A stretch of 45,448 bases of DNA, taken from positions 1 to 45,448 of the forward strand of contig JBKHKH010000001.1 in NCBI GenBank assembly GCA_046537735.1, read 5' to 3'. Below, one piece after another: positions 1 through 45,448 of this stretch (positions within the stretch are counted from its first letter, which is position 1; the number at the start of each line of letters is the position of its first letter). The stretch is from Archaeoglobaceae archaeon (lineage in GTDB: Archaea; Halobacteriota; Archaeoglobi; Archaeoglobales; Archaeoglobaceae). The notes below the pieces were generated by a model that saw only the letters and a program-made list of their open reading frames with translations, had not been told where the DNA came from and searched no databases. The translations under genes were made by a program, and so were the position numbers.

Positions 1-71
1 TGCTGAGGAATTACGTCAGCAAGAACAGGGAAATACTGAACCTCATAGAGAACTACCAGGAAGTCATTTAA
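1..71 (+). CDS. 3' end of a CDS truncated by the window edge (...LRNYVSKNREILNLIENYQEVI*)
   Basis: Open frame from position 3 to TAA at 69-71. Too short to identify. Confidence 0.25.
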   Translation, partial: LRNYVSKNREILNLIENYQEVI

Positions 72-142
72 TTTATATAATTCAATTTCAGGTTACTTGA
101 GAAAGAAGAAATTCCAGTTGCTTAGTTGCTTTTGCTTGTTGT

Positions 143-781
143 TTACAATTTTTGTTTTAGCATCTTCTCGGCGTTATGGAATGTCCGGTCAATATCTTTA
201 ACTCCAGCACCCTGAAGTATTTTTCTTGCCATTTGTGTGGTAATGAAGTCGGATGGTGAATGGGAGTCTGTGTTGATGACCAGTTCACATCCCATATTCT
301 GTGCCATGTCGGCCACGTGTCCATTTGTCAGGCTGTGCCCTCTCCTGGCCGAAATCTCTACAAACACCCCATTGGAACCAGCCAGCTGGGCTGTCTTCTC
401 GTCGATTAAACCGGGGTGGGCCAGAATATCCACTTCTTCCTGCACTGCAGCCAAATTTGTACCCGGCTTCACAGGCTCAGCGATGGATTCCCCATGCGCT
501 ACCACGATTTCTGCTCCCTCTTTTCTTGCCAGCTCTACGGCTCTACCCATAAGCTCGGGGGGTATGTGGGTCAATTCAACCCCAAAAAGGATTTTTAGCT
601 CGTAATCATCTCTAAAATCCATCAATTTCCTTAGATTGCTCAAAATCCATTCCATGTTGGAGAAGTCTGCATGATCCGTTATTGCCAGCCCTTCGTTACC
701 CAACTGGGACATTCTCCGAATAATTTCAGAGGGAATCAATTCTCCATCGCTAAAAGCCGAATGCAGGTGTAAATCGATCAT
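143..781 (-). CDS. PHP-family metal-dependent phosphoesterase
   Basis: N-terminal MIDLHLHSAFSDG motif, later ITDHA, AHGE and NTDSH His/Asp clusters typical of PHP (histidinol-phosphatase-like) hydrolases. 212 aa ORF with ATG start. Confidence 0.8.
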   Translation of the reverse strand: MIDLHLHSAFSDGELIPSEIIRRMSQLGNEGLAITDHADFSNMEWILSNLRKLMDFRDDYELKILFGVELTHIPPELMGRAVELARKEGAEIVVAHGESIAEPVKPGTNLAAVQEEVDILAHPGLIDEKTAQLAGSNGVFVEISARRGHSLTNGHVADMAQNMGCELVINTDSHSPSDFITTQMARKILQGAGVKDIDRTFHNAEKMLKQKL

Positions 782-803
782 TACGCAAGAATTAAATATT
801 CAG

Positions 804-1109
804 ATGAAAAAACTTTTCGCTGTGGGAGAGATAAGAAGAGTCGTCCTTGATGTCCTAAAACCGCATCAACCCTCGAACATAATACTGGCAAAGGAATTGA
901 GTGATGTGGAGATGGTTGAGGGTGTAAATCTGGCTCTGACAGAAATTGACCAGAACACAGAAACACTCAAGATCACTGTAGTCGGTTCTGATATCGATTT
1001 TGAGAAAATAAAGGAAGTTTTAGAGGAGCTAGGTGGAGTTATCCACAGTGTGGACGAGATTGTAGCTGGCAAGAAAATAGTGGAAGCCGTGGAAACAGAG
1101 CAAGATTGA
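804..1109 (+). CDS. DUF211 (COG1888) family small archaeal protein
   Basis: About 100 aa with the characteristic IRRVVLDVLKPH start and two alpha/beta half-domains. Confidence 0.75.
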   Translation: MKKLFAVGEIRRVVLDVLKPHQPSNIILAKELSDVEMVEGVNLALTEIDQNTETLKITVVGSDIDFEKIKEVLEELGGVIHSVDEIVAGKKIVEAVETEQD

Positions 1110-1136
1110 GTAAATAAAGAAAAATAAGAGAATTGA

Positions 1137-1148
1137 TTTTTGGTTTTT
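1137..1148 (+). terminator. Oligo-T terminator region between convergent DUF211 and gap genes
   Basis: TTTTTGGTTTTT directly downstream of the DUF211 stop. The complementary strand is also T-rich downstream of gap (TATTTTTCTTTATTT). Confidence 0.35.
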
Positions 1149-1150
1149 GA

Positions 1151-2161
1151 CTAGAAGATATCTAGGGTCCTGTTGGTGGTGTTGATGCTGTCTTCTTTGT
1201 CCTTTAGTTCGAACATTGCCCTGATAGCGTCCAAGTTCTCGGGTATCACTATGGACTCTTGAGGGATGGCCTGAGTGAGATAAAGCTCACCGTCGGCCAC
1301 TCCAATCGAGTCTTCCCAGACAACATTCTCGAAAAGATCAGAACGCATCCTCAACTCCCTTGCATATTCTATGACCTTAGCAGTGGAAGAGAACCCATCC
1401 TTGGATGATACCAGCATAATCCTGGGCTCTTCCCTTAAGGCTGCTGCCGCGTCATCTGGATTCGCTCTCTCGTCAGTCTCTATGTTGAGAGAATGAACGT
1501 GCATAAGAGTAGTGGGGACCTTGAATGCTGTAGTGGTAATATTCACATCCATGACGGTTTGAACGTCCGGACCGTGATGAGATGGGACCGATACGGGGTC
1601 GGGCTTGATAGCGTTGACCATACCTTTTTTATCTTCTTTGGGATCCACAACCCTTCTGATCATTGTAGCTCTGACCTTTTTGAGACCGAATTTCTGTTTA
1701 ATGGTGTACAGCAACCGGGTCAAGCCTGTAGTATTGCAGCTAACCACTCTGACGTATCTTTTGCCTCTGGCGTTATCGTAGTTGGCGAGAGCATTGAAAG
1801 AGACATCTGCGGTGTCTTTCTTCTCTCCTCCCTGGAATATGGCCTTAACGTCGGCTTTCTGGTAATAATTGGCCTTATTGTCCGCTCCCACTTTATTGGG
1901 ACTACAATCAGCTATAACATCTGACTCGGAAACGAGATTCTCAATCGTGCCCTCCACCGGGAGACCGGCTTCCTTGAAAAGGTCCAATCTTTCGGGAATG
2001 GCAGCATAAAGTTTATAACCTTTTTTTATGGCCAGTTTAGCCTCAAAATCAGGTTTGGTCTTGGTGACCCCTACGATTTCCATATCATTCTGCAAGCTTA
2101 CCGCATCAGAAATACGCTTGCCGATGGTACCATATCCATTTACCCCAACCTTGACCTTCAT
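1151..2161 (-). CDS. gap: Archaeal type II glyceraldehyde-3-phosphate dehydrogenase, NAD(P)-dependent
   Basis: MKVKVGVNGYGTIGKRI Rossmann start, VVSCNTTGL catalytic Cys motif. Length 336 aa and overall pattern match archaeal GAPDH. Confidence 0.95.
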   Translation of the reverse strand: MKVKVGVNGYGTIGKRISDAVSLQNDMEIVGVTKTKPDFEAKLAIKKGYKLYAAIPERLDLFKEAGLPVEGTIENLVSESDVIADCSPNKVGADNKANYYQKADVKAIFQGGEKKDTADVSFNALANYDNARGKRYVRVVSCNTTGLTRLLYTIKQKFGLKKVRATMIRRVVDPKEDKKGMVNAIKPDPVSVPSHHGPDVQTVMDVNITTTAFKVPTTLMHVHSLNIETDERANPDDAAAALREEPRIMLVSSKDGFSSTAKVIEYARELRMRSDLFENVVWEDSIGVADGELYLTQAIPQESIVIPENLDAIRAMFELKDKEDSINTTNRTLDIF

Positions 2162-2337
2162 TCAACCACCACTCTATGGTTTTGTAGATCTATCACATTA
2201 ATTTTTCCTGTATGCTCCACTTCTTCGAATATCCCATAGATCCTCAACTTATCGCCTTCAACCTCAATCTTAATCGCCTCTTCCATGAGCACTTCCTCTT
2301 TATTCCCGACTCTTCTAACCACTTTAGATTCGCACAC
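2162..2337 (-). CDS. Unlisted small ORF (58 aa with GTG start; 42 aa if ATG at 2284-2286), hypothetical protein
   Basis: Reverse-strand frame reads V-CESKVVRRVGNKEEVLMEEAIKIEVEGDKLRIYGIFEEVEHTGKINVIDLQNHRVVVE*. AAGGTG Shine-Dalgarno lies 5 nt upstream of the GTG. The TGA stop (2162-2164) abuts the gap ATG (2159-2161). Below the 60-aa track cutoff. Confidence 0.4.
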
Positions 2338-2346
2338 GGTATCACC

Positions 2347-2643
2347 TTATAGAATAGTCATCTGGGCATGCCAGCATCCACCAATATCCAGAACGTTGGA
2401 CTCTTCCACAATTCCATGATTAATGGCCATCTTGACCGCCTTTTTTCCGGAAAGATTTGCTATAGTGGCTTTCTGCAATGCTTTTTTCACTTCCTCTTCC
2501 TCTACTTCCTGCTCACCGTAAAAGTTCTCTTTGATCTCTATCTGCAGATCTTCTTCCTCGAATTTCTGTCCAACTATGTCTGAGTCACAGACGGCCACAA
2601 GGGTCTCATTCCCCATATTGTAAACCTTCATCCTGAATATCAT
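2347..2643 (-). CDS. DUF424 (COG2412) family protein
   Basis: 98 aa with the MKVY...LVAVCDSDIVGQKFEE pattern typical of archaeal DUF424. 3-nt gap to aIF2-beta upstream. Confidence 0.75.
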   Translation of the reverse strand: MIFRMKVYNMGNETLVAVCDSDIVGQKFEEEDLQIEIKENFYGEQEVEEEEVKKALQKATIANLSGKKAVKMAINHGIVEESNVLDIGGCWHAQMTIL

Positions 2644-2646
2644 GTT

Positions 2647-3060
2647 CTAAGTTCTTACAGAATGTTTGGCTCCGCATGCCAGACACTTCAAAAATAATAC
2701 TCTATCCTCTTTAACGAGTTCAGTATCAGGAGCTCCACACTCTTTACAGATAACAAACTCCTTAACGTAATTGTCAACCTCTCTCTGGATGTCCTCTTCG
2801 GTAAATTTACCCTGTAAAATCACTCTACCGCTCTCCAGAAAACCAGCAGTACCCAGAGCCTTTACCAGCTGCTTGTAGAGATGCTTTTCATCCCTATTGA
2901 TGTCCTTAGCTACACTCGCAAAATTCTTGATGATAGTTCTGCTCCCCTCCCTCTGAGTACTGACTTTGGGAAGCTTAAACCTCTCTCTCTTAATCAATTC
3001 TTCAGGGAGCTCTTCTATGGCTTTTTCAAGTAGATCCTCGTAACTTTTCATTTTTATCAC
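2647..3060 (-). CDS. eif2b: Translation initiation factor aIF2 beta subunit
   Basis: 137 aa. N-terminal YEDLLEKA helix, central domain, and C-terminal C4 zinc ribbon CKECGAPDT...CLACGA. Confidence 0.92.
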   Translation of the reverse strand: MIKMKSYEDLLEKAIEELPEELIKRERFKLPKVSTQREGSRTIIKNFASVAKDINRDEKHLYKQLVKALGTAGFLESGRVILQGKFTEEDIQREVDNYVKEFVICKECGAPDTELVKEDRVLFLKCLACGAKHSVRT

Positions 3061-3075
3061 CTATTCCATCACATA

Positions 3076-3513
3076 TTACATATCATCTTTAGAGTAATAA
3101 ATCATGTTCTTCCAGTTCAAACCAATTTCTTTTACTACCTTAAAAATAGTTTTCCCAGGGTCTTCTAAACAGTAAAAAAGGTGGGAGTTGCATTTGCAAT
3201 CCGAGCAACCGAAACCCTTTATCTGGGAGAATACAGCCGAAAGACCCCCAGCAAGAGAGCACTCCAACTTCTTGTCAGGGATGCCTAGAGCGTATAATGG
3301 TTCAGCGCTGATGGTAAGGTAGTCGATGTGCCACCACAACTTTTTTTCTTTCATAAAGTGCCGTTTTATTCTCTTTTCCAGGTTGTTCATGGCACTGCCG
3401 GTATAGATATAGTAACCTGGGTTGAAGTCTATTAGCCCCAGCTTTCCAATCCCTATTTTCCTAGCTGATGAGAGGTGGGTTATAAGGAGGTAGCTGCCTT
3501 TTAGTGTGCCCAT
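3076..3513 (-). CDS. GIY-YIG superfamily (DUF123 / Uri-type) endonuclease-like protein
   Basis: GSYLL...GYYIYTGSA...LEKRIKRH motifs and C-terminal Cys cluster GCSDCKC. Start trimmed to the ATG at 3511-3513 (MGTLKGSY). Confidence 0.75.
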   Translation of the reverse strand: MGTLKGSYLLITHLSSARKIGIGKLGLIDFNPGYYIYTGSAMNNLEKRIKRHFMKEKKLWWHIDYLTISAEPLYALGIPDKKLECSLAGGLSAVFSQIKGFGCSDCKCNSHLFYCLEDPGKTIFKVVKEIGLNWKNMIYYSKDDM

Positions 3514-3860
3514 CCTATGGAGAATCAATTAGGAGGTTAAGTAACTTTTTACTGTTGTGGTGGAGGTGGAGAAGAGAAGTTACTATTTCCAAATATCCAT
3601 CCGAAAGAGCCTTAGGAAAGGTTTTTGATGATTTTAACCATATACAGAAATATATCAAAAAAGATATATAAGAACAGATCGTTTTATATCTTGGGAGAGT
3701 GAAATTAAGGATAACCAAGGAGACTGGGAGTCGACTACCAATAAATACTATTAAATATTAAAGTTGATAATAAACAGTTACACTTGGATTCCAAAGCATT
3801 TTAAATCTCTGTACTGAAGAATAATCAGTCATTATATCCAACAATAAGGAGAGGATTGAA

Positions 3861-4454
3861 GTGGAAAAGATAGAAGGTCTGATTGAAAGGGCCAGGAGAC
3901 TCAAGGAGAAAGGCCTTACAACGGGTGAGATTTCAGATGAGCTTAATGTATCCCGGGATACTGCTCTATGGCTTGTTAGTAGAGCTAGGGGAGATGTGAC
4001 ACCTCCTTCTGATATTTATATTGAGTGGAGGAACCTATCTTCGCCGTTCAGGCTTCGTAACATAGCCGCGACCATGGCGGACATGATCCTGGAGGCTGTG
4101 GAGGACGAGCCTGAGGTGGTGATCGGGGTCGCTACCAGTGGGGTACCTATTGCTACCATGATCGCAGAGGAGCTGGATGTTGATCTGGGCATTTATTACC
4201 CTAAAAAGCTCAGAGAAGAAGCTGGCAATGATGCTACCGGGTTTTTCAGTGGAAATTATGCCACAGTCACTGACAAGAAGTGCGTGGCTATTGATGACAT
4301 CGTGACCAGTGGGAATACTCTCAGAGAGCTGGCAAAGAACGTCAAAAAGAAGGATGGAGAACTCTTATGTGCTGCTGTGATCATCGACAAGATGGGATTA
4401 ACTGAGATAGAAGGGTTTCCTGTGCTCAGCAGCTTGAAGATAATGAGGCTTTAG
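3861..4454 (+). CDS. PyrE-like protein: N-terminal HTH fused to type I phosphoribosyltransferase fold (GfcR-like putative regulator)
   Basis: HTH segment GLTTGEISDELNVSRDTALWLV followed by a PRTase core with PRPP loop VAIDDIVTSGNT. GTG start preceded by AAGGAGAGG. Confidence 0.82.
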   Translation: MEKIEGLIERARRLKEKGLTTGEISDELNVSRDTALWLVSRARGDVTPPSDIYIEWRNLSSPFRLRNIAATMADMILEAVEDEPEVVIGVATSGVPIATMIAEELDVDLGIYYPKKLREEAGNDATGFFSGNYATVTDKKCVAIDDIVTSGNTLRELAKNVKKKDGELLCAAVIIDKMGLTEIEGFPVLSSLKIMRL

Positions 4455-4496
4455 TAGGCTTTAGTTTAGTGAAATTAGATAGACATAGGTATAGTA

Positions 4497-5453
4497 ATGG
4501 ATATTTGTGTTCTGGTACCAACACTAAACGAAGAGAAGACCATTGGAGAAGTAGTTGAGGGCTTCAGAAGTTTGGGCTACAGAGTAGTAGTAATTGACGG
4601 GCACAGTAAGGACAGGACCGTGGAGATCGCAGAGAGCAAGGGAGCAGAAGTAATACTCCAAACCGGTAAGGGGAAAGGGCAAGCCATCAAGGAGGCATTC
4701 AACTATATAGATAGCGAAGTTCTGGTAATGGTCGATGGAGACGGAACCTACCTTCCGGAGGAAGTTGATTATCTTCTTGAACCCATAAAAAAAGGATTCG
4801 CGGACCACGTAATAGGGAATAGACTGGCGAACTTTGAAGAAGGAGCCTTTACAAAGCTGAATTTGATAGGGAATAAGATCCTGAACTTTTTCTTCAGGTT
4901 GAACTACGGAAGTGATCTTCACGATATTCTCTCTGGTTACAGAGCATTTACTCAGGACGTTTACAAGAATGTAGATCTAAAAAAGTTGGGCTTTGAGGTG
5001 GAGACAGAGATTACGGTGGACACCATAGCCAAAGGATTTACTGTAGTGGAAGTTCCCATAACTTACAGAGAAAGGGGGGGAGAGACCAAGTTAAATCCGC
5101 TGAGAGACGGATTCAGGATAGCCAGGACTATAAGCGAGCTGTTGAGCCAATACAGCCCAGGAAGGTATCTCTATTTTCTGGGATTTTCTCTTACTATAGT
5201 TGGATTGCTGACCGGACTTTACGTGACAATAGACTGGTTCAAAAACATTAACCACAATCTACTGGCTGTCTTAACCGCTCTGTTGATCATTTCGGGTTTG
5301 CAGGTCATTATAATGGGCGTTGTTAGTGATTTCATGTTCAGAAGCTCCTCACAGATGAGGCGGGAGCTGATAGAGATCAGAAGAGAAATAAAAGAAACCA
5401 AATCCAGAACCCCTCCTTTGAAGCAAACCTCTACTCAAGAACACAAGAAGTGA
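4497..5453 (+). CDS. Family 2 glycosyltransferase, dolichyl-phosphate hexose synthase-like, with C-terminal TM helices
   Basis: VLVPTLNEE, IDGHSKDRT and MVDGDG (DxD) motifs, then two hydrophobic helices near the C-terminus. Confidence 0.87.
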   Translation: MDICVLVPTLNEEKTIGEVVEGFRSLGYRVVVIDGHSKDRTVEIAESKGAEVILQTGKGKGQAIKEAFNYIDSEVLVMVDGDGTYLPEEVDYLLEPIKKGFADHVIGNRLANFEEGAFTKLNLIGNKILNFFFRLNYGSDLHDILSGYRAFTQDVYKNVDLKKLGFEVETEITVDTIAKGFTVVEVPITYRERGGETKLNPLRDGFRIARTISELLSQYSPGRYLYFLGFSLTIVGLLTGLYVTIDWFKNINHNLLAVLTALLIISGLQVIIMGVVSDFMFRSSSQMRRELIEIRREIKETKSRTPPLKQTSTQEHKK

Positions 5454-5480
5454 GCTAAACCGGACTTGGGGAGAGTTGGC

Positions 5481-6044
5481 ATGAAGATAAAAGTGGCTGT
5501 GGTGCTTCTCACTGTAGCTTTAATCCTGTCGTTTATCGCTCCATCGGAGGCGTTTTTGGGTGATTATTACAAGCTGATCTATCTTCACTTGCCTCTATCT
5601 ATTATATCATTCGCTTCACTGTTCTTGTTACCGGCAGCAACTTATCTTAACTGGAGGTCCCGGAATATGGCGGTAGCAACCATTATTTTTCTGTCGGTGA
5701 ATTTAGGTCTTTCAGCTTTATTTATGCAGGCTGCATGGGGAGGTGTATCTACCGCAGAACCGAGGGCTGTATTCAGTATATTCCTGCTGCTGTTGCTCAT
5801 CTTTTTCCTTGTCTGTTTGATGCTGTCCAGGAATGTGGCTCTAGTTTACTCTGTAGTGCAGTTGGTTCTGGCTATCTGGCTCTATCAGGAGGTATCTAAA
5901 GCTCCTTTTCAATTACACCCCATCTCTCTGGTTGATATGGGATTGCTTATGAAACTGCCTCTTGTATTTACCTTCCCAGCACTGGTATTGATCTATTACA
6001 GGCTCACGGAGATAAATTGGAGCTCCTTAAAATCAATAAAATAG
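5481..6044 (+). CDS. Six-TM integral membrane protein, faintly CcmC/CcsA-like
   Basis: Six hydrophobic segments. YKLIYLHLPLSI and AAWGG...EPRAVFSIF faintly recall CcmC helices, but the Trp-rich WGxxWxWD motif is absent. Start trimmed to ATG 5481 after GGGGAGAG. Confidence 0.6.
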   Translation: MKIKVAVVLLTVALILSFIAPSEAFLGDYYKLIYLHLPLSIISFASLFLLPAATYLNWRSRNMAVATIIFLSVNLGLSALFMQAAWGGVSTAEPRAVFSIFLLLLLIFFLVCLMLSRNVALVYSVVQLVLAIWLYQEVSKAPFQLHPISLVDMGLLMKLPLVFTFPALVLIYYRLTEINWSSLKSIK

Positions 6045-6088
6045 AAAAGAGAAGAAATTTAATGGAATTGTTTATTCATCCGGCTTAT

Positions 6089-7141
6089 TCAGTTCTGGCC
6101 CTCTTCAGCGGAAGGCGCTTGTGACGTGTGAGCGCTGAAATCTTCTTTGGGGCCCTCCTGCTTGTCGCCCTCTTTAGTCAGTGCTGCTATGAGGCATCCT
6201 CTCGCCACGTTATAGATGGGCTCTTTAGCTTTATTTATGTTTGAAACGTCAACTGATAGCTTTGCATCTGCCAATCTCTTCTCGAACATGTCTATGAATC
6301 CTTTAGGTCTGGCACTGCCTCCGGCAATAGCGATGGGGAACTCAGCTTCCGGTGGTGTGACTTCGGTCAATCTTTTTCGCAGGTTCTGGATAATATAAGT
6401 TGTCAAAGCGTCATAATAAATGGACAGAGCACCTTCAACGCTTCCCAGCTCAAACTCGGTGTCCAGAGCGAATGACTTCTCTTTGATGGAAGTAACTCTC
6501 TCCTTGGTCATGCCTGTGGCAATCGCTACCTGTTCATCGATCCAGTCCCCACCTCTGGCAATGGAGAAGGATACAATTGGTGTTGCCATGTATGCCACGG
6601 TAACGTTTGTTAGGCCGGCACCTATACTAACCCCAATCCCTGTAAAGTTTTGCTTGGCCAGCTCGGAATATATCACTGCAAGCCCCTCGTCTATTACATG
6701 GGTTTCGTAGCCCAATCGCTTGGCAAGAGCCTCTATGGTCTTCTTATGGTAGAGCACGTTAATGTCGGAATCTACAGGATTGGCTGGGGACGATATGCAT
6801 GCCACTTCATTGGGTCTGGAAGGCCTCGAGAGAACCTTCTCTATTATCAGCTTGATCATCGGAATCGATTCCTTCTCTTCGGGGCTAATTATTCCGTACT
6901 TCATGGGACGTCTAACGTTCCTCTTGAAGACGTTGGCGAACTTGAAAGCGTCATCGCCCAAAATATGGAATTTATCACCCTTCTCTATATACAATACATT
7001 AGTAGAATCCAGCATGTTCTTGGTCAGATCACTGGCATCGATCTCTAGAAATGCGTTCCTTTCCTGGGCGAAAACAGTCGAGTCCCCCTCCTTTTCCGCA
7101 CAAATTATGTTCATGGTCCCTACATCAATACCTTTTCCCAT
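6089..7141 (-). CDS. Actin/Hsp70-superfamily ATPase (divergent archaeal actin-like protein)
   Basis: Phosphate-1 GIDVGTMN, phosphate-2 GVSIGAGLTNVTV and adenosine motif IAIAGGSARPKGF, in the order and spacing of MreB/ParM/FtsA-like proteins. About 350 aa with an acidic, disordered C-terminal end. ATG at 7139-7141 lies 5 nt after the upstream stop. Confidence 0.8.
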   Translation of the reverse strand: MGKGIDVGTMNIICAEKEGDSTVFAQERNAFLEIDASDLTKNMLDSTNVLYIEKGDKFHILGDDAFKFANVFKRNVRRPMKYGIISPEEKESIPMIKLIIEKVLSRPSRPNEVACISSPANPVDSDINVLYHKKTIEALAKRLGYETHVIDEGLAVIYSELAKQNFTGIGVSIGAGLTNVTVAYMATPIVSFSIARGGDWIDEQVAIATGMTKERVTSIKEKSFALDTEFELGSVEGALSIYYDALTTYIIQNLRKRLTEVTPPEAEFPIAIAGGSARPKGFIDMFEKRLADAKLSVDVSNINKAKEPIYNVARGCLIAALTKEGDKQEGPKEDFSAHTSQAPSAEEGQN

Positions 7142-7146
7142 TTTTA

Positions 7147-7902
7147 TCAACTCCCAAACAACCTAAATCTTTTCTTTCCTTCCTCCTCTTCTTCATTGTT
7201 TATAGTAGTTTCTTTTAATAAATCTGAGATCTCATCTAATTCATCATCTTTGACTTCCACTTTCCCGGACTGAACATTTCTCAGGCTTCTGACCTCATCG
7301 ATGTCGTCTTTAACTCTGGTGGTTTCTCTGCTGCTGGTAAATGATTTACTGGGTCTGAAGCCTTCCATGTCCACATCCTTAAATCTCAAACCTGAATCGG
7401 AAAACTCTACTATCCTTCTGGTCGATTCTTCAATGGCCCGATCGACCTCTCTCTCAATATCTTCGTCGGTGTACTCGGGTTGCTTTTCCCCCTTAATGCT
7501 AACAGGTACACCCTCGAGGAGGTTGAGCACGGCATTGGCAAAGGAGTTGGCCACCAGTATAGTGATCCCTCCTGCGTAGAGAAGGATTATGTAGGAAATA
7601 TTGGGATAAGCCCATCCCCGGGGGTAGTCAAAAGCAAATTTAAGCAAACCGATTACACAAAGGGCAAAACCAGCGGGTATCACATAATTGGTGTAAACAC
7701 TCCTCTGCTTTATCATTAAATTGAGTCCGGTGAGCGACACTGCAAGGCCGAAAGCCACCATGCTGTAGGTGAAACTGATTTGAGCTGGCTCAGAATTCCT
7801 GGTGAGGTTTACAGCAACTGCAAATCCTACACCAATTAGGGCCAGAATTATTCCAGCTAAAAACGTGAGCGAGGCCGTATAATATTTCAGCTTTGGACTC
7901 AT
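7147..7902 (-). CDS. 4-TM membrane protein with about 115-aa highly charged cytoplasmic tail
   Basis: Four hydrophobic helices in the first 135 aa, then a Glu/Asp/Lys/Arg-rich tail ending NNEEEEEGKKRFRLFGS. Immediately upstream of the actin-like gene. Confidence 0.7.
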   Translation of the reverse strand: MSPKLKYYTASLTFLAGIILALIGVGFAVAVNLTRNSEPAQISFTYSMVAFGLAVSLTGLNLMIKQRSVYTNYVIPAGFALCVIGLLKFAFDYPRGWAYPNISYIILLYAGGITILVANSFANAVLNLLEGVPVSIKGEKQPEYTDEDIEREVDRAIEESTRRIVEFSDSGLRFKDVDMEGFRPSKSFTSSRETTRVKDDIDEVRSLRNVQSGKVEVKDDELDEISDLLKETTINNEEEEEGKKRFRLFGS

Positions 7903-7926
7903 CCTGACAGGATTTACAACTCTAAG

Positions 7927-7934
7927 TATAAATA
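7927..7934 (-). promoter_or_regulatory. TATA-like box for the membrane-protein/actin-like operon
   Basis: Reverse strand TATTTATA sits about 25-30 nt upstream of the ATG at 7902, implying a leaderless or very short leader. A G7 run (7964-7970) lies further upstream. Confidence 0.3.
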
Positions 7935-8074
7935 ATTTCCTTAATTAATGAATACTATATTTTCCCCCCCAAAATTAACACAGAGGGCAAATATAACTGG
8001 AGATTCAGCCTATCCAGATAATAGAATAAAATAAAATCAAGATCAAACTGTTTTAAATTAAAAATTGGAACGTA

Positions 8075-9229
8075 TTATTCGTATCTTAAAGCCTCTATGG
8101 GTTCAAGGTTGCTGGCCTTCCATGCCGGGTATATCCCGCTGAGCACTGCCACCAGTATTCCAAAACCTACTCCCTCGATAATATATATTGCTGTTGTTGC
8201 TGTGAACAGGTATTCGACGCTCTCCAGAACTATCATGTTGATAGCGAAGCCACCCAGAATGCTTAATATACCTCCAATGGCACCACCCACCACTCCCAGG
8301 ATTAGAGCCTCCAACAGAAATATTCTGAGTATAACTTGTCTGTAAGCCCCTATAGCCCTCATAACACCAATTTCCTTGGTCCTCTCGATGGTGGACATCA
8401 GCATGATGTTCAATATGCTCACTCCAGCTACCAGCAAGGAGATCCCTGCTATGGCCATTAAAAAGGCGGTGATCTGTCGAAATGCCTCATTAATGCTATC
8501 CAGTATTTGTCTCATCTCAAAGACCTGAACTTTTTCCTCTCTTAGGTTGATCCTTCCCTCTACATGCTCCATGAATTCGTCCACGTCATTGATGCTCTCC
8601 ACCCTGACTATTATCTGGGTGTAACCTTCATCGAAGGTGTTATCGAAGTCGTCCATCTGGAGAAAGACCACGTTATTGGGGTTTATGTCATATCTGACCT
8701 CTTCTTTGAGTATGGTATTGACCCTGAAGTCTCTTCCTGCAACCGTTAGCTTACTCCCTTCTCTGAGGTTAAAATTGTCGGCGATGCTCCCTCCAACTAC
8801 ACAGCCACCTCTCTTCAGCTTCACATCTTCTCCCCCATCCTCGGCCTGAAAGAGGTCACCGATATTGTTCCCCTCAACGCCATAGATGGTAGAGTAAACC
8901 CTATCTGATTTATACTCGATAAGATCTCTGCTGCTTTTTATGGGGATGAAAGTCTCGATCCCCCGTAAGTTCCTTATCTTATCCACCACGTCTTTATCTA
9001 TCTCGGAATAGCCTTCACCTGTTGCGGGGAATATCTGCACCTGGGTGGCCAGGTCCTCAAAGTTCTGGGTCACAGATGCTCTCAGACTCTCCCCGAAGAT
9101 GCCTATGGATGCTATGGCCATGACACCAATAATTATGCCAATGATTGCTAAGGAACTCCTCACTTTGGTCCTAAGCAGATTTCTCCTGGCCAGTTCAAGG
9201 TACACCGGAATCACCGCCCGTGTTACCAT
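8075..9229 (-). CDS. MacB/FtsX-type ABC transporter permease
   Basis: N-terminal LELARRNLLRTKVRSSL + TM1, large extracytoplasmic domain of about 220 aa, and a C-terminal FtsX 3-TM bundle. Start trimmed to ATG 9227-9229; overlaps the ATPase gene by 35 nt. Confidence 0.87.
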   Translation of the reverse strand: MVTRAVIPVYLELARRNLLRTKVRSSLAIIGIIIGVMAIASIGIFGESLRASVTQNFEDLATQVQIFPATGEGYSEIDKDVVDKIRNLRGIETFIPIKSSRDLIEYKSDRVYSTIYGVEGNNIGDLFQAEDGGEDVKLKRGGCVVGGSIADNFNLREGSKLTVAGRDFRVNTILKEEVRYDINPNNVVFLQMDDFDNTFDEGYTQIIVRVESINDVDEFMEHVEGRINLREEKVQVFEMRQILDSINEAFRQITAFLMAIAGISLLVAGVSILNIMLMSTIERTKEIGVMRAIGAYRQVILRIFLLEALILGVVGGAIGGILSILGGFAINMIVLESVEYLFTATTAIYIIEGVGFGILVAVLSGIYPAWKASNLEPIEALRYE

Positions 9230-9893
9230 CGGCAATTTTCCCGTCAACCAATCTGATCGCCCTATGTGCGTAATTGGAGATGTAGGGGTCGTGGGTGACC
9301 AGGACCACTGTTAATCCCTGTTCCTTGTTCAGATCCTCGATCATCTTCATTACCACTTCTCCACTCCTGGTGTCCAGGTTTCCTGTGGGCTCATCGCACA
9401 GCAAAATGGAGGGGTTGTTGGATAATGCTCTCGCAATGGAAACTCTCTGCTGTTGACCACCGCTCATCTCAGTGGGTTTTCTGTTCAGCTCTTTCTCAAG
9501 GCCCACAAGCTTCAGTATGTCCTTGGCTTTCTCTCTTTCAGACCTGGATGCCTGGCGGAAGATCATGGGGAGCTCCACGTTCTCGAAAGCGGTTAAGGTG
9601 GGAATGAGGTTGTAGTGCTGGAAGACAAAGCCGATGGCGTCCCTCCTCAACCTGGTCAACTCGCTATCAGATAGGTCTGAAGTGTTGGTCCCGTTTATAA
9701 TCACTTTACCGCTGGTGGGCTTGTCAAGACATCCCAGCACATTGAGGAACGTGGATTTACCGCTGCCCGAAGGACCCATGACGGATAAGAACTCCCCTTC
9801 CGCTACTTTCAGGGAGATGCCATCAAGGGCTCTGACCTCCATGGGTCCACTCTGATAGATCTTGCTTACCTCTTGCAGCTCAATAATGTTCAT
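9195..9893 (-). CDS. ABC transporter ATP-binding protein (LolD/MacB family)
   Basis: Walker A GPSGSGKST, Q-loop FVFQHYNL, signature [15 protein letters not shown], Walker [14 protein letters not shown]-loop VTHD. Confidence 0.93.
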   Translation of the reverse strand: MNIIELQEVSKIYQSGPMEVRALDGISLKVAEGEFLSVMGPSGSGKSTFLNVLGCLDKPTSGKVIINGTNTSDLSDSELTRLRRDAIGFVFQHYNLIPTLTAFENVELPMIFRQASRSEREKAKDILKLVGLEKELNRKPTEMSGGQQQRVSIARALSNNPSILLCDEPTGNLDTRSGEVVMKMIEDLNKEQGLTVVLVTHDPYISNYAHRAIRLVDGKIADGNTGGDSGVP

Positions 9894-9894
9894 A

Positions 9895-11256
9895 CTACTT
9901 TCTCGATTTTATCCAGATAACTGCTACCAGAGCAAGAACAACTATGGCGATTACGGAGCCTATCATCATCAGGTTGCCACCTCCGGTCGCTTGACTGACC
10001 TTCTCTTCTGGAAGGGATATTTCCTGGCCAAGTTCCACCTTCTCTCCCAGCTCATTGTTCCATGAAACGGTCAGGAAGCCTTTGCTGGCGTTCATGTTGG
10101 AGAACTCGAACTCAAAGCTGTCGAAGTCCGAAACATCGATCGAGCCCAGATAGAAAGTCTTGATCTCGTTGCCCACCTGCATGGAGAGGAGGACATTGTA
10201 AACAGTGCTTCTTCCGCTGTTGCTCACGTCCCCGGAGATGGTGGTGCCGTCAACTTCTTTCTCTGTCCTGATGTTGCTGACGGAGACCGGTTTTTCTTCC
10301 AGAGCAAGGAATCTCACCTCTTTTGTCTCTGAGTACTGATTATTCAATTCGTCCTTATATGAGATGTCCATTTGGATGGTGTTCTCGCCTGTATTCCGGG
10401 GAGAGAACTGGAATGAAACTCTTGAACTCTTTTCGCTGCCCAAGGAGGCTATTTCCTTGGTTTTCTCTGAGTCTTTGAGGGAGGCTGTGACTTTAATGGA
10501 GTATATGGTGTCGTTCCTCAAGTTGGAGACGGTCACATCGAGGGGGACCACATCTCGGACCGGCACGGAGTTGTAGGGGATTGAAGCGTTGATTATTATC
10601 CCTTTTGTCTCACGGTATTCAGGGGTTACAGTTTTTACTACCTGATGGTAGTTCCTGCCATTGTAGTATGATATCTTGAAGGAAAGGTCTTCTCTGCTTT
10701 CTGGGGTATATCTGAAGGCTCCTTTCTGGGAGGAGGTTAAATCACCGAGATAGATTATCTTGGGGTCTGCGTCGAAGCGAGCCTCAACGGACACCTCCTT
10801 TATGCTGCCAATGGGATTGGTAAGATGGAAATTCAGGTTGTTGACCTCATTGAGCTTGAGTGGCGAGGTCAGGATTATGTCCGGCTGTTTGTTCTCTACA
10901 TTGACTAGGATAAGGCGCTTGACTGTTTCGTTTTCTGTCCGGACGTGCATCTCGATCGAATAGCTACCTGCTTGTTTTGCTTGGACGGTGAAGGGAAAAT
11001 CATAGGTGGAACCAGTAGGAATTGTGCCTACATCGCTAATCGAGTCAGGCTCCACATTGAGCTTGGTGTAAAGTACTATCTCTCTGACCTTAACATCATA
11101 TGCTCCCTTGTTGCTCAGGGTAACAGTGTAATCTACTTTATCTCCAGGTAAAATCGTATCAGGGGTGTGCTCAACGTCCACAGAAACTTTAGCTGACGCT
11201 ATGGGTAAAAACATTAGTAACAATAGGATCGATAAGCAAATCTTAACTTTATTCAT
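9895..11256 (-). CDS. Secreted, C-terminally anchored CARDB/COG1361-like repeat protein
   Basis: Signal peptide MNKVKICLSILLLLMFLPIASA, repeated beta-sandwich-like units (VDYTVTLSNKGAYDVKV, LDVTVSNLRNDTIYSIKV, ISGDVSNSGRSTVYNV) and a C-terminal TM + basic tail (IAIVVLALVAVIWIKSRK). Start set to ATG 11254-11256. The 608-aa track ORF extends spuriously through the Yip1 gene. Confidence 0.8.
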   Translation of the reverse strand: MNKVKICLSILLLLMFLPIASAKVSVDVEHTPDTILPGDKVDYTVTLSNKGAYDVKVREIVLYTKLNVEPDSISDVGTIPTGSTYDFPFTVQAKQAGSYSIEMHVRTENETVKRLILVNVENKQPDIILTSPLKLNEVNNLNFHLTNPIGSIKEVSVEARFDADPKIIYLGDLTSSQKGAFRYTPESREDLSFKISYYNGRNYHQVVKTVTPEYRETKGIIINASIPYNSVPVRDVVPLDVTVSNLRNDTIYSIKVTASLKDSEKTKEIASLGSEKSSRVSFQFSPRNTGENTIQMDISYKDELNNQYSETKEVRFLALEEKPVSVSNIRTEKEVDGTTISGDVSNSGRSTVYNVLLSMQVGNEIKTFYLGSIDVSDFDSFEFEFSNMNASKGFLTVSWNNELGEKVELGQEISLPEEKVSQATGGGNLMMIGSVIAIVVLALVAVIWIKSRK

Positions 11257-11303
11257 GGTTTTTTTGGATTTAAGTGGGTTTAAATATTTTATTAGTGGCA
11301 GAT

Positions 11304-11954
11304 TTAGATGTAGCCCCACAATGTATAGGCTGTATAACCGACGTAGGCCAGAAATGGGAGCAGGACAGTTATCGCAGCATTTCTGGTGGATAGCCCTCTG
11401 GCGTGCTTTAGTCCGAAGGTCCAGATGGTGAGGCTCCACACTCCGAATGCAAGGCTGACTATTATGCTGAAATAGACGAAATCTGCGGGAAGCATGGTGC
11501 TCATGATCTCGTTCACGAACTCTCCGCTCTGGATGTCCGTCATGCTCAGTTTTGGAACTCTTGCGCTGGCGATATACTGGGCACCAACAGCGGTAGTGAT
11601 GGCGGAAGCAAGTATGGAGGGCATAAAACCATATCCTGTGAACTCCAGGGTCCTCTTGAACAAGCCCTGTCCACCGAAATAAGATGAAATGACGTGCATT
11701 ATGGCCGAGACCGCCACCCAAACGATCATCATAACGGCAAAAGAACCTATGAACCCAATATATGCTCCGAGCCTGACGATTCCAGCGAAATCAGATGGAA
11801 AAGCTTCAGCCAGTTTGATGGTGATCAAGAACTGGTTAATGCCCCCGATTATGGACAGGACAAGGATTATCAATAGAGGCACCTTCAAACTGATCTCTTT
11901 CCCCTTTAATTCTTCAAAAAATCTACCGGGGTCGGATATTAGATTCAATGCCAT
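11304..11954 (-). CDS. Yip1-domain membrane protein
   Basis: NxxxDPGRFFEEL start followed by five hydrophobic helices, the archaeal Yip1/DUF1282-like pattern. Confidence 0.75.
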   Translation of the reverse strand: MALNLISDPGRFFEELKGKEISLKVPLLIILVLSIIGGINQFLITIKLAEAFPSDFAGIVRLGAYIGFIGSFAVMMIVWVAVSAIMHVISSYFGGQGLFKRTLEFTGYGFMPSILASAITTAVGAQYIASARVPKLSMTDIQSGEFVNEIMSTMLPADFVYFSIIVSLAFGVWSLTIWTFGLKHARGLSTRNAAITVLLPFLAYVGYTAYTLWGYI

Positions 11955-12022
11955 GCCCTCACTTGGCTGTGGAGTATAAAAATTTTTGTCATCTCCTGAT
12001 TAAGCTTAGCTACTTCCCTGAT

Positions 12023-14353
12023 TTAGCTCACGAACTCTTTGGTGACCTTCTCGATGTTCATTTTGGATATGAATCTCAGTCCGGGTAGAATGGACAGGGA
12101 GAGAATAACGAACACCATGATTATGGTTAAAACATATGTTCTGAAGTAGATGACGAAGGGGATCTGGAAAAGCTCGCTGGAGAATGCCAGCATGAACAGG
12201 TAGGCAGCGGCGTAGCTCAGGGGGACGCCCACTATTGTTCCGGTCACCCCTATCAACATATTCTCTATAAAGAGAGAAGACCCCATCTGTCTGGTGGTGT
12301 AGCCCAGCACCCTCAGGGTGGCCAGCTCTTTCCTTCTCTCCATAATATTGATGGAAGTGGCATTGAAGATGGCAGCGAAACCCAGACTGGCGCCAAAGGC
12401 CAGGGAGAAGAAGATAAATACGTAGGAGAACTCCATCATATCATTTATATACTCTATCACCACCGCCTTGGAGTTCACTTCCAGCACCCCGGGGAGGTCT
12501 TCCAGCTGTTCCTGGACTCTATCATGTTCTCCGGGTTTGGCTTTCACTATGATGGTGTTATAACCATCCGCACTCAGAACTTCTTGAAGGTGGTCAAGGG
12601 AGGCGTAGGCGTTTGGTGTTAGAGAGTGCGAGAAAGTACGGTGAACCTCACTCTTTTTCTTCCCTTTTTCGGTCACAAAGGTAAATTGCTGCCCTTCTAG
12701 CAGACTTAAATTCTGTGCAGTGCTTTGAGGAAGCAGTATCCCATCAGGGGGTGGCATGATCCGATTGCCGTTCAGATCATAGATGTTGTACAGATTCTGG
12801 TTACCCATACCTATGAGATTTATGGATTTGGAGTCATCACCCCTCTCTATTAGCATCCAGGTCATGATTAGGGGTTGAGCCTCCTCCACTCCCTGAATGG
12901 ATTTTACCTCCTTCAATGCGGTGTTATCCACGTAAGATGAGTATCTAACTTCGAAATCGTAGTTCATTACTTTATTGAATTGCAGGTCGAGGGTCTCCTC
13001 AATAGCATCCAGAAAGACCACAGAATTCATGATTAGCATTATGGCCGCCACCACGCTGAAAGCAGAATAAGCAGCCCTTTTTCTGTTCCTGAAGGTGTTT
13101 CTAAGGCTCAACCTGGTCAGTGTAGATAGTTTGATGAAGGAGAATAACTTATCTACTTCCAGACCTTTGGTCTGGGTCTCGAATGAACCTCTTAGCGACT
13201 GAACGATTTCCAGCTCAGCAGCTCTTTTGGCTATGAAAATGCCTGAAATAGCGGGTGCAAGAGTACCGATGAACAGGCCCAAAAGCAGTATCTCGATGTG
13301 TGGTCTGGCTACGTAATAGGGGACGTTGATAACATCCGTGTACTGCATGGTCATCACTATGGACAGAGTATAGCCTACAATTATACCTGCAACTGAGCCT
13401 ATGACTCCAATGAACAGGGAGTGCTTGAGGTAGTGGAACAGTATTGTATTTTTTCTGAATCCCAGAGCTCTGAGAACCCCGATGTTGTGTGTCTGCTCAT
13501 TTATAAGCCTGACAAGCAGGACATAAACTGCAAATATGGATATGAATAGAATAAATCCGGGTATCAGTATGGCCAGCTCTCTGAAACCCTCCAGATCGAG
13601 CTGTAGCGCCTGGTTGCTGGGCTGCTCTTCTCTGGTGTAGAAGTTCTTTATGCCGTAGGGTTCAAAGATCTGTCTAGCTCTATTGAGTATCTCCTCTCTC
13701 CGGCTCTCATCATAGACAGTAAAATGGACTTCATTGATTTCCCCCTGATGTCCAAAGCTCTCCAGGGTCTCATAGGGAACAAAAGCTATACCCAGGGTTC
13801 GAGGAGAAACAAAGAAGCTGCCCTCCTCAATTATCCAGATATACTCAGGACTGTATGCCAATCCGGTAATCTTTAGCTGCAACTTCTCCCCATCGATCCT
13901 GGGGGATATGGTCTCTCCTGCATGTATGTTGTGATAGTCCGCAAACTGTTTCAACAGGATGGCAGAACTGTAAGCATTCTTGGGGATGTAATCGCCCTCT
14001 ACATACAGCTGGTTAACTTTGGGCTGCTCTCCATCAGGAACGGATATGAGTATAAGGGTTGCCTGCTGGCCCCTGATCTCTAGGGTGGATTTGATGGACA
14101 ACCTGCCCTCTACTTCCTTGATCCCATCTAGCTTCTTCAAGTCTTTGAGGAGGGATGCGGGTGCGGGGTTGAACTTTATTCCTGCATCCTCGAAATCGGT
14201 TCTTTGATAAAAGTCGTTGTAGGTATCGGAGAGATTCAGATAGGAAATGTAGAAGGAGGTGAAGAGAGCAATTCCTAAAAATATTATGAAAGTAACTCCC
14301 AAGAACATCCCTTTTCGGGACTTAATGTCCCTCCACACCTTCCTATTAAGCAT
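12023..14353 (-). CDS. ABC transporter permease with two FtsX domains (fused double MacB-like permease)
   Basis: 776 aa. The unit of TM1 + large external domain + 3-TM FtsX bundle occurs twice (RALGFRK... and LRVLGYTTRQ... signature loops). Confidence 0.87.
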   Translation of the reverse strand: MLNRKVWRDIKSRKGMFLGVTFIIFLGIALFTSFYISYLNLSDTYNDFYQRTDFEDAGIKFNPAPASLLKDLKKLDGIKEVEGRLSIKSTLEIRGQQATLILISVPDGEQPKVNQLYVEGDYIPKNAYSSAILLKQFADYHNIHAGETISPRIDGEKLQLKITGLAYSPEYIWIIEEGSFFVSPRTLGIAFVPYETLESFGHQGEINEVHFTVYDESRREEILNRARQIFEPYGIKNFYTREEQPSNQALQLDLEGFRELAILIPGFILFISIFAVYVLLVRLINEQTHNIGVLRALGFRKNTILFHYLKHSLFIGVIGSVAGIIVGYTLSIVMTMQYTDVINVPYYVARPHIEILLLGLFIGTLAPAISGIFIAKRAAELEIVQSLRGSFETQTKGLEVDKLFSFIKLSTLTRLSLRNTFRNRKRAAYSAFSVVAAIMLIMNSVVFLDAIEETLDLQFNKVMNYDFEVRYSSYVDNTALKEVKSIQGVEEAQPLIMTWMLIERGDDSKSINLIGMGNQNLYNIYDLNGNRIMPPPDGILLPQSTAQNLSLLEGQQFTFVTEKGKKKSEVHRTFSHSLTPNAYASLDHLQEVLSADGYNTIIVKAKPGEHDRVQEQLEDLPGVLEVNSKAVVIEYINDMMEFSYVFIFFSLAFGASLGFAAIFNATSINIMERRKELATLRVLGYTTRQMGSSLFIENMLIGVTGTIVGVPLSYAAAYLFMLAFSSELFQIPFVIYFRTYVLTIIMVFVILSLSILPGLRFISKMNIEKVTKEFVS

Positions 14354-14381
14354 CAGATCACCAGAACACCGTTAAGGACTG

Positions 14382-15077
14382 CTACCAGTATAGTTTCTCG
14401 GGGTCTAAAGGTTGTTCATTCTCCACGATATTATCGATGGTGCCGTCCTTTAAGCGAACTATTCTATCCGCCATTTGGGCTATGGATGAGTTGTGAGTAA
14501 CCACGATGAAGGTTATCTTCTCCTTGTGGCACACTTCTCTCATGTACTTCAGCACCTTTTTCCCCGTCTCAAAATCCAGATTCCCCGTGGGCTCGTCTGC
14601 CAGTATGAGGGGCGGATTCTTTACCAGCGCCCTGGCGATGGAGACTCTCTGTTGTTCACCACCGGAGAGCTCGGAAGGAAAATGATCGGCCCTCTCCTTC
14701 AACCCCACCGTATCCAGAACCTCATCGGCATCTCTGGGCTTCTCTACCAGCTCGGAAGCCAGCTGAACGTTCTCTCTGGCGGTTAGGGTAGGTATCAGAT
14801 TGAAGAACTGGAACACGAAACCGATATTCTCTCTTCTGTGGTAGGTCAGCCCCTCTTCGTCAAGTTGGGTAACGTCCGTGCCTTTGAACACCACTTTACC
14901 CTTGTTGGGGACATCGATCCCTCCGATTATGTTGAGGAGAGTGGTCTTCCCCGAACCGCTCGGTCCCAGGACGACGATAAACTCCCCCTCATCTATCTCG
15001 AAGTAGACTTCTCTCAGGGCATGGACTTCTTCAGCTCCGATCCTGAAGATCTTCCACACATTCTCCAGAGTAAGCAT
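14382..15077 (-). CDS. ABC transporter ATP-binding protein (LolD/MacB family)
   Basis: Walker [10 protein letters not shown], signature [15 protein letters not shown], Walker [14 protein letters not shown]-loop VTHN. Start trimmed to ATG 15075-15077 (MLTLENVWK), 4 nt after the upstream stop. Confidence 0.93.
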
Positions 15078-15081
15078 GCTG

Positions 15082-16566
15082 CTACTTCTTCCTCCAATTA
15101 TATTTATAGCCCACAAATGCAATCACTATCAGCACTATCAGAACTGCGGCGATCTGTCCGAGGTAGCTCTTTTCTGCTATGTACTGGGAGAAGCTCCTGG
15201 TGACCGTGTGTTGTTCAAATGTGGTGTCCATGTAGTTGATATCTACTTCGATATGGTGGTCTCCGGAGGAGCCTGCCGTGAGATCGAAGGATGCTGTGGC
15301 AGAATCCCCACTCTCCAGACTGCCGATGAAGTAGCTACTCCTTCCCTTGAAATCTGGCGGGAGCTTTAAGGCCAGACTGACCGCTTTGGCATCCTGGTTA
15401 CCGCTGTTCTCTACCTGAAGAGATAGCTTGTAGTTCTCGCCTGCCGTGGGCGTGTCCGGCGAAGTAAAGACTCCTGCTATATCCAGGCTGATCCTGCCCG
15501 GTGAGCTGACGAACACCGGGAAGTCTTTAGTAGAAGAATACGTCTTTCCAGACTCGTCCTCATAGCTCATGTCCAGGATGAATGTATGGTCTCCAATGGA
15601 GGTCTTGTTTTGGGCTTTTAAGTTGAATTTAGCCGTTTTGGTACTGTCTCTGTTCACAGTCCCCAGGAATTTGGTACCTTCTCCTTCAAAATTTTGAGGG
15701 ATGTTCAAGGAAAGCCTGGTGTTCTCTGCATTGCTTGTGCCTGAGTTCTCGATTCCCACATTCAGTGTAAATTCATCTTCGGGGAATACTCTGTCGGGAG
15801 TGGTGGCCACTTCTGAGATAATCAATTGAGGAGTTCCTTTCACCTTCAAGGGAATGGGAATGGTCTCTGATTGAGGCTCTCCAAACTCATTTCTGTAGCT
15901 CAATTGGAGGTCCAGTTGATATACCCCCGTGCTAACGGATTTGTCTGCGGTGAGGGAAAAGGCAAGCTCTTTCTGTTTATTGCTCTCCCAGCTGTCGAAA
16001 ACAACCTTTCCCAGATTGCTAACAATTTTTTCTGGTGTGCTCATGGAGATGCTGACGTCCTTGGCTCTTCCACCCCCATTCAAGACCTTGATGCTGTAAT
16101 CCTCTGTTCCGGAAGGTGCGATGGTCAACTCTTTAGAGACACTGAACTGGGGCTCGTCAATCACTTTTAAGGCTATTACCCTGTTGATGCTTGCCTTGTA
16201 GAGGTATTCACCGTAATCGTAATCTATTCTGGCCTTTATTTCGTATATACCTGCTTTTTCCGCTCTCATCTTCAATTGGGCGGAGCTCGACCCCGTGGCC
16301 AGATCGCCCAGGGAAAGAATGATGCTTGAGACTTCTTTCCCTCCACTGAGAATAGATAGATCATCTTCTTTCTCGTAAAGAAATAGTTTAACGTTTTTGG
16401 CATTGCCACCAGCGTTCTGCAGGTCCACACTCAGTATAAAGTCTCCTGTACCCGGATTTTCCGGCACAGTATGATGATCTACAGTTATAATCGGCTGACC
16501 TGACACGCCAGCAGCTAAAAAACTCAAGATAAGTATCGAAAACAAAAATTTCCACCAAATCCTCAT
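15082..16566 (-). CDS. Secreted, C-terminally anchored CARDB/COG1361-like repeat protein
   Basis: Signal peptide MRIWWKFLFSILILSFLAAGVSG. Four repeats with the VxxxNxGxxxAxxV pattern (SVDLQNAGGNAKNV, IKVLNGGGRAKDV, VGIENSGTSNAENT, LQVENSGNQDAKAV). C-terminal TM + KYNWRKK. Confidence 0.82.
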   Translation of the reverse strand: MRIWWKFLFSILILSFLAAGVSGQPIITVDHHTVPENPGTGDFILSVDLQNAGGNAKNVKLFLYEKEDDLSILSGGKEVSSIILSLGDLATGSSSAQLKMRAEKAGIYEIKARIDYDYGEYLYKASINRVIALKVIDEPQFSVSKELTIAPSGTEDYSIKVLNGGGRAKDVSISMSTPEKIVSNLGKVVFDSWESNKQKELAFSLTADKSVSTGVYQLDLQLSYRNEFGEPQSETIPIPLKVKGTPQLIISEVATTPDRVFPEDEFTLNVGIENSGTSNAENTRLSLNIPQNFEGEGTKFLGTVNRDSTKTAKFNLKAQNKTSIGDHTFILDMSYEDESGKTYSSTKDFPVFVSSPGRISLDIAGVFTSPDTPTAGENYKLSLQVENSGNQDAKAVSLALKLPPDFKGRSSYFIGSLESGDSATASFDLTAGSSGDHHIEVDINYMDTTFEQHTVTRSFSQYIAEKSYLGQIAAVLIVLIVIAFVGYKYNWRKK

Positions 16567-17102
16567 TTATCCAACCTCCTGCATTTAACAAAATCTTTGG
16601 CAAGCTTCCTGTAATTCTCAATATCACCGATATCGTAGAACATTGAATATAAGGCAAGCCCATCGAACATGGCCATTACTGCAGTTGCCGTTACAGCCGG
16701 GTCCTTGATGCCCTCTTTTTCAAATAAAGGGATCACAATTTTGTTCAATTCCTCATAAAACCCTCTGAAAAGCTCAAAATCCCCAGAATGGAGCACTTTA
16801 CCGCTGATGTAGGCAAAGAAGTTCATTACATGGGGTAAATTGATAAAGTTGTCTACTGTAACATCGATCAAGTCGTCAACGCTATGTATCTTTTTAATGG
16901 ACTCTGTAAACAGCTTATTGAACGTGTAGTATGCCACTTCTTTCTCCAGATTATCTTTGCTCTTAAAATGGTAGAAAATAAGCCCTTTTGATACTCCTAC
17001 GGCTTCAGCCACCTCATCAACGGTTACCATTTGAGGCGGTTTGGATGTATAGAGATCGAGAGCGTTCTCCAGTATCCTGGTTTTAACTGACTGGTCAGTC
17101 AT
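16563..17102 (-). CDS. TetR/AcrR family transcriptional regulator
   Basis: N-terminal HTH TVDEVAEAVGVSKGLIFYHFKSKDNL and an all-helical C-terminal domain. ATG at 17100-17102 preferred over the upstream in-frame TTG. The stop overlaps the next start (ATGA). Confidence 0.87.
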   Translation of the reverse strand: MTDQSVKTRILENALDLYTSKPPQMVTVDEVAEAVGVSKGLIFYHFKSKDNLEKEVAYYTFNKLFTESIKKIHSVDDLIDVTVDNFINLPHVMNFFAYISGKVLHSGDFELFRGFYEELNKIVIPLFEKEGIKDPAVTATAVMAMFDGLALYSMFYDIGDIENYRKLAKDFVKCRRLDK

Positions 17103-17123
17103 ATTGACTAACTGGTCAGTCAA
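17083..17123 (-). promoter_or_regulatory. Tandem pair of 20-bp imperfect palindromes overlapping the tetR start (candidate operators)
   Basis: Reverse strand reads TTGACTGACCAGTTAGTCAAT ATGACTGACCAGTCAGTTAAA, a direct repeat of about 21 nt. Copy 1 is TTGACTgACc/aGTtAGTCAA (8 of 10 symmetric). Copy 2 contains ACTGAC-CA-GTCAGT. Confidence 0.4.
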
Positions 17124-17182
17124 AGTATGTAAGGCTTGTGGATGCTCCAGTCCACAATTACAACGAATCTGTGTTCATTCTT

Positions 17183-18085
17183 CTAATGTTCTAAAAGACC
17201 TTTAACAGCGCCCTGTTTGATTTCGGGGTCAAAGAAGAATATTATCAGGTTGACCACCAGTAGAACCACAAAGCCTGCTAAACCAGTTACTCCGATAAGC
17301 AATTCATTCCCTCCTTTTAACACCATTATGGATATACCGTAGGTGGCGTTGACTGTTCCGTGGATGATGGCGGCGGCTATAACTGATTTGCCTTTTATTC
17401 TTACGTAACTGAATACGGGAGCCAGCAGAACGGCCCACCCGATCATCATAAACACACCTATAACTGGGTACTGGGGGTAGTTGTGGCCCTGGAGTATGAG
17501 GGGTGCGTGCCACACCCCCCAGATCACACCAATGACCATGGATGCTCTCCAGAAGTCCATATGATCAAGCTCTCTCTGGAGGAATCCTCTCCATCCCAGC
17601 TCTTCACCAAATCCAGCCACAGCATTGATGGTGATACCGGCGACAAGACCCTGGATTAATGCCAGCCAGATGGGGTGGACAGGAGACTCTTCTATCTGCT
17701 TTTTGATCAATTCCATCTGCTCTGGTGTGAGAACGGACTGGTATCTTTCCAGCATACCCTCCAGTCCAGGAGAGTAGGTCACATCAGGGAATAACAGGCT
17801 GACCCCCAGGGCGGCAAAGGCTATAACTGGCGGCAAGAGCCAGGCAACCAGCCACCACCGATTTACTTTGAAGGAAATGCCTAACGGTCTTCTAACTGCT
17901 TCACCATAGTATTTTTGAACAGCAATGGCACACACCATGGGAACGAACATGTAGGCGGTGGCCAGCACCATGGCGTTAAGGGTGTTCCATTCGCCCCCTG
18001 AAGCAACAAAAACAGCTACCATCAACCAGTCGATGAGGAAGATCAGTCCTATAAACAATCCGATCTTCTTAAGCCGGCTGCTCAT
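17183..18085 (-). CDS. CPBP (CAAX/Abi) family intramembrane glutamic protease
   Basis: Motifs FGEELGWRGF (EExxxR), IWGVWHAP (FxxxH-like) and IIHGTVNA (HxxxN) in a multi-TM protein. Overlaps the MMPL gene stop by 17 nt. Confidence 0.85.
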   Translation of the reverse strand: MSSRLKKIGLFIGLIFLIDWLMVAVFVASGGEWNTLNAMVLATAYMFVPMVCAIAVQKYYGEAVRRPLGISFKVNRWWLVAWLLPPVIAFAALGVSLLFPDVTYSPGLEGMLERYQSVLTPEQMELIKKQIEESPVHPIWLALIQGLVAGITINAVAGFGEELGWRGFLQRELDHMDFWRASMVIGVIWGVWHAPLILQGHNYPQYPVIGVFMMIGWAVLLAPVFSYVRIKGKSVIAAAIIHGTVNATYGISIMVLKGGNELLIGVTGLAGFVVLLVVNLIIFFFDPEIKQGAVKGLLEH

Positions 18086-20291
18086 TCAGACCACGATTTT
18101 CTTTTCTGAACCTCTCTGTGAATATGAGGAAGGCGGGCACCAGAATTAGAGCGGCAAGAAGACAGAAAATTATGGTGGCTACACTTACCAGCCCAAAATC
18201 CCTCATGATGGGGAAGGGAGATACTGTCATCGCTGCGAAGCCTCCGGCCATGGTGAGACCTGAAGTCATAATAGCTTTTCCTATGTTCTGAATAGTGATA
18301 TCTACCGACTCTTCTGGCGACCTCCCCAGCCGCCTCTCCTCGAAGTAGCGCTCCATTACGTGAATGGAGAAATCTATTCCCAGTCCCACGGTCAAAGAGT
18401 TCAGGCTGGCAGAGATCAAGGTCCTGGGAACTCCAGTGAGATACATCAAAGCACCCACTAGGATTATGACCGTTGTGATGGGTACCAGGGGGACGACGGC
18501 ACTTCTCAAGCTCCTATAAACCACCAGCAGGAGGAGGGTGACCAGGACGAAGCTGGCTATGGTCATGTTATTCTGGCCGTTGATGATCAAGTCGGCCACG
18601 AACATCTTGAGGACCACATCACCGGTCAAATAGAACCCCTCTTCCAGTCCGAAGAAGTTGATATCCTCTTTGATCCTGTCATAAAGGTCTTTGAACTCGA
18701 TCCAGTCCATGGAGGAAACGGAGAAATAGATGGCTATGGTGTTCCCGCTGAGGTATCTCTGCATCTGGTCCGAAGGCATGGCATCCAGCAGATAGAACAA
18801 TTTGGTTTGACTATCCGGCATTTCACCGTCGTTGTACGATTTAACCAGGGTGTTGAGGCTCTCATAACCCACTACCTGCGGCTCAACGGATGTGATATAC
18901 TGTGAAAGAGAATCTATTCTTTTAAGATAATCCAGATTCAGTTTATCGGTTTCAATAACAGCAATGATCTCCTCAGAGCTGCCGATTACACTCTCCAGCT
19001 CGTTCATCTTTCTGATGGCAGGCAGGTCCTGGGGGATATATTCATAGAAATCTGTCTGGAGGTCGAGGTTGGAGTAACCGTAGTAACCGGTAGTCACCAT
19101 CAACAAGGCAATCAACAGAACTGTTTTGGGCCTTTCAGTGGGTATTCTGGCGATCTCCTTGAGCACAATGCCCAGGATGTCCCTTCCTTCTTCCGTCTTT
19201 ACAGTATCTCTTTTACCTCTCTCCATCAGTATGAGGACAGCAGGAAGGAACGTAAGGCTTAGAAGAAAGGCTATAACCAGCCCGATAGCTGATAAAAAAC
19301 CGAACCAGCTCAGAGCCGGAACACCGGAGAACACCATGGATAGAAATCCTATAACTGTGGTGATCATCGCCAGGCTGAGAGCCACCCCCACGCTTTTGAT
19401 GGAGTTGACCACGGCATTGACACTGGTGAAACCCTTGCGCATTTCCTCTTCAAATCTGGCCTGGAACTGAGCAGCGTACTCAATGCTTAGACCTATAAGG
19501 ATAGGAAAGAAGCCGTTAGTAACATCCGTTATCGGTATCCCAAAAATGGGCATTAATCCGTAGACCATAACGGTAGTAAAGATAGATATCACCAGGGGGA
19601 GCATCAGGGACCTCTTTCTGGCCACCACTCCTCTGAAGACTACCACCAGGATCAAGACCATTAAAATAATGGCAGCAGCTCCCATCATCATCATACTCTG
19701 TCCAATGGCCTGGTTGACCTGATACCTGACCAGAGGGTTCCCTGTAGCCTCTGTGACCACTCCAACCGGTTTAGGGATAGTTTCTATTTTTCGATCGATC
19801 TCCTGGGCTATCTCATCGTATTTGGATTCAGAAGCTGTAATCTCAATCCTTATGAGAGCAAAACTATTCTTGGGGACATAGAAGCTGGCATAATTATTTA
19901 CGTAGCTCTGAAGCGTGGCTCTGTCCTGAGGCAAATATCCAAAGTTTTTTACTGCAGAGCTGGCCGCAGAATTGGTCTCTCCAACCCCCTGGATGCTGGA
20001 GACAGAGTCTTCAAGCTCCAGCATATACTGGAAAACTTCGTAAGTTACCACATTGTCCCCTTTGACAAAAATGTAGGCTGCGCCCACAGAGGCACCAAAG
20101 TCTTTGGAGTAGAGTTTGTATTGGGTGAACTCTTTATGCTCCTCAGAAAAGTAGGTCTCAAAGCCCTGGTCCATCTTGACCTGCTGGCTGAAATGTATGC
20201 CAGCTATAAACAACAAGATTACGGCAACGATCACTGCCAGAGGGGCTCTGGTCGCCAATTTGGAGAAAAACTCAAAGATTGCTTTTACCAT
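18069..20291 (-). CDS. MMPL/RND-superfamily exporter (COG1033-like)
   Basis: 740 aa. The unit of one TM + large external loop + 5-TM bundle occurs twice, the typical RND/MMPL architecture. Confidence 0.87.
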   Translation of the reverse strand: MVKAIFEFFSKLATRAPLAVIVAVILLFIAGIHFSQQVKMDQGFETYFSEEHKEFTQYKLYSKDFGASVGAAYIFVKGDNVVTYEVFQYMLELEDSVSSIQGVGETNSAASSAVKNFGYLPQDRATLQSYVNNYASFYVPKNSFALIRIEITASESKYDEIAQEIDRKIETIPKPVGVVTEATGNPLVRYQVNQAIGQSMMMMGAAAIILMVLILVVVFRGVVARKRSLMLPLVISIFTTVMVYGLMPIFGIPITDVTNGFFPILIGLSIEYAAQFQARFEEEMRKGFTSVNAVVNSIKSVGVALSLAMITTVIGFLSMVFSGVPALSWFGFLSAIGLVIAFLLSLTFLPAVLILMERGKRDTVKTEEGRDILGIVLKEIARIPTERPKTVLLIALLMVTTGYYGYSNLDLQTDFYEYIPQDLPAIRKMNELESVIGSSEEIIAVIETDKLNLDYLKRIDSLSQYITSVEPQVVGYESLNTLVKSYNDGEMPDSQTKLFYLLDAMPSDQMQRYLSGNTIAIYFSVSSMDWIEFKDLYDRIKEDINFFGLEEGFYLTGDVVLKMFVADLIINGQNNMTIASFVLVTLLLLVVYRSLRSAVVPLVPITTVIILVGALMYLTGVPRTLISASLNSLTVGLGIDFSIHVMERYFEERRLGRSPEESVDITIQNIGKAIMTSGLTMAGGFAAMTVSPFPIMRDFGLVSVATIIFCLLAALILVPAFLIFTERFRKENRGLNEQPA

Positions 20292-20294
20292 AGC

Positions 20295-22175
20295 TTACTG
20301 TTTGGGCTTAAATTTGGTGTATGCTCCGTAAACTACAGCAGCCGCCACGACCAGCAGGCCGACGATAAGCATGGGAGGAATAGCTGTTGATTCAACAACT
20401 TCTACCGGCATCTTCTCCGGATCGCTGATGACCCATTCATCGGAGAGGTCCTTGTACTTCACTTCCAGGTTGAGCGCATACAGCTTCAGAGTAGCATCAC
20501 TATCCGCTTTCAGATTGAAGGTCACATTAGTAGATTCCCCAGGATCCAGGCTTCCCACATAGGCAGTATCATCTGTGGTGGAGAATGGGTCGACTACTGT
20601 TATACGGGTTGTAGCATCCCTAACCGTGAAATCCCCGGCATTCTTTACTGCAACCGTTACCGTTTCTTCACCACCGGCGGGCACCTGTCCCAACCCATGG
20701 ACTTCGAACTGCATCTTGGGCTGGACAGTGACCCCTACATCGACCTTTTCCGTCACTTCTTTGTCGTTGATGTTGTAGGTGAACTCCACTTTACCGGGGT
20801 ATTCACCTGATTGAGCGTTGCTCAAAGCATTTATCTTGAATCTGGTCTTAAAAACCTCCTCCACATCCCCTACGAAAGTCTCGCTAACAGTGGCTGAGAG
20901 AGGTGGTTTAACGCTGATCGCAGCTTTCAGATCATCGACCGGCTGAGTGGGAGAAATATAAGCAATGAAATCCCCTTCGCTTCCGGCATAAATGGAGGAT
21001 GAAGTGTTCATCACCCGGAACTCAGGACCTTCCCTGAGCTTTACCCCGAAGGCCACACTGGAAGTTTGCTGGGTTTCGCTGTACTCATCCAGATAAACCC
21101 CCCTTATCTGGAACGGATAATAACCTGCCTCTTCCGTAGATATATCAACAGTAAAGGTGACGTTGACACTTTGACCCGGTCTGAGGTCCCCTACGTAGTA
21201 GGAACCCTGGGAGAGGGTGGAGGATACCTCCGAAGGAACTTTGAGTTCAGGTAGTGACTGAGTGCTGACTCCGGTATCCCCTGCACCTGCCTGCGCCTGA
21301 AGGAGCTCCATCAACGGCTGCAGCTCTTCAAAGGAGGGGAGCTTCTGGAATGACGATAGGGCAGTGAAACCTGAAGGAGTGGACATGATCACGTAGAGGT
21401 TGGAGCCCACTTTCTCTCCAACATTCTTCACCTCAAGAGTAAGGTTACCCTTCCCTCCTGCCACCATATTTGTGGTGTGGACGTCAACAACCTTGAGCTT
21501 AACGTCATCCTCATCTACTACCACTTTTAAGGTTATAGTTTGCTCTTTGGGATCGAAATCGTAATCTATCCAGCTGAACCACAGCTGGGGGAGGTTTGTC
21601 TCGTTTATGACTGTCTTCTTGGATGGAACATATGTACCCAAAGTGGAATTATATTCCAGCTCGCTCTGTATCTCTTTGGTGGTGGTAGAGGTGTCAGGCA
21701 TTTCGGTTCTTGACCTCAACAGTATATCGTCAAGGATCTCGTAGTCCAATTTTAGCTTCAATTTGTATTCTCCAGCCTCTACGTTCTCGTTGACCCTGAT
21801 TTTCAGGGGGAGCTGGGCGGGTTCCATGGAGGGGAGGGCCGGATATTTCTGGACGGGTGTGAGTACCTTTATTCCGTCGGTCCCCTCACATTCAACAGTC
21901 ACGTTGTAGGCGGTGGTGAGCATGTCGGTTCTGTTCTTGAAGAAATTGTAGGTCTCGTAGTTGTAGTAGCTGATCCTCTCTATCTTGGCGTTGTTCTGGA
22001 GCATGACGTTGAGCTGGGTCTCCTCACCTCTGTTAACGTGATTATCTCCATATATGTATGCCGTGAAGTAGGGCTCTTCTTTATAGCTGAATGAGGCTGA
22101 TGCCTGGCTGCAAAGGGCTAGCAAAATAATTATCACAAGTAATAGTTTAAACACACTTGACTTTATATGGGTCAT
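20295..22175 (-). CDS. Secreted, C-terminally anchored COG1361/CARDB-like repeat protein (largest paralog)
   Basis: Signal peptide ...VFKLLLVIIILLALCSQASA, repeat cores (LNVMLQNNAKIERI, LTLEVKNVGEKVGSNL, VTVAVKNAGDFTVRDA) and a C-terminal TM + KFKPKQ. ATG 22173-22175 preceded by GGTGG (the track starts at GTG 22184). 3-nt gap to the MMPL gene. Confidence 0.77.
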   Translation of the reverse strand: MTHIKSSVFKLLLVIIILLALCSQASASFSYKEEPYFTAYIYGDNHVNRGEETQLNVMLQNNAKIERISYYNYETYNFFKNRTDMLTTAYNVTVECEGTDGIKVLTPVQKYPALPSMEPAQLPLKIRVNENVEAGEYKLKLKLDYEILDDILLRSRTEMPDTSTTTKEIQSELEYNSTLGTYVPSKKTVINETNLPQLWFSWIDYDFDPKEQTITLKVVVDEDDVKLKVVDVHTTNMVAGGKGNLTLEVKNVGEKVGSNLYVIMSTPSGFTALSSFQKLPSFEELQPLMELLQAQAGAGDTGVSTQSLPELKVPSEVSSTLSQGSYYVGDLRPGQSVNVTFTVDISTEEAGYYPFQIRGVYLDEYSETQQTSSVAFGVKLREGPEFRVMNTSSSIYAGSEGDFIAYISPTQPVDDLKAAISVKPPLSATVSETFVGDVEEVFKTRFKINALSNAQSGEYPGKVEFTYNINDKEVTEKVDVGVTVQPKMQFEVHGLGQVPAGGEETVTVAVKNAGDFTVRDATTRITVVDPFSTTDDTAYVGSLDPGESTNVTFNLKADSDATLKLYALNLEVKYKDLSDEWVISDPEKMPVEVVESTAIPPMLIVGLLVVAAAVVYGAYTKFKPKQ

Positions 22176-22210
22176 GACTACCACCGTGTAGTAGCAAAGG
22201 CTACGACAAT

Positions 22211-22220
22211 ATTATATAAT
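22211..22220. promoter_or_regulatory. Perfectly palindromic TATA-like element ATTATATAAT in a 56-65 bp divergent intergenic region
   Basis: It is its own reverse complement. It lies about 21-30 nt upstream of the trmB-like GTG (22241) and about 36-45 nt upstream of the COG1361 ATG (22175). Confidence 0.4.
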
Positions 22221-22240
22221 ACTTTTGCCCAACCCCCTGT

Positions 22241-22942
22241 GTGGACAAATTGGTGGAGGCTTTAAAAGACTTTGGACTTAGTGATTACGAGTCAAAGGTA
22301 CTTCTCACTCTACTGGCAAAGGGTGAGCTCTCAGCAGCAGAGATCGCCAGCTACAGTGGTGTGCCCAGAACTTCGGTGTATGAGGTAGTGAAGTCACTGA
22401 CCTCTAAAGGAGTGGTAGAAGAAGCGGGTGGAAAGCCCATGAAGTTCAAATCCATCCGGAGCGAGGATTTGATGGCCCTTTTTTCCAGGAGGTTGAAGGA
22501 AAACGTCGATTTCCTCAAAAAGGAATTACCCACTATTGAGGAAGGAGAGAAGAGAGAAGAAGTTGTCAAATTATATACAGGGGATGTAGCTTATAACGTG
22601 CTCAGAGAGTGTGTGGAGAAATGCCAAAAAGAGATCATTGTAGCATCAGCCAGCCTCGACCAGCGAATAATTGAAGTAATCGAAGGCGCTAACTGTAAAG
22701 TAGTGGTGATAGCTCCCAATGTAGGCGACTTCCAGGATGAGAATATTTCTGAAAGGCTTCAAATGGACGTAGAACTCACCCAAGTGGGTGTCTACCACGG
22801 GATGTTCCTCCTGGACGAGGAGAAGGTCGCCATTTACCTCAAACAGGGAGACAATTTGAGACTGATGATGGGCTCAGGAAGTTTTGCAGAGTTCTACAAG
22901 ATGTTCCTCCACTCATTCATCAGGCAAAAGGTCAAAGAATAG
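22241..22942 (+). CDS. TrmB family transcriptional regulator
   Basis: N-terminal winged HTH LKDFGLSDYESKVLLTLLAKGELSAAEIASYSGVPRTSVYEVVKSL typical of TrmB, with a C-terminal effector-like domain. Confidence 0.85.
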   Translation: MDKLVEALKDFGLSDYESKVLLTLLAKGELSAAEIASYSGVPRTSVYEVVKSLTSKGVVEEAGGKPMKFKSIRSEDLMALFSRRLKENVDFLKKELPTIEEGEKREEVVKLYTGDVAYNVLRECVEKCQKEIIVASASLDQRIIEVIEGANCKVVVIAPNVGDFQDENISERLQMDVELTQVGVYHGMFLLDEEKVAIYLKQGDNLRLMMGSGSFAEFYKMFLHSFIRQKVKE

Positions 22943-23047
22943 TTCACTGGGAGGTTAAAGTGATCGCCTTTCAAAATCGCATCTTTTGACTCTCCAAAAT
23001 CCCTAAAACCTCAAAATATTTTTAAATTGTTTTGGTTCAGGAGAGCT

Positions 23048-24223
23048 ATGAAGGTGGTTTTATCCTATTCGGGAGGACTGGACACTTCGGTTTGTATTCC
23101 TCTACTCAAAGAAAAATATGGATTTGATGAGGTGATCACTGTCACTGTTAACGCTGGTCAACCAGCAGAAGAGATTAAAGAGGCTGAAGAGAAGGGGAAG
23201 AAGTATGCTGACAACCACTATACTATAGATGCCACTTCTGAGTATGTGGATATGCTCCTCAAGCTGATTAAGGCCAACGGTGATTACGAGGGCTATATCC
23301 TGGGCACCGCTGTAGCCAGACCGGTTATTGCCGAAAAGGTGGTGGAAGTGGCCGAAAAAGAGAAGGCCGATGCCGTAGCCCACGGCTGCACCGGTAAAGG
23401 GAATGACCAGTTGAGATTCGAGAATATATTCTATCAGTATGGGTTGAAGGTCATAGCCCCCATGAGGGAAATGAACCTCTCCAGGGAATGGGAAATGGAT
23501 TATGCCCAGAAGAAAGCCATAGAGGTCCCCGCCACCAAAGAGAAGCCTTACAGCATTGACGAGAACTTGTGGAGCAGGAGTATTGAAGGAGGCAGACTGG
23601 AAGACCCCTCTTTTATGCCTCCCGAGGAGATATACGAGTGGACAGTGGACCCTAAGGACGCTCCCCAAGAACCCGAAATTGTAAAAATTGGGTTTGAGAA
23701 AGGGATTCCGGTCTTCATAAACGATGAAAGTCTGCCACCTCTGGAGCTAATGAGAAAACTGAATGAGATAGGCGGGAAGCACGGTGTAGGGAGAATGGAC
23801 CTTATGGAAGACAGAGTACTGGGGCTGAAAGCAAGAGAGAATTATGAGCACCCTGCCGCCACCATCTTGATAACGGCACATCGAGACCTGGAGAAGCTCG
23901 TATTAAGCAGGAAGGAGCTGAAGTTCAAGGGATCCGTAGATGAAGAATGGGCCGACCTGGCGTATCAAGGATTGGTAAATGAGCCCCTTTTCGAGGCACT
24001 CAATGCCTTTATTGATAAGACTCAAGAGAGAGTTACCGGCTGGGTGAAACTGAAGCTGTTCAAGGGGTCGGCGATGGCCATAGCCAGAGATTCTGAATTC
24101 TCATTGTACAAAGAAGAGTTGACCTCCTTTGACAAGGAGGCAATAGACCAGAAGCATGCTGAAGGTTTTTCACATTTTCATGGGTTGCAGGGGAGACTAT
24201 ATAGAGAAAGAGAGAGGGAGTAA
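23048..24223 (+). CDS. argG: Argininosuccinate synthase
   Basis: [16 protein letters not shown]-loop, [23 protein letters not shown] and other ArgG hallmarks. Start trimmed to ATG 23048. Confidence 0.95.
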
Positions 24224-24465
24224 GCTTTAGCTTTTAATTCTTTGTTTTTTAGATCGCTAACTGATATCGAATACTTGAATTCACTTGCATGACCACAACA
24301 CTCCAGCCATAGATCCCTGAGGATTTCGTCAAGTTCATTCAACTCCGCATCGGCAGAAATTATAATGTTGATCCAGTATTCCGGTTGATAAAGCCCTCCG
24401 ATCCAGTAGAACCACTGGATGGAAACGAATAGGCAGAGTAGGTGAAAATGAAAATCTTTTATCAT
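24178..24465 (-). pseudogene. Probable gene remnant (95-aa ORF whose 3' end runs 46 nt into argG)
   Basis: The only motif-like segment is ELDEILRDLWLECCGHASEF. The C-terminal third ([17 protein letters not shown]) is low complexity and antisense to the argG 3' end. No RBS or TATA is obvious. Confidence 0.3.
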
Positions 24466-24493
24466 GCAAATGCCGTATGTTAATGTAATGTAA

Positions 24494-25009
24494 ATGAAGG
24501 CGGAAATTGATGATCTGACCGATCTAATAGAAGGTGAGAGGGAGATAGATTGGCAGTGGGTAAAACCTCAAATCCCTTTGATGACTACGGAAGAGCTAAT
24601 AGAGCTGATGATAGACCTGGGGCTTTACGTAAACCAAACCCTTGCATTAGAGATAGCAAAACGGAAAGATGCAGTTTTCTGGCTGAAAAAGCTTATACAG
24701 GATGGAAGGAACTGGTATCAGGGGATACGTGGGGATGCCTGGCCCCCTCTCCACGCTATCCACATACTACCTCTTATACAAACGGGGGAGGCTCTTGAGC
24801 TTCTCCTGGATGTGGAAGATACTCCTGAGATTAAGGAGGGAGTGAGAAAGCATGATAAGCTCCTTGAAAAACACCTCTTGGAAAGAGAGGAAGATTTCAT
24901 TGACGTTGCCACCGAAATAGAAATAGCATTGGAGACAGGTGCAACGAGAATAGTGAGGGAGCTTGACGTGGAAAATGAAGATCTGATTGGGAGTTGCTTT
25001 CAGGGATAA
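24494..25009 (+). CDS. Hypothetical protein, possibly truncated DUF1186-like
   Basis: 171 aa. WPPLHAIHILPLIQTGEALELLLDV resembles the HEAT-like core of DUF1186 proteins as I recall them. The rest is acidic and unassignable. Confidence 0.4.
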   Translation: MKAEIDDLTDLIEGEREIDWQWVKPQIPLMTTEELIELMIDLGLYVNQTLALEIAKRKDAVFWLKKLIQDGRNWYQGIRGDAWPPLHAIHILPLIQTGEALELLLDVEDTPEIKEGVRKHDKLLEKHLLEREEDFIDVATEIEIALETGATRIVRELDVENEDLIGSCFQG

Positions 25010-25331
25010 CTACTCACCAGAAATGCCATTGTCCGCAGGTTTGAGAAATAGAGATAGCGGCAACATGATCTGGGAAAAGGAGTTCACTGCAGAGACCAGC
25101 AAACAGTGATGAATAAGATAAAAAGGTTAAGAGCAATTCTGGATGGAGATCACATACCTCGACCTGCTCACCCGAGAAAGTGCTCGAAATGCCGGTTAAA
25201 ACAGCATGCAAACAAAATCTGGAAATGGAGCGAGAGCTGAAGAAAGAGAGGGAACCGGAATTGCCAGCTGTAGAAAGCTTGAAGAGCAGATTTATGGGTT
25301 TGGTACAGCGTCAAAGGTAATAAGCAAAAGA

Positions 25332-25988
25332 TCAGCTCAGTATCTCCCCACCTCTCCTCGTCCCAGAAACTTCTTCGCATCTCCCCATAACTTGTATTGT
25401 ACCTCCTCTCATCTCGTTCCCTATCCAGCGGGCATTACCTTTTACCACTATCTCTCCGTCTTTCATAAACTCTCCTACACCGAACTCTGCATCCCCCTCC
25501 ACAACGATCCTACCCCCCCTCATCCCTGCTCCCAGCCTGTGGCCGGCGTTCCCCTCAATTATTATCTCTCCACCCTGCATGTATCTGCCGGTCCACCACC
25601 CCGTATCCCCAATGATCTCCAGTTTACCTCTGAGGTGCCTGTATCCCAATCCGGCGACCTTCTGGGGATGGTATTCCACCGTGCACAGGGTTATGATATC
25701 GTCATGGTCCACCACTTCCCTATAAACACCGGAGATGAAGCAACCCACCAGCCAGAACTCCCTCTGGCCCCTTATCTCTTCGTGGAGGATATCATTGAAC
25801 AATGTCTCGATCTCTGAAATAGTGGGACGGTGTTCTTGTGCAGCCTTCAATCCGAATTTAAAATGATCTAGCTCCCTCCATCCTCTGGTCATGTGGAGAA
25901 TATAATCAGAAATAATTTGGTGGAGTTTATCATACATGTTCTTCCTATGAGCCAAAATTTTAAATGTTTTTTCAATGGGATTGTCCAT
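25332..25988 (-). CDS. GXGXG-motif beta-helix protein (GltB C-terminal domain / FwdC-like) with unknown N-terminal domain
   Basis: C-terminal half has repeated turns GDTGWWTGRYMQGGEIIIEGNAGHRLGAGMRGGRIVVEGDAEFGVGEFMKDGEIVVKGNARWIGNEMRGGTIQVMG. The first 90 aa or so have no recognisable motif. Confidence 0.75.
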   Translation of the reverse strand: MDNPIEKTFKILAHRKNMYDKLHQIISDYILHMTRGWRELDHFKFGLKAAQEHRPTISEIETLFNDILHEEIRGQREFWLVGCFISGVYREVVDHDDIITLCTVEYHPQKVAGLGYRHLRGKLEIIGDTGWWTGRYMQGGEIIIEGNAGHRLGAGMRGGRIVVEGDAEFGVGEFMKDGEIVVKGNARWIGNEMRGGTIQVMGRCEEVSGTRRGGEILS

Positions 25989-25990
25989 TC

Positions 25991-26018
25991 AGGATTGAGG
26001 ATTGAGGATTGAGGGATA
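25991..26018. repeat. Heptamer tandem repeat (AGGATTG)x3 + AGGGATA filling the 35-bp divergent intergenic region
   Basis: Read directly: AGGATTG at 25991, 25998 and 26005, then a degenerate unit at 26012. The last unit supplies the GAGGG RBS for panE (ATG 26024). Confidence 0.8.
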
Positions 26019-26023
26019 ATATC

Positions 26024-26974
26024 ATGAACATACTGGTTTATGGAGCAGGGGCAATCGGGTCGGCCATTGGCGGCTTTCTTGCCAGCGGCGGGCACAAAGT
26101 ATCCTTTCTGGGCAGGCTCTGGCATATGGACCGGATAAATGAGACCGGGCTGTTCATTACGGGGATATGGGGAGATCATCTGGTAGAGGATATTGACACC
26201 TACACCGAGTTTACCCAAATCCCCTCAGAGTCGAATTTTGACCTTATACTTATAACTGTGAAATCCTATGATACTGAAAGGGCGGGCAAAGAGGTCAAAG
26301 ATCTAATTAAAGATAATACGCTGGTAATACATCTCCAGAATGGCCTGGGAAATGCTGAAAAGCTGTTGGATTACATTCCTGAAGATAAGCTGATCACCGG
26401 TAGAGTGATCTTCGGGGTGGAGATCGAGCCCGGGGTGGTGAAGGTTACCGTTAGCGCTGACGAGATTGTTCTGGGGACCGTTGGCAGTGTACCTGCTCCC
26501 ACCATAAAGGAAGTATCTGATATATTCAGCAGAGCTGGGTTGCCAGCCAGATTATCTACCCGCATTGACAAACACCTGTGGGCCAAAGCCCTTTACAACT
26601 GCGCCCTCAATCCGCTGGCGACCATCCTGGAGGTCCCATACGGTTTTCTGGCGGAGAACGAATTCACCACAGAGATCATGGATAAAGTAATCGAGGAGAT
26701 ATATCATGTGGGCGGTGAAATGAGCGTAGAATTTGACCATCCTACACAAGAGGAGTATAAAGAACTGTTCTACTCCCAGCTGGTCCCTGCTACAGCTGAA
26801 CACCACGCTTCCATGCTTCAGGACATTAAAAGAGGGAAATCCACGGAGATAGATGCTCTGAATGGAGCGATCTCTGCATACGGAGAAAGATATGGTGTGG
26901 ATACGCCCTACAACTCCCTGTTGACCAATTTGATAAAGGCAAAAGAAATAAAGTCGAGGTCTAAACAGACCTGA
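26024..26974 (+). CDS. panE: 2-dehydropantoate 2-reductase (ketopantoate reductase, ApbA/PanE family)
   Basis: MNILVYGAGAIGS Rossmann start, LQNGLGN, the conserved K...N...E pattern and S-MLQDIxxGKxTEIDALNG near the C-terminus. Confidence 0.87.
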   Translation: MNILVYGAGAIGSAIGGFLASGGHKVSFLGRLWHMDRINETGLFITGIWGDHLVEDIDTYTEFTQIPSESNFDLILITVKSYDTERAGKEVKDLIKDNTLVIHLQNGLGNAEKLLDYIPEDKLITGRVIFGVEIEPGVVKVTVSADEIVLGTVGSVPAPTIKEVSDIFSRAGLPARLSTRIDKHLWAKALYNCALNPLATILEVPYGFLAENEFTTEIMDKVIEEIYHVGGEMSVEFDHPTQEEYKELFYSQLVPATAEHHASMLQDIKRGKSTEIDALNGAISAYGERYGVDTPYNSLLTNLIKAKEIKSRSKQT

Positions 26975-26990
26975 ACCTGTTCAGTCTAAG

Positions 26991-27398
26991 CTAGATGTCG
27001 ATGACCACGAAGGCGTACCACCCGTCCCTCTTCTCTACCTTGAAGTTGTGGAGGGTTATGGCCTTGGGCTCCACTTTCACCAGTTGAGGATTGATGGTAT
27101 CTCCTTTGAGAACACCTTTTGCGTGGAACTCTTCTTCATCAACCTGTAAGTCCACTTCTTTTGCGGCAAAAAAATAGGTATCAAATAAAAAAAGTAATTC
27201 GTTGAGCCACTTGTGCAGGAGGTAGTCCGGACCGTCGGTGTCTATCTCTACTGTCTCTTCTCTGGTGGTTCCCAGCTCTTGTGGATATGTGAAAGCCTCA
27301 TTAAACGCATATGTAGCGTTTCTTAGCAGATCAGTGAGTGACTCTCCGTGGACCTCGAAGGCTATGTCTGCAGTGTGCTCAACAAACCTGTAACCCAT
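26991..27398 (-). CDS. Archease
   Basis: YRFVEHTADIAFEV N-terminal signature and C-terminal KAITLHNFKVEK...FVVIDI. 135 aa. Confidence 0.92.
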   Translation of the reverse strand: MGYRFVEHTADIAFEVHGESLTDLLRNATYAFNEAFTYPQELGTTREETVEIDTDGPDYLLHKWLNELLFLFDTYFFAAKEVDLQVDEEEFHAKGVLKGDTINPQLVKVEPKAITLHNFKVEKRDGWYAFVVIDI

Positions 27399-27400
27399 AA

Positions 27401-29314
27401 TCAGGAGTTGACGTCAAGTTCATTTACTTTTTCCCATGTGTTCTCATCGAAGACCACTATTTCTGCACCAATGATATACAGGTAGTCGTCCATGTAAACT
27501 GCTCTGACTGCCGGAGTGCTGACAGCCTTCTCCAGTTCCAGCTCATCCTCGTAGGAGAAGATGTAACCATTGTTGCCTGCAGGCAAGAAGAATACGCCGT
27601 GCTTCTGGTCCAGCAGGAAGGCATGATGGGTTTGCAGCACATCCGACCAGTACTCGTCCAGGATGTATTTATCCAGCTCCTCAGGATTGGATGGATTAGA
27701 CACATCGAATAGAGAGATCTTGACATCTTGATCCTCCTTACCGAGACCCAGTATCATGTCGTCGTCTATGGGGTGCAGATACGAGGAGTAACCGGGGATC
27801 TTCAGCTCTCCTTTGATCTCAGGATTTTGAGGGTCTGAGAGATCGACCACAAAGAAGGGGTCCGTTTCCTTGAAGGTCACAATATACCCTGTATCTCCTA
27901 TGAACCTCACAGCGTATATTCTCTCTTCTTCTCCGTAATCCTTGATAGAACCTACGGTATCCAACTCTTCATCCAGAACATAAAGGTCGTTGGTCGCCTC
28001 GGAGAACCTCCCTACCGTGGTGGCGATCCTCAGATGGTCGTGGTATTCGTCAAGTGAGAACTGGTTGAGGACCCTGCCCGGAACTTTGCCGCTGGCCTTC
28101 AACTCTAGATCCAGACCTATTTTGGCTATTCCCGTTTTCTCCAGATCTCTCTTATGCTCTTCTCTGTAATCGTTCATCTGGTTGTGGTAGTTGTTCCTGA
28201 ACTTTATTCTCTCTTCTTCACTGAGTGAGCTGGAGTACTGGTCCAGTATGACGTCAAGCTCCACCATTTTCGCTCTGTTGCTTATGTTGTAGTCTTTAAG
28301 CCTCTCTATTTTCTCCATGACGCTCCGGGGGAGGAGGTCATCGTTCTCCTGGAGGAAGTTATAGGTGAACTCTACCATATCCTCATAGTGCGAGTAAGTG
28401 ATGTAGATGGCGTTGGTGGACATATAGACCACAGACGAACCAGAAGTGCCCATAAATGATGTCGCTTCCTCGATTTCACCGGTTTGAGGGTTCAACTTCA
28501 TTACGTTATACGTCACATCCACGGGAGCAGGTTGAATAGGGTGGTAGATATCCTGGCACCTGATCTCCACTGGGCCTTCAGCAGTAGTTAAGGGTCTGAT
28601 GGGGCAGGGCTCATAATTGTTTATCCTGTTCTGAGTGATCAAGTATATACTCTGGTTATAGAGTCTCGCAGTCACCAGACTGCTGTCCAAGTCAATATCC
28701 CATGTCTTTTCCGTATCGGTAACGTCGTATCCGGTGATCTCGTCGTAACCTATAACTACCAGATTATTATCGCTCAAAAGGAGGTCACCGCTCTTGTCTA
28801 TCTCGTGCTTTATCTCCAGGGATTCTGGGGGGAATGCCCTGATAATTTTGGTCTCCTGTTCTCTGCAATCCGGGCACACTTCTCTTAAGAAGGGGTAGTA
28901 TCTCCACTGATGTGAGAAGTAGATGTTCTCTCCATCGGTCTTCACTATGTCGGGTTCATCTATCCCCATGACCTGTACATTGGTCTCGGAAACCCTGGAC
29001 GGAGTATTTGATGGTGTTCCAGCAGATTCACCGGTTTTTGGCGCATCTGAATCCCCTACTGGCACGGGAGCTCCCTCTTGAACTGCCATATCTAAGGTTA
29101 TCTCGCGCATGGGAGCAACTCCAAACTCCCCCCAGTATCCAGTAGAGGTCTCTGCTGACTGAAGATAGTCCCTGACGTCTTCTACTGATCCAACGGTGGT
29201 AAAATCGCTATCTTCATCTGGCTCTGGTGTCGTTGTTCCGTTTTCAGGGGTGGTTTGAATACACCCTGTAATAAAAATTGCCAGAACTATGGCCAACAGG
29301 ATCAATTTCTTCAT
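27401..29314 (-). CDS. Secreted lipoprotein with C-terminal beta-propeller domain (PF09826-like)
   Basis: Signal peptide with lipobox-like LAIFITGC, a Thr/Pro/Glu-rich linker and a long beta-rich region ending in the YLHPIDDDMILGLG...LFDVSNPSNPE...HHAFL pattern of the archaeal/Firmicute beta-propeller family. Confidence 0.78.
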   Translation of the reverse strand: MKKLILLAIVLAIFITGCIQTTPENGTTTPEPDEDSDFTTVGSVEDVRDYLQSAETSTGYWGEFGVAPMREITLDMAVQEGAPVPVGDSDAPKTGESAGTPSNTPSRVSETNVQVMGIDEPDIVKTDGENIYFSHQWRYYPFLREVCPDCREQETKIIRAFPPESLEIKHEIDKSGDLLLSDNNLVVIGYDEITGYDVTDTEKTWDIDLDSSLVTARLYNQSIYLITQNRINNYEPCPIRPLTTAEGPVEIRCQDIYHPIQPAPVDVTYNVMKLNPQTGEIEEATSFMGTSGSSVVYMSTNAIYITYSHYEDMVEFTYNFLQENDDLLPRSVMEKIERLKDYNISNRAKMVELDVILDQYSSSLSEEERIKFRNNYHNQMNDYREEHKRDLEKTGIAKIGLDLELKASGKVPGRVLNQFSLDEYHDHLRIATTVGRFSEATNDLYVLDEELDTVGSIKDYGEEERIYAVRFIGDTGYIVTFKETDPFFVVDLSDPQNPEIKGELKIPGYSSYLHPIDDDMILGLGKEDQDVKISLFDVSNPSNPEELDKYILDEYWSDVLQTHHAFLLDQKHGVFFLPAGNNGYIFSYEDELELEKAVSTPAVRAVYMDDYLYIIGAEIVVFDENTWEKVNELDVNS

Positions 29315-29438
29315 GTAATACTATATGTAAGAAACCAAGTATATAGGTATTTAATTAGTTAAATTTTATAATAATTGTTTGGAATATACGGGCAAACTAT
29401 TATACCTGACCTAAGAATGACACAAAAGGAGACCAATT

Positions 29439-29630
29439 ATGTACAGGAGAATTCTGGTGGAGTTAGTACTGGTGGTGAGTGTAGCTATAATCCTTTTATG
29501 GGTTATTCCCTGTTATACTTTTTGCTCTGCTGAAACAACGTATGTACTATCTGTTAGGATTTTCGGACTAATATTGATCGCCCTGTGGATAGTTAGGACG
29601 GCCAGACTGGCCAAGGAGCAACAGGGGTAG
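29439..29630 (+). CDS. Small two-TM membrane protein, hypothetical
   Basis: 63 aa with two hydrophobic helices. AAGGAG lies 8-10 nt upstream of the ATG. Confidence 0.4.
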   Translation: MYRRILVELVLVVSVAIILLWVIPCYTFCSAETTYVLSVRIFGLILIALWIVRTARLAKEQQG

Positions 29631-29739
29631 TACTTCAAGAAGGACGGTGATTTATAAACTATTTTAAATTAATTATAGGTCACCTCCTACTTGAGTCCGA
29701 GATAATATTTAAATAATAGGTTATCAATTTTGATTTATA

Positions 29740-30228
29740 ATGAATCATGAAGAGTATATCAATAGGTTAGATCAATGTGATGATTACTGCGACATATTCG
29801 AAATAGTCAAAGAAGTGGTGGAAAACTCTATAGGCAGGAGAAGGGCCGGACTCATCCTGGGGTTATCCGATTTACCCACTCACATTGGAGCCATGTATCA
29901 GGTAGGGTCCAACTTCATTCTGGTCAACAGGATATTGCTAAATGAGGTCAAAAGGACCAGCGATAAGGAATTGAGAAACGCTTACATCTTCCATATACTG
30001 CTTCACGAGTATATACACTCTTTAGGCCTGATCGATGAGAAAAAAACCCAATCACTCACTTATTCTATATGCAGAGAAGCCCTGGGAGAAAACCATCATT
30101 CTACCCTTATGGCTAGAGATGGAATAGGACACTATTTCTCCTTCGCTGGACTGAGAGAGCCGAACGAATTAACGGAGATTGAGCTGGTAAAGGACTTTGA
30201 AAGAGAAAACCTGGGTTATTTCGCCTGA
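29740..30228 (+). CDS. Minimal metzincin-like zinc metallopeptidase candidate
   Basis: HEYIHSLGLID matches HExxHxxGxxD, and a downstream STLMARDG could be a Met-turn. 162 aa with no signal peptide. Confidence 0.5.
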   Translation: MNHEEYINRLDQCDDYCDIFEIVKEVVENSIGRRRAGLILGLSDLPTHIGAMYQVGSNFILVNRILLNEVKRTSDKELRNAYIFHILLHEYIHSLGLIDEKKTQSLTYSICREALGENHHSTLMARDGIGHYFSFAGLREPNELTEIELVKDFERENLGYFA

Positions 30229-30389
30229 ATTACTGGACATTGAGCTTTTTAACAAATCTACTGGCTCAACAAAGAGATTCACAGTTTTTTCCCTTCCTCC
30301 ATTACATTTTTTAGAAAGAGTAATAAATTTAAGAAACCTAAATTATACTTAATACTGTACCCCCCTTGAGGGTCGTCCAAGGTGTGAAC

Positions 30390-30881
30390 ATGAGCATTAC
30401 TGGTCCTTTTGACGGTTTGACGGATAAGATAATAAAGAAAGTAGCTAAAACATTGGCCCAGGCAGAAAGGGAGTTCTATAAGGGCCTAATGGAGGACAGC
30501 GCTAAAGAAGAAAAAAGCACGGAAAAGACCTTTGATGGTCTGAAGGATTTGTGGCAAAAAAATAAAGGGGAACAGGAGTCTGAAGACTCCACGGATAATT
30601 TAAGGGTAAAGACCCGCTCCCGCTCCAAAACCCAGAATTTGGGAGGGGGTAAAGATATCCTGGTGGATATATTTGAAGACCAGGAGGTAATCACAATCGT
30701 TGCTGGTCTACCGGGTGTCGAAAAAGAGGATATAAACATATTTCTGGAAGATAGTAAGCTGAAGATCAAGGCAGGAAGGTATTTCAAAGAAATCAAATTG
30801 CCCAAGAAGGTAAAGGAAGACCCGGTGGAAACGGATTTCCGGAACGGAGTGTTGACCTTAAAATTTGAGGTAAGGGGATAG
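30390..30881 (+). CDS. Hsp20/alpha-crystallin family small heat-shock protein
   Basis: C-terminal alpha-crystallin domain VDIFEDQEVITIVAGLPGVEKEDINIFLEDSKLKIKA...DFRNGVLTLKF, with a charged low-complexity N-terminal arm. Start trimmed to ATG 30390 after GGTG. Confidence 0.83.
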   Translation: MSITGPFDGLTDKIIKKVAKTLAQAEREFYKGLMEDSAKEEKSTEKTFDGLKDLWQKNKGEQESEDSTDNLRVKTRSRSKTQNLGGGKDILVDIFEDQEVITIVAGLPGVEKEDINIFLEDSKLKIKAGRYFKEIKLPKKVKEDPVETDFRNGVLTLKFEVRG

Positions 30882-30882
30882 C

Positions 30883-31461
30883 CTAAAACTCTTTTTCAAA
30901 TCTGTCCAGTATATTGGCGAACTCGGCCAGTATGGTGCCTTTCAGAAACTCTTTTCTGGACTGGATTTCGCTGAAAATGGCGGGATGCTCTCTCCACAGA
31001 TAATGGAGGAGGTCTTCTCCTTCACCCAACTGGGTGAAGTAAAATATTATCTTTGCCAGCTCCTTCCAGGCTAAAACATAGTTTCTTATCTGGTTGAATT
31101 CTGCTAAAGTCCACTTCTCTCCTTTTTTGATACCTTTAAAAGCAACAGGTTTAACTTTGAAGGTGTTGGGCATCCTGTTCAGGTTTTTCTCTATGTCTTC
31201 GACGAGCAGATCATCTCTAAGCGGTTTGGATATTATAACATTGACGGCTTCCTCTATAACTTCTGTAAAATCTTTGTCCCTCCTTATCTTGAGATAAACA
31301 GTATAACAGTGTCTGTCATGGTAATTATAGCTGATAACCTCATATTCTCGGTCTAAGTCATTCAGAAAATCTTCATTGATCAATTGCTGGACTTCAATCT
31401 TCTTCAAATCAATTCCCACTACACAAACATCCCAATTGTTGGCTAGACCTAAATCTCTCAC
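30883..31461 (-). CDS. Hypothetical protein (192 aa), no recognisable motif
   Basis: Long clean ORF with normal composition, convergent with hsp20 (1-nt spacing of the stops). I recognise no family. Confidence 0.5.
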   Translation of the reverse strand: MRDLGLANNWDVCVVGIDLKKIEVQQLINEDFLNDLDREYEVISYNYHDRHCYTVYLKIRRDKDFTEVIEEAVNVIISKPLRDDLLVEDIEKNLNRMPNTFKVKPVAFKGIKKGEKWTLAEFNQIRNYVLAWKELAKIIFYFTQLGEGEDLLHYLWREHPAIFSEIQSRKEFLKGTILAEFANILDRFEKEF

Positions 31462-31618
31462 CTGTAAAGACCCCTCTCGATAAATCTTGTAAAAGAATAT
31501 TAGTGATAATGGTTTATAAATTTATACTTGCTACTTGCTACACGCATTCGCAGTCTTCCTGATAAGGTTATTTTAACCAGTAATGATAAATTAACAATCC
31601 AAAAATTACTTTGAAAGG

Positions 31619-32191
31619 TCACTTCCAGATTTTGCCCTGGTAATGGCCGGTAACTGGACAGCCTAGACATACCTCAGTGGTCCAGTAATCGCAATTTCCA
31701 CAATCGGATCCACATGGGGCCTCATCTGAAGTTCTCACTCTGATCTTCATGGGTACAATAGTATCTCTTTCAGATCTGACCACGATTCCCACGTCAATGT
31801 CATGCACGTCAGGATTGGGTCTGACATGCTGATCAATAATAGCTTCTAGGGTAGAAAGATCTTCACAGATGAACATTATGGTAAGATTTCTATTACCGGC
31901 AACAATAAAACCGTTCAGGAAAAATGGACATCCTTGAAAGAGCTTTAGTAAGTCCCTGGGCTGTCGGCATTTTACATCCGCTTTTAGTATATATAGGCCC
32001 GGATCCCGTATATTTATTCCATAAATATGGTTTATGATTCCCATATTCTTCATCTTCTTGATCCTGGCCCCAACAGAGGGTTGGGACAGACCGGCCATCC
32101 TGGCAATTTTATCCTGAGAAGTATCTGGGTCGTTCTCAAGTATTTCCAGTATAACTTTGTCCTTCTGGTCAAGTTCAAAAAGACCCGCCAT
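31619..32191 (-). CDS. Lrp/AsnC-type regulator with C-terminal Cys-rich extension
   Basis: HTH LDQKDKVILEILENDPDTSQDKIARMAGLSQPSVGARIKKM, an RAM-like middle domain, then CGSDCGNCDYWTTEVCLGCPVTGH (6 Cys + His). Start trimmed to ATG 32189-32191. Confidence 0.78.
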   Translation of the reverse strand: MAGLFELDQKDKVILEILENDPDTSQDKIARMAGLSQPSVGARIKKMKNMGIINHIYGINIRDPGLYILKADVKCRQPRDLLKLFQGCPFFLNGFIVAGNRNLTIMFICEDLSTLEAIIDQHVRPNPDVHDIDVGIVVRSERDTIVPMKIRVRTSDEAPCGSDCGNCDYWTTEVCLGCPVTGHYQGKIWK

Positions 32192-32309
32192 AAACTCTTT
32201 TTGAGTTGGTTTACTTAAAAAAATTAGCGGTATCAATCCAAAAATTGGGTAATATATAGATGATTAATTTTAATTCTTCCAACTGGACTGTTTGGTATGA
32301 AGGACCAAA

Positions 32310-32513
32310 TCAGGTTTTTTTCCTGGTCTTCATAACTTCTTCTAGCTTTCTTTCCAGGGGCTCTTCATTAGTGTAAGAGCACCTTAAATAGTGATCTACT
32401 GCAGTAGCGATCGCATCTTTGGTTGCATTTTCTCCAGTCTTCTTTTTCAACTCTTTAAGAGTATCCTCATTCAATACCGTCTGAGCATGAACTATTTGTG
32501 CCATTCCTAACAC
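32310..32513 (-). CDS. Small ribbon-helix-helix-like protein, hypothetical
   Basis: 67 aa. IVHAQTVLNEDTLKELKKKTGENATKDAIATAVDHYL resembles small archaeal RHH/CopG-like proteins. Sits 118 nt upstream of the AsnC-like gene (ATG at 32189-32191) on the same strand. Confidence 0.45.
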   Translation of the reverse strand: MLGMAQIVHAQTVLNEDTLKELKKKTGENATKDAIATAVDHYLRCSYTNEEPLERKLEEVMKTRKKT

Positions 32514-32780
32514 CTACATGATAATAATCAAATCAAATACTTAAAACCCTTTTATTTTCATAATGATGTAAACTTGATAATTGAAAACTATTCAAAACTT
32601 GAACCCAGTTGCTACCTTGGCAATTAGAACTTTCTTGGCAGACGAATGACGTTCACTATCGAACAATCGTGTTATCGGTTGTGAATCGATTATACCCCTG
32701 CTGCTCATCTAATTTAAAATGTAAAATAATTTATATATAGAGATAAGTATATCCCAAAATATAAACATAGGTGTGATATC

Positions 32781-33140
32781 ATGACTGAGCTGACTGACGG
32801 GGAAGAAAGAATTGTAGAACTATTATCTGGTGCTGGATTAAATAAGAATATTGCTAGAATTGTAGTTTTCTTATCTAAAGCTGGTGAAGCCATATCGAGC
32901 GAAATAGAGAGGACCACAGATTTAAGACAACCTGAAGTGAGTTTGGCAATGAAAGAGCTAAAGGGCTGGGGATGGATAAAGGAGAGAGAGCTAAAAAAGA
33001 AGGGTAAGGGCAGACCACTTAAAAGCTACAAACTTACACACGTTCTAAAAGACAGAGTGAAGGAGCTTGTAGATAAAAGGAGAAAAGAACTGAAAAGGAT
33101 TGAGGAAAACCTCAAAGAACTGGAAAAGCTCGTTGGTTAG
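32781..33140 (+). CDS. Winged-helix (ArsR-like) transcriptional regulator with C-terminal coiled coil
   Basis: ARIVVFLSKAGEAISSEIERTTDLRQPEVSLAMKELKGWGWI wHTH followed by a Lys/Glu-rich helix. Confidence 0.72.
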   Translation: MTELTDGEERIVELLSGAGLNKNIARIVVFLSKAGEAISSEIERTTDLRQPEVSLAMKELKGWGWIKERELKKKGKGRPLKSYKLTHVLKDRVKELVDKRRKELKRIEENLKELEKLVG

Positions 33141-33217
33141 TGATTACGCTTGGATAGTGGTTACAATTTATCTTATTATCGGAAATTTCTGAAATTATTT
33201 TCATTTCTTGATTGAAA

Positions 33218-33754
33218 TCAATCTCCTAGAATACTGGCCATAGCTTTCTGGTGAACCTCTAAGTCTTTATCGCCATAAAGTACAAATCTTATTCTCTTAA
33301 CATATTCCAGTTGGGACAACATTTCTTTGATGGTTTTGAATGCGATCTGAGCTGCTCTCTCAACAGGGAAGCCAAAAGCGCCAGTAGATATGGAAGGAAA
33401 GGCTATGGAATCTATTTTATTCTCTTCTCCCAGTTTGAGGGCTTCGCGGTAGCAGTTTGCCAGTAGTTCGTCTTCTGGCTTGTTTAACCCGTAAATGGGA
33501 CCCAGGCAGTGTATAACATATTTGTTGGGGAGGTTGTGTCCGCCTGTAATGACCGCCTCACCGGGTTTGATTGGTGCCAGCGGAAGGCACTCTTCTTCAA
33601 GTCCGGGACCGGCAGCCCGGTGAATAGCACCTGCAACTCCTCCCCCAATCCTGAGCTGGGCGTTTGCTGCATTTACCACTGCAGTATAACCTTCTTGGTA
33701 GGCGATATCTCCTTTGACACATTCTATCTCTGTGCCTGAAATCACCTTTTTCAT
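33218..33754 (-). CDS. Macro-domain protein (O-acetyl-ADP-ribose deacetylase / ADP-ribose binding, YmdB-like)
   Basis: VVNAANAQLRIGGGVAGAIHRAAGP, HCLGPIY and AFPSISTGAFGFP motifs. Confidence 0.9.
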   Translation of the reverse strand: MKKVISGTEIECVKGDIAYQEGYTAVVNAANAQLRIGGGVAGAIHRAAGPGLEEECLPLAPIKPGEAVITGGHNLPNKYVIHCLGPIYGLNKPEDELLANCYREALKLGEENKIDSIAFPSISTGAFGFPVERAAQIAFKTIKEMLSQLEYVKRIRFVLYGDKDLEVHQKAMASILGD

Positions 33755-33970
33755 AAGTGAAATCCGACTTCATTCGTTATTGCTTTTTCGTTGTAGCTAT
33801 GGATAATCGGGAAATAATGGATGGGGAACTTTTAAGTCATAATCATGCGACAATGGGAACACTTTATAAATGTGTTGTGATTATTATAATCATAGATAAT
33901 ATATCTAGAGAAAACGACCGATTATGCGGTTATTGGCCTGATTGGGACGTATAATTAGAATACAGCGTAA

Positions 33971-35713
33971 ATGGGATGTGAGGAATGCATGAAAAATCTA
34001 ATAGAATTGCCAAAAAGAGAAGTTAAACTTAATGAGCGCAGAATAGTTGTTTTATTAGCTGTAGCAATATTTTCAGCCGAATTTTTAATCATATCTGTAA
34101 TGAAGGCTAGCTCTTTGAATATTTTCTCTATGTTGTCCCTATATATTTTGCATAATTTTGGCATATTGATCCTTGTGGTCTCTCCTCTGCTTTTGATTCT
34201 TCCCGGTTTTATTGAGTCCAAGGTTAGGTTAGAAAAAATAAACAGTGTTCTGGGAGCTATAAGGAGGATAAACGAGAATATCAATAGGGAATCTGATGTG
34301 GAAAAAATGCTTTCTGATGCGTGCAAAGTATTGTGGAAAGCAGATGGGTATTTTAATGTTACACTGTATGACGGTAAACTAAATAAATTGGCTGAAAGCG
34401 GTATTGGCATCTCCGAAACTCCCGGGTGCGTTAAAAAGTCTCTTGAATCGAAAGAAGCCATTTTGGGCAAGGCAGGTAAACATTGTGAAGGTTGTATGGC
34501 TTATGGAAGGTTCGAATACTGTATGATCTTACCCTATCCTGCTAAGAATGATGCTATCACCCTTGCGGTGTTCAAGCAAGAAAGCTTTGATGATCAGGAA
34601 ATAAAGCTGCTGGAAGAGGTGGCGGTGGACATCGGTTTTGCGATTGACAAATACAAAGTAGAAAATATTGTACGTGAAAATGAGGAGAAATACAGGACAA
34701 CTTTCGAGCATACAGGAACAGCGATGATGATAATAGAAGAGGACACTACTCTTTCACTGGTCAATGAGGAATTTGTTGATCTTACCGGCTTTAGCAAGGA
34801 AGAAATCGAAAATAAGATGCGCTGGACCCAATTCGTTCATCCAGAAGACGTTAAATGGATGAAGAGGTATCATTACCAGAGAAGAAAGGGAGAAAATCCG
34901 CCAAAGCGTTATGAATGCAGAGTGGTCGGTAGAAATGGAGATATTTTTAACGTATTCTTGACTGTGGATTTGATTTCTGGAACAAGTAAAAGTGTAGCTT
35001 CTTTGATAGATATCACCCACTTAAAGAAACTCAACTTACTACTTAAAGCCTCTTCAGACATTAACGGGTTGGTAGCCAGGGAAAAGCACCCTGAAGTTGT
35101 ATTAAAGTCTGTATGTCAGAAATTGACCAAAGTTTATGATGCTGTACTCACTTTTCAGAGTGAAGACGACATCCAGTCCGTGGAGTCAGAAGGGATTGGA
35201 TTTGAACAAGCAAGAGAGATAATAGATAACTGTCCGTCTATTTCAAAGGCAATAGAAGGTTACACGTCCACACAGAGAAGAGACGGTCAATGCAGTGGAT
35301 GTATTGGATCCTATAACTACATTCTTGCTCTACCACTTATAAATAACACCCAGCACGGAGTTATAGCCATATTTTCCAACTCCAAATTCAATGAAGACGA
35401 AATAAACCTTCTTCGCAACTTATCCGATAACATTGCTTTCGCTTTAAGTGCCTATCATGTAGAATATGATAGGAGGGAAGCAATCGAACAGCTGGCACAA
35501 AACCTAACTAAATTTGACAAATCTGCAGATAGGCTGAGGAACCCTCTGGCAGTGATAATGAGTTCAATGGACCTTAAACATGAACTGGGTTCGGATCAGG
35601 TACTGGGTATTATAAATGAACAGGTGAAGAGGATCGAAAAAGAGCTGGAAGAGCTAAGAGATGAAGAGAACAAAACTTATGAGCTGAGTAAAAAGTTAGA
35701 GCTCGAAAACTAG
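33971..35713 (+). CDS. Membrane-anchored GAF-PAS-GAF sensor protein lacking a kinase catalytic domain
   Basis: N-terminal TM helices; GAF-like region with PGC...CEGC; PAS core EEKYRTTFEHTGTAMMIIEEDTTLSLVNEEFVDLTGFSKEEI...HPEDV; second GAF-like region with NCP...CSGC. The C-terminal coiled coil carries SADRLRNPLAVI (an H-box-like motif with Asp in place of His). The ORF ends with no N/G1/G2 ATP-binding boxes. Confidence 0.8.
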   Translation: MGCEECMKNLIELPKREVKLNERRIVVLLAVAIFSAEFLIISVMKASSLNIFSMLSLYILHNFGILILVVSPLLLILPGFIESKVRLEKINSVLGAIRRINENINRESDVEKMLSDACKVLWKADGYFNVTLYDGKLNKLAESGIGISETPGCVKKSLESKEAILGKAGKHCEGCMAYGRFEYCMILPYPAKNDAITLAVFKQESFDDQEIKLLEEVAVDIGFAIDKYKVENIVRENEEKYRTTFEHTGTAMMIIEEDTTLSLVNEEFVDLTGFSKEEIENKMRWTQFVHPEDVKWMKRYHYQRRKGENPPKRYECRVVGRNGDIFNVFLTVDLISGTSKSVASLIDITHLKKLNLLLKASSDINGLVAREKHPEVVLKSVCQKLTKVYDAVLTFQSEDDIQSVESEGIGFEQAREIIDNCPSISKAIEGYTSTQRRDGQCSGCIGSYNYILALPLINNTQHGVIAIFSNSKFNEDEINLLRNLSDNIAFALSAYHVEYDRREAIEQLAQNLTKFDKSADRLRNPLAVIMSSMDLKHELGSDQVLGIINEQVKRIEKELEELRDEENKTYELSKKLELEN

Positions 35714-35716
35714 TTC

Positions 35717-35721
35717 TTTTT
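35717..35721 (+). terminator. Oligo-T run just after the sensor gene stop
   Basis: TAGTTCTTTTTAT: a T5 run 4 nt after the stop codon. Confidence 0.3.
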
Positions 35722-35805
35722 ATATCCAAAAATCCTGAAAATTTGTGTAAGGGTTTGGTTTATTCTATGGAGTAATTAAATAGACTTAAATAGTTGGTGT
35801 GAATA

Positions 35806-35886
35806 CCGAAGTTCGGAAAGGCCAAAACCTCGTTTCCGACCCCCCAACTCTTTCGGTTTTAGGATATGGCCTTTCCTTTAATTTTC
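35806..35886 (+). ncRNA. Candidate small structured RNA (unknown family)
   Basis: TTAAATA box at 35786-35792. The long stem GGAAAGGCC (35815-35823) / GGCCTTTCC (35868-35876) is extended by AAAACC (35824-35829) / GGTTTT (35855-35860). Competing short hairpins are CCGAAgTTCGG and CGGAAA/TTTCCG. It is followed by TTTAATTTTC. No ORF. Confidence 0.25.
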
Positions 35887-35979
35887 TAATATTAATTAAG
35901 ATAATCTTGTCCGTGGGGCAACAGCCAACAAGTAATGTAAAAAGCTGTTAAAAAAGCTATAATTTGCAGTGCTAGTGGG

Positions 35980-36162
35980 TTAAGAACTGAGATGGATGAG
36001 CATGTTCAAGTAAAAGTAGAGTATTGCGGAAAATAGCCCTGCAAATATTATGTATCGCGGCAATTTTGAAGCTAACTCCGTGTACATTATCACTCCTCCA
36101 ACCTGGACCTTGCCATGAATTAGCGTACCATCATTTAAAAACTTATCGAATAAGCGTGCCAT
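35980..36162 (-). CDS. Possible small membrane protein (60 aa)
   Basis: An ATG ORF with one C-terminal hydrophobic helix (IIFAGLFSAILYFYLNMLI). No clear RBS. Lies in a 566-nt intergenic stretch. Confidence 0.2.
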   Translation of the reverse strand: MARLFDKFLNDGTLIHGKVQVGGVIMYTELASKLPRYIIFAGLFSAILYFYLNMLIHLSS

Positions 36163-36173
36163 TTAGCGTGCCA
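36122..36173. repeat. Three copies of the 9-mer AGCGTRCCA within 52 nt
   Basis: AGCGTACCA at 36122-36130, and AGCGTGCCA at 36153-36161 and 36165-36173. They straddle the putative start of the 60-aa ORF. Confidence 0.7.
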
Positions 36174-36279
36174 ATAAGCCTGAGGTAAAGCAGATTTTGA
36201 ACCTAAATAAAAGTTAACCAATTCAATAATTCCATATATAAAGATAACAAAGGTTAGAGAAAGTATCGGAGGTGTCAAG

Positions 36280-37041
36280 GTGGACAGTAAGTATATTGTA
36301 AGTTTGATATTGGTAGTGGGGCTATTGCTGGGATCGGTGATAGTTTCGGTAGCTAATCCCTCAACAGCACAGCAAGATCAGGAAAAAATTAACGAGCTAC
36401 ATGTTTCAGGTAGCGGTGAAGTGGAGGTGGATCCTGATCAGGTAATTATCGAGCTGGGTGTAGAAGTGACAGAAGATACAGCTCAAGATGCCAGAGAGAA
36501 GAACGCTCAGCAGACAAACTCAGTCATAAGAGCGATTAAGGCTATGGGAATATCTGAAGATCAAATAGAGACCATAAGATTCTCCATATACGAGGAGAAT
36601 AAGGACCCACGGGTTAAGGAAGAGAACGGAGACCAAAATGAGGAGAAAGTTAGTTACAGGGCAGTGAACACCATAAGGATCATCTCTAATGATACGGATA
36701 TGGCCGCAGAGATAATCGATACAGCAATCTCCAGTGGAGCCAATGACGTGGACAGAGTGAGTTTTACGTTACAGAAAGCCACCAGAGATCAGGCCAGAGA
36801 GCAGGCGATTAAAAAAGCTATTGAAGACGCCAGAAAAGAAGCACAGAACGTGGTACAGGAGATGAGCCTCACACTGGACCAACCTGTTAATATCGAAGTC
36901 TATTCAACCGGTATACCCCGACTTGCTATGGAACGAGCTGATGCTGGAACTGGAACTGGAACGACCTCTACCCCCATAGAGCCGGGTAAGGTGACAGTGA
37001 CGGCGAACATCAACGTGATCTACGCCTTTACGGCCCAATAA
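36280..37041 (+). CDS. SIMPL/DUF541 domain secreted protein
   Basis: N-terminal signal/anchor. The core pattern (VSGSGEVEVDPDQVIIELGVEV...A..KA..DA...A..........IEPG.V.V.A.V.V.Y) is typical of SIMPL (26 kDa periplasmic immunogenic protein-like) proteins. GTG start after GGAGGTG. Confidence 0.83.
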   Translation: MDSKYIVSLILVVGLLLGSVIVSVANPSTAQQDQEKINELHVSGSGEVEVDPDQVIIELGVEVTEDTAQDAREKNAQQTNSVIRAIKAMGISEDQIETIRFSIYEENKDPRVKEENGDQNEEKVSYRAVNTIRIISNDTDMAAEIIDTAISSGANDVDRVSFTLQKATRDQAREQAIKKAIEDARKEAQNVVQEMSLTLDQPVNIEVYSTGIPRLAMERADAGTGTGTTSTPIEPGKVTVTANINVIYAFTAQ

Positions 37042-37056
37042 CCAAATTTTCTCTCT

Positions 37057-37064
37057 TTTTTTTT
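37057..37064 (+). terminator. T8 run downstream of the SIMPL gene
   Basis: CTCTCTTTTTTTTTAG begins 10 nt after the stop codon. Confidence 0.45.
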
Positions 37065-37176
37065 AGTAATGGATATAGATCATGGGTGTACTGGATTTGG
37101 CTTAAATGGCGAACTTATGCTACTGTAGAGCTTAGAAGTGAACAAGCAAACATAAACTGCAATATTAAAAAATTAG

Positions 37177-37249
37177 CGCCGCCGACAGGATTCGAACCTG
37201 TGGCCGTCCGGTTAACAGCCGGACGCTCTACCAGCTAAGCTACGGCGGC
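37177..37249 (-). tRNA. tRNA-Asn (anticodon GTT)
   Basis: Reverse strand is GCCGCCGTAGCTTAGCTGGTAGAGCGTCCGGCTGTTAACCGGACGGCCACAGGTTCGAATCCTGTCGGCGGCG. It has a 7-bp acceptor stem, a D arm, anticodon stem TCCGG/CCGGA with loop CTGTTAA, a 5-nt variable loop and T arm ACAGG-TTCGAAT-CCTGT. 73 nt; CCA not encoded. Confidence 0.95.
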
Positions 37250-37362
37250 ACGTATTTGAAATAGCCTTTGGACCTGATACTTGAACCGAAACCTGTTATA
37301 AAGGGTCAGTATCATAGTTTCAAGGGATTGAAATTTAAATGTTACCCTTATTTTATTAGTTA

Positions 37363-38814
37363 TTAGTATGCTCTCCCCATCACGGACAGATAACCTTTTT
37401 TCCCGCAGTGGATGCACTCCCCTTCAGGTTCCTCTTCAATCCAGGGAGGTATGTCCTCCAGCTTACCTAAGACATCGGCTTTAGTTTTCTCTTCCACAAA
37501 TCCACCGCACTCGTTGGACAGGCATAAGTGGGTGAGGGCAATACCGTTCTTCACCCATTTGGTCATATCATCGATATCTCTAAAGTATCTCACAAACTCT
37601 TTCATTTTTTCCAGGGCACTGGCATACATCTGCTGTTTCATCTCATCAGCAAACTCTTCTACCTTATCCCCTATATCGTTGAAGGGGAGGTCAAACTTCT
37701 TTTTCTCGTTTCTGAAGGAGAACACGACCTTATTTTCTTCCACCTCTTTGGGTCCTATCTCCATTCTAAAGGGTACACCTTTGAGCTCCCACTTATAGTA
37801 TTTGGCTCCCGGCCTCTCCTCGGAATCGTCGACAACTATTCGGTAGCCATGGAGTTCTTCTTTAAGCTTTTCAACTATCTCCATGATTTCCTGCTCTTTA
37901 CCCTTATAGAACACGGGAATGATAACTATCTGTATGGGAGCAACCTCAAAGGGCAAAACAAGCCCCAAGTTATCCCCATGAGTGCTGATCAGCGCAGATA
38001 AACATCTGTCTGATATGCCGTAACAGGTCTGATGAGCGTATTCATGCTCTCCGTCAGGTCTCTCGTACATGATGTCAAAGGTTTTGGCGAAATTGTTCCC
38101 CAGATGGTGAGCAGTCCCTATCTGAAGAGTCCTGCCATCGGGCATTATGGTATCGAAGGCGATGGAATAAACAGAGCCCGGAAATTTATCCCATTCAGGC
38201 CTCCTTATCACCAGATAGGGAATGGCAAGAAAGTCATAAAATTCTTTGTATAATTTAATTGCAGTTTTGACCTGCTCTTCGGCATCTTCAAAAGTTGCAT
38301 GGGCAGTATGAGCCTCTTTAAAAGATGTTATCTCTCTCATTCTTATTAAAGGTCGTGTGTGTTTGGTTTCATATCTAAAGGTGTTGACAATCTGGTAGGT
38401 CTTGATGGGAAGGCTGGCATGACTTCTGATCCATAGTTTGAATATGGGGTACATTGCAGTCTCGCTGGTGGGCCTCAACGCCAGCTTGACGTCCAGGAGG
38501 TCGCTCCCTCCATGAGTGATCCAGTAGACCTCCTCTTCAAACCCTTTGATGTGCTGCCCCTCTTTCATTAGCTCTCTTTCGGGGACCAGGGCAGGGAAAT
38601 AGACCTCATCGTGTTCCACATCAAGCAGGTCCCTCAGTTTCTGATAAACGAATTTCCTCAGCTTAAAGCCAAAAGGAAAATAGACGTACAATCCCTTGAC
38701 CGGGTATCGTACATCCACGATCTCTGCTTTCTCAATTACTTCGTGATACCACTCTGAGAAATCCTCTTTTGGCGGTAGTTTTCCTGACTTTTCTCTACCC
38801 ATATTGTTCACCAT
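37363..38814 (-). CDS. proS: Prolyl-tRNA synthetase, archaeal/eukaryal type
   Basis: FSEWYHEVI...AEIVDVRYPVKG start, class II motifs (FRYE..HTRPLIRMREF-like, GTAHHLG), no bacterial INS editing domain, and a C-terminal Zn-binding domain ending CIHCGKK...GRAY. Confidence 0.95.
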   Translation of the reverse strand: MVNNMGREKSGKLPPKEDFSEWYHEVIEKAEIVDVRYPVKGLYVYFPFGFKLRKFVYQKLRDLLDVEHDEVYFPALVPERELMKEGQHIKGFEEEVYWITHGGSDLLDVKLALRPTSETAMYPIFKLWIRSHASLPIKTYQIVNTFRYETKHTRPLIRMREITSFKEAHTAHATFEDAEEQVKTAIKLYKEFYDFLAIPYLVIRRPEWDKFPGSVYSIAFDTIMPDGRTLQIGTAHHLGNNFAKTFDIMYERPDGEHEYAHQTCYGISDRCLSALISTHGDNLGLVLPFEVAPIQIVIIPVFYKGKEQEIMEIVEKLKEELHGYRIVVDDSEERPGAKYYKWELKGVPFRMEIGPKEVEENKVVFSFRNEKKKFDLPFNDIGDKVEEFADEMKQQMYASALEKMKEFVRYFRDIDDMTKWVKNGIALTHLCLSNECGGFVEEKTKADVLGKLEDIPPWIEEEPEGECIHCGKKGYLSVMGRAY

Positions 38815-38972
38815 TTAGCCGATTTACCAGCACATCAAACTCCAATTATTAATTTTTTTCTGTACTATAAATTATAGCTCTAAGAGCTCTATTGCAGCGT
38901 ACAACACGCAGATTTACACTAGAAGATATGGTAAGGAGGGGTTGAGCGTAGCCAGATCCTCGGTTTGATGGT

Positions 38973-38996
38973 CCAGCTTTCTGAAGCTGGTTTTTT
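38973..38996 (+). terminator. Intrinsic-terminator-like hairpin + T6 on the plus strand inside the proS upstream region
   Basis: CCAGCTT-TCTG-AAGCTGG followed by TTTTTT. No plus-strand ORF ends here. Confidence 0.35.
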
Positions 38997-39101
38997 GCTT
39001 TCCATTGATTTTTAAAAAAGTTATTTATTTTGTAATTGGATGCTGGAATACCCAAGATTATATACAATGGGTTTAGTAAGGAGAAGCGGTAGGAGGCAAG
39101 T

Positions 39102-39392
39102 ATGGCTATATGCCCTTTTTGTAGGAAAGACGTAAAGCACCTGGACCTCGCGGTGTATATTGAAGAGAGGGGTCAGCCGGTTAAAACCTTTGAGATAACT
39201 CTTTTCATCGGAAGTGAGGGTTACGAGATCCCTGAAGAAATAAATGAAGACTATGTTAAACACTTCTATAAATGTTCTTTGTGCAAGTCCACGCTTTTTG
39301 ACAACAAAGAAGACACTGAAGAGTTTGTGAGGCATGGAGAAGTTCCCAAACATCTTTATCCCAAATTGATCTCCAGAGTGTTCAAGGAGTAG
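39102..39392 (+). CDS. Small zinc-ribbon-like protein (CPFC ... CSLC)
   Basis: 96 aa with Cys pairs at residues 4/7 and 59/62. GGAGG RBS lies 7 nt upstream of the ATG. Confidence 0.55.
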   Translation: MAICPFCRKDVKHLDLAVYIEERGQPVKTFEITLFIGSEGYEIPEEINEDYVKHFYKCSLCKSTLFDNKEDTEEFVRHGEVPKHLYPKLISRVFKE

Positions 39393-39489
39393 CAGTAATT
39401 CTTATCCTACTCTTTCTTCATTATCCCTTCCTTGATTATCCAGTAACATTGATTCCGGTGGTATCGTTGATTATTTAAATCAGGAGCGA

Positions 39490-41178
39490 ATGGGAGCTAT
39501 GATGTTTCGTGAATTCAGAAAAGATGTGATCAACTCCTTGAAAGACCTTGATCTTGACCTTGATGATAGGTTCATTAAAGAGAGCGAACATGCTGAATTG
39601 GCCTGTACAATTGCTTTCAAACTGGCTAAAGAACAGAAAAGAAGTCCTGCAGAAGTAGCGGAGGATTTGATCTCTCAAATTGAACCGGGCGGTTATGTAG
39701 GGAATGTGGAAGCGTTGAATGGTTACATTAACTTTTACGTTGATTTCGAGTTTCTGGAGGACACTATAACTATTATTCTTGATATGGATGAGGATTATGG
39801 ATTTCTAGATCTAGGGGGCAGCGTCCTCATTGAGCATACGTCATCCAACCCTGATGGGCCTCTTCACATAGGACACCTGAGGAACTCCATAATAGGGGAT
39901 ACATTGACCCGGATTTTCCGCAAAGCGGGCATTGACGTTACCACCCATTTCTACGTGAATGATATGGGTAGACAGATCGCCCTGGCCGTTCTGGGAGCTC
40001 AGAAGTTGGGGATAGATAGCAGCAAGAAGCCGGACCATGCGGTCTCTCAAGCTTATATTGATATCAACAGGTATATGGAGGAGCATCCGGAAGAAAAAGA
40101 GGAGCTGGATCAAAAGGTTGACCAGCTGATGGTGGATTATGAGGCTGGAGATAAAGATGTAGTACCTCTCTTCGAGAAAACGGTCAATACTGCCCTTGAA
40201 GGCGTAGAAGAGACTCTGAAGAAGCTCAACATAACCCATGATCAGTACGTAAAAGAGTCCCAGTTCGTCAGGAACAGTTACGTGGATAAGGTATTGAAGA
40301 TACTGGAAGACCGGGGTATTCTGCAGAAGGATGGTGCGTGGTATATCGATTTAAGTGATTATGGGCATGAAAAGGAATTATACGTAAAAAGGAAGAGCGG
40401 CACCACCCTTTATGTTACCAGAGACCTTGCCTACCATTTATGGAAGAACGAGAACTTCGAAAGGTCTATCAACGTACTGGGCTCTGACCATAAGCTGGTG
40501 GGGAAACAACTATCCGATGTTCTCCGTATTATGGGCTTAACACCTCCTGAGATCGTTTTCTTCGAGTTCGTATCTTTACCTGAAGGGTCCATGAGCACTC
40601 GAAAGGGAAAATTCGTTTCTGCGGATGAGCTGGTGGACAAAGTTTTAGAAGAGTCCTACAAAATAATAGAGGAAAGAGAATTGAGTTACCAGGAGAAAGA
40701 TAAGATCTCCAGGGGAGTAGCGGCAGGGGCGATCCGATATGACTTTGTCAGGATAGCTCCAGAAAAGACTATGACCTTTGACTGGAGAAAAGCTCTGGAT
40801 TTTGAAAGGCAGACAGCAAGCTATATACAATATTCTCACACAAGAGCTTGCAGCATCCTGAGAAAGGCTGTGGATAGCGGAGTGCCTGATCTGGAATTCA
40901 AGGGCGAATTGACCACACCGCTGGAAAGAAAGCTCGTTATCTTACTCTCCAAATTCTCTACTGTTGTGGAAAAAGTGGTTGAGGATTTGAGACCCAGTGT
41001 CTTTGCGGATTACATAATGGAAGTAGCGATTACCTTTACTGACTATTATAACAAACATCCTGTCCTCAAGGAAGAGGAAAGTATAAGAATGCACCGTCTG
41101 GCTGTAGTGGATGCCACCAGGATAGTACTGAGGAATGGGCTGGAGTTGCTGGGAATCGAACCGCTGGAGAAGATGTGA
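39490..41178 (+). CDS. argS: Arginyl-tRNA synthetase
   Basis: HTSSNPDGPLHIGHLRN (HIGH), class I core, MSTRKG (KMSKS-like), a DALR anticodon-binding C-terminal domain and the terminal Met typical of ArgRS. Confidence 0.95.
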   Translation: MGAMMFREFRKDVINSLKDLDLDLDDRFIKESEHAELACTIAFKLAKEQKRSPAEVAEDLISQIEPGGYVGNVEALNGYINFYVDFEFLEDTITIILDMDEDYGFLDLGGSVLIEHTSSNPDGPLHIGHLRNSIIGDTLTRIFRKAGIDVTTHFYVNDMGRQIALAVLGAQKLGIDSSKKPDHAVSQAYIDINRYMEEHPEEKEELDQKVDQLMVDYEAGDKDVVPLFEKTVNTALEGVEETLKKLNITHDQYVKESQFVRNSYVDKVLKILEDRGILQKDGAWYIDLSDYGHEKELYVKRKSGTTLYVTRDLAYHLWKNENFERSINVLGSDHKLVGKQLSDVLRIMGLTPPEIVFFEFVSLPEGSMSTRKGKFVSADELVDKVLEESYKIIEERELSYQEKDKISRGVAAGAIRYDFVRIAPEKTMTFDWRKALDFERQTASYIQYSHTRACSILRKAVDSGVPDLEFKGELTTPLERKLVILLSKFSTVVEKVVEDLRPSVFADYIMEVAITFTDYYNKHPVLKEEESIRMHRLAVVDATRIVLRNGLELLGIEPLEKM

Positions 41179-41262
41179 TCTCTTATAGTCACTTTCAGCC
41201 ATTAGGGGACACCTAATAGGGAGAAAGTTATATATCCAGGAAATTGCATTATAATTATTACG

Positions 41263-41463
41263 GTGATGAAGATGGGAGAATGTGAGTTCTTGCGAGATTG
41301 CCCGTTTTTCAATAGCTTGAAGCTGCCCTCTACAGGAGAAATGCTGAAGTCGAGGTACTGTAGAGGGGATTATGAAAAATGCGAGAGATACAAGCTTAAG
41401 AAAGCGGGTAAAGAAGTACCTGAAACACTGTGGCCCAACGGAGAAGTAAGTGTAACCAAATAA
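41263..41463 (+). CDS. Small Cys-rich protein (CxxxxxCPFF ... YCxGxxxxC)
   Basis: 66 aa with four Cys in the pattern C-x5-C ... C-x6-C. The real start is probably one of the ATGs at 41266 or 41272. Confidence 0.5.
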   Translation: MMKMGECEFLRDCPFFNSLKLPSTGEMLKSRYCRGDYEKCERYKLKKAGKEVPETLWPNGEVSVTK

Positions 41464-41501
41464 TTAAGTTCTCCAATCTTATTTTTTTAAAGTGAAGGTA
41501 G

Positions 41502-41954
41502 TTATTTCCTCAGTTTTACCACTTCCGCCCGTTTGGCAACTTCTGATGTGGGGATGTGTATTAGATGTCTTTCATCTCCACCCCCTCCATAGACCCTATC
41601 TTTTTGAAGGAGCCTATCATCCATGAAAACCCTGCAATTGTGGCCCACGGGAGGAACACCCCCTGCAGGAAATCCAATGTATTTTTTGACTTCATCTCTG
41701 CTGGCGATCCGTACATCCTTGTCTATTAATTTTCTAACTCTCTTTTTATCTACAGAAGCAGCCCCATCGACAATGGCTATCAAGATCTGGTCATCATCTG
41801 TCATAAACGCTATAGATTTTATGATATCTCTCTTGCTGCATCCCAGCTCCTCCACAGCCTCATTGACTGTTGTGGCCTTTTTGACCTCTACCATTGGGGC
41901 GTCAATCCCATTCTCAATCAGATAATTCTGGAGTCTGGTAACATAATCAGCCAT
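41502..41954 (-). CDS. YbaK/ProX-type aminoacyl-tRNA trans-editing deacylase
   Basis: KSIAFM...ILIAIVDGAASVDKKRV and IGFPAGGVPPVGH motifs of the YbaK/INS fold. Start trimmed to ATG 41952-41954. Confidence 0.85.
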   Translation of the reverse strand: MADYVTRLQNYLIENGIDAPMVEVKKATTVNEAVEELGCSKRDIIKSIAFMTDDDQILIAIVDGAASVDKKRVRKLIDKDVRIASRDEVKKYIGFPAGGVPPVGHNCRVFMDDRLLQKDRVYGGGGDERHLIHIPTSEVAKRAEVVKLRK

Positions 41955-42048
41955 GCTAATCTCCCGCAACCCATTTTATTTAACATTGCTGGCTTAGAAA
42001 TACTGGAAATGACATAATAGTAAAAGTAAACTTGGCCGTAAGACACCA

Positions 42049-43086
42049 ATGGGGAAAAACGGATATAAACATATGGCAGAACTTTCCGCTATGGTACATA
42101 ATGCTGACATTGATCCTATTGTGATAGAAGATCTCACCAAGAAATTTGGTGAGTTCACCGCGGTGGACTCCATAAATTTTACAGTGAATAAAGAAGAGAT
42201 ATTTGGTTTGCTGGGGCCTAATGGTGCGGGTAAAACCACTGTTATAAAAATACTGGTTACTTTAATGAAACCCACCAGTGGTAGAGCACGGGTTGCGGGT
42301 TATGATGTGGTCAAAGACTCTCATCTGGTCAGAAAGAATATAGGCATTGTATTCCAGGAGCCGACCCTGGATGTGGAGCTTACAGCAAGAGAAAACCTCG
42401 ATTTTCATGCCAGACTTTATGGCATAGGCAGGGTCAAGAGGGAAGAGAGGATAGAAGAGGTACTTGAGCTGGTTGAGCTATCGGATAGAGCTAATGAGGT
42501 TGTGAAGAATTTCAGTGGAGGCATGCAGAGGAGACTGGAGATAGCCAGAGGATTGATCCATTTCCCCACAGTTCTTTTTCTTGATGAGCCCACTCTGGGG
42601 CTTGATGTCCAGACCAGACGGAGAATTTGGGATTATATGTCTGAAATGAGCAAAAGAGAGGGCATAACCACTATCCTGACCACCCACTATATTGAGGAGG
42701 CAGAAAAGCTGTGTGATAGGGTTGCAGTGGTGGATGTGGGAAAGATAATCGCTATAGACACTCCTGAGAACTTGAAGAAAAGAATAGGTGGGGATATAAT
42801 CTCCCTTAGAGTAGAAGAAGGCTCAGCTAAACTAAAACAAAAATTAAACGAATTAAAGGGTGTAAAGACCATTACCAGTTTTGATGGGGGTATCGAACTC
42901 AACATGGAGAGAGGCGATGAGAGGATCCCGGAAATAATATCAATATCACAGTCCACCGGGGTGGAAATAGGCTCGGTGTCCATGAGGAAGCCTACTCTGG
43001 AGGACGTATTCATAAAACTGACAGGAAGGAAGATCAGGGAGGGAGGAGAACCGGCGAAGCCCTGGATGAGGAGGAGAGCAATATGA
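42049..43086 (+). CDS. ABC-2 type (DrrA-like) transporter ATP-binding protein
   Basis: Walker A GPNGAGKTT, signature FSGGMQRRLEIARGL, Walker B VLFLDEPTLGLD, H-loop TTHY, plus a C-terminal regulatory-like domain. Confidence 0.9.
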   Translation: MGKNGYKHMAELSAMVHNADIDPIVIEDLTKKFGEFTAVDSINFTVNKEEIFGLLGPNGAGKTTVIKILVTLMKPTSGRARVAGYDVVKDSHLVRKNIGIVFQEPTLDVELTARENLDFHARLYGIGRVKREERIEEVLELVELSDRANEVVKNFSGGMQRRLEIARGLIHFPTVLFLDEPTLGLDVQTRRRIWDYMSEMSKREGITTILTTHYIEEAEKLCDRVAVVDVGKIIAIDTPENLKKRIGGDIISLRVEEGSAKLKQKLNELKGVKTITSFDGGIELNMERGDERIPEIISISQSTGVEIGSVSMRKPTLEDVFIKLTGRKIREGGEPAKPWMRRRAI

Positions 43087-43844
43087 TAGAGCCGCAGGGA
43101 ATATACATATTGTGGTTGAGAGACCTCAAGAGATACTTCAGGGCCAGAAGTAGAGTCATTGGCTCTCTTGGCATGCCGTTCTTCTTTCTGGCCTTCCTGG
43201 GAGTGGGATTTAGAAGGGTGGAGTTTCCTGGTCTATCAGATGTTCAATATGTGGATTTCCTCACCCCTGGAATAGTTGCGATGGTGATCCTGTTCTCCTC
43301 CGTGTTCTCCGGCATTTCTGTTGTATGGGACAGACAGTTCGGATTTCTGAGAGAAATAATGGTCTCACCGGTCAGCAGGGTGACCATAGCTCTGGGGAGG
43401 ATCTTTGGAGGAGCCACTACTGCTCTCATTCAGGGAGCACTCTTGATGGCCGTAAGCAGCCTTGTAGGATTTTTACCTCCACTGGGAGGAGTTCCATTTG
43501 CTTTAGTGTTCATGTTGCTCACTTCTATAGGCTTTACAGGAGTAGGGGTTATCTTTGCCACTTTCATGAGGGATGTACATGGTTTTCCCCTGGTCATCAA
43601 CTTCTTCATCTTCCCCTTGTTCTTCTTATCCGGGGCGATCTTCCCCATTACGGAGTTCCCTCAATGGGTGAAGTGGATAGCCTACATCAATCCTCTTACT
43701 TACTGCGTTGATGGGATGAGATGGAGCCTGATAAACTACTCGGACATCAATCCCCTGATCGATTTCTCCGTTCCCTTACTGTTCAGTCTGGCGACCATTA
43801 TACTGGCATCCTACTTCTTCTCCAAAATGGATCTATCCGTTTAA
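43083..43844 (+). CDS. ABC-2 type transporter permease
   Basis: Six TM helices and an N-terminal LRDLKRYFR pattern. 4-nt overlap (ATGA) with the ATPase gene. Confidence 0.87.
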   Translation: MIEPQGIYILWLRDLKRYFRARSRVIGSLGMPFFFLAFLGVGFRRVEFPGLSDVQYVDFLTPGIVAMVILFSSVFSGISVVWDRQFGFLREIMVSPVSRVTIALGRIFGGATTALIQGALLMAVSSLVGFLPPLGGVPFALVFMLLTSIGFTGVGVIFATFMRDVHGFPLVINFFIFPLFFLSGAIFPITEFPQWVKWIAYINPLTYCVDGMRWSLINYSDINPLIDFSVPLLFSLATIILASYFFSKMDLSV

Positions 43845-43914
43845 TGTTTGAATGTTTAATTTAATGTTCGATCTTTTTAGTTATGCTCTAAATTTAAATA
43901 CATGTTCTTGAAGG

Positions 43915-44754
43915 GTGGCTCTAATGGAGACCTTAGGCATGGATATCTACTCCGGCATCTATCAGTTCATTCAGAGATATTATATCGATTCCATCGTGAA
44001 TAAAACCGGTTATAATCCTGTGAACACCATTACGTGGGCCATTATACTGGTTATAGTTGTAATACTGGTTTACAGGACATTAAGAAGATATGATGTAAGT
44101 TTTGACTGGAAGTTTGCTGCTGGCAACATCCCATTCATTCTTTTAGGAGCTTCAGTCAGGGTTGTGGAGGACGCTGGCTTCTTGCAGCCGCCAATCTCTT
44201 ATTTCTTCATGACCCCTTTGATCTACCTCGTTATCTTCCTTATAGCGTTCCCCACCCTTTTGATCTCGCTTAGGGTGAGGAGGGAAGATTACTGGAAGCA
44301 CTACGGATCTGTAGGTCTAATCCTGTCTATAGCCGTTCTTATATTGCTTTTCTGGGAGCTTCAGCCGGTCAACTGGTGGATAATCCCTGTAACTCTATTG
44401 CTTGCTGCATTGTTCACTATTGCGTACAATCAGATAACGGCAAGGGTTTACAGCCCCATGAACAACATATTGAGCAACAGCATATTCTGCTCTCACATGG
44501 TAGATGGATTTGCCACTTTTCTGGGCATACAGTTCTTGGGCTACTGGGAGCTGCACGTCCTCCCCAGGTTCCTTATAGACGTCTTTGGTCCCTGGGTCAT
44601 GATACCCACCAAGGTGATAATCTTTGTGGGCATATTGTATGTGCTGGACTCCATGGAAGAAGACCATATGAAGGGCTTCGTGAAGTTTGTGTTAATAGTG
44701 CTGGGGCTGGCGCCAGGCTTAAGAGATGCCTTGAGGATGGCATTCCAGGTATAA
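43915..44754 (+). CDS. DUF63 family archaeal membrane protein
   Basis: YNPVNTITWAIILVI...VRVVEDAG pattern and about 7 TM helices, as in archaeal DUF63 proteins. Confidence 0.65.
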   Translation: MALMETLGMDIYSGIYQFIQRYYIDSIVNKTGYNPVNTITWAIILVIVVILVYRTLRRYDVSFDWKFAAGNIPFILLGASVRVVEDAGFLQPPISYFFMTPLIYLVIFLIAFPTLLISLRVRREDYWKHYGSVGLILSIAVLILLFWELQPVNWWIIPVTLLLAALFTIAYNQITARVYSPMNNILSNSIFCSHMVDGFATFLGIQFLGYWELHVLPRFLIDVFGPWVMIPTKVIIFVGILYVLDSMEEDHMKGFVKFVLIVLGLAPGLRDALRMAFQV

Positions 44755-44813
44755 GTTCAAAGACCAGAGGCTTACAAAAAAAAGTTTATATGCATTTTAA
44801 GTAAAAAATCGCT

Positions 44814-45392
44814 ATGCCCGATGAACTCAGCTTCAAAAAGATATACCCTTATTTTATATTGTTCGCTATCTTGTTCTTCTCTTCGGGAGCTTCCGGTTAC
44901 TTTTATGCTCAATCTCATCCCGAAATGGCAAGTGAGAGCTTTAACACGCTCTCCCAGCAGTTCGAAGTTATCGAAGAGTTTCATCCTCTACTTATATTCC
45001 TGTTCATTTTTTTCAACAATTCCGTAAAAGCGTTGATAGCTACTGCAACCGGTCTCTTCTTTGGGTTAAGCCCTATCTTCTTCATAACCTTCAACGGCTA
45101 TATTATTGGTCTGGTAGTCTATGTAGGCGGAGCCAATATTGGGGCAGACCAGATTCTGATGCGGCTCATCCCCCACGGAATATTTGAGGTACCAGCCATT
45201 CTTCTGGCATGCAGTTACGGCCTGTGGACAGGAAAACAGTTCTACAGAAGAACTATCAGGAAAGAGGACATCTCCATCAAATCAACACTCCTTAAAGCAA
45301 GTTACAAGTGTTTGAGGGTCGTGTTTCCTTTGTTGCTTGTGGCTGCGGTGGTGGAGACCTTTATAACTCCCCTAATAGCAGGGATAGTCTAA
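44814..45392 (+). CDS. SpoIIM/DUF95-like membrane protein
   Basis: Multi-TM protein with FNNSVKA... and LIPHGIFEVPAILLACSYGL, the conserved core of the SpoIIM-like family. Confidence 0.78.
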   Translation: MPDELSFKKIYPYFILFAILFFSSGASGYFYAQSHPEMASESFNTLSQQFEVIEEFHPLLIFLFIFFNNSVKALIATATGLFFGLSPIFFITFNGYIIGLVVYVGGANIGADQILMRLIPHGIFEVPAILLACSYGLWTGKQFYRRTIRKEDISIKSTLLKASYKCLRVVFPLLLVAAVVETFITPLIAGIV

Positions 45393-45448
45393 TTCAATAT
45401 ATGCTAATCAATATATGGATAAGTCCATTTGTGTTAAATGTTTGGTTA

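Follow-up and report, generated by a model that had tools for sequence, protein, structure and literature searches.

A volactin-family actin homolog and a CdpA-like membrane protein form a conserved gene pair in an uncultured member of the Archaeoglobaceae

The window analyzed here, a stretch of 45,448 nucleotides from an Archaeoglobaceae archaeon (contig JBKHKH010000001.1), carries on its minus strand two genes only 5 nt apart, which encode a membrane protein of 251 aa (7902-7147) and an actin-fold ATPase of 350 aa (7141-6089). The stop codon TGA of the first gene (7149-7147) is followed by a spacer of five nucleotides (7146-7142) and the ATG of the second gene at 7141, and every sequence feature described in a first-pass annotation of the same DNA was found at the coordinates given there. 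The longest mechanical ORF of the second gene begins at TTG 7150, but since M1, K3 and G4 were invariant among 18 homologs, ATG 7141 was taken as the start. The features of the locus are listed below from the promoter to the 3' end, with the promoter, Shine-Dalgarno-like and terminator entries being readings of the sequence.

7927..7940, minus strand: putative archaeal promoter, with a TATA box TTTATA (7932-7927) and a purine-rich BRE-like element GGAAATTA directly upstream
7147..7902, minus strand: cdpA-like gene; product of 251 aa, a membrane protein of PF23600 (DUF7139 / CdpA_N) ending ...NNEEEEEGKKRFRLFGS
7513..7896, minus strand: predicted four-helix TM domain, residues 3-130 (AF2 helices 3-31, 39-63, 71-95 and 101-130; pLDDT 70-92)
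7150..7512, minus strand: predicted cytoplasmic tail, residues 131-251 (121 aa), highly charged; disorder predicted over most of its length, acidic helix at 146-170
7282..7317, minus strand: best-conserved short tail motif R-V-K-D-D-I-D-E-V-R-S-L (RVKDDIDEVRSL), residues 196-207
7150..7176, minus strand: C-terminal basic/aromatic peptide KKRFRLFGS, residues 243-251, with an acidic run just before it
7151..7155, minus strand: Shine-Dalgarno-like GGGAG, 9 nt ahead of the volactin ATG and within the end of the upstream gene
6089..7141, minus strand: volA-like gene for the actin-fold ATPase (350 aa; Volactin family, Pfam PF25216, 418.9 bits)
7109..7132, minus strand: Phosphate-1 motif GIDVGTMN, residues 4-11 (G4, D6, G8, T9, M10 and N11 invariant, 18 homologs)
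6605..6634, minus strand: Phosphate-2 motif GVSIGAGLTN, residues 170-179 (G170, S172, G174, A175, G176, T178 and N179 invariant, 18 homologs)
6311..6328, minus strand: Adenosine motif IAGGSA, residues 272-277 (G274 and G275 invariant, 18 homologs)
6029..6057, minus strand: T-rich tract 3' of the volactin stop codon, possible archaeal oligo-T terminator

By its profile match, the ATPase is a volactin-family actin homolog. The PF25216 score compares with a cutoff of 35 (E = 2e-125) and the alignment pairs residues 1-320 with profile positions 1-321 of 321. The first-pass annotation had regarded the protein as an unclassified divergent actin, a description that gives way to this full-length match to a named family; profile classification places it in a polymerizing actin-like family and not among the kinases, EutJ or the reactivases. 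All three actin/Hsp70-fold motifs claimed at that time were recovered with their key residues invariant. They align with those of haloarchaeal proteins carrying the published HVO_2015 adenosine motif VPVVVTGGTSSP, and the window volactin is 48-51% identical to the haloarchaeal volactins with this motif. The cutoffs of the NCBIfam models for MreB (25.7-33.7 bits versus 293-515), MamK (35.2 bits versus 400) and salactin (13.7 bits versus 400) were missed, and Pfam MreB_Mbl matched a partial stretch only, with 34 bits. MreB and MamK were the nearest solved structures when an AF2 model of the ATPase was searched with Foldseek. Because this model was poor (18-sequence alignment, mean pLDDT 65.6, N-terminal subdomain below 50), the TM-scores of about 0.5 serve to rank families only, with MreB first, and are silent on surfaces.

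The upstream protein is a member of the CdpA_N family, the newer Pfam name for PF23600, with four predicted TM helices and a predicted cytoplasmic tail of about 120 aa. Its own score on DUF7139 was marginal (32.4 bits versus a cutoff of 30, residues 8-125), and since it barely passes the cutoff the assignment leans on transitive support from homologs, all of which (16 + 45) carried PF23600. These were collected with a word-indexed protein search that yielded 16 matches for the single membrane protein and 45 for a 22-sequence profile, none of them haloarchaeal; the haloarchaeal members were obtained from plasmid records, searched by tblastn with volactin. Taken together, we regard the family assignments of both proteins as practically certain. 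The four TM helices proposed earlier are borne out by the AF2 helices as well as by the positive-inside rule, which across 81 homologs assigns a cytoplasmic location to the N-terminus, loop 2 and the tail. Residues G17, G59, M63, F89, Y99, P100, G112 and F121 of the TM domain were invariant and Y93 and W97 were at least 90% conserved, with a conserved Y-P-x-x-W-x-Y-P (residues 93-100) lying in the predicted outer loop 3.

The tail agrees with the earlier description as a cytoplasmic extension rich in E/D/K/R, with 34 D/E and 22 K/R counted among the last 128 residues of the protein. AF2 pLDDT was 54-70 in helix 146-170 and below 50 at residues 171-251. Despite the predicted disorder, invariant and near-invariant positions were far more common in the tails than in shuffled controls. 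Conservation was most evident in motif 196-207, in which D199 was retained in 78/81, K198 in 67/81, E203 in 70/81 and L207 in all 81 homologs; a regular expression for the motif matched 67 of the 81 tails versus a mean of 3.4 for shuffled tails, and the mean pairwise identity at residues 193-210 (0.38) was at the level of the TM domain. From this pattern we infer that motif 196-207 is a candidate volactin-binding element.

The TATA-like box noted earlier at 25-30 nt ahead of the ATG of the first gene was present, and its spacing was kept in close relatives and paralogous loci. The promoter stretch 7927..7940 was unchanged across loci L001-L003, the paralogous loci L004-L006 had ctaTTTATAc at equal distance, and L009 likewise contained TTTATA. 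An archaeal TATA box has a usual distance to the transcription start, so that its position here implies a leaderless or near-leaderless mRNA for the putative transcript of the pair. On the other hand, the G7 tract (7970-7964), which had been taken to mark the promoter region, exists but was not kept even in relatives 94-96% identical, and it was ruled out as a promoter element for this lack of conservation. The location of GGGAG within the upstream gene, at its 3' end, suggests that translation of the two genes may be coupled. Across the family, the intergenic gap was at most 10 nt, or the genes overlapped, in 35/78 loci. Metatranscriptome data contributed two 151-nt contigs (~95% identical), both on the volactin gene, with 0 spanning the junction.

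Conservation of the pair was analyzed in 78 testable genome loci covering Archaeoglobi, Methanosarcinales, ANME-1, GoM-Arc1 and Thermoplasmatota. A homolog of the membrane protein was located directly upstream of volactin on the same strand in all but one of these (77/78), with a median gap of 13.5 nt, and the pair was found, among others, in Ferroglobus placidus and Methanosarcina. Similarly, all three haloarchaeal megaplasmids carried it, with 124-163 bits on DUF7139 for the upstream and 436-466 bits on Volactin for the downstream protein, and these two results answer positively the question of the first-pass annotation whether the pair is conserved across archaea. In the reverse direction, volactin was encoded directly downstream of 3/3 DUF7139 proteins looked up. 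The pair is thus conserved over at least five archaeal classes. In the lineage of the window it was duplicated as one unit (L001/L005, L002/L004 and L003/L006). No conserved third gene was detected near the pair, including cetZ, the volA neighbor in H. volcanii; the best family was present at 11/81 loci, and none of the gene families of these neighbors occurred in the window. The pair is an ancient and self-contained module: its two genes remain linked from Halobacteria to Thermoplasmatota against a background of changing flanking genes, and they are very probably functionally coupled.

Both partners have counterparts in H. volcanii. The volactin family itself is already known, as is the adjacency of the CdpA-like and volactin genes HVO_2016/HVO_2015, which was briefly remarked on by Liao et al. 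2025 (PMC12126565). H. volcanii volactin polymerizes in vivo into dynamic filaments that bridge the cytoplasm, behave similarly to ParM and touch the membrane with their tips, with the binding factors described as unknown (PMC10869688). Partial deletion of volA in this species delays the transition from rods to disks. The window pair resembles HVO_2015/HVO_2016 in its Volactin (PF25216) and CdpA_N/DUF7139 (PF23600) domains and the four TM segments of the partner, and its gene order and strand are those of the haloarchaeal relatives. In contrast, the window partner is shorter (251 versus about 300 aa), not salt-acidified and truncated in its C-terminal motif, and the host is an uncultured member of the Archaeoglobaceae of hypersaline mats, to which the disk/rod phenotype of H. 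volcanii is not transferable. Evidence for polymerization comes exclusively from H. volcanii volactin, with which the window protein shares about 48-51% identity.

CdpA (HVO_0739) resembles the window protein in having a four-TM CdpA_N domain and, C-terminal to it, a long cytoplasmic linker that is disordered. Its N-terminal domain anchors the division ring in the membrane, while the linker organizes FtsZ filaments (PMC12126565). CdpA is a protein of 328 aa with a folded C-terminal domain (285-328) and the partners SepF and CdpB, whereas the window protein is without a folded C-terminal domain of this type (AF2 pLDDT below 50 at residues 171-251) and has as its gene partner an actin homolog instead of the tubulin homolog that forms the filament of CdpA. 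CdpA proper is further defined by a midcell position and by its association with FtsZ2, SepF and CdpB; no ftsZ, sepF or cdpB gene was found within the window. According to the rule of Liao et al. 2025 for CdpA (260-400 aa, four TM segments in the N-terminal 75%), the window protein falls below the length range and is therefore "CdpA-like" by the criterion of these authors.

Among the better-known systems, ParM-ParR, MreB-RodZ, MamK-MamJ and the FtsA-FtsZ tail similarly encode an actin-fold polymer next to a partner connecting it to a cell structure. The bacterial adaptors ParR, RodZ and MamJ are however not homologous to the window partner, and the MreB and MamK profiles gave 33-35 bits versus 293-400 for the window ATPase. 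MreB hugs the membrane, whereas volactin filaments contact it at their tips only (PMC10869688). Salactin of Halobacterium salinarum is likewise an archaeal actin-like protein with dynamically unstable filaments but represents another family (13.7 bits versus a cutoff of 400).

Considering this evidence, the pair is probably best read as a filament together with its membrane anchor or organizer. Of the corresponding proposal in the first-pass annotation, the filament and its membrane tether are supported by the polymerizing family, the conserved pairing and the anchor-family TM domain, while the notion of an unclassified divergent actin is not, as volactin and the adjacency were known. Since the two genes adjoin in almost every volactin-bearing archaeon, we see the CdpA-like protein as the best candidate for the volactin membrane attachment site, and we lean slightly towards a direct role of this protein in anchoring or organizing volactin at the membrane. 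The two genes would be transcribed as a bicistronic and probably leaderless operon, cdpA-like followed by volA-like, and, like its H. volcanii counterpart, the volactin would form dynamic filaments in the cytoplasm. The CdpA-like protein would then provide the membrane site at which filament ends are nucleated, anchored or organized, analogous to the organization of the FtsZ ring by its paralog CdpA. Contact would most likely be made via the conserved tail elements, chiefly motif 196-207 and the helix with the invariant L229, with the basic/aromatic C-terminus either adding a second contact specific to the lineage or binding the membrane as an amphipathic end.

The C-terminus could alternatively be the sole or main tether, with KKRFRLFGS inserting into the volactin filament as the C-terminal helix of ParR does into ParM. 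Several observations are consistent with such an insertion. In 74 of the 81 partners the last 20 residues carried a net positive charge, aromatic residues were about four times as frequent there as in the 40 residues before, close homologs retained K-[KR]-F-[RK]-L-F, and a pattern G-[LIF]-[LFM]-x-x-[ILM]-[RK]-x-[LMF]-F recurred at the C-terminus of haloarchaeal, Methanosarcina and Thermoplasmatota proteins. Paralogous modules of one genome diverged mostly at this end of the partner (KKRFRLFGS versus SKYRRFIQKFSQ), as would be expected for a specificity determinant, and binding to filament ends would match the tip attachment in H. volcanii (PMC10869688). However, the extreme C-terminal peptide exhibited the lowest conservation of the tail (12-16% mean pairwise identity across the family, compared to a mean column identity of 70% for volactin), and several Archaeoglobaceae partners end without an aromatic residue (...ERMKKD, ...KGESPAGKGLT). 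A variable basic amphipathic end is moreover equally typical of a membrane-binding helix, and we consider insertion of this peptide as the sole or main tether unlikely.

A similarly low probability was assigned to the CdpA-like protein being a cargo or effector positioned by the filaments, or a regulator of polymerization tied to an envelope process via its outer loop. The conserved Y-P-x-x-W-x-Y-P in predicted outer loop 3 suggests that there is a partner outside the membrane, CdpA has several functions (PMC12126565), and substrate transport along volactin filaments has been raised as a possibility by the authors of the H. volcanii study (PMC10869688). The present data would look the same for anchoring, though, and profile searches of the membrane protein revealed no enzymatic or transport domain.

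A ParMRC-like DNA-segregation cassette would be in line with the location of homologs on five haloarchaeal replicons annotated as plasmids and with the ParM-like dynamics of volactin (PMC10869688). It is nevertheless highly improbable, as the module is without a DNA-binding protein (no DNA-binding domain was found in profile searches of the membrane protein), the partner is an integral membrane protein, and in all other lineages the module is chromosomal and located among housekeeping genes; the surroundings of the module contained no parC/centromere-like repeat arrays but chance two-copy repeats only. It is just as implausible that the ATPase is a non-polymerizing enzyme or chaperone (sugar kinase, EutJ, diol-dehydratase reactivase) that adjoins the membrane protein for reasons unrelated to a cytoskeleton, since its weak sub-threshold matches to DDR (12.7 bits) and an FtsA domain (14.6 bits) and the rank of 40 for EutJ in the fold search are set against 419 bits on Volactin, top structure matches that are all MreB or MamK, and a founding family member that polymerizes in vivo (PMC10869688).

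Returning to the filament and its membrane anchor, the locus and its about 80 relatives reveal that a small membrane protein of an anchor family is kept directly upstream of volactin in very distant archaea, and they point to specific residues in the candidate anchor, namely D199, L207, L229 and the C-terminal peptide. If confirmed, this archaeal linkage of actin to the membrane would be comparable in importance to RodZ-MreB and would connect actin anchoring and FtsZ anchoring through one protein family. More tentatively, and with the odds somewhat against it, the CdpA-like protein might be the tip anchor/nucleator in all volactin-bearing archaea, acting via [IV]-[RK]-[VI]-K-D-x-Phi-x-E-Phi-x-x-L, and the FtsZ-ring anchor CdpA a derived paralog of an ancestral actin anchor. 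This polarity would follow from the wide distribution of the volactin-linked CdpA_N form (Thermoplasmatota, Archaeoglobi, Methanosarcinales, ANME-1 and Halobacteria), while CdpA proper has been reported as restricted to Haloarchaea (PMC12126565). If true, a single membrane-anchor family would serve both the actin-type and the tubulin-type cytoskeletons of archaea.

Volactin was weakly pulled down in H. volcanii by CdpA itself, not by HVO_2016 (Log2FC 2.5, p = 0.06; PMC12126565). The volactin paralog L046 is an orphan with no partner, so that a partner encoded in cis is presumably dispensable for volactin to act. In disk-shaped cells of H. volcanii, the HVO_2016 protein and VolA were both increased.

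The pair of adjacent genes at the centre of this analysis was read from the sequence, with the start of the second gene set by alignment, as follows.

7902-7147, minus strand: membrane-protein ORF, 251 aa, stop codon TGA
7141-6089, minus strand: ATPase ORF, 350 aa, ATG start 5 nt past the upstream TGA; nucleotide-binding motifs GIDVGTMN, GVSIGAGLTN and IAGGSA
7603-7626, minus strand: Y-P-x-x-W-x-Y-P motif, membrane-protein residues 93-100, in the TM3-TM4 loop, which is predicted to face outward

Every detail described in the first-pass annotation (two adjacent genes with a 5-nt gap, four TM helices, a charged tail and three motifs) was present. The mechanical longest ORF of the second gene begins at TTG 7150; because M1, K3 and G4 of the ATPase are invariant in an 18-sequence alignment, ATG 7141 was taken as the start instead.

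Profile classification, which the first-pass annotation had proposed for the ATPase, matched it end to end with the Pfam family Volactin (PF25216; 418.9 bits, E = 2e-125), while MreB_Mbl gave a partial match of only 34 bits, and both FtsA and DDR stayed below threshold. NCBIfam scores were likewise far below their cutoffs of 293-515 bits (MamK 35, MreB 26-34 and salactin 14 bits). The ATPase shares 48-51% identity with haloarchaeal homologues bearing the published HVO_2015 adenosine motif VPVVVTGGTSSP, and mean column identity in the 18-sequence alignment is 70%. No solved volactin structure was found, the nearest PDB entries by sequence profile being MamK (27 bits) and MreB (26 bits); a fold search with a weak AF2 model (mean pLDDT 65.6) placed MreB first. 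The assignment as volactin is close to certain. The divergent actin-fold ATPase of the earlier description is therefore a member of an already named family. In Haloferax volcanii, volactin (HVO_2015) forms dynamic filaments that span the cytoplasm and contact the membrane by their tips only (PMC10869688).

The membrane protein carries TM helices at residues 3-31, 39-63, 71-95 and 101-130 (AF2 pLDDT 70-92), followed by an acidic helix (146-170) of moderate confidence, beyond which pLDDT stays under 50 to the C-terminus; its last 128 residues include 34 D/E and 22 K/R. Across 81 homologues, mean K+R counts were 2.3 for the N-terminus, 2.1 for loop 2 and 3.3 for the segment after TM4, against 0.9 and 0.2 for loops 1 and 3, so that the tail is cytoplasmic by the positive-inside rule. 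The protein scored 32.4 bits (cutoff 30) on Pfam PF23600 (DUF7139), a domain carried by every homologue found and renamed CdpA_N in newer Pfam labels on public gene calls, and its place in this family is close to certain. The haloarchaeal division-ring protein CdpA (HVO_0739) uses a four-TM N-terminal domain as membrane anchor and a disordered linker to organise FtsZ filaments (PMC12126565). All of 22 diverse homologues share Y99 and P100 of the strongly conserved outer-loop motif, and at least 90% of them share Y93 and W97, which may point to contact with some partner or lipid at the outer membrane face.

To follow the pairing across archaea, species-representative genomes were scanned for volactin, yielding 80 loci from Archaeoglobaceae, Methanolobus, Methanosarcina, Methanohalobium, Methanosalsum, Methanophagales (ANME-1), Candidatus Argoarchaeum and Thermoplasmatota, and all ORFs of these loci were searched with HMMs built from our own alignments. 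In 77 of the 80, the gene immediately upstream, in the same orientation, encodes a homologue of the membrane protein. Two of the remaining three end at a contig edge, one of them retaining the partner's C-terminal fragment, and the only real exception is the orphan locus L046. The median distance from partner stop to volactin start is 13.5 nt (maximum 253 nt), and 35 of 78 loci have either a gap of at most 10 nt or overlapping genes. The pair is also found on three haloarchaeal megaplasmids (Haloarcula marismortui, Halogeometricum borinquense and Natrinema thermotolerans), with 124-163 bits on DUF7139 upstream and 436-466 bits on Volactin downstream; a reverse check that started from three DUF7139 proteins returned volactin directly downstream of each. 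Independent gene calls place it in cultured Ferroglobus placidus DSM 10642 and in Methanosarcina. A third conserved neighbour was sought and none was found, the best other family occurring in 11 of 81 loci, and the window's own neighbours (a MacB/FtsX ABC transporter, a family 2 glycosyltransferase and housekeeping genes) are unrelated to the module. Near-absolute linkage across classes amid changing neighbours is strong evidence that both genes work together, and their functional coupling is close to certain. Public annotation of the pair in L081, L082 and L083, haloarchaeal replicons annotated as plasmids, is uninformative or misleading, with volactin labelled 'hypothetical protein' or 'cell division protein FtsA' and the CdpA_N partner 'hypothetical protein' or 'permease'.

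The general idea of a filament with a membrane tether was right and the module is real, although this kind of module is already known and its pairing had been remarked on in H. volcanii. Liao et al. used HVO_2016, the CdpA-like neighbour of volactin there, only as an outgroup (PMC12126565), and Schiller et al. list it in their supplement, like VolA, among proteins more abundant in disks; we found no paper characterising HVO_2016 or reporting synteny outside H. volcanii. New here are the tail motifs and the range of archaea over which the pairing is kept. The best-supported explanation, a fairly probable one, is that volactin filaments are anchored or organised at the membrane by the CdpA-like protein, which would physically tether them through a putative contact site in its tail. 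This narrows the search for whatever keeps volactin tips at the membrane to a small set of residues and organisms open to testing.

Mean pairwise identity over the 81 partners was 0.39 in the TM domain, 0.38 in an internal island of the tail (residues 193-210), 0.29 in the acidic helix (143-170) and 0.12-0.16 in the C-terminal 12-17 residues. Within the island, L207 is conserved in 81/81, D199 in 78/81, E203 in 70/81 and K198 in 67/81, and L229 in the following helix in 81/81; 67 of 81 tails match a regular expression built on the island (shuffled tails, mean 3.4). As volactin is highly conserved, a docking peptide would be expected to be conserved too, which makes the internal motif the likelier main contact. 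The extreme C-terminus keeps its character rather than its sequence, being net positive in 74 of 81 partners and about fourfold enriched in aromatics. A loose pattern, G-Phi-Phi-x-x-Phi-[RK]-x-Phi-F, is common to haloarchaeal, Methanosarcina and Thermoplasmatota proteins and entirely missing from several Archaeoglobaceae partners. This peptide may be a second, lineage-specific volactin contact or, alternatively, an amphipathic end that binds the membrane.

In the window's Archaeoglobaceae lineage the whole pair is duplicated as a unit (L001/L005, L002/L004 and L003/L006, each couple within one of three metagenome-assembled genomes, MAGs), the two copies being about 78% identical in volactin and about 70% in the partner. 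Paralogous partners in one genome differ chiefly at the extreme C-terminus (KKRFRLFGS versus SKYRRFIQKFSQ), a difference that could keep the two systems from interfering with one another. The MAG CAZQTT, which holds L001 and L005, encodes a third, more divergent volactin paralogue (L046:3998-4978; 68% identical) with GLDDGTMN replacing GIDVGTMN. Upstream of it no CdpA_N gene is present, the neighbours there being a 363-aa ORF and a divergent acidic ORF of 118 aa that resembles a coiled coil.

Expression signals and transcript matches of the module were as follows.

7932-7927, minus strand: TATA box TTTATA, 25-30 nt 5' of the membrane-protein ATG, preceded by a purine-rich stretch
9 nt 5' of the volactin ATG, minus strand: GGGAG, within the end of the first gene
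6683-6833 and 6979-7129: salt-lake metatranscriptome contigs, 151 nt each, about 95% identical to the volactin gene

The TATA-like box noted earlier was borne out, TTTATA lying at equal distance in the paralogous loci L004-L006 (proteins about 70% identical) and occurring in L009 as well. With the TATA-to-start distance that is usual in archaea, its position relative to the ATG would imply a leaderless or near-leaderless transcript. The G7 tract, also proposed to mark the promoter, varies among relatives 94-96% identical and is hence no functional mark. The placement of GGGAG is compatible with translational coupling of the two genes. Both metatranscriptome contigs fall on the volactin gene alone; from their identity, a close relative appears to transcribe this gene in situ. 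Convergent with it is a very hydrophobic 192-aa plus-strand ORF (5466-6044) with no Pfam match, whose end overlaps a T-rich tract downstream of volactin.

At the protein level the window is 94-96% identical to Archaeoglobaceae MAGs, and metagenomes from hypersaline lakes and microbial mats contain its DNA. The minus strand over 8075-22184 carries repeated clusters in which secreted proteins with CARDB/DUF11 domains accompany ABC ATPases and permeases of the FtsX/MacB type (8075-9247, 9195-9893, 9895-11721, 12023-14353, 14382-15122 and 15082-16566). After these come a TetR regulator, an Rce1-like protease, an MMPL transporter (18069-20291) and a further CARDB protein (20295-22184); no link between this region and the volactin module was found. 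A 150-aa DUF123/GIY-YIG-like protein (3076-3528, minus strand), unrelated to the module, adjoins the gene for the translation factor aIF2-beta (2647-3060).

Follow-up and report, generated by a model that had tools for sequence, protein, structure and literature searches.

Layout of the region

Does a membrane-anchored repeat protein that is encoded directly upstream of an exporter serve this exporter, or is it a surface protein standing beside it? The question is raised by positions 8075-22184 of the window, which is the whole stretch of 45,448 nucleotides from an Archaeoglobaceae archaeon analyzed here. On its minus strand, three exporters are each preceded by such a protein; in the following, these proteins are termed fibres A, B, and C. 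A sequence-only reading had listed eleven minus-strand genes with ten junctions, and all were reproduced at the same positions. In transcription order, the junctions are 3, -17, 80, -4, 4, 28, 68, 47, 1, and -35 nt; these values hold with the ATG starts 17102 (TetR), 15077 (first ATPase), 11256 (fibre C), and 9229 (MacB-like permease). The family assignments of the eleven genes were borne out by profile searches against Pfam and NCBIfam.

The 14-kb region had been regarded as one super-cluster, which has to be revised: it consists of three modules side by side, each independently conserved. Module A comprises a divergent TrmB gene, fibre A, and an HAE3/MMPL RND pump, to which a CPBP protease gene is appended; module B has the order TetR - fibre B - ATPase - fused double-FtsX permease, module C the order Yip1 - fibre C - ATPase - MacB-like permease. 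The juxtaposition of the three is lineage-specific, and the modules occur apart elsewhere; in the closest relative (locus L010) it is retained at least through fibre B. A fibre does precede each exporter, but the proposed three export mechanisms reduce to two classes, namely an RND pump driven by protons and a pair of ABC systems of type VII (FtsX-fold) that differ in architecture. Among the Pfam and NCBIfam profile matches of the cluster proteins, there is no HlyD-type adaptor.

The RND module and its Haloferax counterpart

Fibre A (20295-22184, minus strand, 629 aa) is a COG1361/CARDB-like protein. In its AlphaFold2 model (pLDDT 81), a signal helix at the N-terminus precedes four beta-sandwich domains and a C-terminal TM helix, beyond which lies a basic tail. 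The MMPL gene (18069-20291, minus strand; Pfam MMPL 1.8e-47) begins 3 nt past the fibre A stop codon and encodes a full-length HAE3 exporter of 740 aa (TIGR00921, 577 bits versus a cut-off of 352). It overlaps by 17 nt with the gene of a CPBP (Rce1-like) intramembrane protease (17183-18085, minus strand; Pfam Rce1-like 2.7e-15); among the fetched loci this gene was seen only in L010, and it is a local addition outside the conserved module. The TrmB-family regulator (22241-22942, plus strand; Pfam TrmB 1.8e-21) is transcribed divergently; in about 20 Archaeoglobi loci, a homologue of it is likewise divergent and 5' of the fibre-MMPL pair.

For RND pumps, the pairing is already known from haloarchaea. 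In 2024, the 'RND-T-associated protein' HVO_A0466 of Haloferax was paired with the RND permease HVO_A0467; AlphaFold yielded a fibre with four Ig folds and a TM at the C-terminus, an interaction in the pseudoperiplasm was proposed, and operon structure, glycosylation, widespread association, and co-phylogeny were published; deletion of HVO_A0467 caused next to no phenotype (PMC11349517). Module A resembles this system in several respects: an HMM built from Archaeoglobi only matches HVO_A0466 at 3.5e-38, the MMPL pumps are homologous (7e-161), the fibre gene is directly 5' of the pump gene with nearly overlapping stop and start, the predicted fibre has four Ig domains and a TM at its C-terminus, and a regulator gene is divergent and upstream of the pair. 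By homology, fibre A is thus the predicted RND-associated partner corresponding to HVO_A0466. The differences are that the window belongs to an Archaeoglobi-like lineage whose fibre is only about 25% identical to haloarchaeal ones, that its regulator is TrmB rather than TetR, that a CPBP protease gene is appended, and that two paralogous fibres of ABC transporters lie alongside.

The sequence-only reading had called the arrangement uncharacterized. This is too strong, as the RND pairing has been published for Haloferax, and a 2015 paper had pointed to 'S-layer proteins' that accompany SalXY-type ABC transporters close to Yip1/SpoIIM cassettes (PMC5898192). The Haloferax study covers Halobacteria and the RND pairing (PMC11349517); the ABC-linked paralogues and other lineages lie outside its scope.

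The ABC modules

Module B, like module C encoded entirely on the minus strand, begins with a TetR-family regulator (16563-17123; Pfam TetR_N 1.2e-11), whose gene overlaps the fibre B gene by 4 nt; TetR is also immediately 5' of the fibre in L010, L087, L088, and L089. Fibre B (15082-16566, 494 aa) possesses a signal peptide, CARDB repeats (Pfam CARDB 5.9e-20, two matched stretches), and a C-terminal TM; it is matched by the A-family HMM at 3.5e-43 and by the C-family HMM at 6.5e-17. There follow an ABC ATPase of LolD/DevA/MacB-NBD type (14382-15077; Pfam ABC_tran 9.7e-37; top NCBIfam similarities LolD, DevA, and FtsE) and a fused double-FtsX permease of 776 aa (12023-14353; Pfam FtsX in two stretches, 3.8e-35). 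The latter has a YbbP/ADOP-like type VII ABC architecture, with weak NCBIfam matches to lolCE, ADOP, and YbbP that are all under the cut-off. Orthologues of 776-779 aa occupy the equivalent position in L087 and L088, and the complete order is kept in A. sulfaticallidus and A. neptunius. Judged by this gene order, fibre B is the candidate partner of the double-FtsX system.

In module C, a Yip1-family membrane protein (11304-11954; Pfam Yip1 3.4e-25) precedes fibre C (9895-11256, 453 aa; Pfam CARDB 8.9e-11). The mechanical ORF list contains a 608-aa frame at 9895-11721, which is fibre C extended too far. In the AlphaFold2 model of fibre C (pLDDT 87), a signal helix leads into four beta-sandwich domains, after which come a flexible linker and the TM helix at the C-terminus. 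The ATPase gene (9195-9893; Pfam ABC_tran 2.7e-36) starts 1 nt past the fibre C stop codon; the type VII permease (8075-9229; 384-390 aa, 384 from the ATG) contains an extracytoplasmic MacB_PCD domain (Pfam MacB_PCD 3.8e-22, FtsX 7.4e-19) and is similar to MacB and lolCE in NCBIfam. The order fibre - ATPase - MacB-like permease is kept in A. veneficus and in metagenomes with otherwise unrelated surroundings, and fibre C orthologues are without exception directly 5' of the ATPase and/or the permease, which makes fibre C the putative partner of the MacB-like system. Yip1 adjoins fibre/ABC units in L001, L092 (4-nt overlap), L098, and L113, and it adjoins the permease in the incomplete locus L106, where the fibre gene is not visible; it appears to be a recurrent fourth component of C-type modules.

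Fold and conserved adjacency of the fibres

The three fibres are distant paralogues (about 21% identity), and all match CARDB, NPCBM_assoc, and DUF11 of Pfam; among 39 aligned proteins, i.e. fibre A and 38 upstream proteins, 39 match NPCBM_assoc and 38 CARDB. The architecture proposed for them (signal peptide, beta-sandwich repeats, C-terminal TM) was confirmed with four domains in the models of A and C and, for B, as CARDB repeats with signal peptide and TM. According to the models, the fold is a tandem of Ig domains and not an MFP fold; this fold is a generic one, common to S-layer glycoproteins and adhesins. Neither a channel nor a lipid-binding groove is present in the models of A and C, and Pfam searches detected no enzymatic domain in the fibres.

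The fibres could be ordinary S-layer-associated proteins or adhesins without any link to the pumps, their adjacency being due to shared envelope-stress regulation or chance. Their database name, 'COG1361 S-layer family protein', is in line with this explanation, as are the lineage-restricted juxtaposition of the three modules and a Foldseek search, which placed them in the tandem-Ig class that includes the Haloferax S-layer glycoprotein 7ptp (rank 33). The genomic distribution, however, argues against it. A family member is directly 5' of the MMPL gene on the same strand in 38 of 40 evaluable loci (19/20 Archaeoglobi-like, 19/20 Halobacteria), where the labels of 'uncultured archaeon' contigs were assigned by us, partly via MMPL similarity; two further archaea have the same arrangement. 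The gap between stop and start is -4 to +7 nt in 25 of the 38 pairs, a spacing which suggests translational coupling. ABC-linked fibres recur in several phyla and orders, namely in Archaeoglobi, Bathyarchaeota, and Methanomethylicia, with three differing gene orders: besides that of the window, ATPase - fibre - permease (- Yip1) in Bathyarchaeota and Methanomethylicia, and TetR - fibre - permease - ATPase in L089, which additionally contains a split MMPL gene followed by a fibre. All family-HMM matches in the fetched loci adjoin a visible pump gene, except for one extra copy in L022 (7756-9843) near the locus end, whose neighbour is outside the view. Given also the co-phylogeny published for haloarchaea (PMC11349517), this explanation is already disfavoured, and we regard it as highly improbable.

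Since the only three family ORFs that the HMMs detect in the window all adjoin exporters, and since the pairing is seen again in dozens of unrelated genomes, the association goes far beyond chance. An adjacency of COG1361-type genes and exporters in related genomes, as the sequence-only reading had anticipated, was hence found, and convincingly so, for all three fibre types and in several archaeal phyla. Pumps of this family can exist without a fibre, as it is lacking at the HAE3/MMPL loci of Thermoplasmata (0/9), MGII (0/11), and Hadarchaeota (0/1). As a control, we considered distant, fibre-less MacB-like units: 8 of 44 neighbours are HlyD adaptors, and CARDB is absent from the 25 neighbour families listed. 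Fibre and HlyD adaptor are thus complementary in their distribution; the relatives with HlyD in the fibre slot are probably bacterial.

Membrane-proximal conservation

In fibre A, conservation increases toward the membrane (D1 0.36, D2 0.38, D3 0.50, D4 0.59); in fibre B, the final domain preceding the TM is conserved best (0.72-0.80). The gradient is clear in A and B and almost flat in C, for which the sample is narrower. A search of 1.84 billion representatives gave 505 clusters at E <= 1e-30; the best-matching stretch usually corresponds to profile positions of about 310-611 (D3-D4-TM) and is C-terminal in proteins of 475-1540 aa. The membrane-proximal domains are the part of the fibres that is conserved, the distal length being variable.

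This gradient bears on the possibility that the fibre is itself handled by the pump, i.e. a surface protein that is extracted, released, or passed on in the manner of LolCDE, or that it is an extracellular receptor which captures a ligand such as a metal, siderophore, or peptide for the pump or passes on one coming from it. Some fibre A orthologues carry PGF-CTERM archaeosortase signals and would be lipid-anchored like Lol substrates; the ATPases and permeases have LolD and LolCE among their top NCBIfam similarities; and HVO_A0467, a proposed siderophore exporter, is strongly induced by iron starvation (PMC11349517). A capture site would, however, be expected at the distal tip and not beside the membrane, where conservation peaks. 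Moreover, each fibre carries a Sec signal peptide and, in the window, an ordinary TM anchor, and protein transport by RND pumps is not known. That diverged paralogues are matched one-to-one to diverged pumps, with stop and start codons that overlap, is more typical of subunits of a complex than of cargo. Altogether, we consider a role as cargo or receptor unlikely.

Comparison with known systems and a possible role

The closest parallel to module C is YknWXYZ of Bacillus, where YknX, the adaptor, binds to the ectodomain of the permease, while assembly is modulated by YknW, a Yip1 protein (PMC4887032). The order Yip1 - fibre - ATPase - permease is that of yknW-X-Y-Z with the fibre in the YknX slot; apart from this slot the composition is equal, the permease is of the MacB_PCD+FtsX type, and the envelope has a single membrane. 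In contrast, YknX is an HlyD-family protein with N-terminal anchor, whereas the slot of the window holds a tandem-Ig fibre with C-terminal anchor; the Yip1 protein is below the YknW_fam cut-off (3.3e-9, 36.6 versus 110 bits). In E. coli, all four type VII ABC systems use an extracytoplasmic partner (EnvC, LolA, MacA, TesA; PMC12646458). The window shares with MacA-MacB-TolC and its relatives the MacB_PCD+FtsX permease, the LolD/MacB-type ATPase, and the adjoining partner gene, and with YbbP the fused double-FtsX permease; it differs in that the fold of the partner is unrelated to all four, that both an outer membrane and TolC are lacking, and that its permeases are far under the equivalog cut-offs. 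MmpS proteins have a single domain, a length of about 140 aa, and an anchor at the N-terminus. In the mycobacterial MmpS-MmpL systems, some of which export siderophores, a membrane-anchored beta-sandwich accessory is likewise encoded directly 5' of an MMPL-family RND pump, MmpS5 being the small adaptor of MmpL5 (PMC12346298); the archaeal fibres comprise at least four domains, are anchored C-terminally, and do not match MmpS of Pfam.

The pairing of pump and fibre, which is conserved across archaea, was noted in haloarchaea in 2024; for this reason, the fibres are probably dedicated outer partners, and a functional partnership of each with its adjoining pump is what we consider quite probable. 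This part of the earlier proposal of exporter-specific partners is well supported by adjacency, spacing, the lack of HlyD, and the yknWXYZ order. For the fuller picture of three separately regulated export modules, each with a membrane-anchored fibre of about four Ig domains as dedicated extracytoplasmic pump subunit, we see an even chance; the TetR and TrmB regulators fit inducible export rather than structural S-layer genes. A fibre acting as envelope-spanning adaptor or conduit is a more tentative idea, which we lean somewhat against. In such a mechanism, the fibre would be exported by Sec and tethered beside the pump via its C-terminal helix or, in some orthologues, a PGF-CTERM lipid anchor. 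The conserved domains D3-D4 might dock on the extracytoplasmic domain of the pump (MMPL porter domains or MacB_PCD), and the variable distal domains could reach across the pseudoperiplasm toward the S-layer. There they may either move hydrophobic or amphiphilic substrates (conceivably lipids, siderophores, or antimicrobial peptides) off the membrane or keep the pump aligned with the outer layer. The fibre would thereby fill the role of the bacterial HlyD-type adaptors (MacA, YknX) and of MmpS with an unrelated fold.

For the two ABC modules only, nothing might be pumped through the fibre: ATP-driven movements of the type VII ectodomain could switch its conformation or activity, as FtsEX does with EnvC or PcsB, the output being S-layer or envelope remodelling, vesicle formation, or cell-surface signalling. 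Type VII systems are defined by passing conformational change to extracytoplasmic partners (FtsEX-EnvC, LolCDE-LolA, YbbAP-TesA; PMC12646458), and Yip1 and SpoIIM-like genes are recurrent near C-type modules. Yet the fibre superfamily shows an equally tight pairing with an RND pump driven by protons, for which no effector-switching role is known, the fibres have no enzymatic domain, and TetR-type regulation together with LolD/MacB-like ATPases suggests efflux; we therefore think it improbable that the fibres are such effectors. A related view of these neighbourhoods was taken by Makarova et al. in 2014 and 2015, who interpreted Yip1/SpoIIM(arCOG01996)/SalXY/'S-layer protein' loci of Archaeoglobi, Methanococci, and Thermococci as defence or membrane-remodelling/vesicle systems, without giving the fibre particular attention as a partner of the pump (PMC4158269, PMC5898192). 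In A. veneficus, SpoIIM and Yip1 genes adjoin a C-type module as in these loci; in the window, no SpoIIM gene adjoins module C, and one is located 33 kb away, at positions 44814-45392.

Gene content of the locus

An ORF check placed eleven genes on the minus strand between positions 8075 and 22184 of the window, just where the sequence-only reading had located them. With ATG starts at 17102 (TetR), 15077 (first ATPase), 11256 (fibre C) and 9229 (MacB-like permease), the proposed junctions of 3, -17, 80, -4, 4, 28, 68, 47, 1 and -35 nt were reproduced exactly, and profile searches confirmed each of the gene families assigned to the locus. Three of the genes encode COG1361/CARDB-like Ig-fibre proteins, here named fibres A (629 aa), B (494 aa) and C (453 aa), which match CARDB, NPCBM_assoc and DUF11. 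The stop codon of fibre A is separated by 3 nt from the gene of a 740-aa MMPL pump in the same orientation. This pump is an RND exporter that matches the HAE3 family along its entire length (TIGR00921; 577.3 bits versus a cut-off of 351.9, residues 16-723), and Pfam MMPL covers it in two stretches. The other genes code for a CPBP/Rce1-like protease, a TetR regulator, two LolD/MacB-type ABC ATPases, a 776-aa permease, a Yip1 protein, and a 384-aa permease. According to NCBIfam, both ATPases are closest to LolD, DevA, FtsE, and MacB. The 776-aa permease contains FtsX twice, its ectodomains not being called by Pfam; the 384-aa permease combines MacB_PCD (3.8e-22) with FtsX (7.4e-19). Both are permeases of type VII (MacB/FtsX-fold) ABC transporters. 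The exporters had been regarded as mechanistically different; they do represent three architectures, but by mechanism they fall into only two classes, RND and type VII ABC. Pfam models detected no HlyD-type adaptor encoded in the cluster. A reading as a defence system was rejected, as PADLOC gave no match for eight of nine proteins and only a generic LolE-TM similarity for the permease.

Three modules instead of one cluster

The locus had been interpreted as a single 14-kb super-cluster. This interpretation was not borne out: the genes fall into three modules, each of which recurs separately in unrelated neighbourhoods. The pair of fibre A and MMPL, accompanied by a divergent TrmB gene, is present in A. 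profundus, in Geoglobus and at about 20 additional loci of Archaeoglobi; the order TetR, fibre B, ATPase, double FtsX occurs in A. sulfaticallidus and A. neptunius; fibre C, ATPase and MacB-like permease occur together in A. veneficus and several metagenomes. Elsewhere, modules are juxtaposed only in the closest relative (L010, with an MMPL protein that is 91% identical), whose 12-kb locus spans TrmB to fibre B and which carries a C homologue on the same 195-kb contig. Among the loci retrieved, L010 is also the only one besides the window that has a CPBP gene in the module. AT-rich, TATA-like elements, identified by eye upstream of A, Yip1 and C, make three or four transcription units likely. 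A scan based on sigma-70 promoters, which are not applicable to archaea, and on terminators showed no enrichment (16 promoter-like elements versus 18.7 expected; 15 terminator-like elements versus 12.5). Two perfect inverted repeats are found near the TetR gene. The 7-bp repeat TTGTGGA-N8-TCCACAA (17136-17157, minus strand) lies upstream of it and was considered as a TetR operator; since it is not conserved in L010 or in the homologous loci L087 and L088, this assignment is doubtful and was dropped. The second one, TTGACTGA-N4-TCAGTCAA, is located at about 17104-17123 (minus strand), ahead of the TetR start or spanning it.

Adjacency of fibres and HAE3 pumps

In order to assess the linkage from the side of the pump, the search was anchored on MMPL and not on the fibre. 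With four aligned MMPL sequences as the query, 78 HAE3 loci were obtained from archaeal and bacterial assemblies, with one genome per species. A member of the fibre family was located directly upstream on the same strand in 19 of 20 evaluable Archaeoglobi-like loci, in 19 of 20 evaluable loci of Halobacteria, and in two further loci of other archaea. The expected conserved adjacency of COG1361-type genes with exporters was therefore found in 38 of 40 evaluable MMPL loci of Archaeoglobi and Halobacteria. The corresponding numbers were 0/9 for Thermoplasmata, 0/11 for MGII/Poseidoniales-like genomes, 0/1 for Hadarchaeota and 0/1 for an alphaproteobacterium; in these groups, no family member was found within 5 kb of the HAE3 pump. 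An alignment of fibre A with 38 upstream proteins contained NPCBM_assoc in all 39 and CARDB in 38 sequences, and the gap between fibre and MMPL was -4 to +7 nt in 25 of 38 pairs. Thermoplasmatales are devoid of a paracrystalline S-layer (PMC12448462); hence the absence of the partner in Thermoplasmata, which represents only one or two independent lineages or events, is compatible with an S-layer-directed role.

Several observations concern individual pumps and loci. HAE3 pumps without a fibre (L033-L061 and L075-L081; Thermoplasmata, MGII) mostly comprise about 850-900 aa, compared with about 740 aa in Archaeoglobi. Haloarchaeal pumps having partners also consist of about 840 aa, which indicates that greater length is no simple substitute for the partner. 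Two long MMPL proteins were inspected as candidate Rosetta-stone fusions of fibre and pump and gave no evidence of fusion. In L071 (3126-7289; 1387 aa), the MMPL reading frame is extended at the N-terminus by about 620 aa that have no Pfam match. In L070 (3804-7505; 1233 aa), the MMPL part is followed in the same frame by an ABC ATPase domain and not by a fibre; this is a single-cell assembly, and the arrangement is possibly an artefact. An Archaeoglobaceae contig (L022) harbours a second A-family fibre at 7756-9843 on the minus strand (HMM 5e-94), 2.6 kb downstream of the first fibre-MMPL pair; its own neighbour lies beyond the end of the locus.

Fibres linked to ABC transporters

A second survey, anchored on the MacB-like permease, was performed in metagenomes. 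The nearest relatives have the order fibre, ATPase, permease. In five further loci, three of which were traced to Bathyarchaeota and Methanomethylicia, the ATPase gene comes first and the fibre gene lies between it and the permease gene; two of these five loci have a Yip1 gene after the permease. No fibre gene was found in about 70 MacB-like units that are more distant and probably bacterial. HlyD adaptors accounted for 8 of 44 neighbours of such fibre-less units, and CARDB was absent among the 25 neighbour families listed for them. A contig of an aerobic archaeon (L089) contains both pump classes in altered arrangements: TetR, fibre, FtsX permease and ATPase at 6429-10185 (plus strand), and an MMPL protein split into two genes and followed by a 417-aa CARDB fibre, that is, with the fibre downstream of the pump, at 12042-15176 (minus strand). 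That fibre and pump remain linked when the gene order, the phylum or the class of pump changes argues strongly for a functional tie. We consider it quite probable that each fibre is a dedicated functional partner of its pump; that the fibres are unrelated surface proteins is highly improbable.

Relation to described systems

The A module has a counterpart in Haloferax volcanii. The RND permease HVO_A0467 (827 aa) is induced 44-fold by iron starvation; its gene shares an operon with that of HVO_A0466, the two overlapping by one base. HVO_A0466 is a glycosylated secreted protein, predicted by AlphaFold to be a fibre composed of four Ig folds with a TM helix at its C-terminus (PMC11349517). Homologues of this "RND-T-associated protein" adjoin RND permeases in 21 haloarchaeal genomes with matching phylogenies, co-phylogeny among within-genome paralogues has been published for haloarchaea, and the authors propose an interaction of pump and fibre in the pseudoperiplasm (PMC11349517). 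We located the pair on pHV4, where the 827-aa MMPL gene lies downstream of HVO_A0466. A fibre A HMM deduced exclusively from Archaeoglobi matched HVO_A0466 at 3.5e-38 and the pump HMM matched HVO_A0467 at 7e-161, which indicates that the A-MMPL pair of the window belongs to that family. In addition, fibre A can be aligned from end to end with 19 haloarchaeal partners and shares with HVO_A0466-like proteins homology, the co-oriented upstream position, and the architecture of a four-Ig fibre plus TM helix. The system had been presented as uncharacterised; the core association is in fact already published, although systems of this kind are functionally uncharacterised. Neighbourhoods comprising Yip1, SpoIIM, SalXY and an "S-layer protein" have been interpreted by Makarova et al. 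as related to membrane remodelling or defence (PMC5898192, PMC4158269). The literature searched contained nothing that unites the fibres of RND pumps with those of ABC transporters in a single superfamily of partners, and no comparison of these fibres with yknWXYZ; for archaeal COG1361, CARDB plus FtsX, and HAE3, nothing specific was found.

The C module resembles YknWXYZ in the order of Yip1, ATPase and permease, with a CARDB fibre taking the place of the MFP. The Yip1 protein of the window reaches only 36.6 bits versus the YknW_fam cut-off of 110, and the module is not classed as a YknWXYZ-type four-component transporter. In a single-membrane bacterium, the adaptor YknX binds the ectodomain of YknZ, and the Yip1 protein YknW modulates assembly (PMC4887032). 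All four type VII ABC systems of E. coli use an extracytoplasmic partner (PMC12646458), and MmpS5 has been described as the adaptor of MmpL5 (PMC12346298). MmpS proteins comprise about 140 aa with an N-terminal TM helix and a single beta-sandwich, whereas the fibres have 453-629 aa, four domains, and a C-terminal anchor; Pfam MmpS did not match A, B or C. YknX, the type VII ABC partners and MmpS5 are to be regarded as functional and not as structural precedents.

Fold, anchor and conservation of the fibres

Confident AlphaFold2 models of A and C display the predicted signal peptide, beta-sandwich repeats (four domains each, D1 to D4, with D4 nearest to the membrane) and single C-terminal TM helix. 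For fibre A, the alignment used consisted of database-search hits. In the resulting model (pLDDT 81), a signal helix precedes the four beta-sandwich domains, and a TM helix is formed by residues 604-624; residues 138-223 make up a long beta-hairpin, and residues 300-317 are a disordered insert. In the model of fibre C (pLDDT 87), four beta-sandwich domains likewise lie between a signal helix and a C-terminal TM helix. A, B and C are 21-22% identical over multi-domain alignments, and fibre B was found by the A-family HMM at 3.5e-43 and by the C-family HMM at 6.5e-17. Judged by these similarities, the three fibres are old paralogues and not recent duplicates.

A counterpart of the bacterial MFP adaptors had been envisaged; by Pfam, AlphaFold2 and Foldseek, the fibres have a different fold, namely tandem Ig. 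MFPs such as HlyD, MacA and AcrA are characterised by an alpha-helical hairpin together with lipoyl and beta-barrel domains. The HlyD and lipoyl models HlyD_D23, HlyD_3 and Biotin_lipoyl_2 did not match A, B or C, while, as a positive control, HlyD models detected adaptors beside bacterial-type relatives. The models of A and C are all-beta tandem Ig structures, and no adaptor fold was among the Foldseek top 50 versus the PDB, which gave exclusively generic tandem-Ig matches with low TM-scores (HYDIN/ASH, MG domains of alpha-2-macroglobulin, integrin legs). At the sequence level, the family profile matched PDB entries only by chance, the best hit being arrestin (E 0.04). The S-layer glycoprotein of Haloferax (7ptp) appeared at Foldseek rank 33; the fibres have nothing but the tandem-Ig fold class in common with it, and their operon context speaks against a role in the S-layer lattice.

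The membrane anchor varies. The tails of A, B and C carry a TM helix and basic residues and are devoid of a PGF motif, whereas fibre A orthologues in L011 (3145-4923), L012 (3199-4968), L013 (2807-4561) and Geoglobus (P0046) possess archaeosortase tails of the PGF-CTERM type (…RIPGFELSLALLSMFVLLWRRK). The tether may therefore be a lipid or a helix, a variability shared with bacterial adaptors. The fibres encoded between ATPase and permease in the metagenome loci L097 (3-1472), L098 (1834-3363; traced to Bathyarchaeota) and L113 (2078-3970) have no C-terminal TM helix; their last residues form a conserved amphipathic tail, which is short (…FWVWIRRVLGLGP, …LTIWDLIRILLGMRP, …IWRFILSLLGLGK). Many haloarchaeal RND-associated fibres (L062-L086) contain directly before the TM helix a glycine-rich motif G-G-(F/L)-P-(L/I), as in …SGGGLPFGLIVG… and …GSGFPLGLIGVG…, which is distinct from the PGF motif.

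Column conservation in the A-family climbs towards the membrane, with values of 0.36 (D1), 0.38 (D2), 0.50 (D3), and 0.59 (D4). In fibre B it is highest in the last domain (0.72-0.80); in fibre C, for which the sample was narrower, it is nearly flat (0.61-0.69). When 1.84 billion representative proteins were screened with the profile, 505 clusters matched at E <= 1e-30; their members comprise 475 to 1540 aa and 3 to 9 matched stretches. The best-matching stretch usually corresponded to profile positions of about 310-611 (D3-D4-TM) and was located at the C-terminus of the protein. This finding indicates that the family core is the membrane-proximal module and that the length of the distal part is variable.

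Putative role of the fibres

The question addressed is on which route hydrophobic or toxic substrates proceed beyond the archaeal membrane, through pseudoperiplasm and S-layer. We know of no adaptor characterised for archaeal pumps. In the proposed mechanism, which is the one best supported by the data, the fibre would be a dedicated extracytoplasmic subunit tethered beside its pump; the conserved membrane-proximal domains would dock on the porter domains of MMPL or on MacB_PCD, and the distal domains, which are variable, would extend through the pseudoperiplasm. The complementary occurrence of HlyD adaptors and the parallel to yknWXYZ strengthen the analogy to the adaptor slot: the fibre, with its conserved membrane-proximal core and variable distal part, occupies the position where bacteria place HlyD adaptors. 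Of the earlier idea of exporter-specific partners or adaptors, the conserved adjacency and this analogy are retained; the super-cluster is not, and the fold differs from that of an MFP. That the fibre acts as an envelope-spanning adaptor or conduit is a tentative proposal. The fibre might instead be a mechanotransmission effector, or serve as cargo or in the capture of ligands; both alternatives appear improbable to us. The presence of TetR and TrmB regulators fits inducible export.

A more general reading, which is speculative and rather unlikely as a whole, is that one ancient superfamily of C-terminally anchored Ig-fibres constitutes the general archaeal counterpart of periplasmic adaptors. 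Some of its paralogues would be adapted to RND pumps and others, with Yip1, to type VII ABC transporters; the fibres would dock via the conserved membrane-proximal D3-D4-TM module, oligomerise around the pump and form a conduit or strut of variable length to the S-layer. If this were true, archaea would possess a "tripartite-like" efflux based on a non-MFP fold, and lineages without an S-layer would have lost the fibre.

Fibres of a single superfamily thus accompany two classes of pump with unrelated mechanisms in several phyla of archaea, and scattered names like "COG1361 S-layer family protein" and "RND-T-associated protein" can be merged into one concrete hypothesis, which is genetically testable in Haloferax volcanii. 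The locus therefore offers clearly defined access to a hypothesis on archaeal efflux architecture that can be tested; even if the partner hypothesis is wrong, the fibres are the best handle on the function of archaeal HAE3 and MacB-like systems.

Other genes in the window

Directly downstream of the cluster, a DUF7139 membrane protein is encoded at 7147-7902 (minus strand). Its gene overlaps by 4 nt with that of a full-length archaeal actin of the volactin family (6089-7150, minus strand; Pfam Volactin 2e-125). Volactin is known from work on the cell shape of Haloferax; here it occurs in an Archaeoglobi-like genome. A large predicted beta-propeller protein of 637 aa (27401-29314, minus strand; Pfam Beta_propel, PF09826, 4e-111) is unrelated to the cluster. 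At 44814-45392 (plus strand), 33 kb from the C module, the window encodes a membrane protein of the SpoIIM/COG1300 family (Pfam 1e-31), which is related to the products of the SpoIIM genes flanking the C-type module of A. veneficus (phmmer 1e-12).
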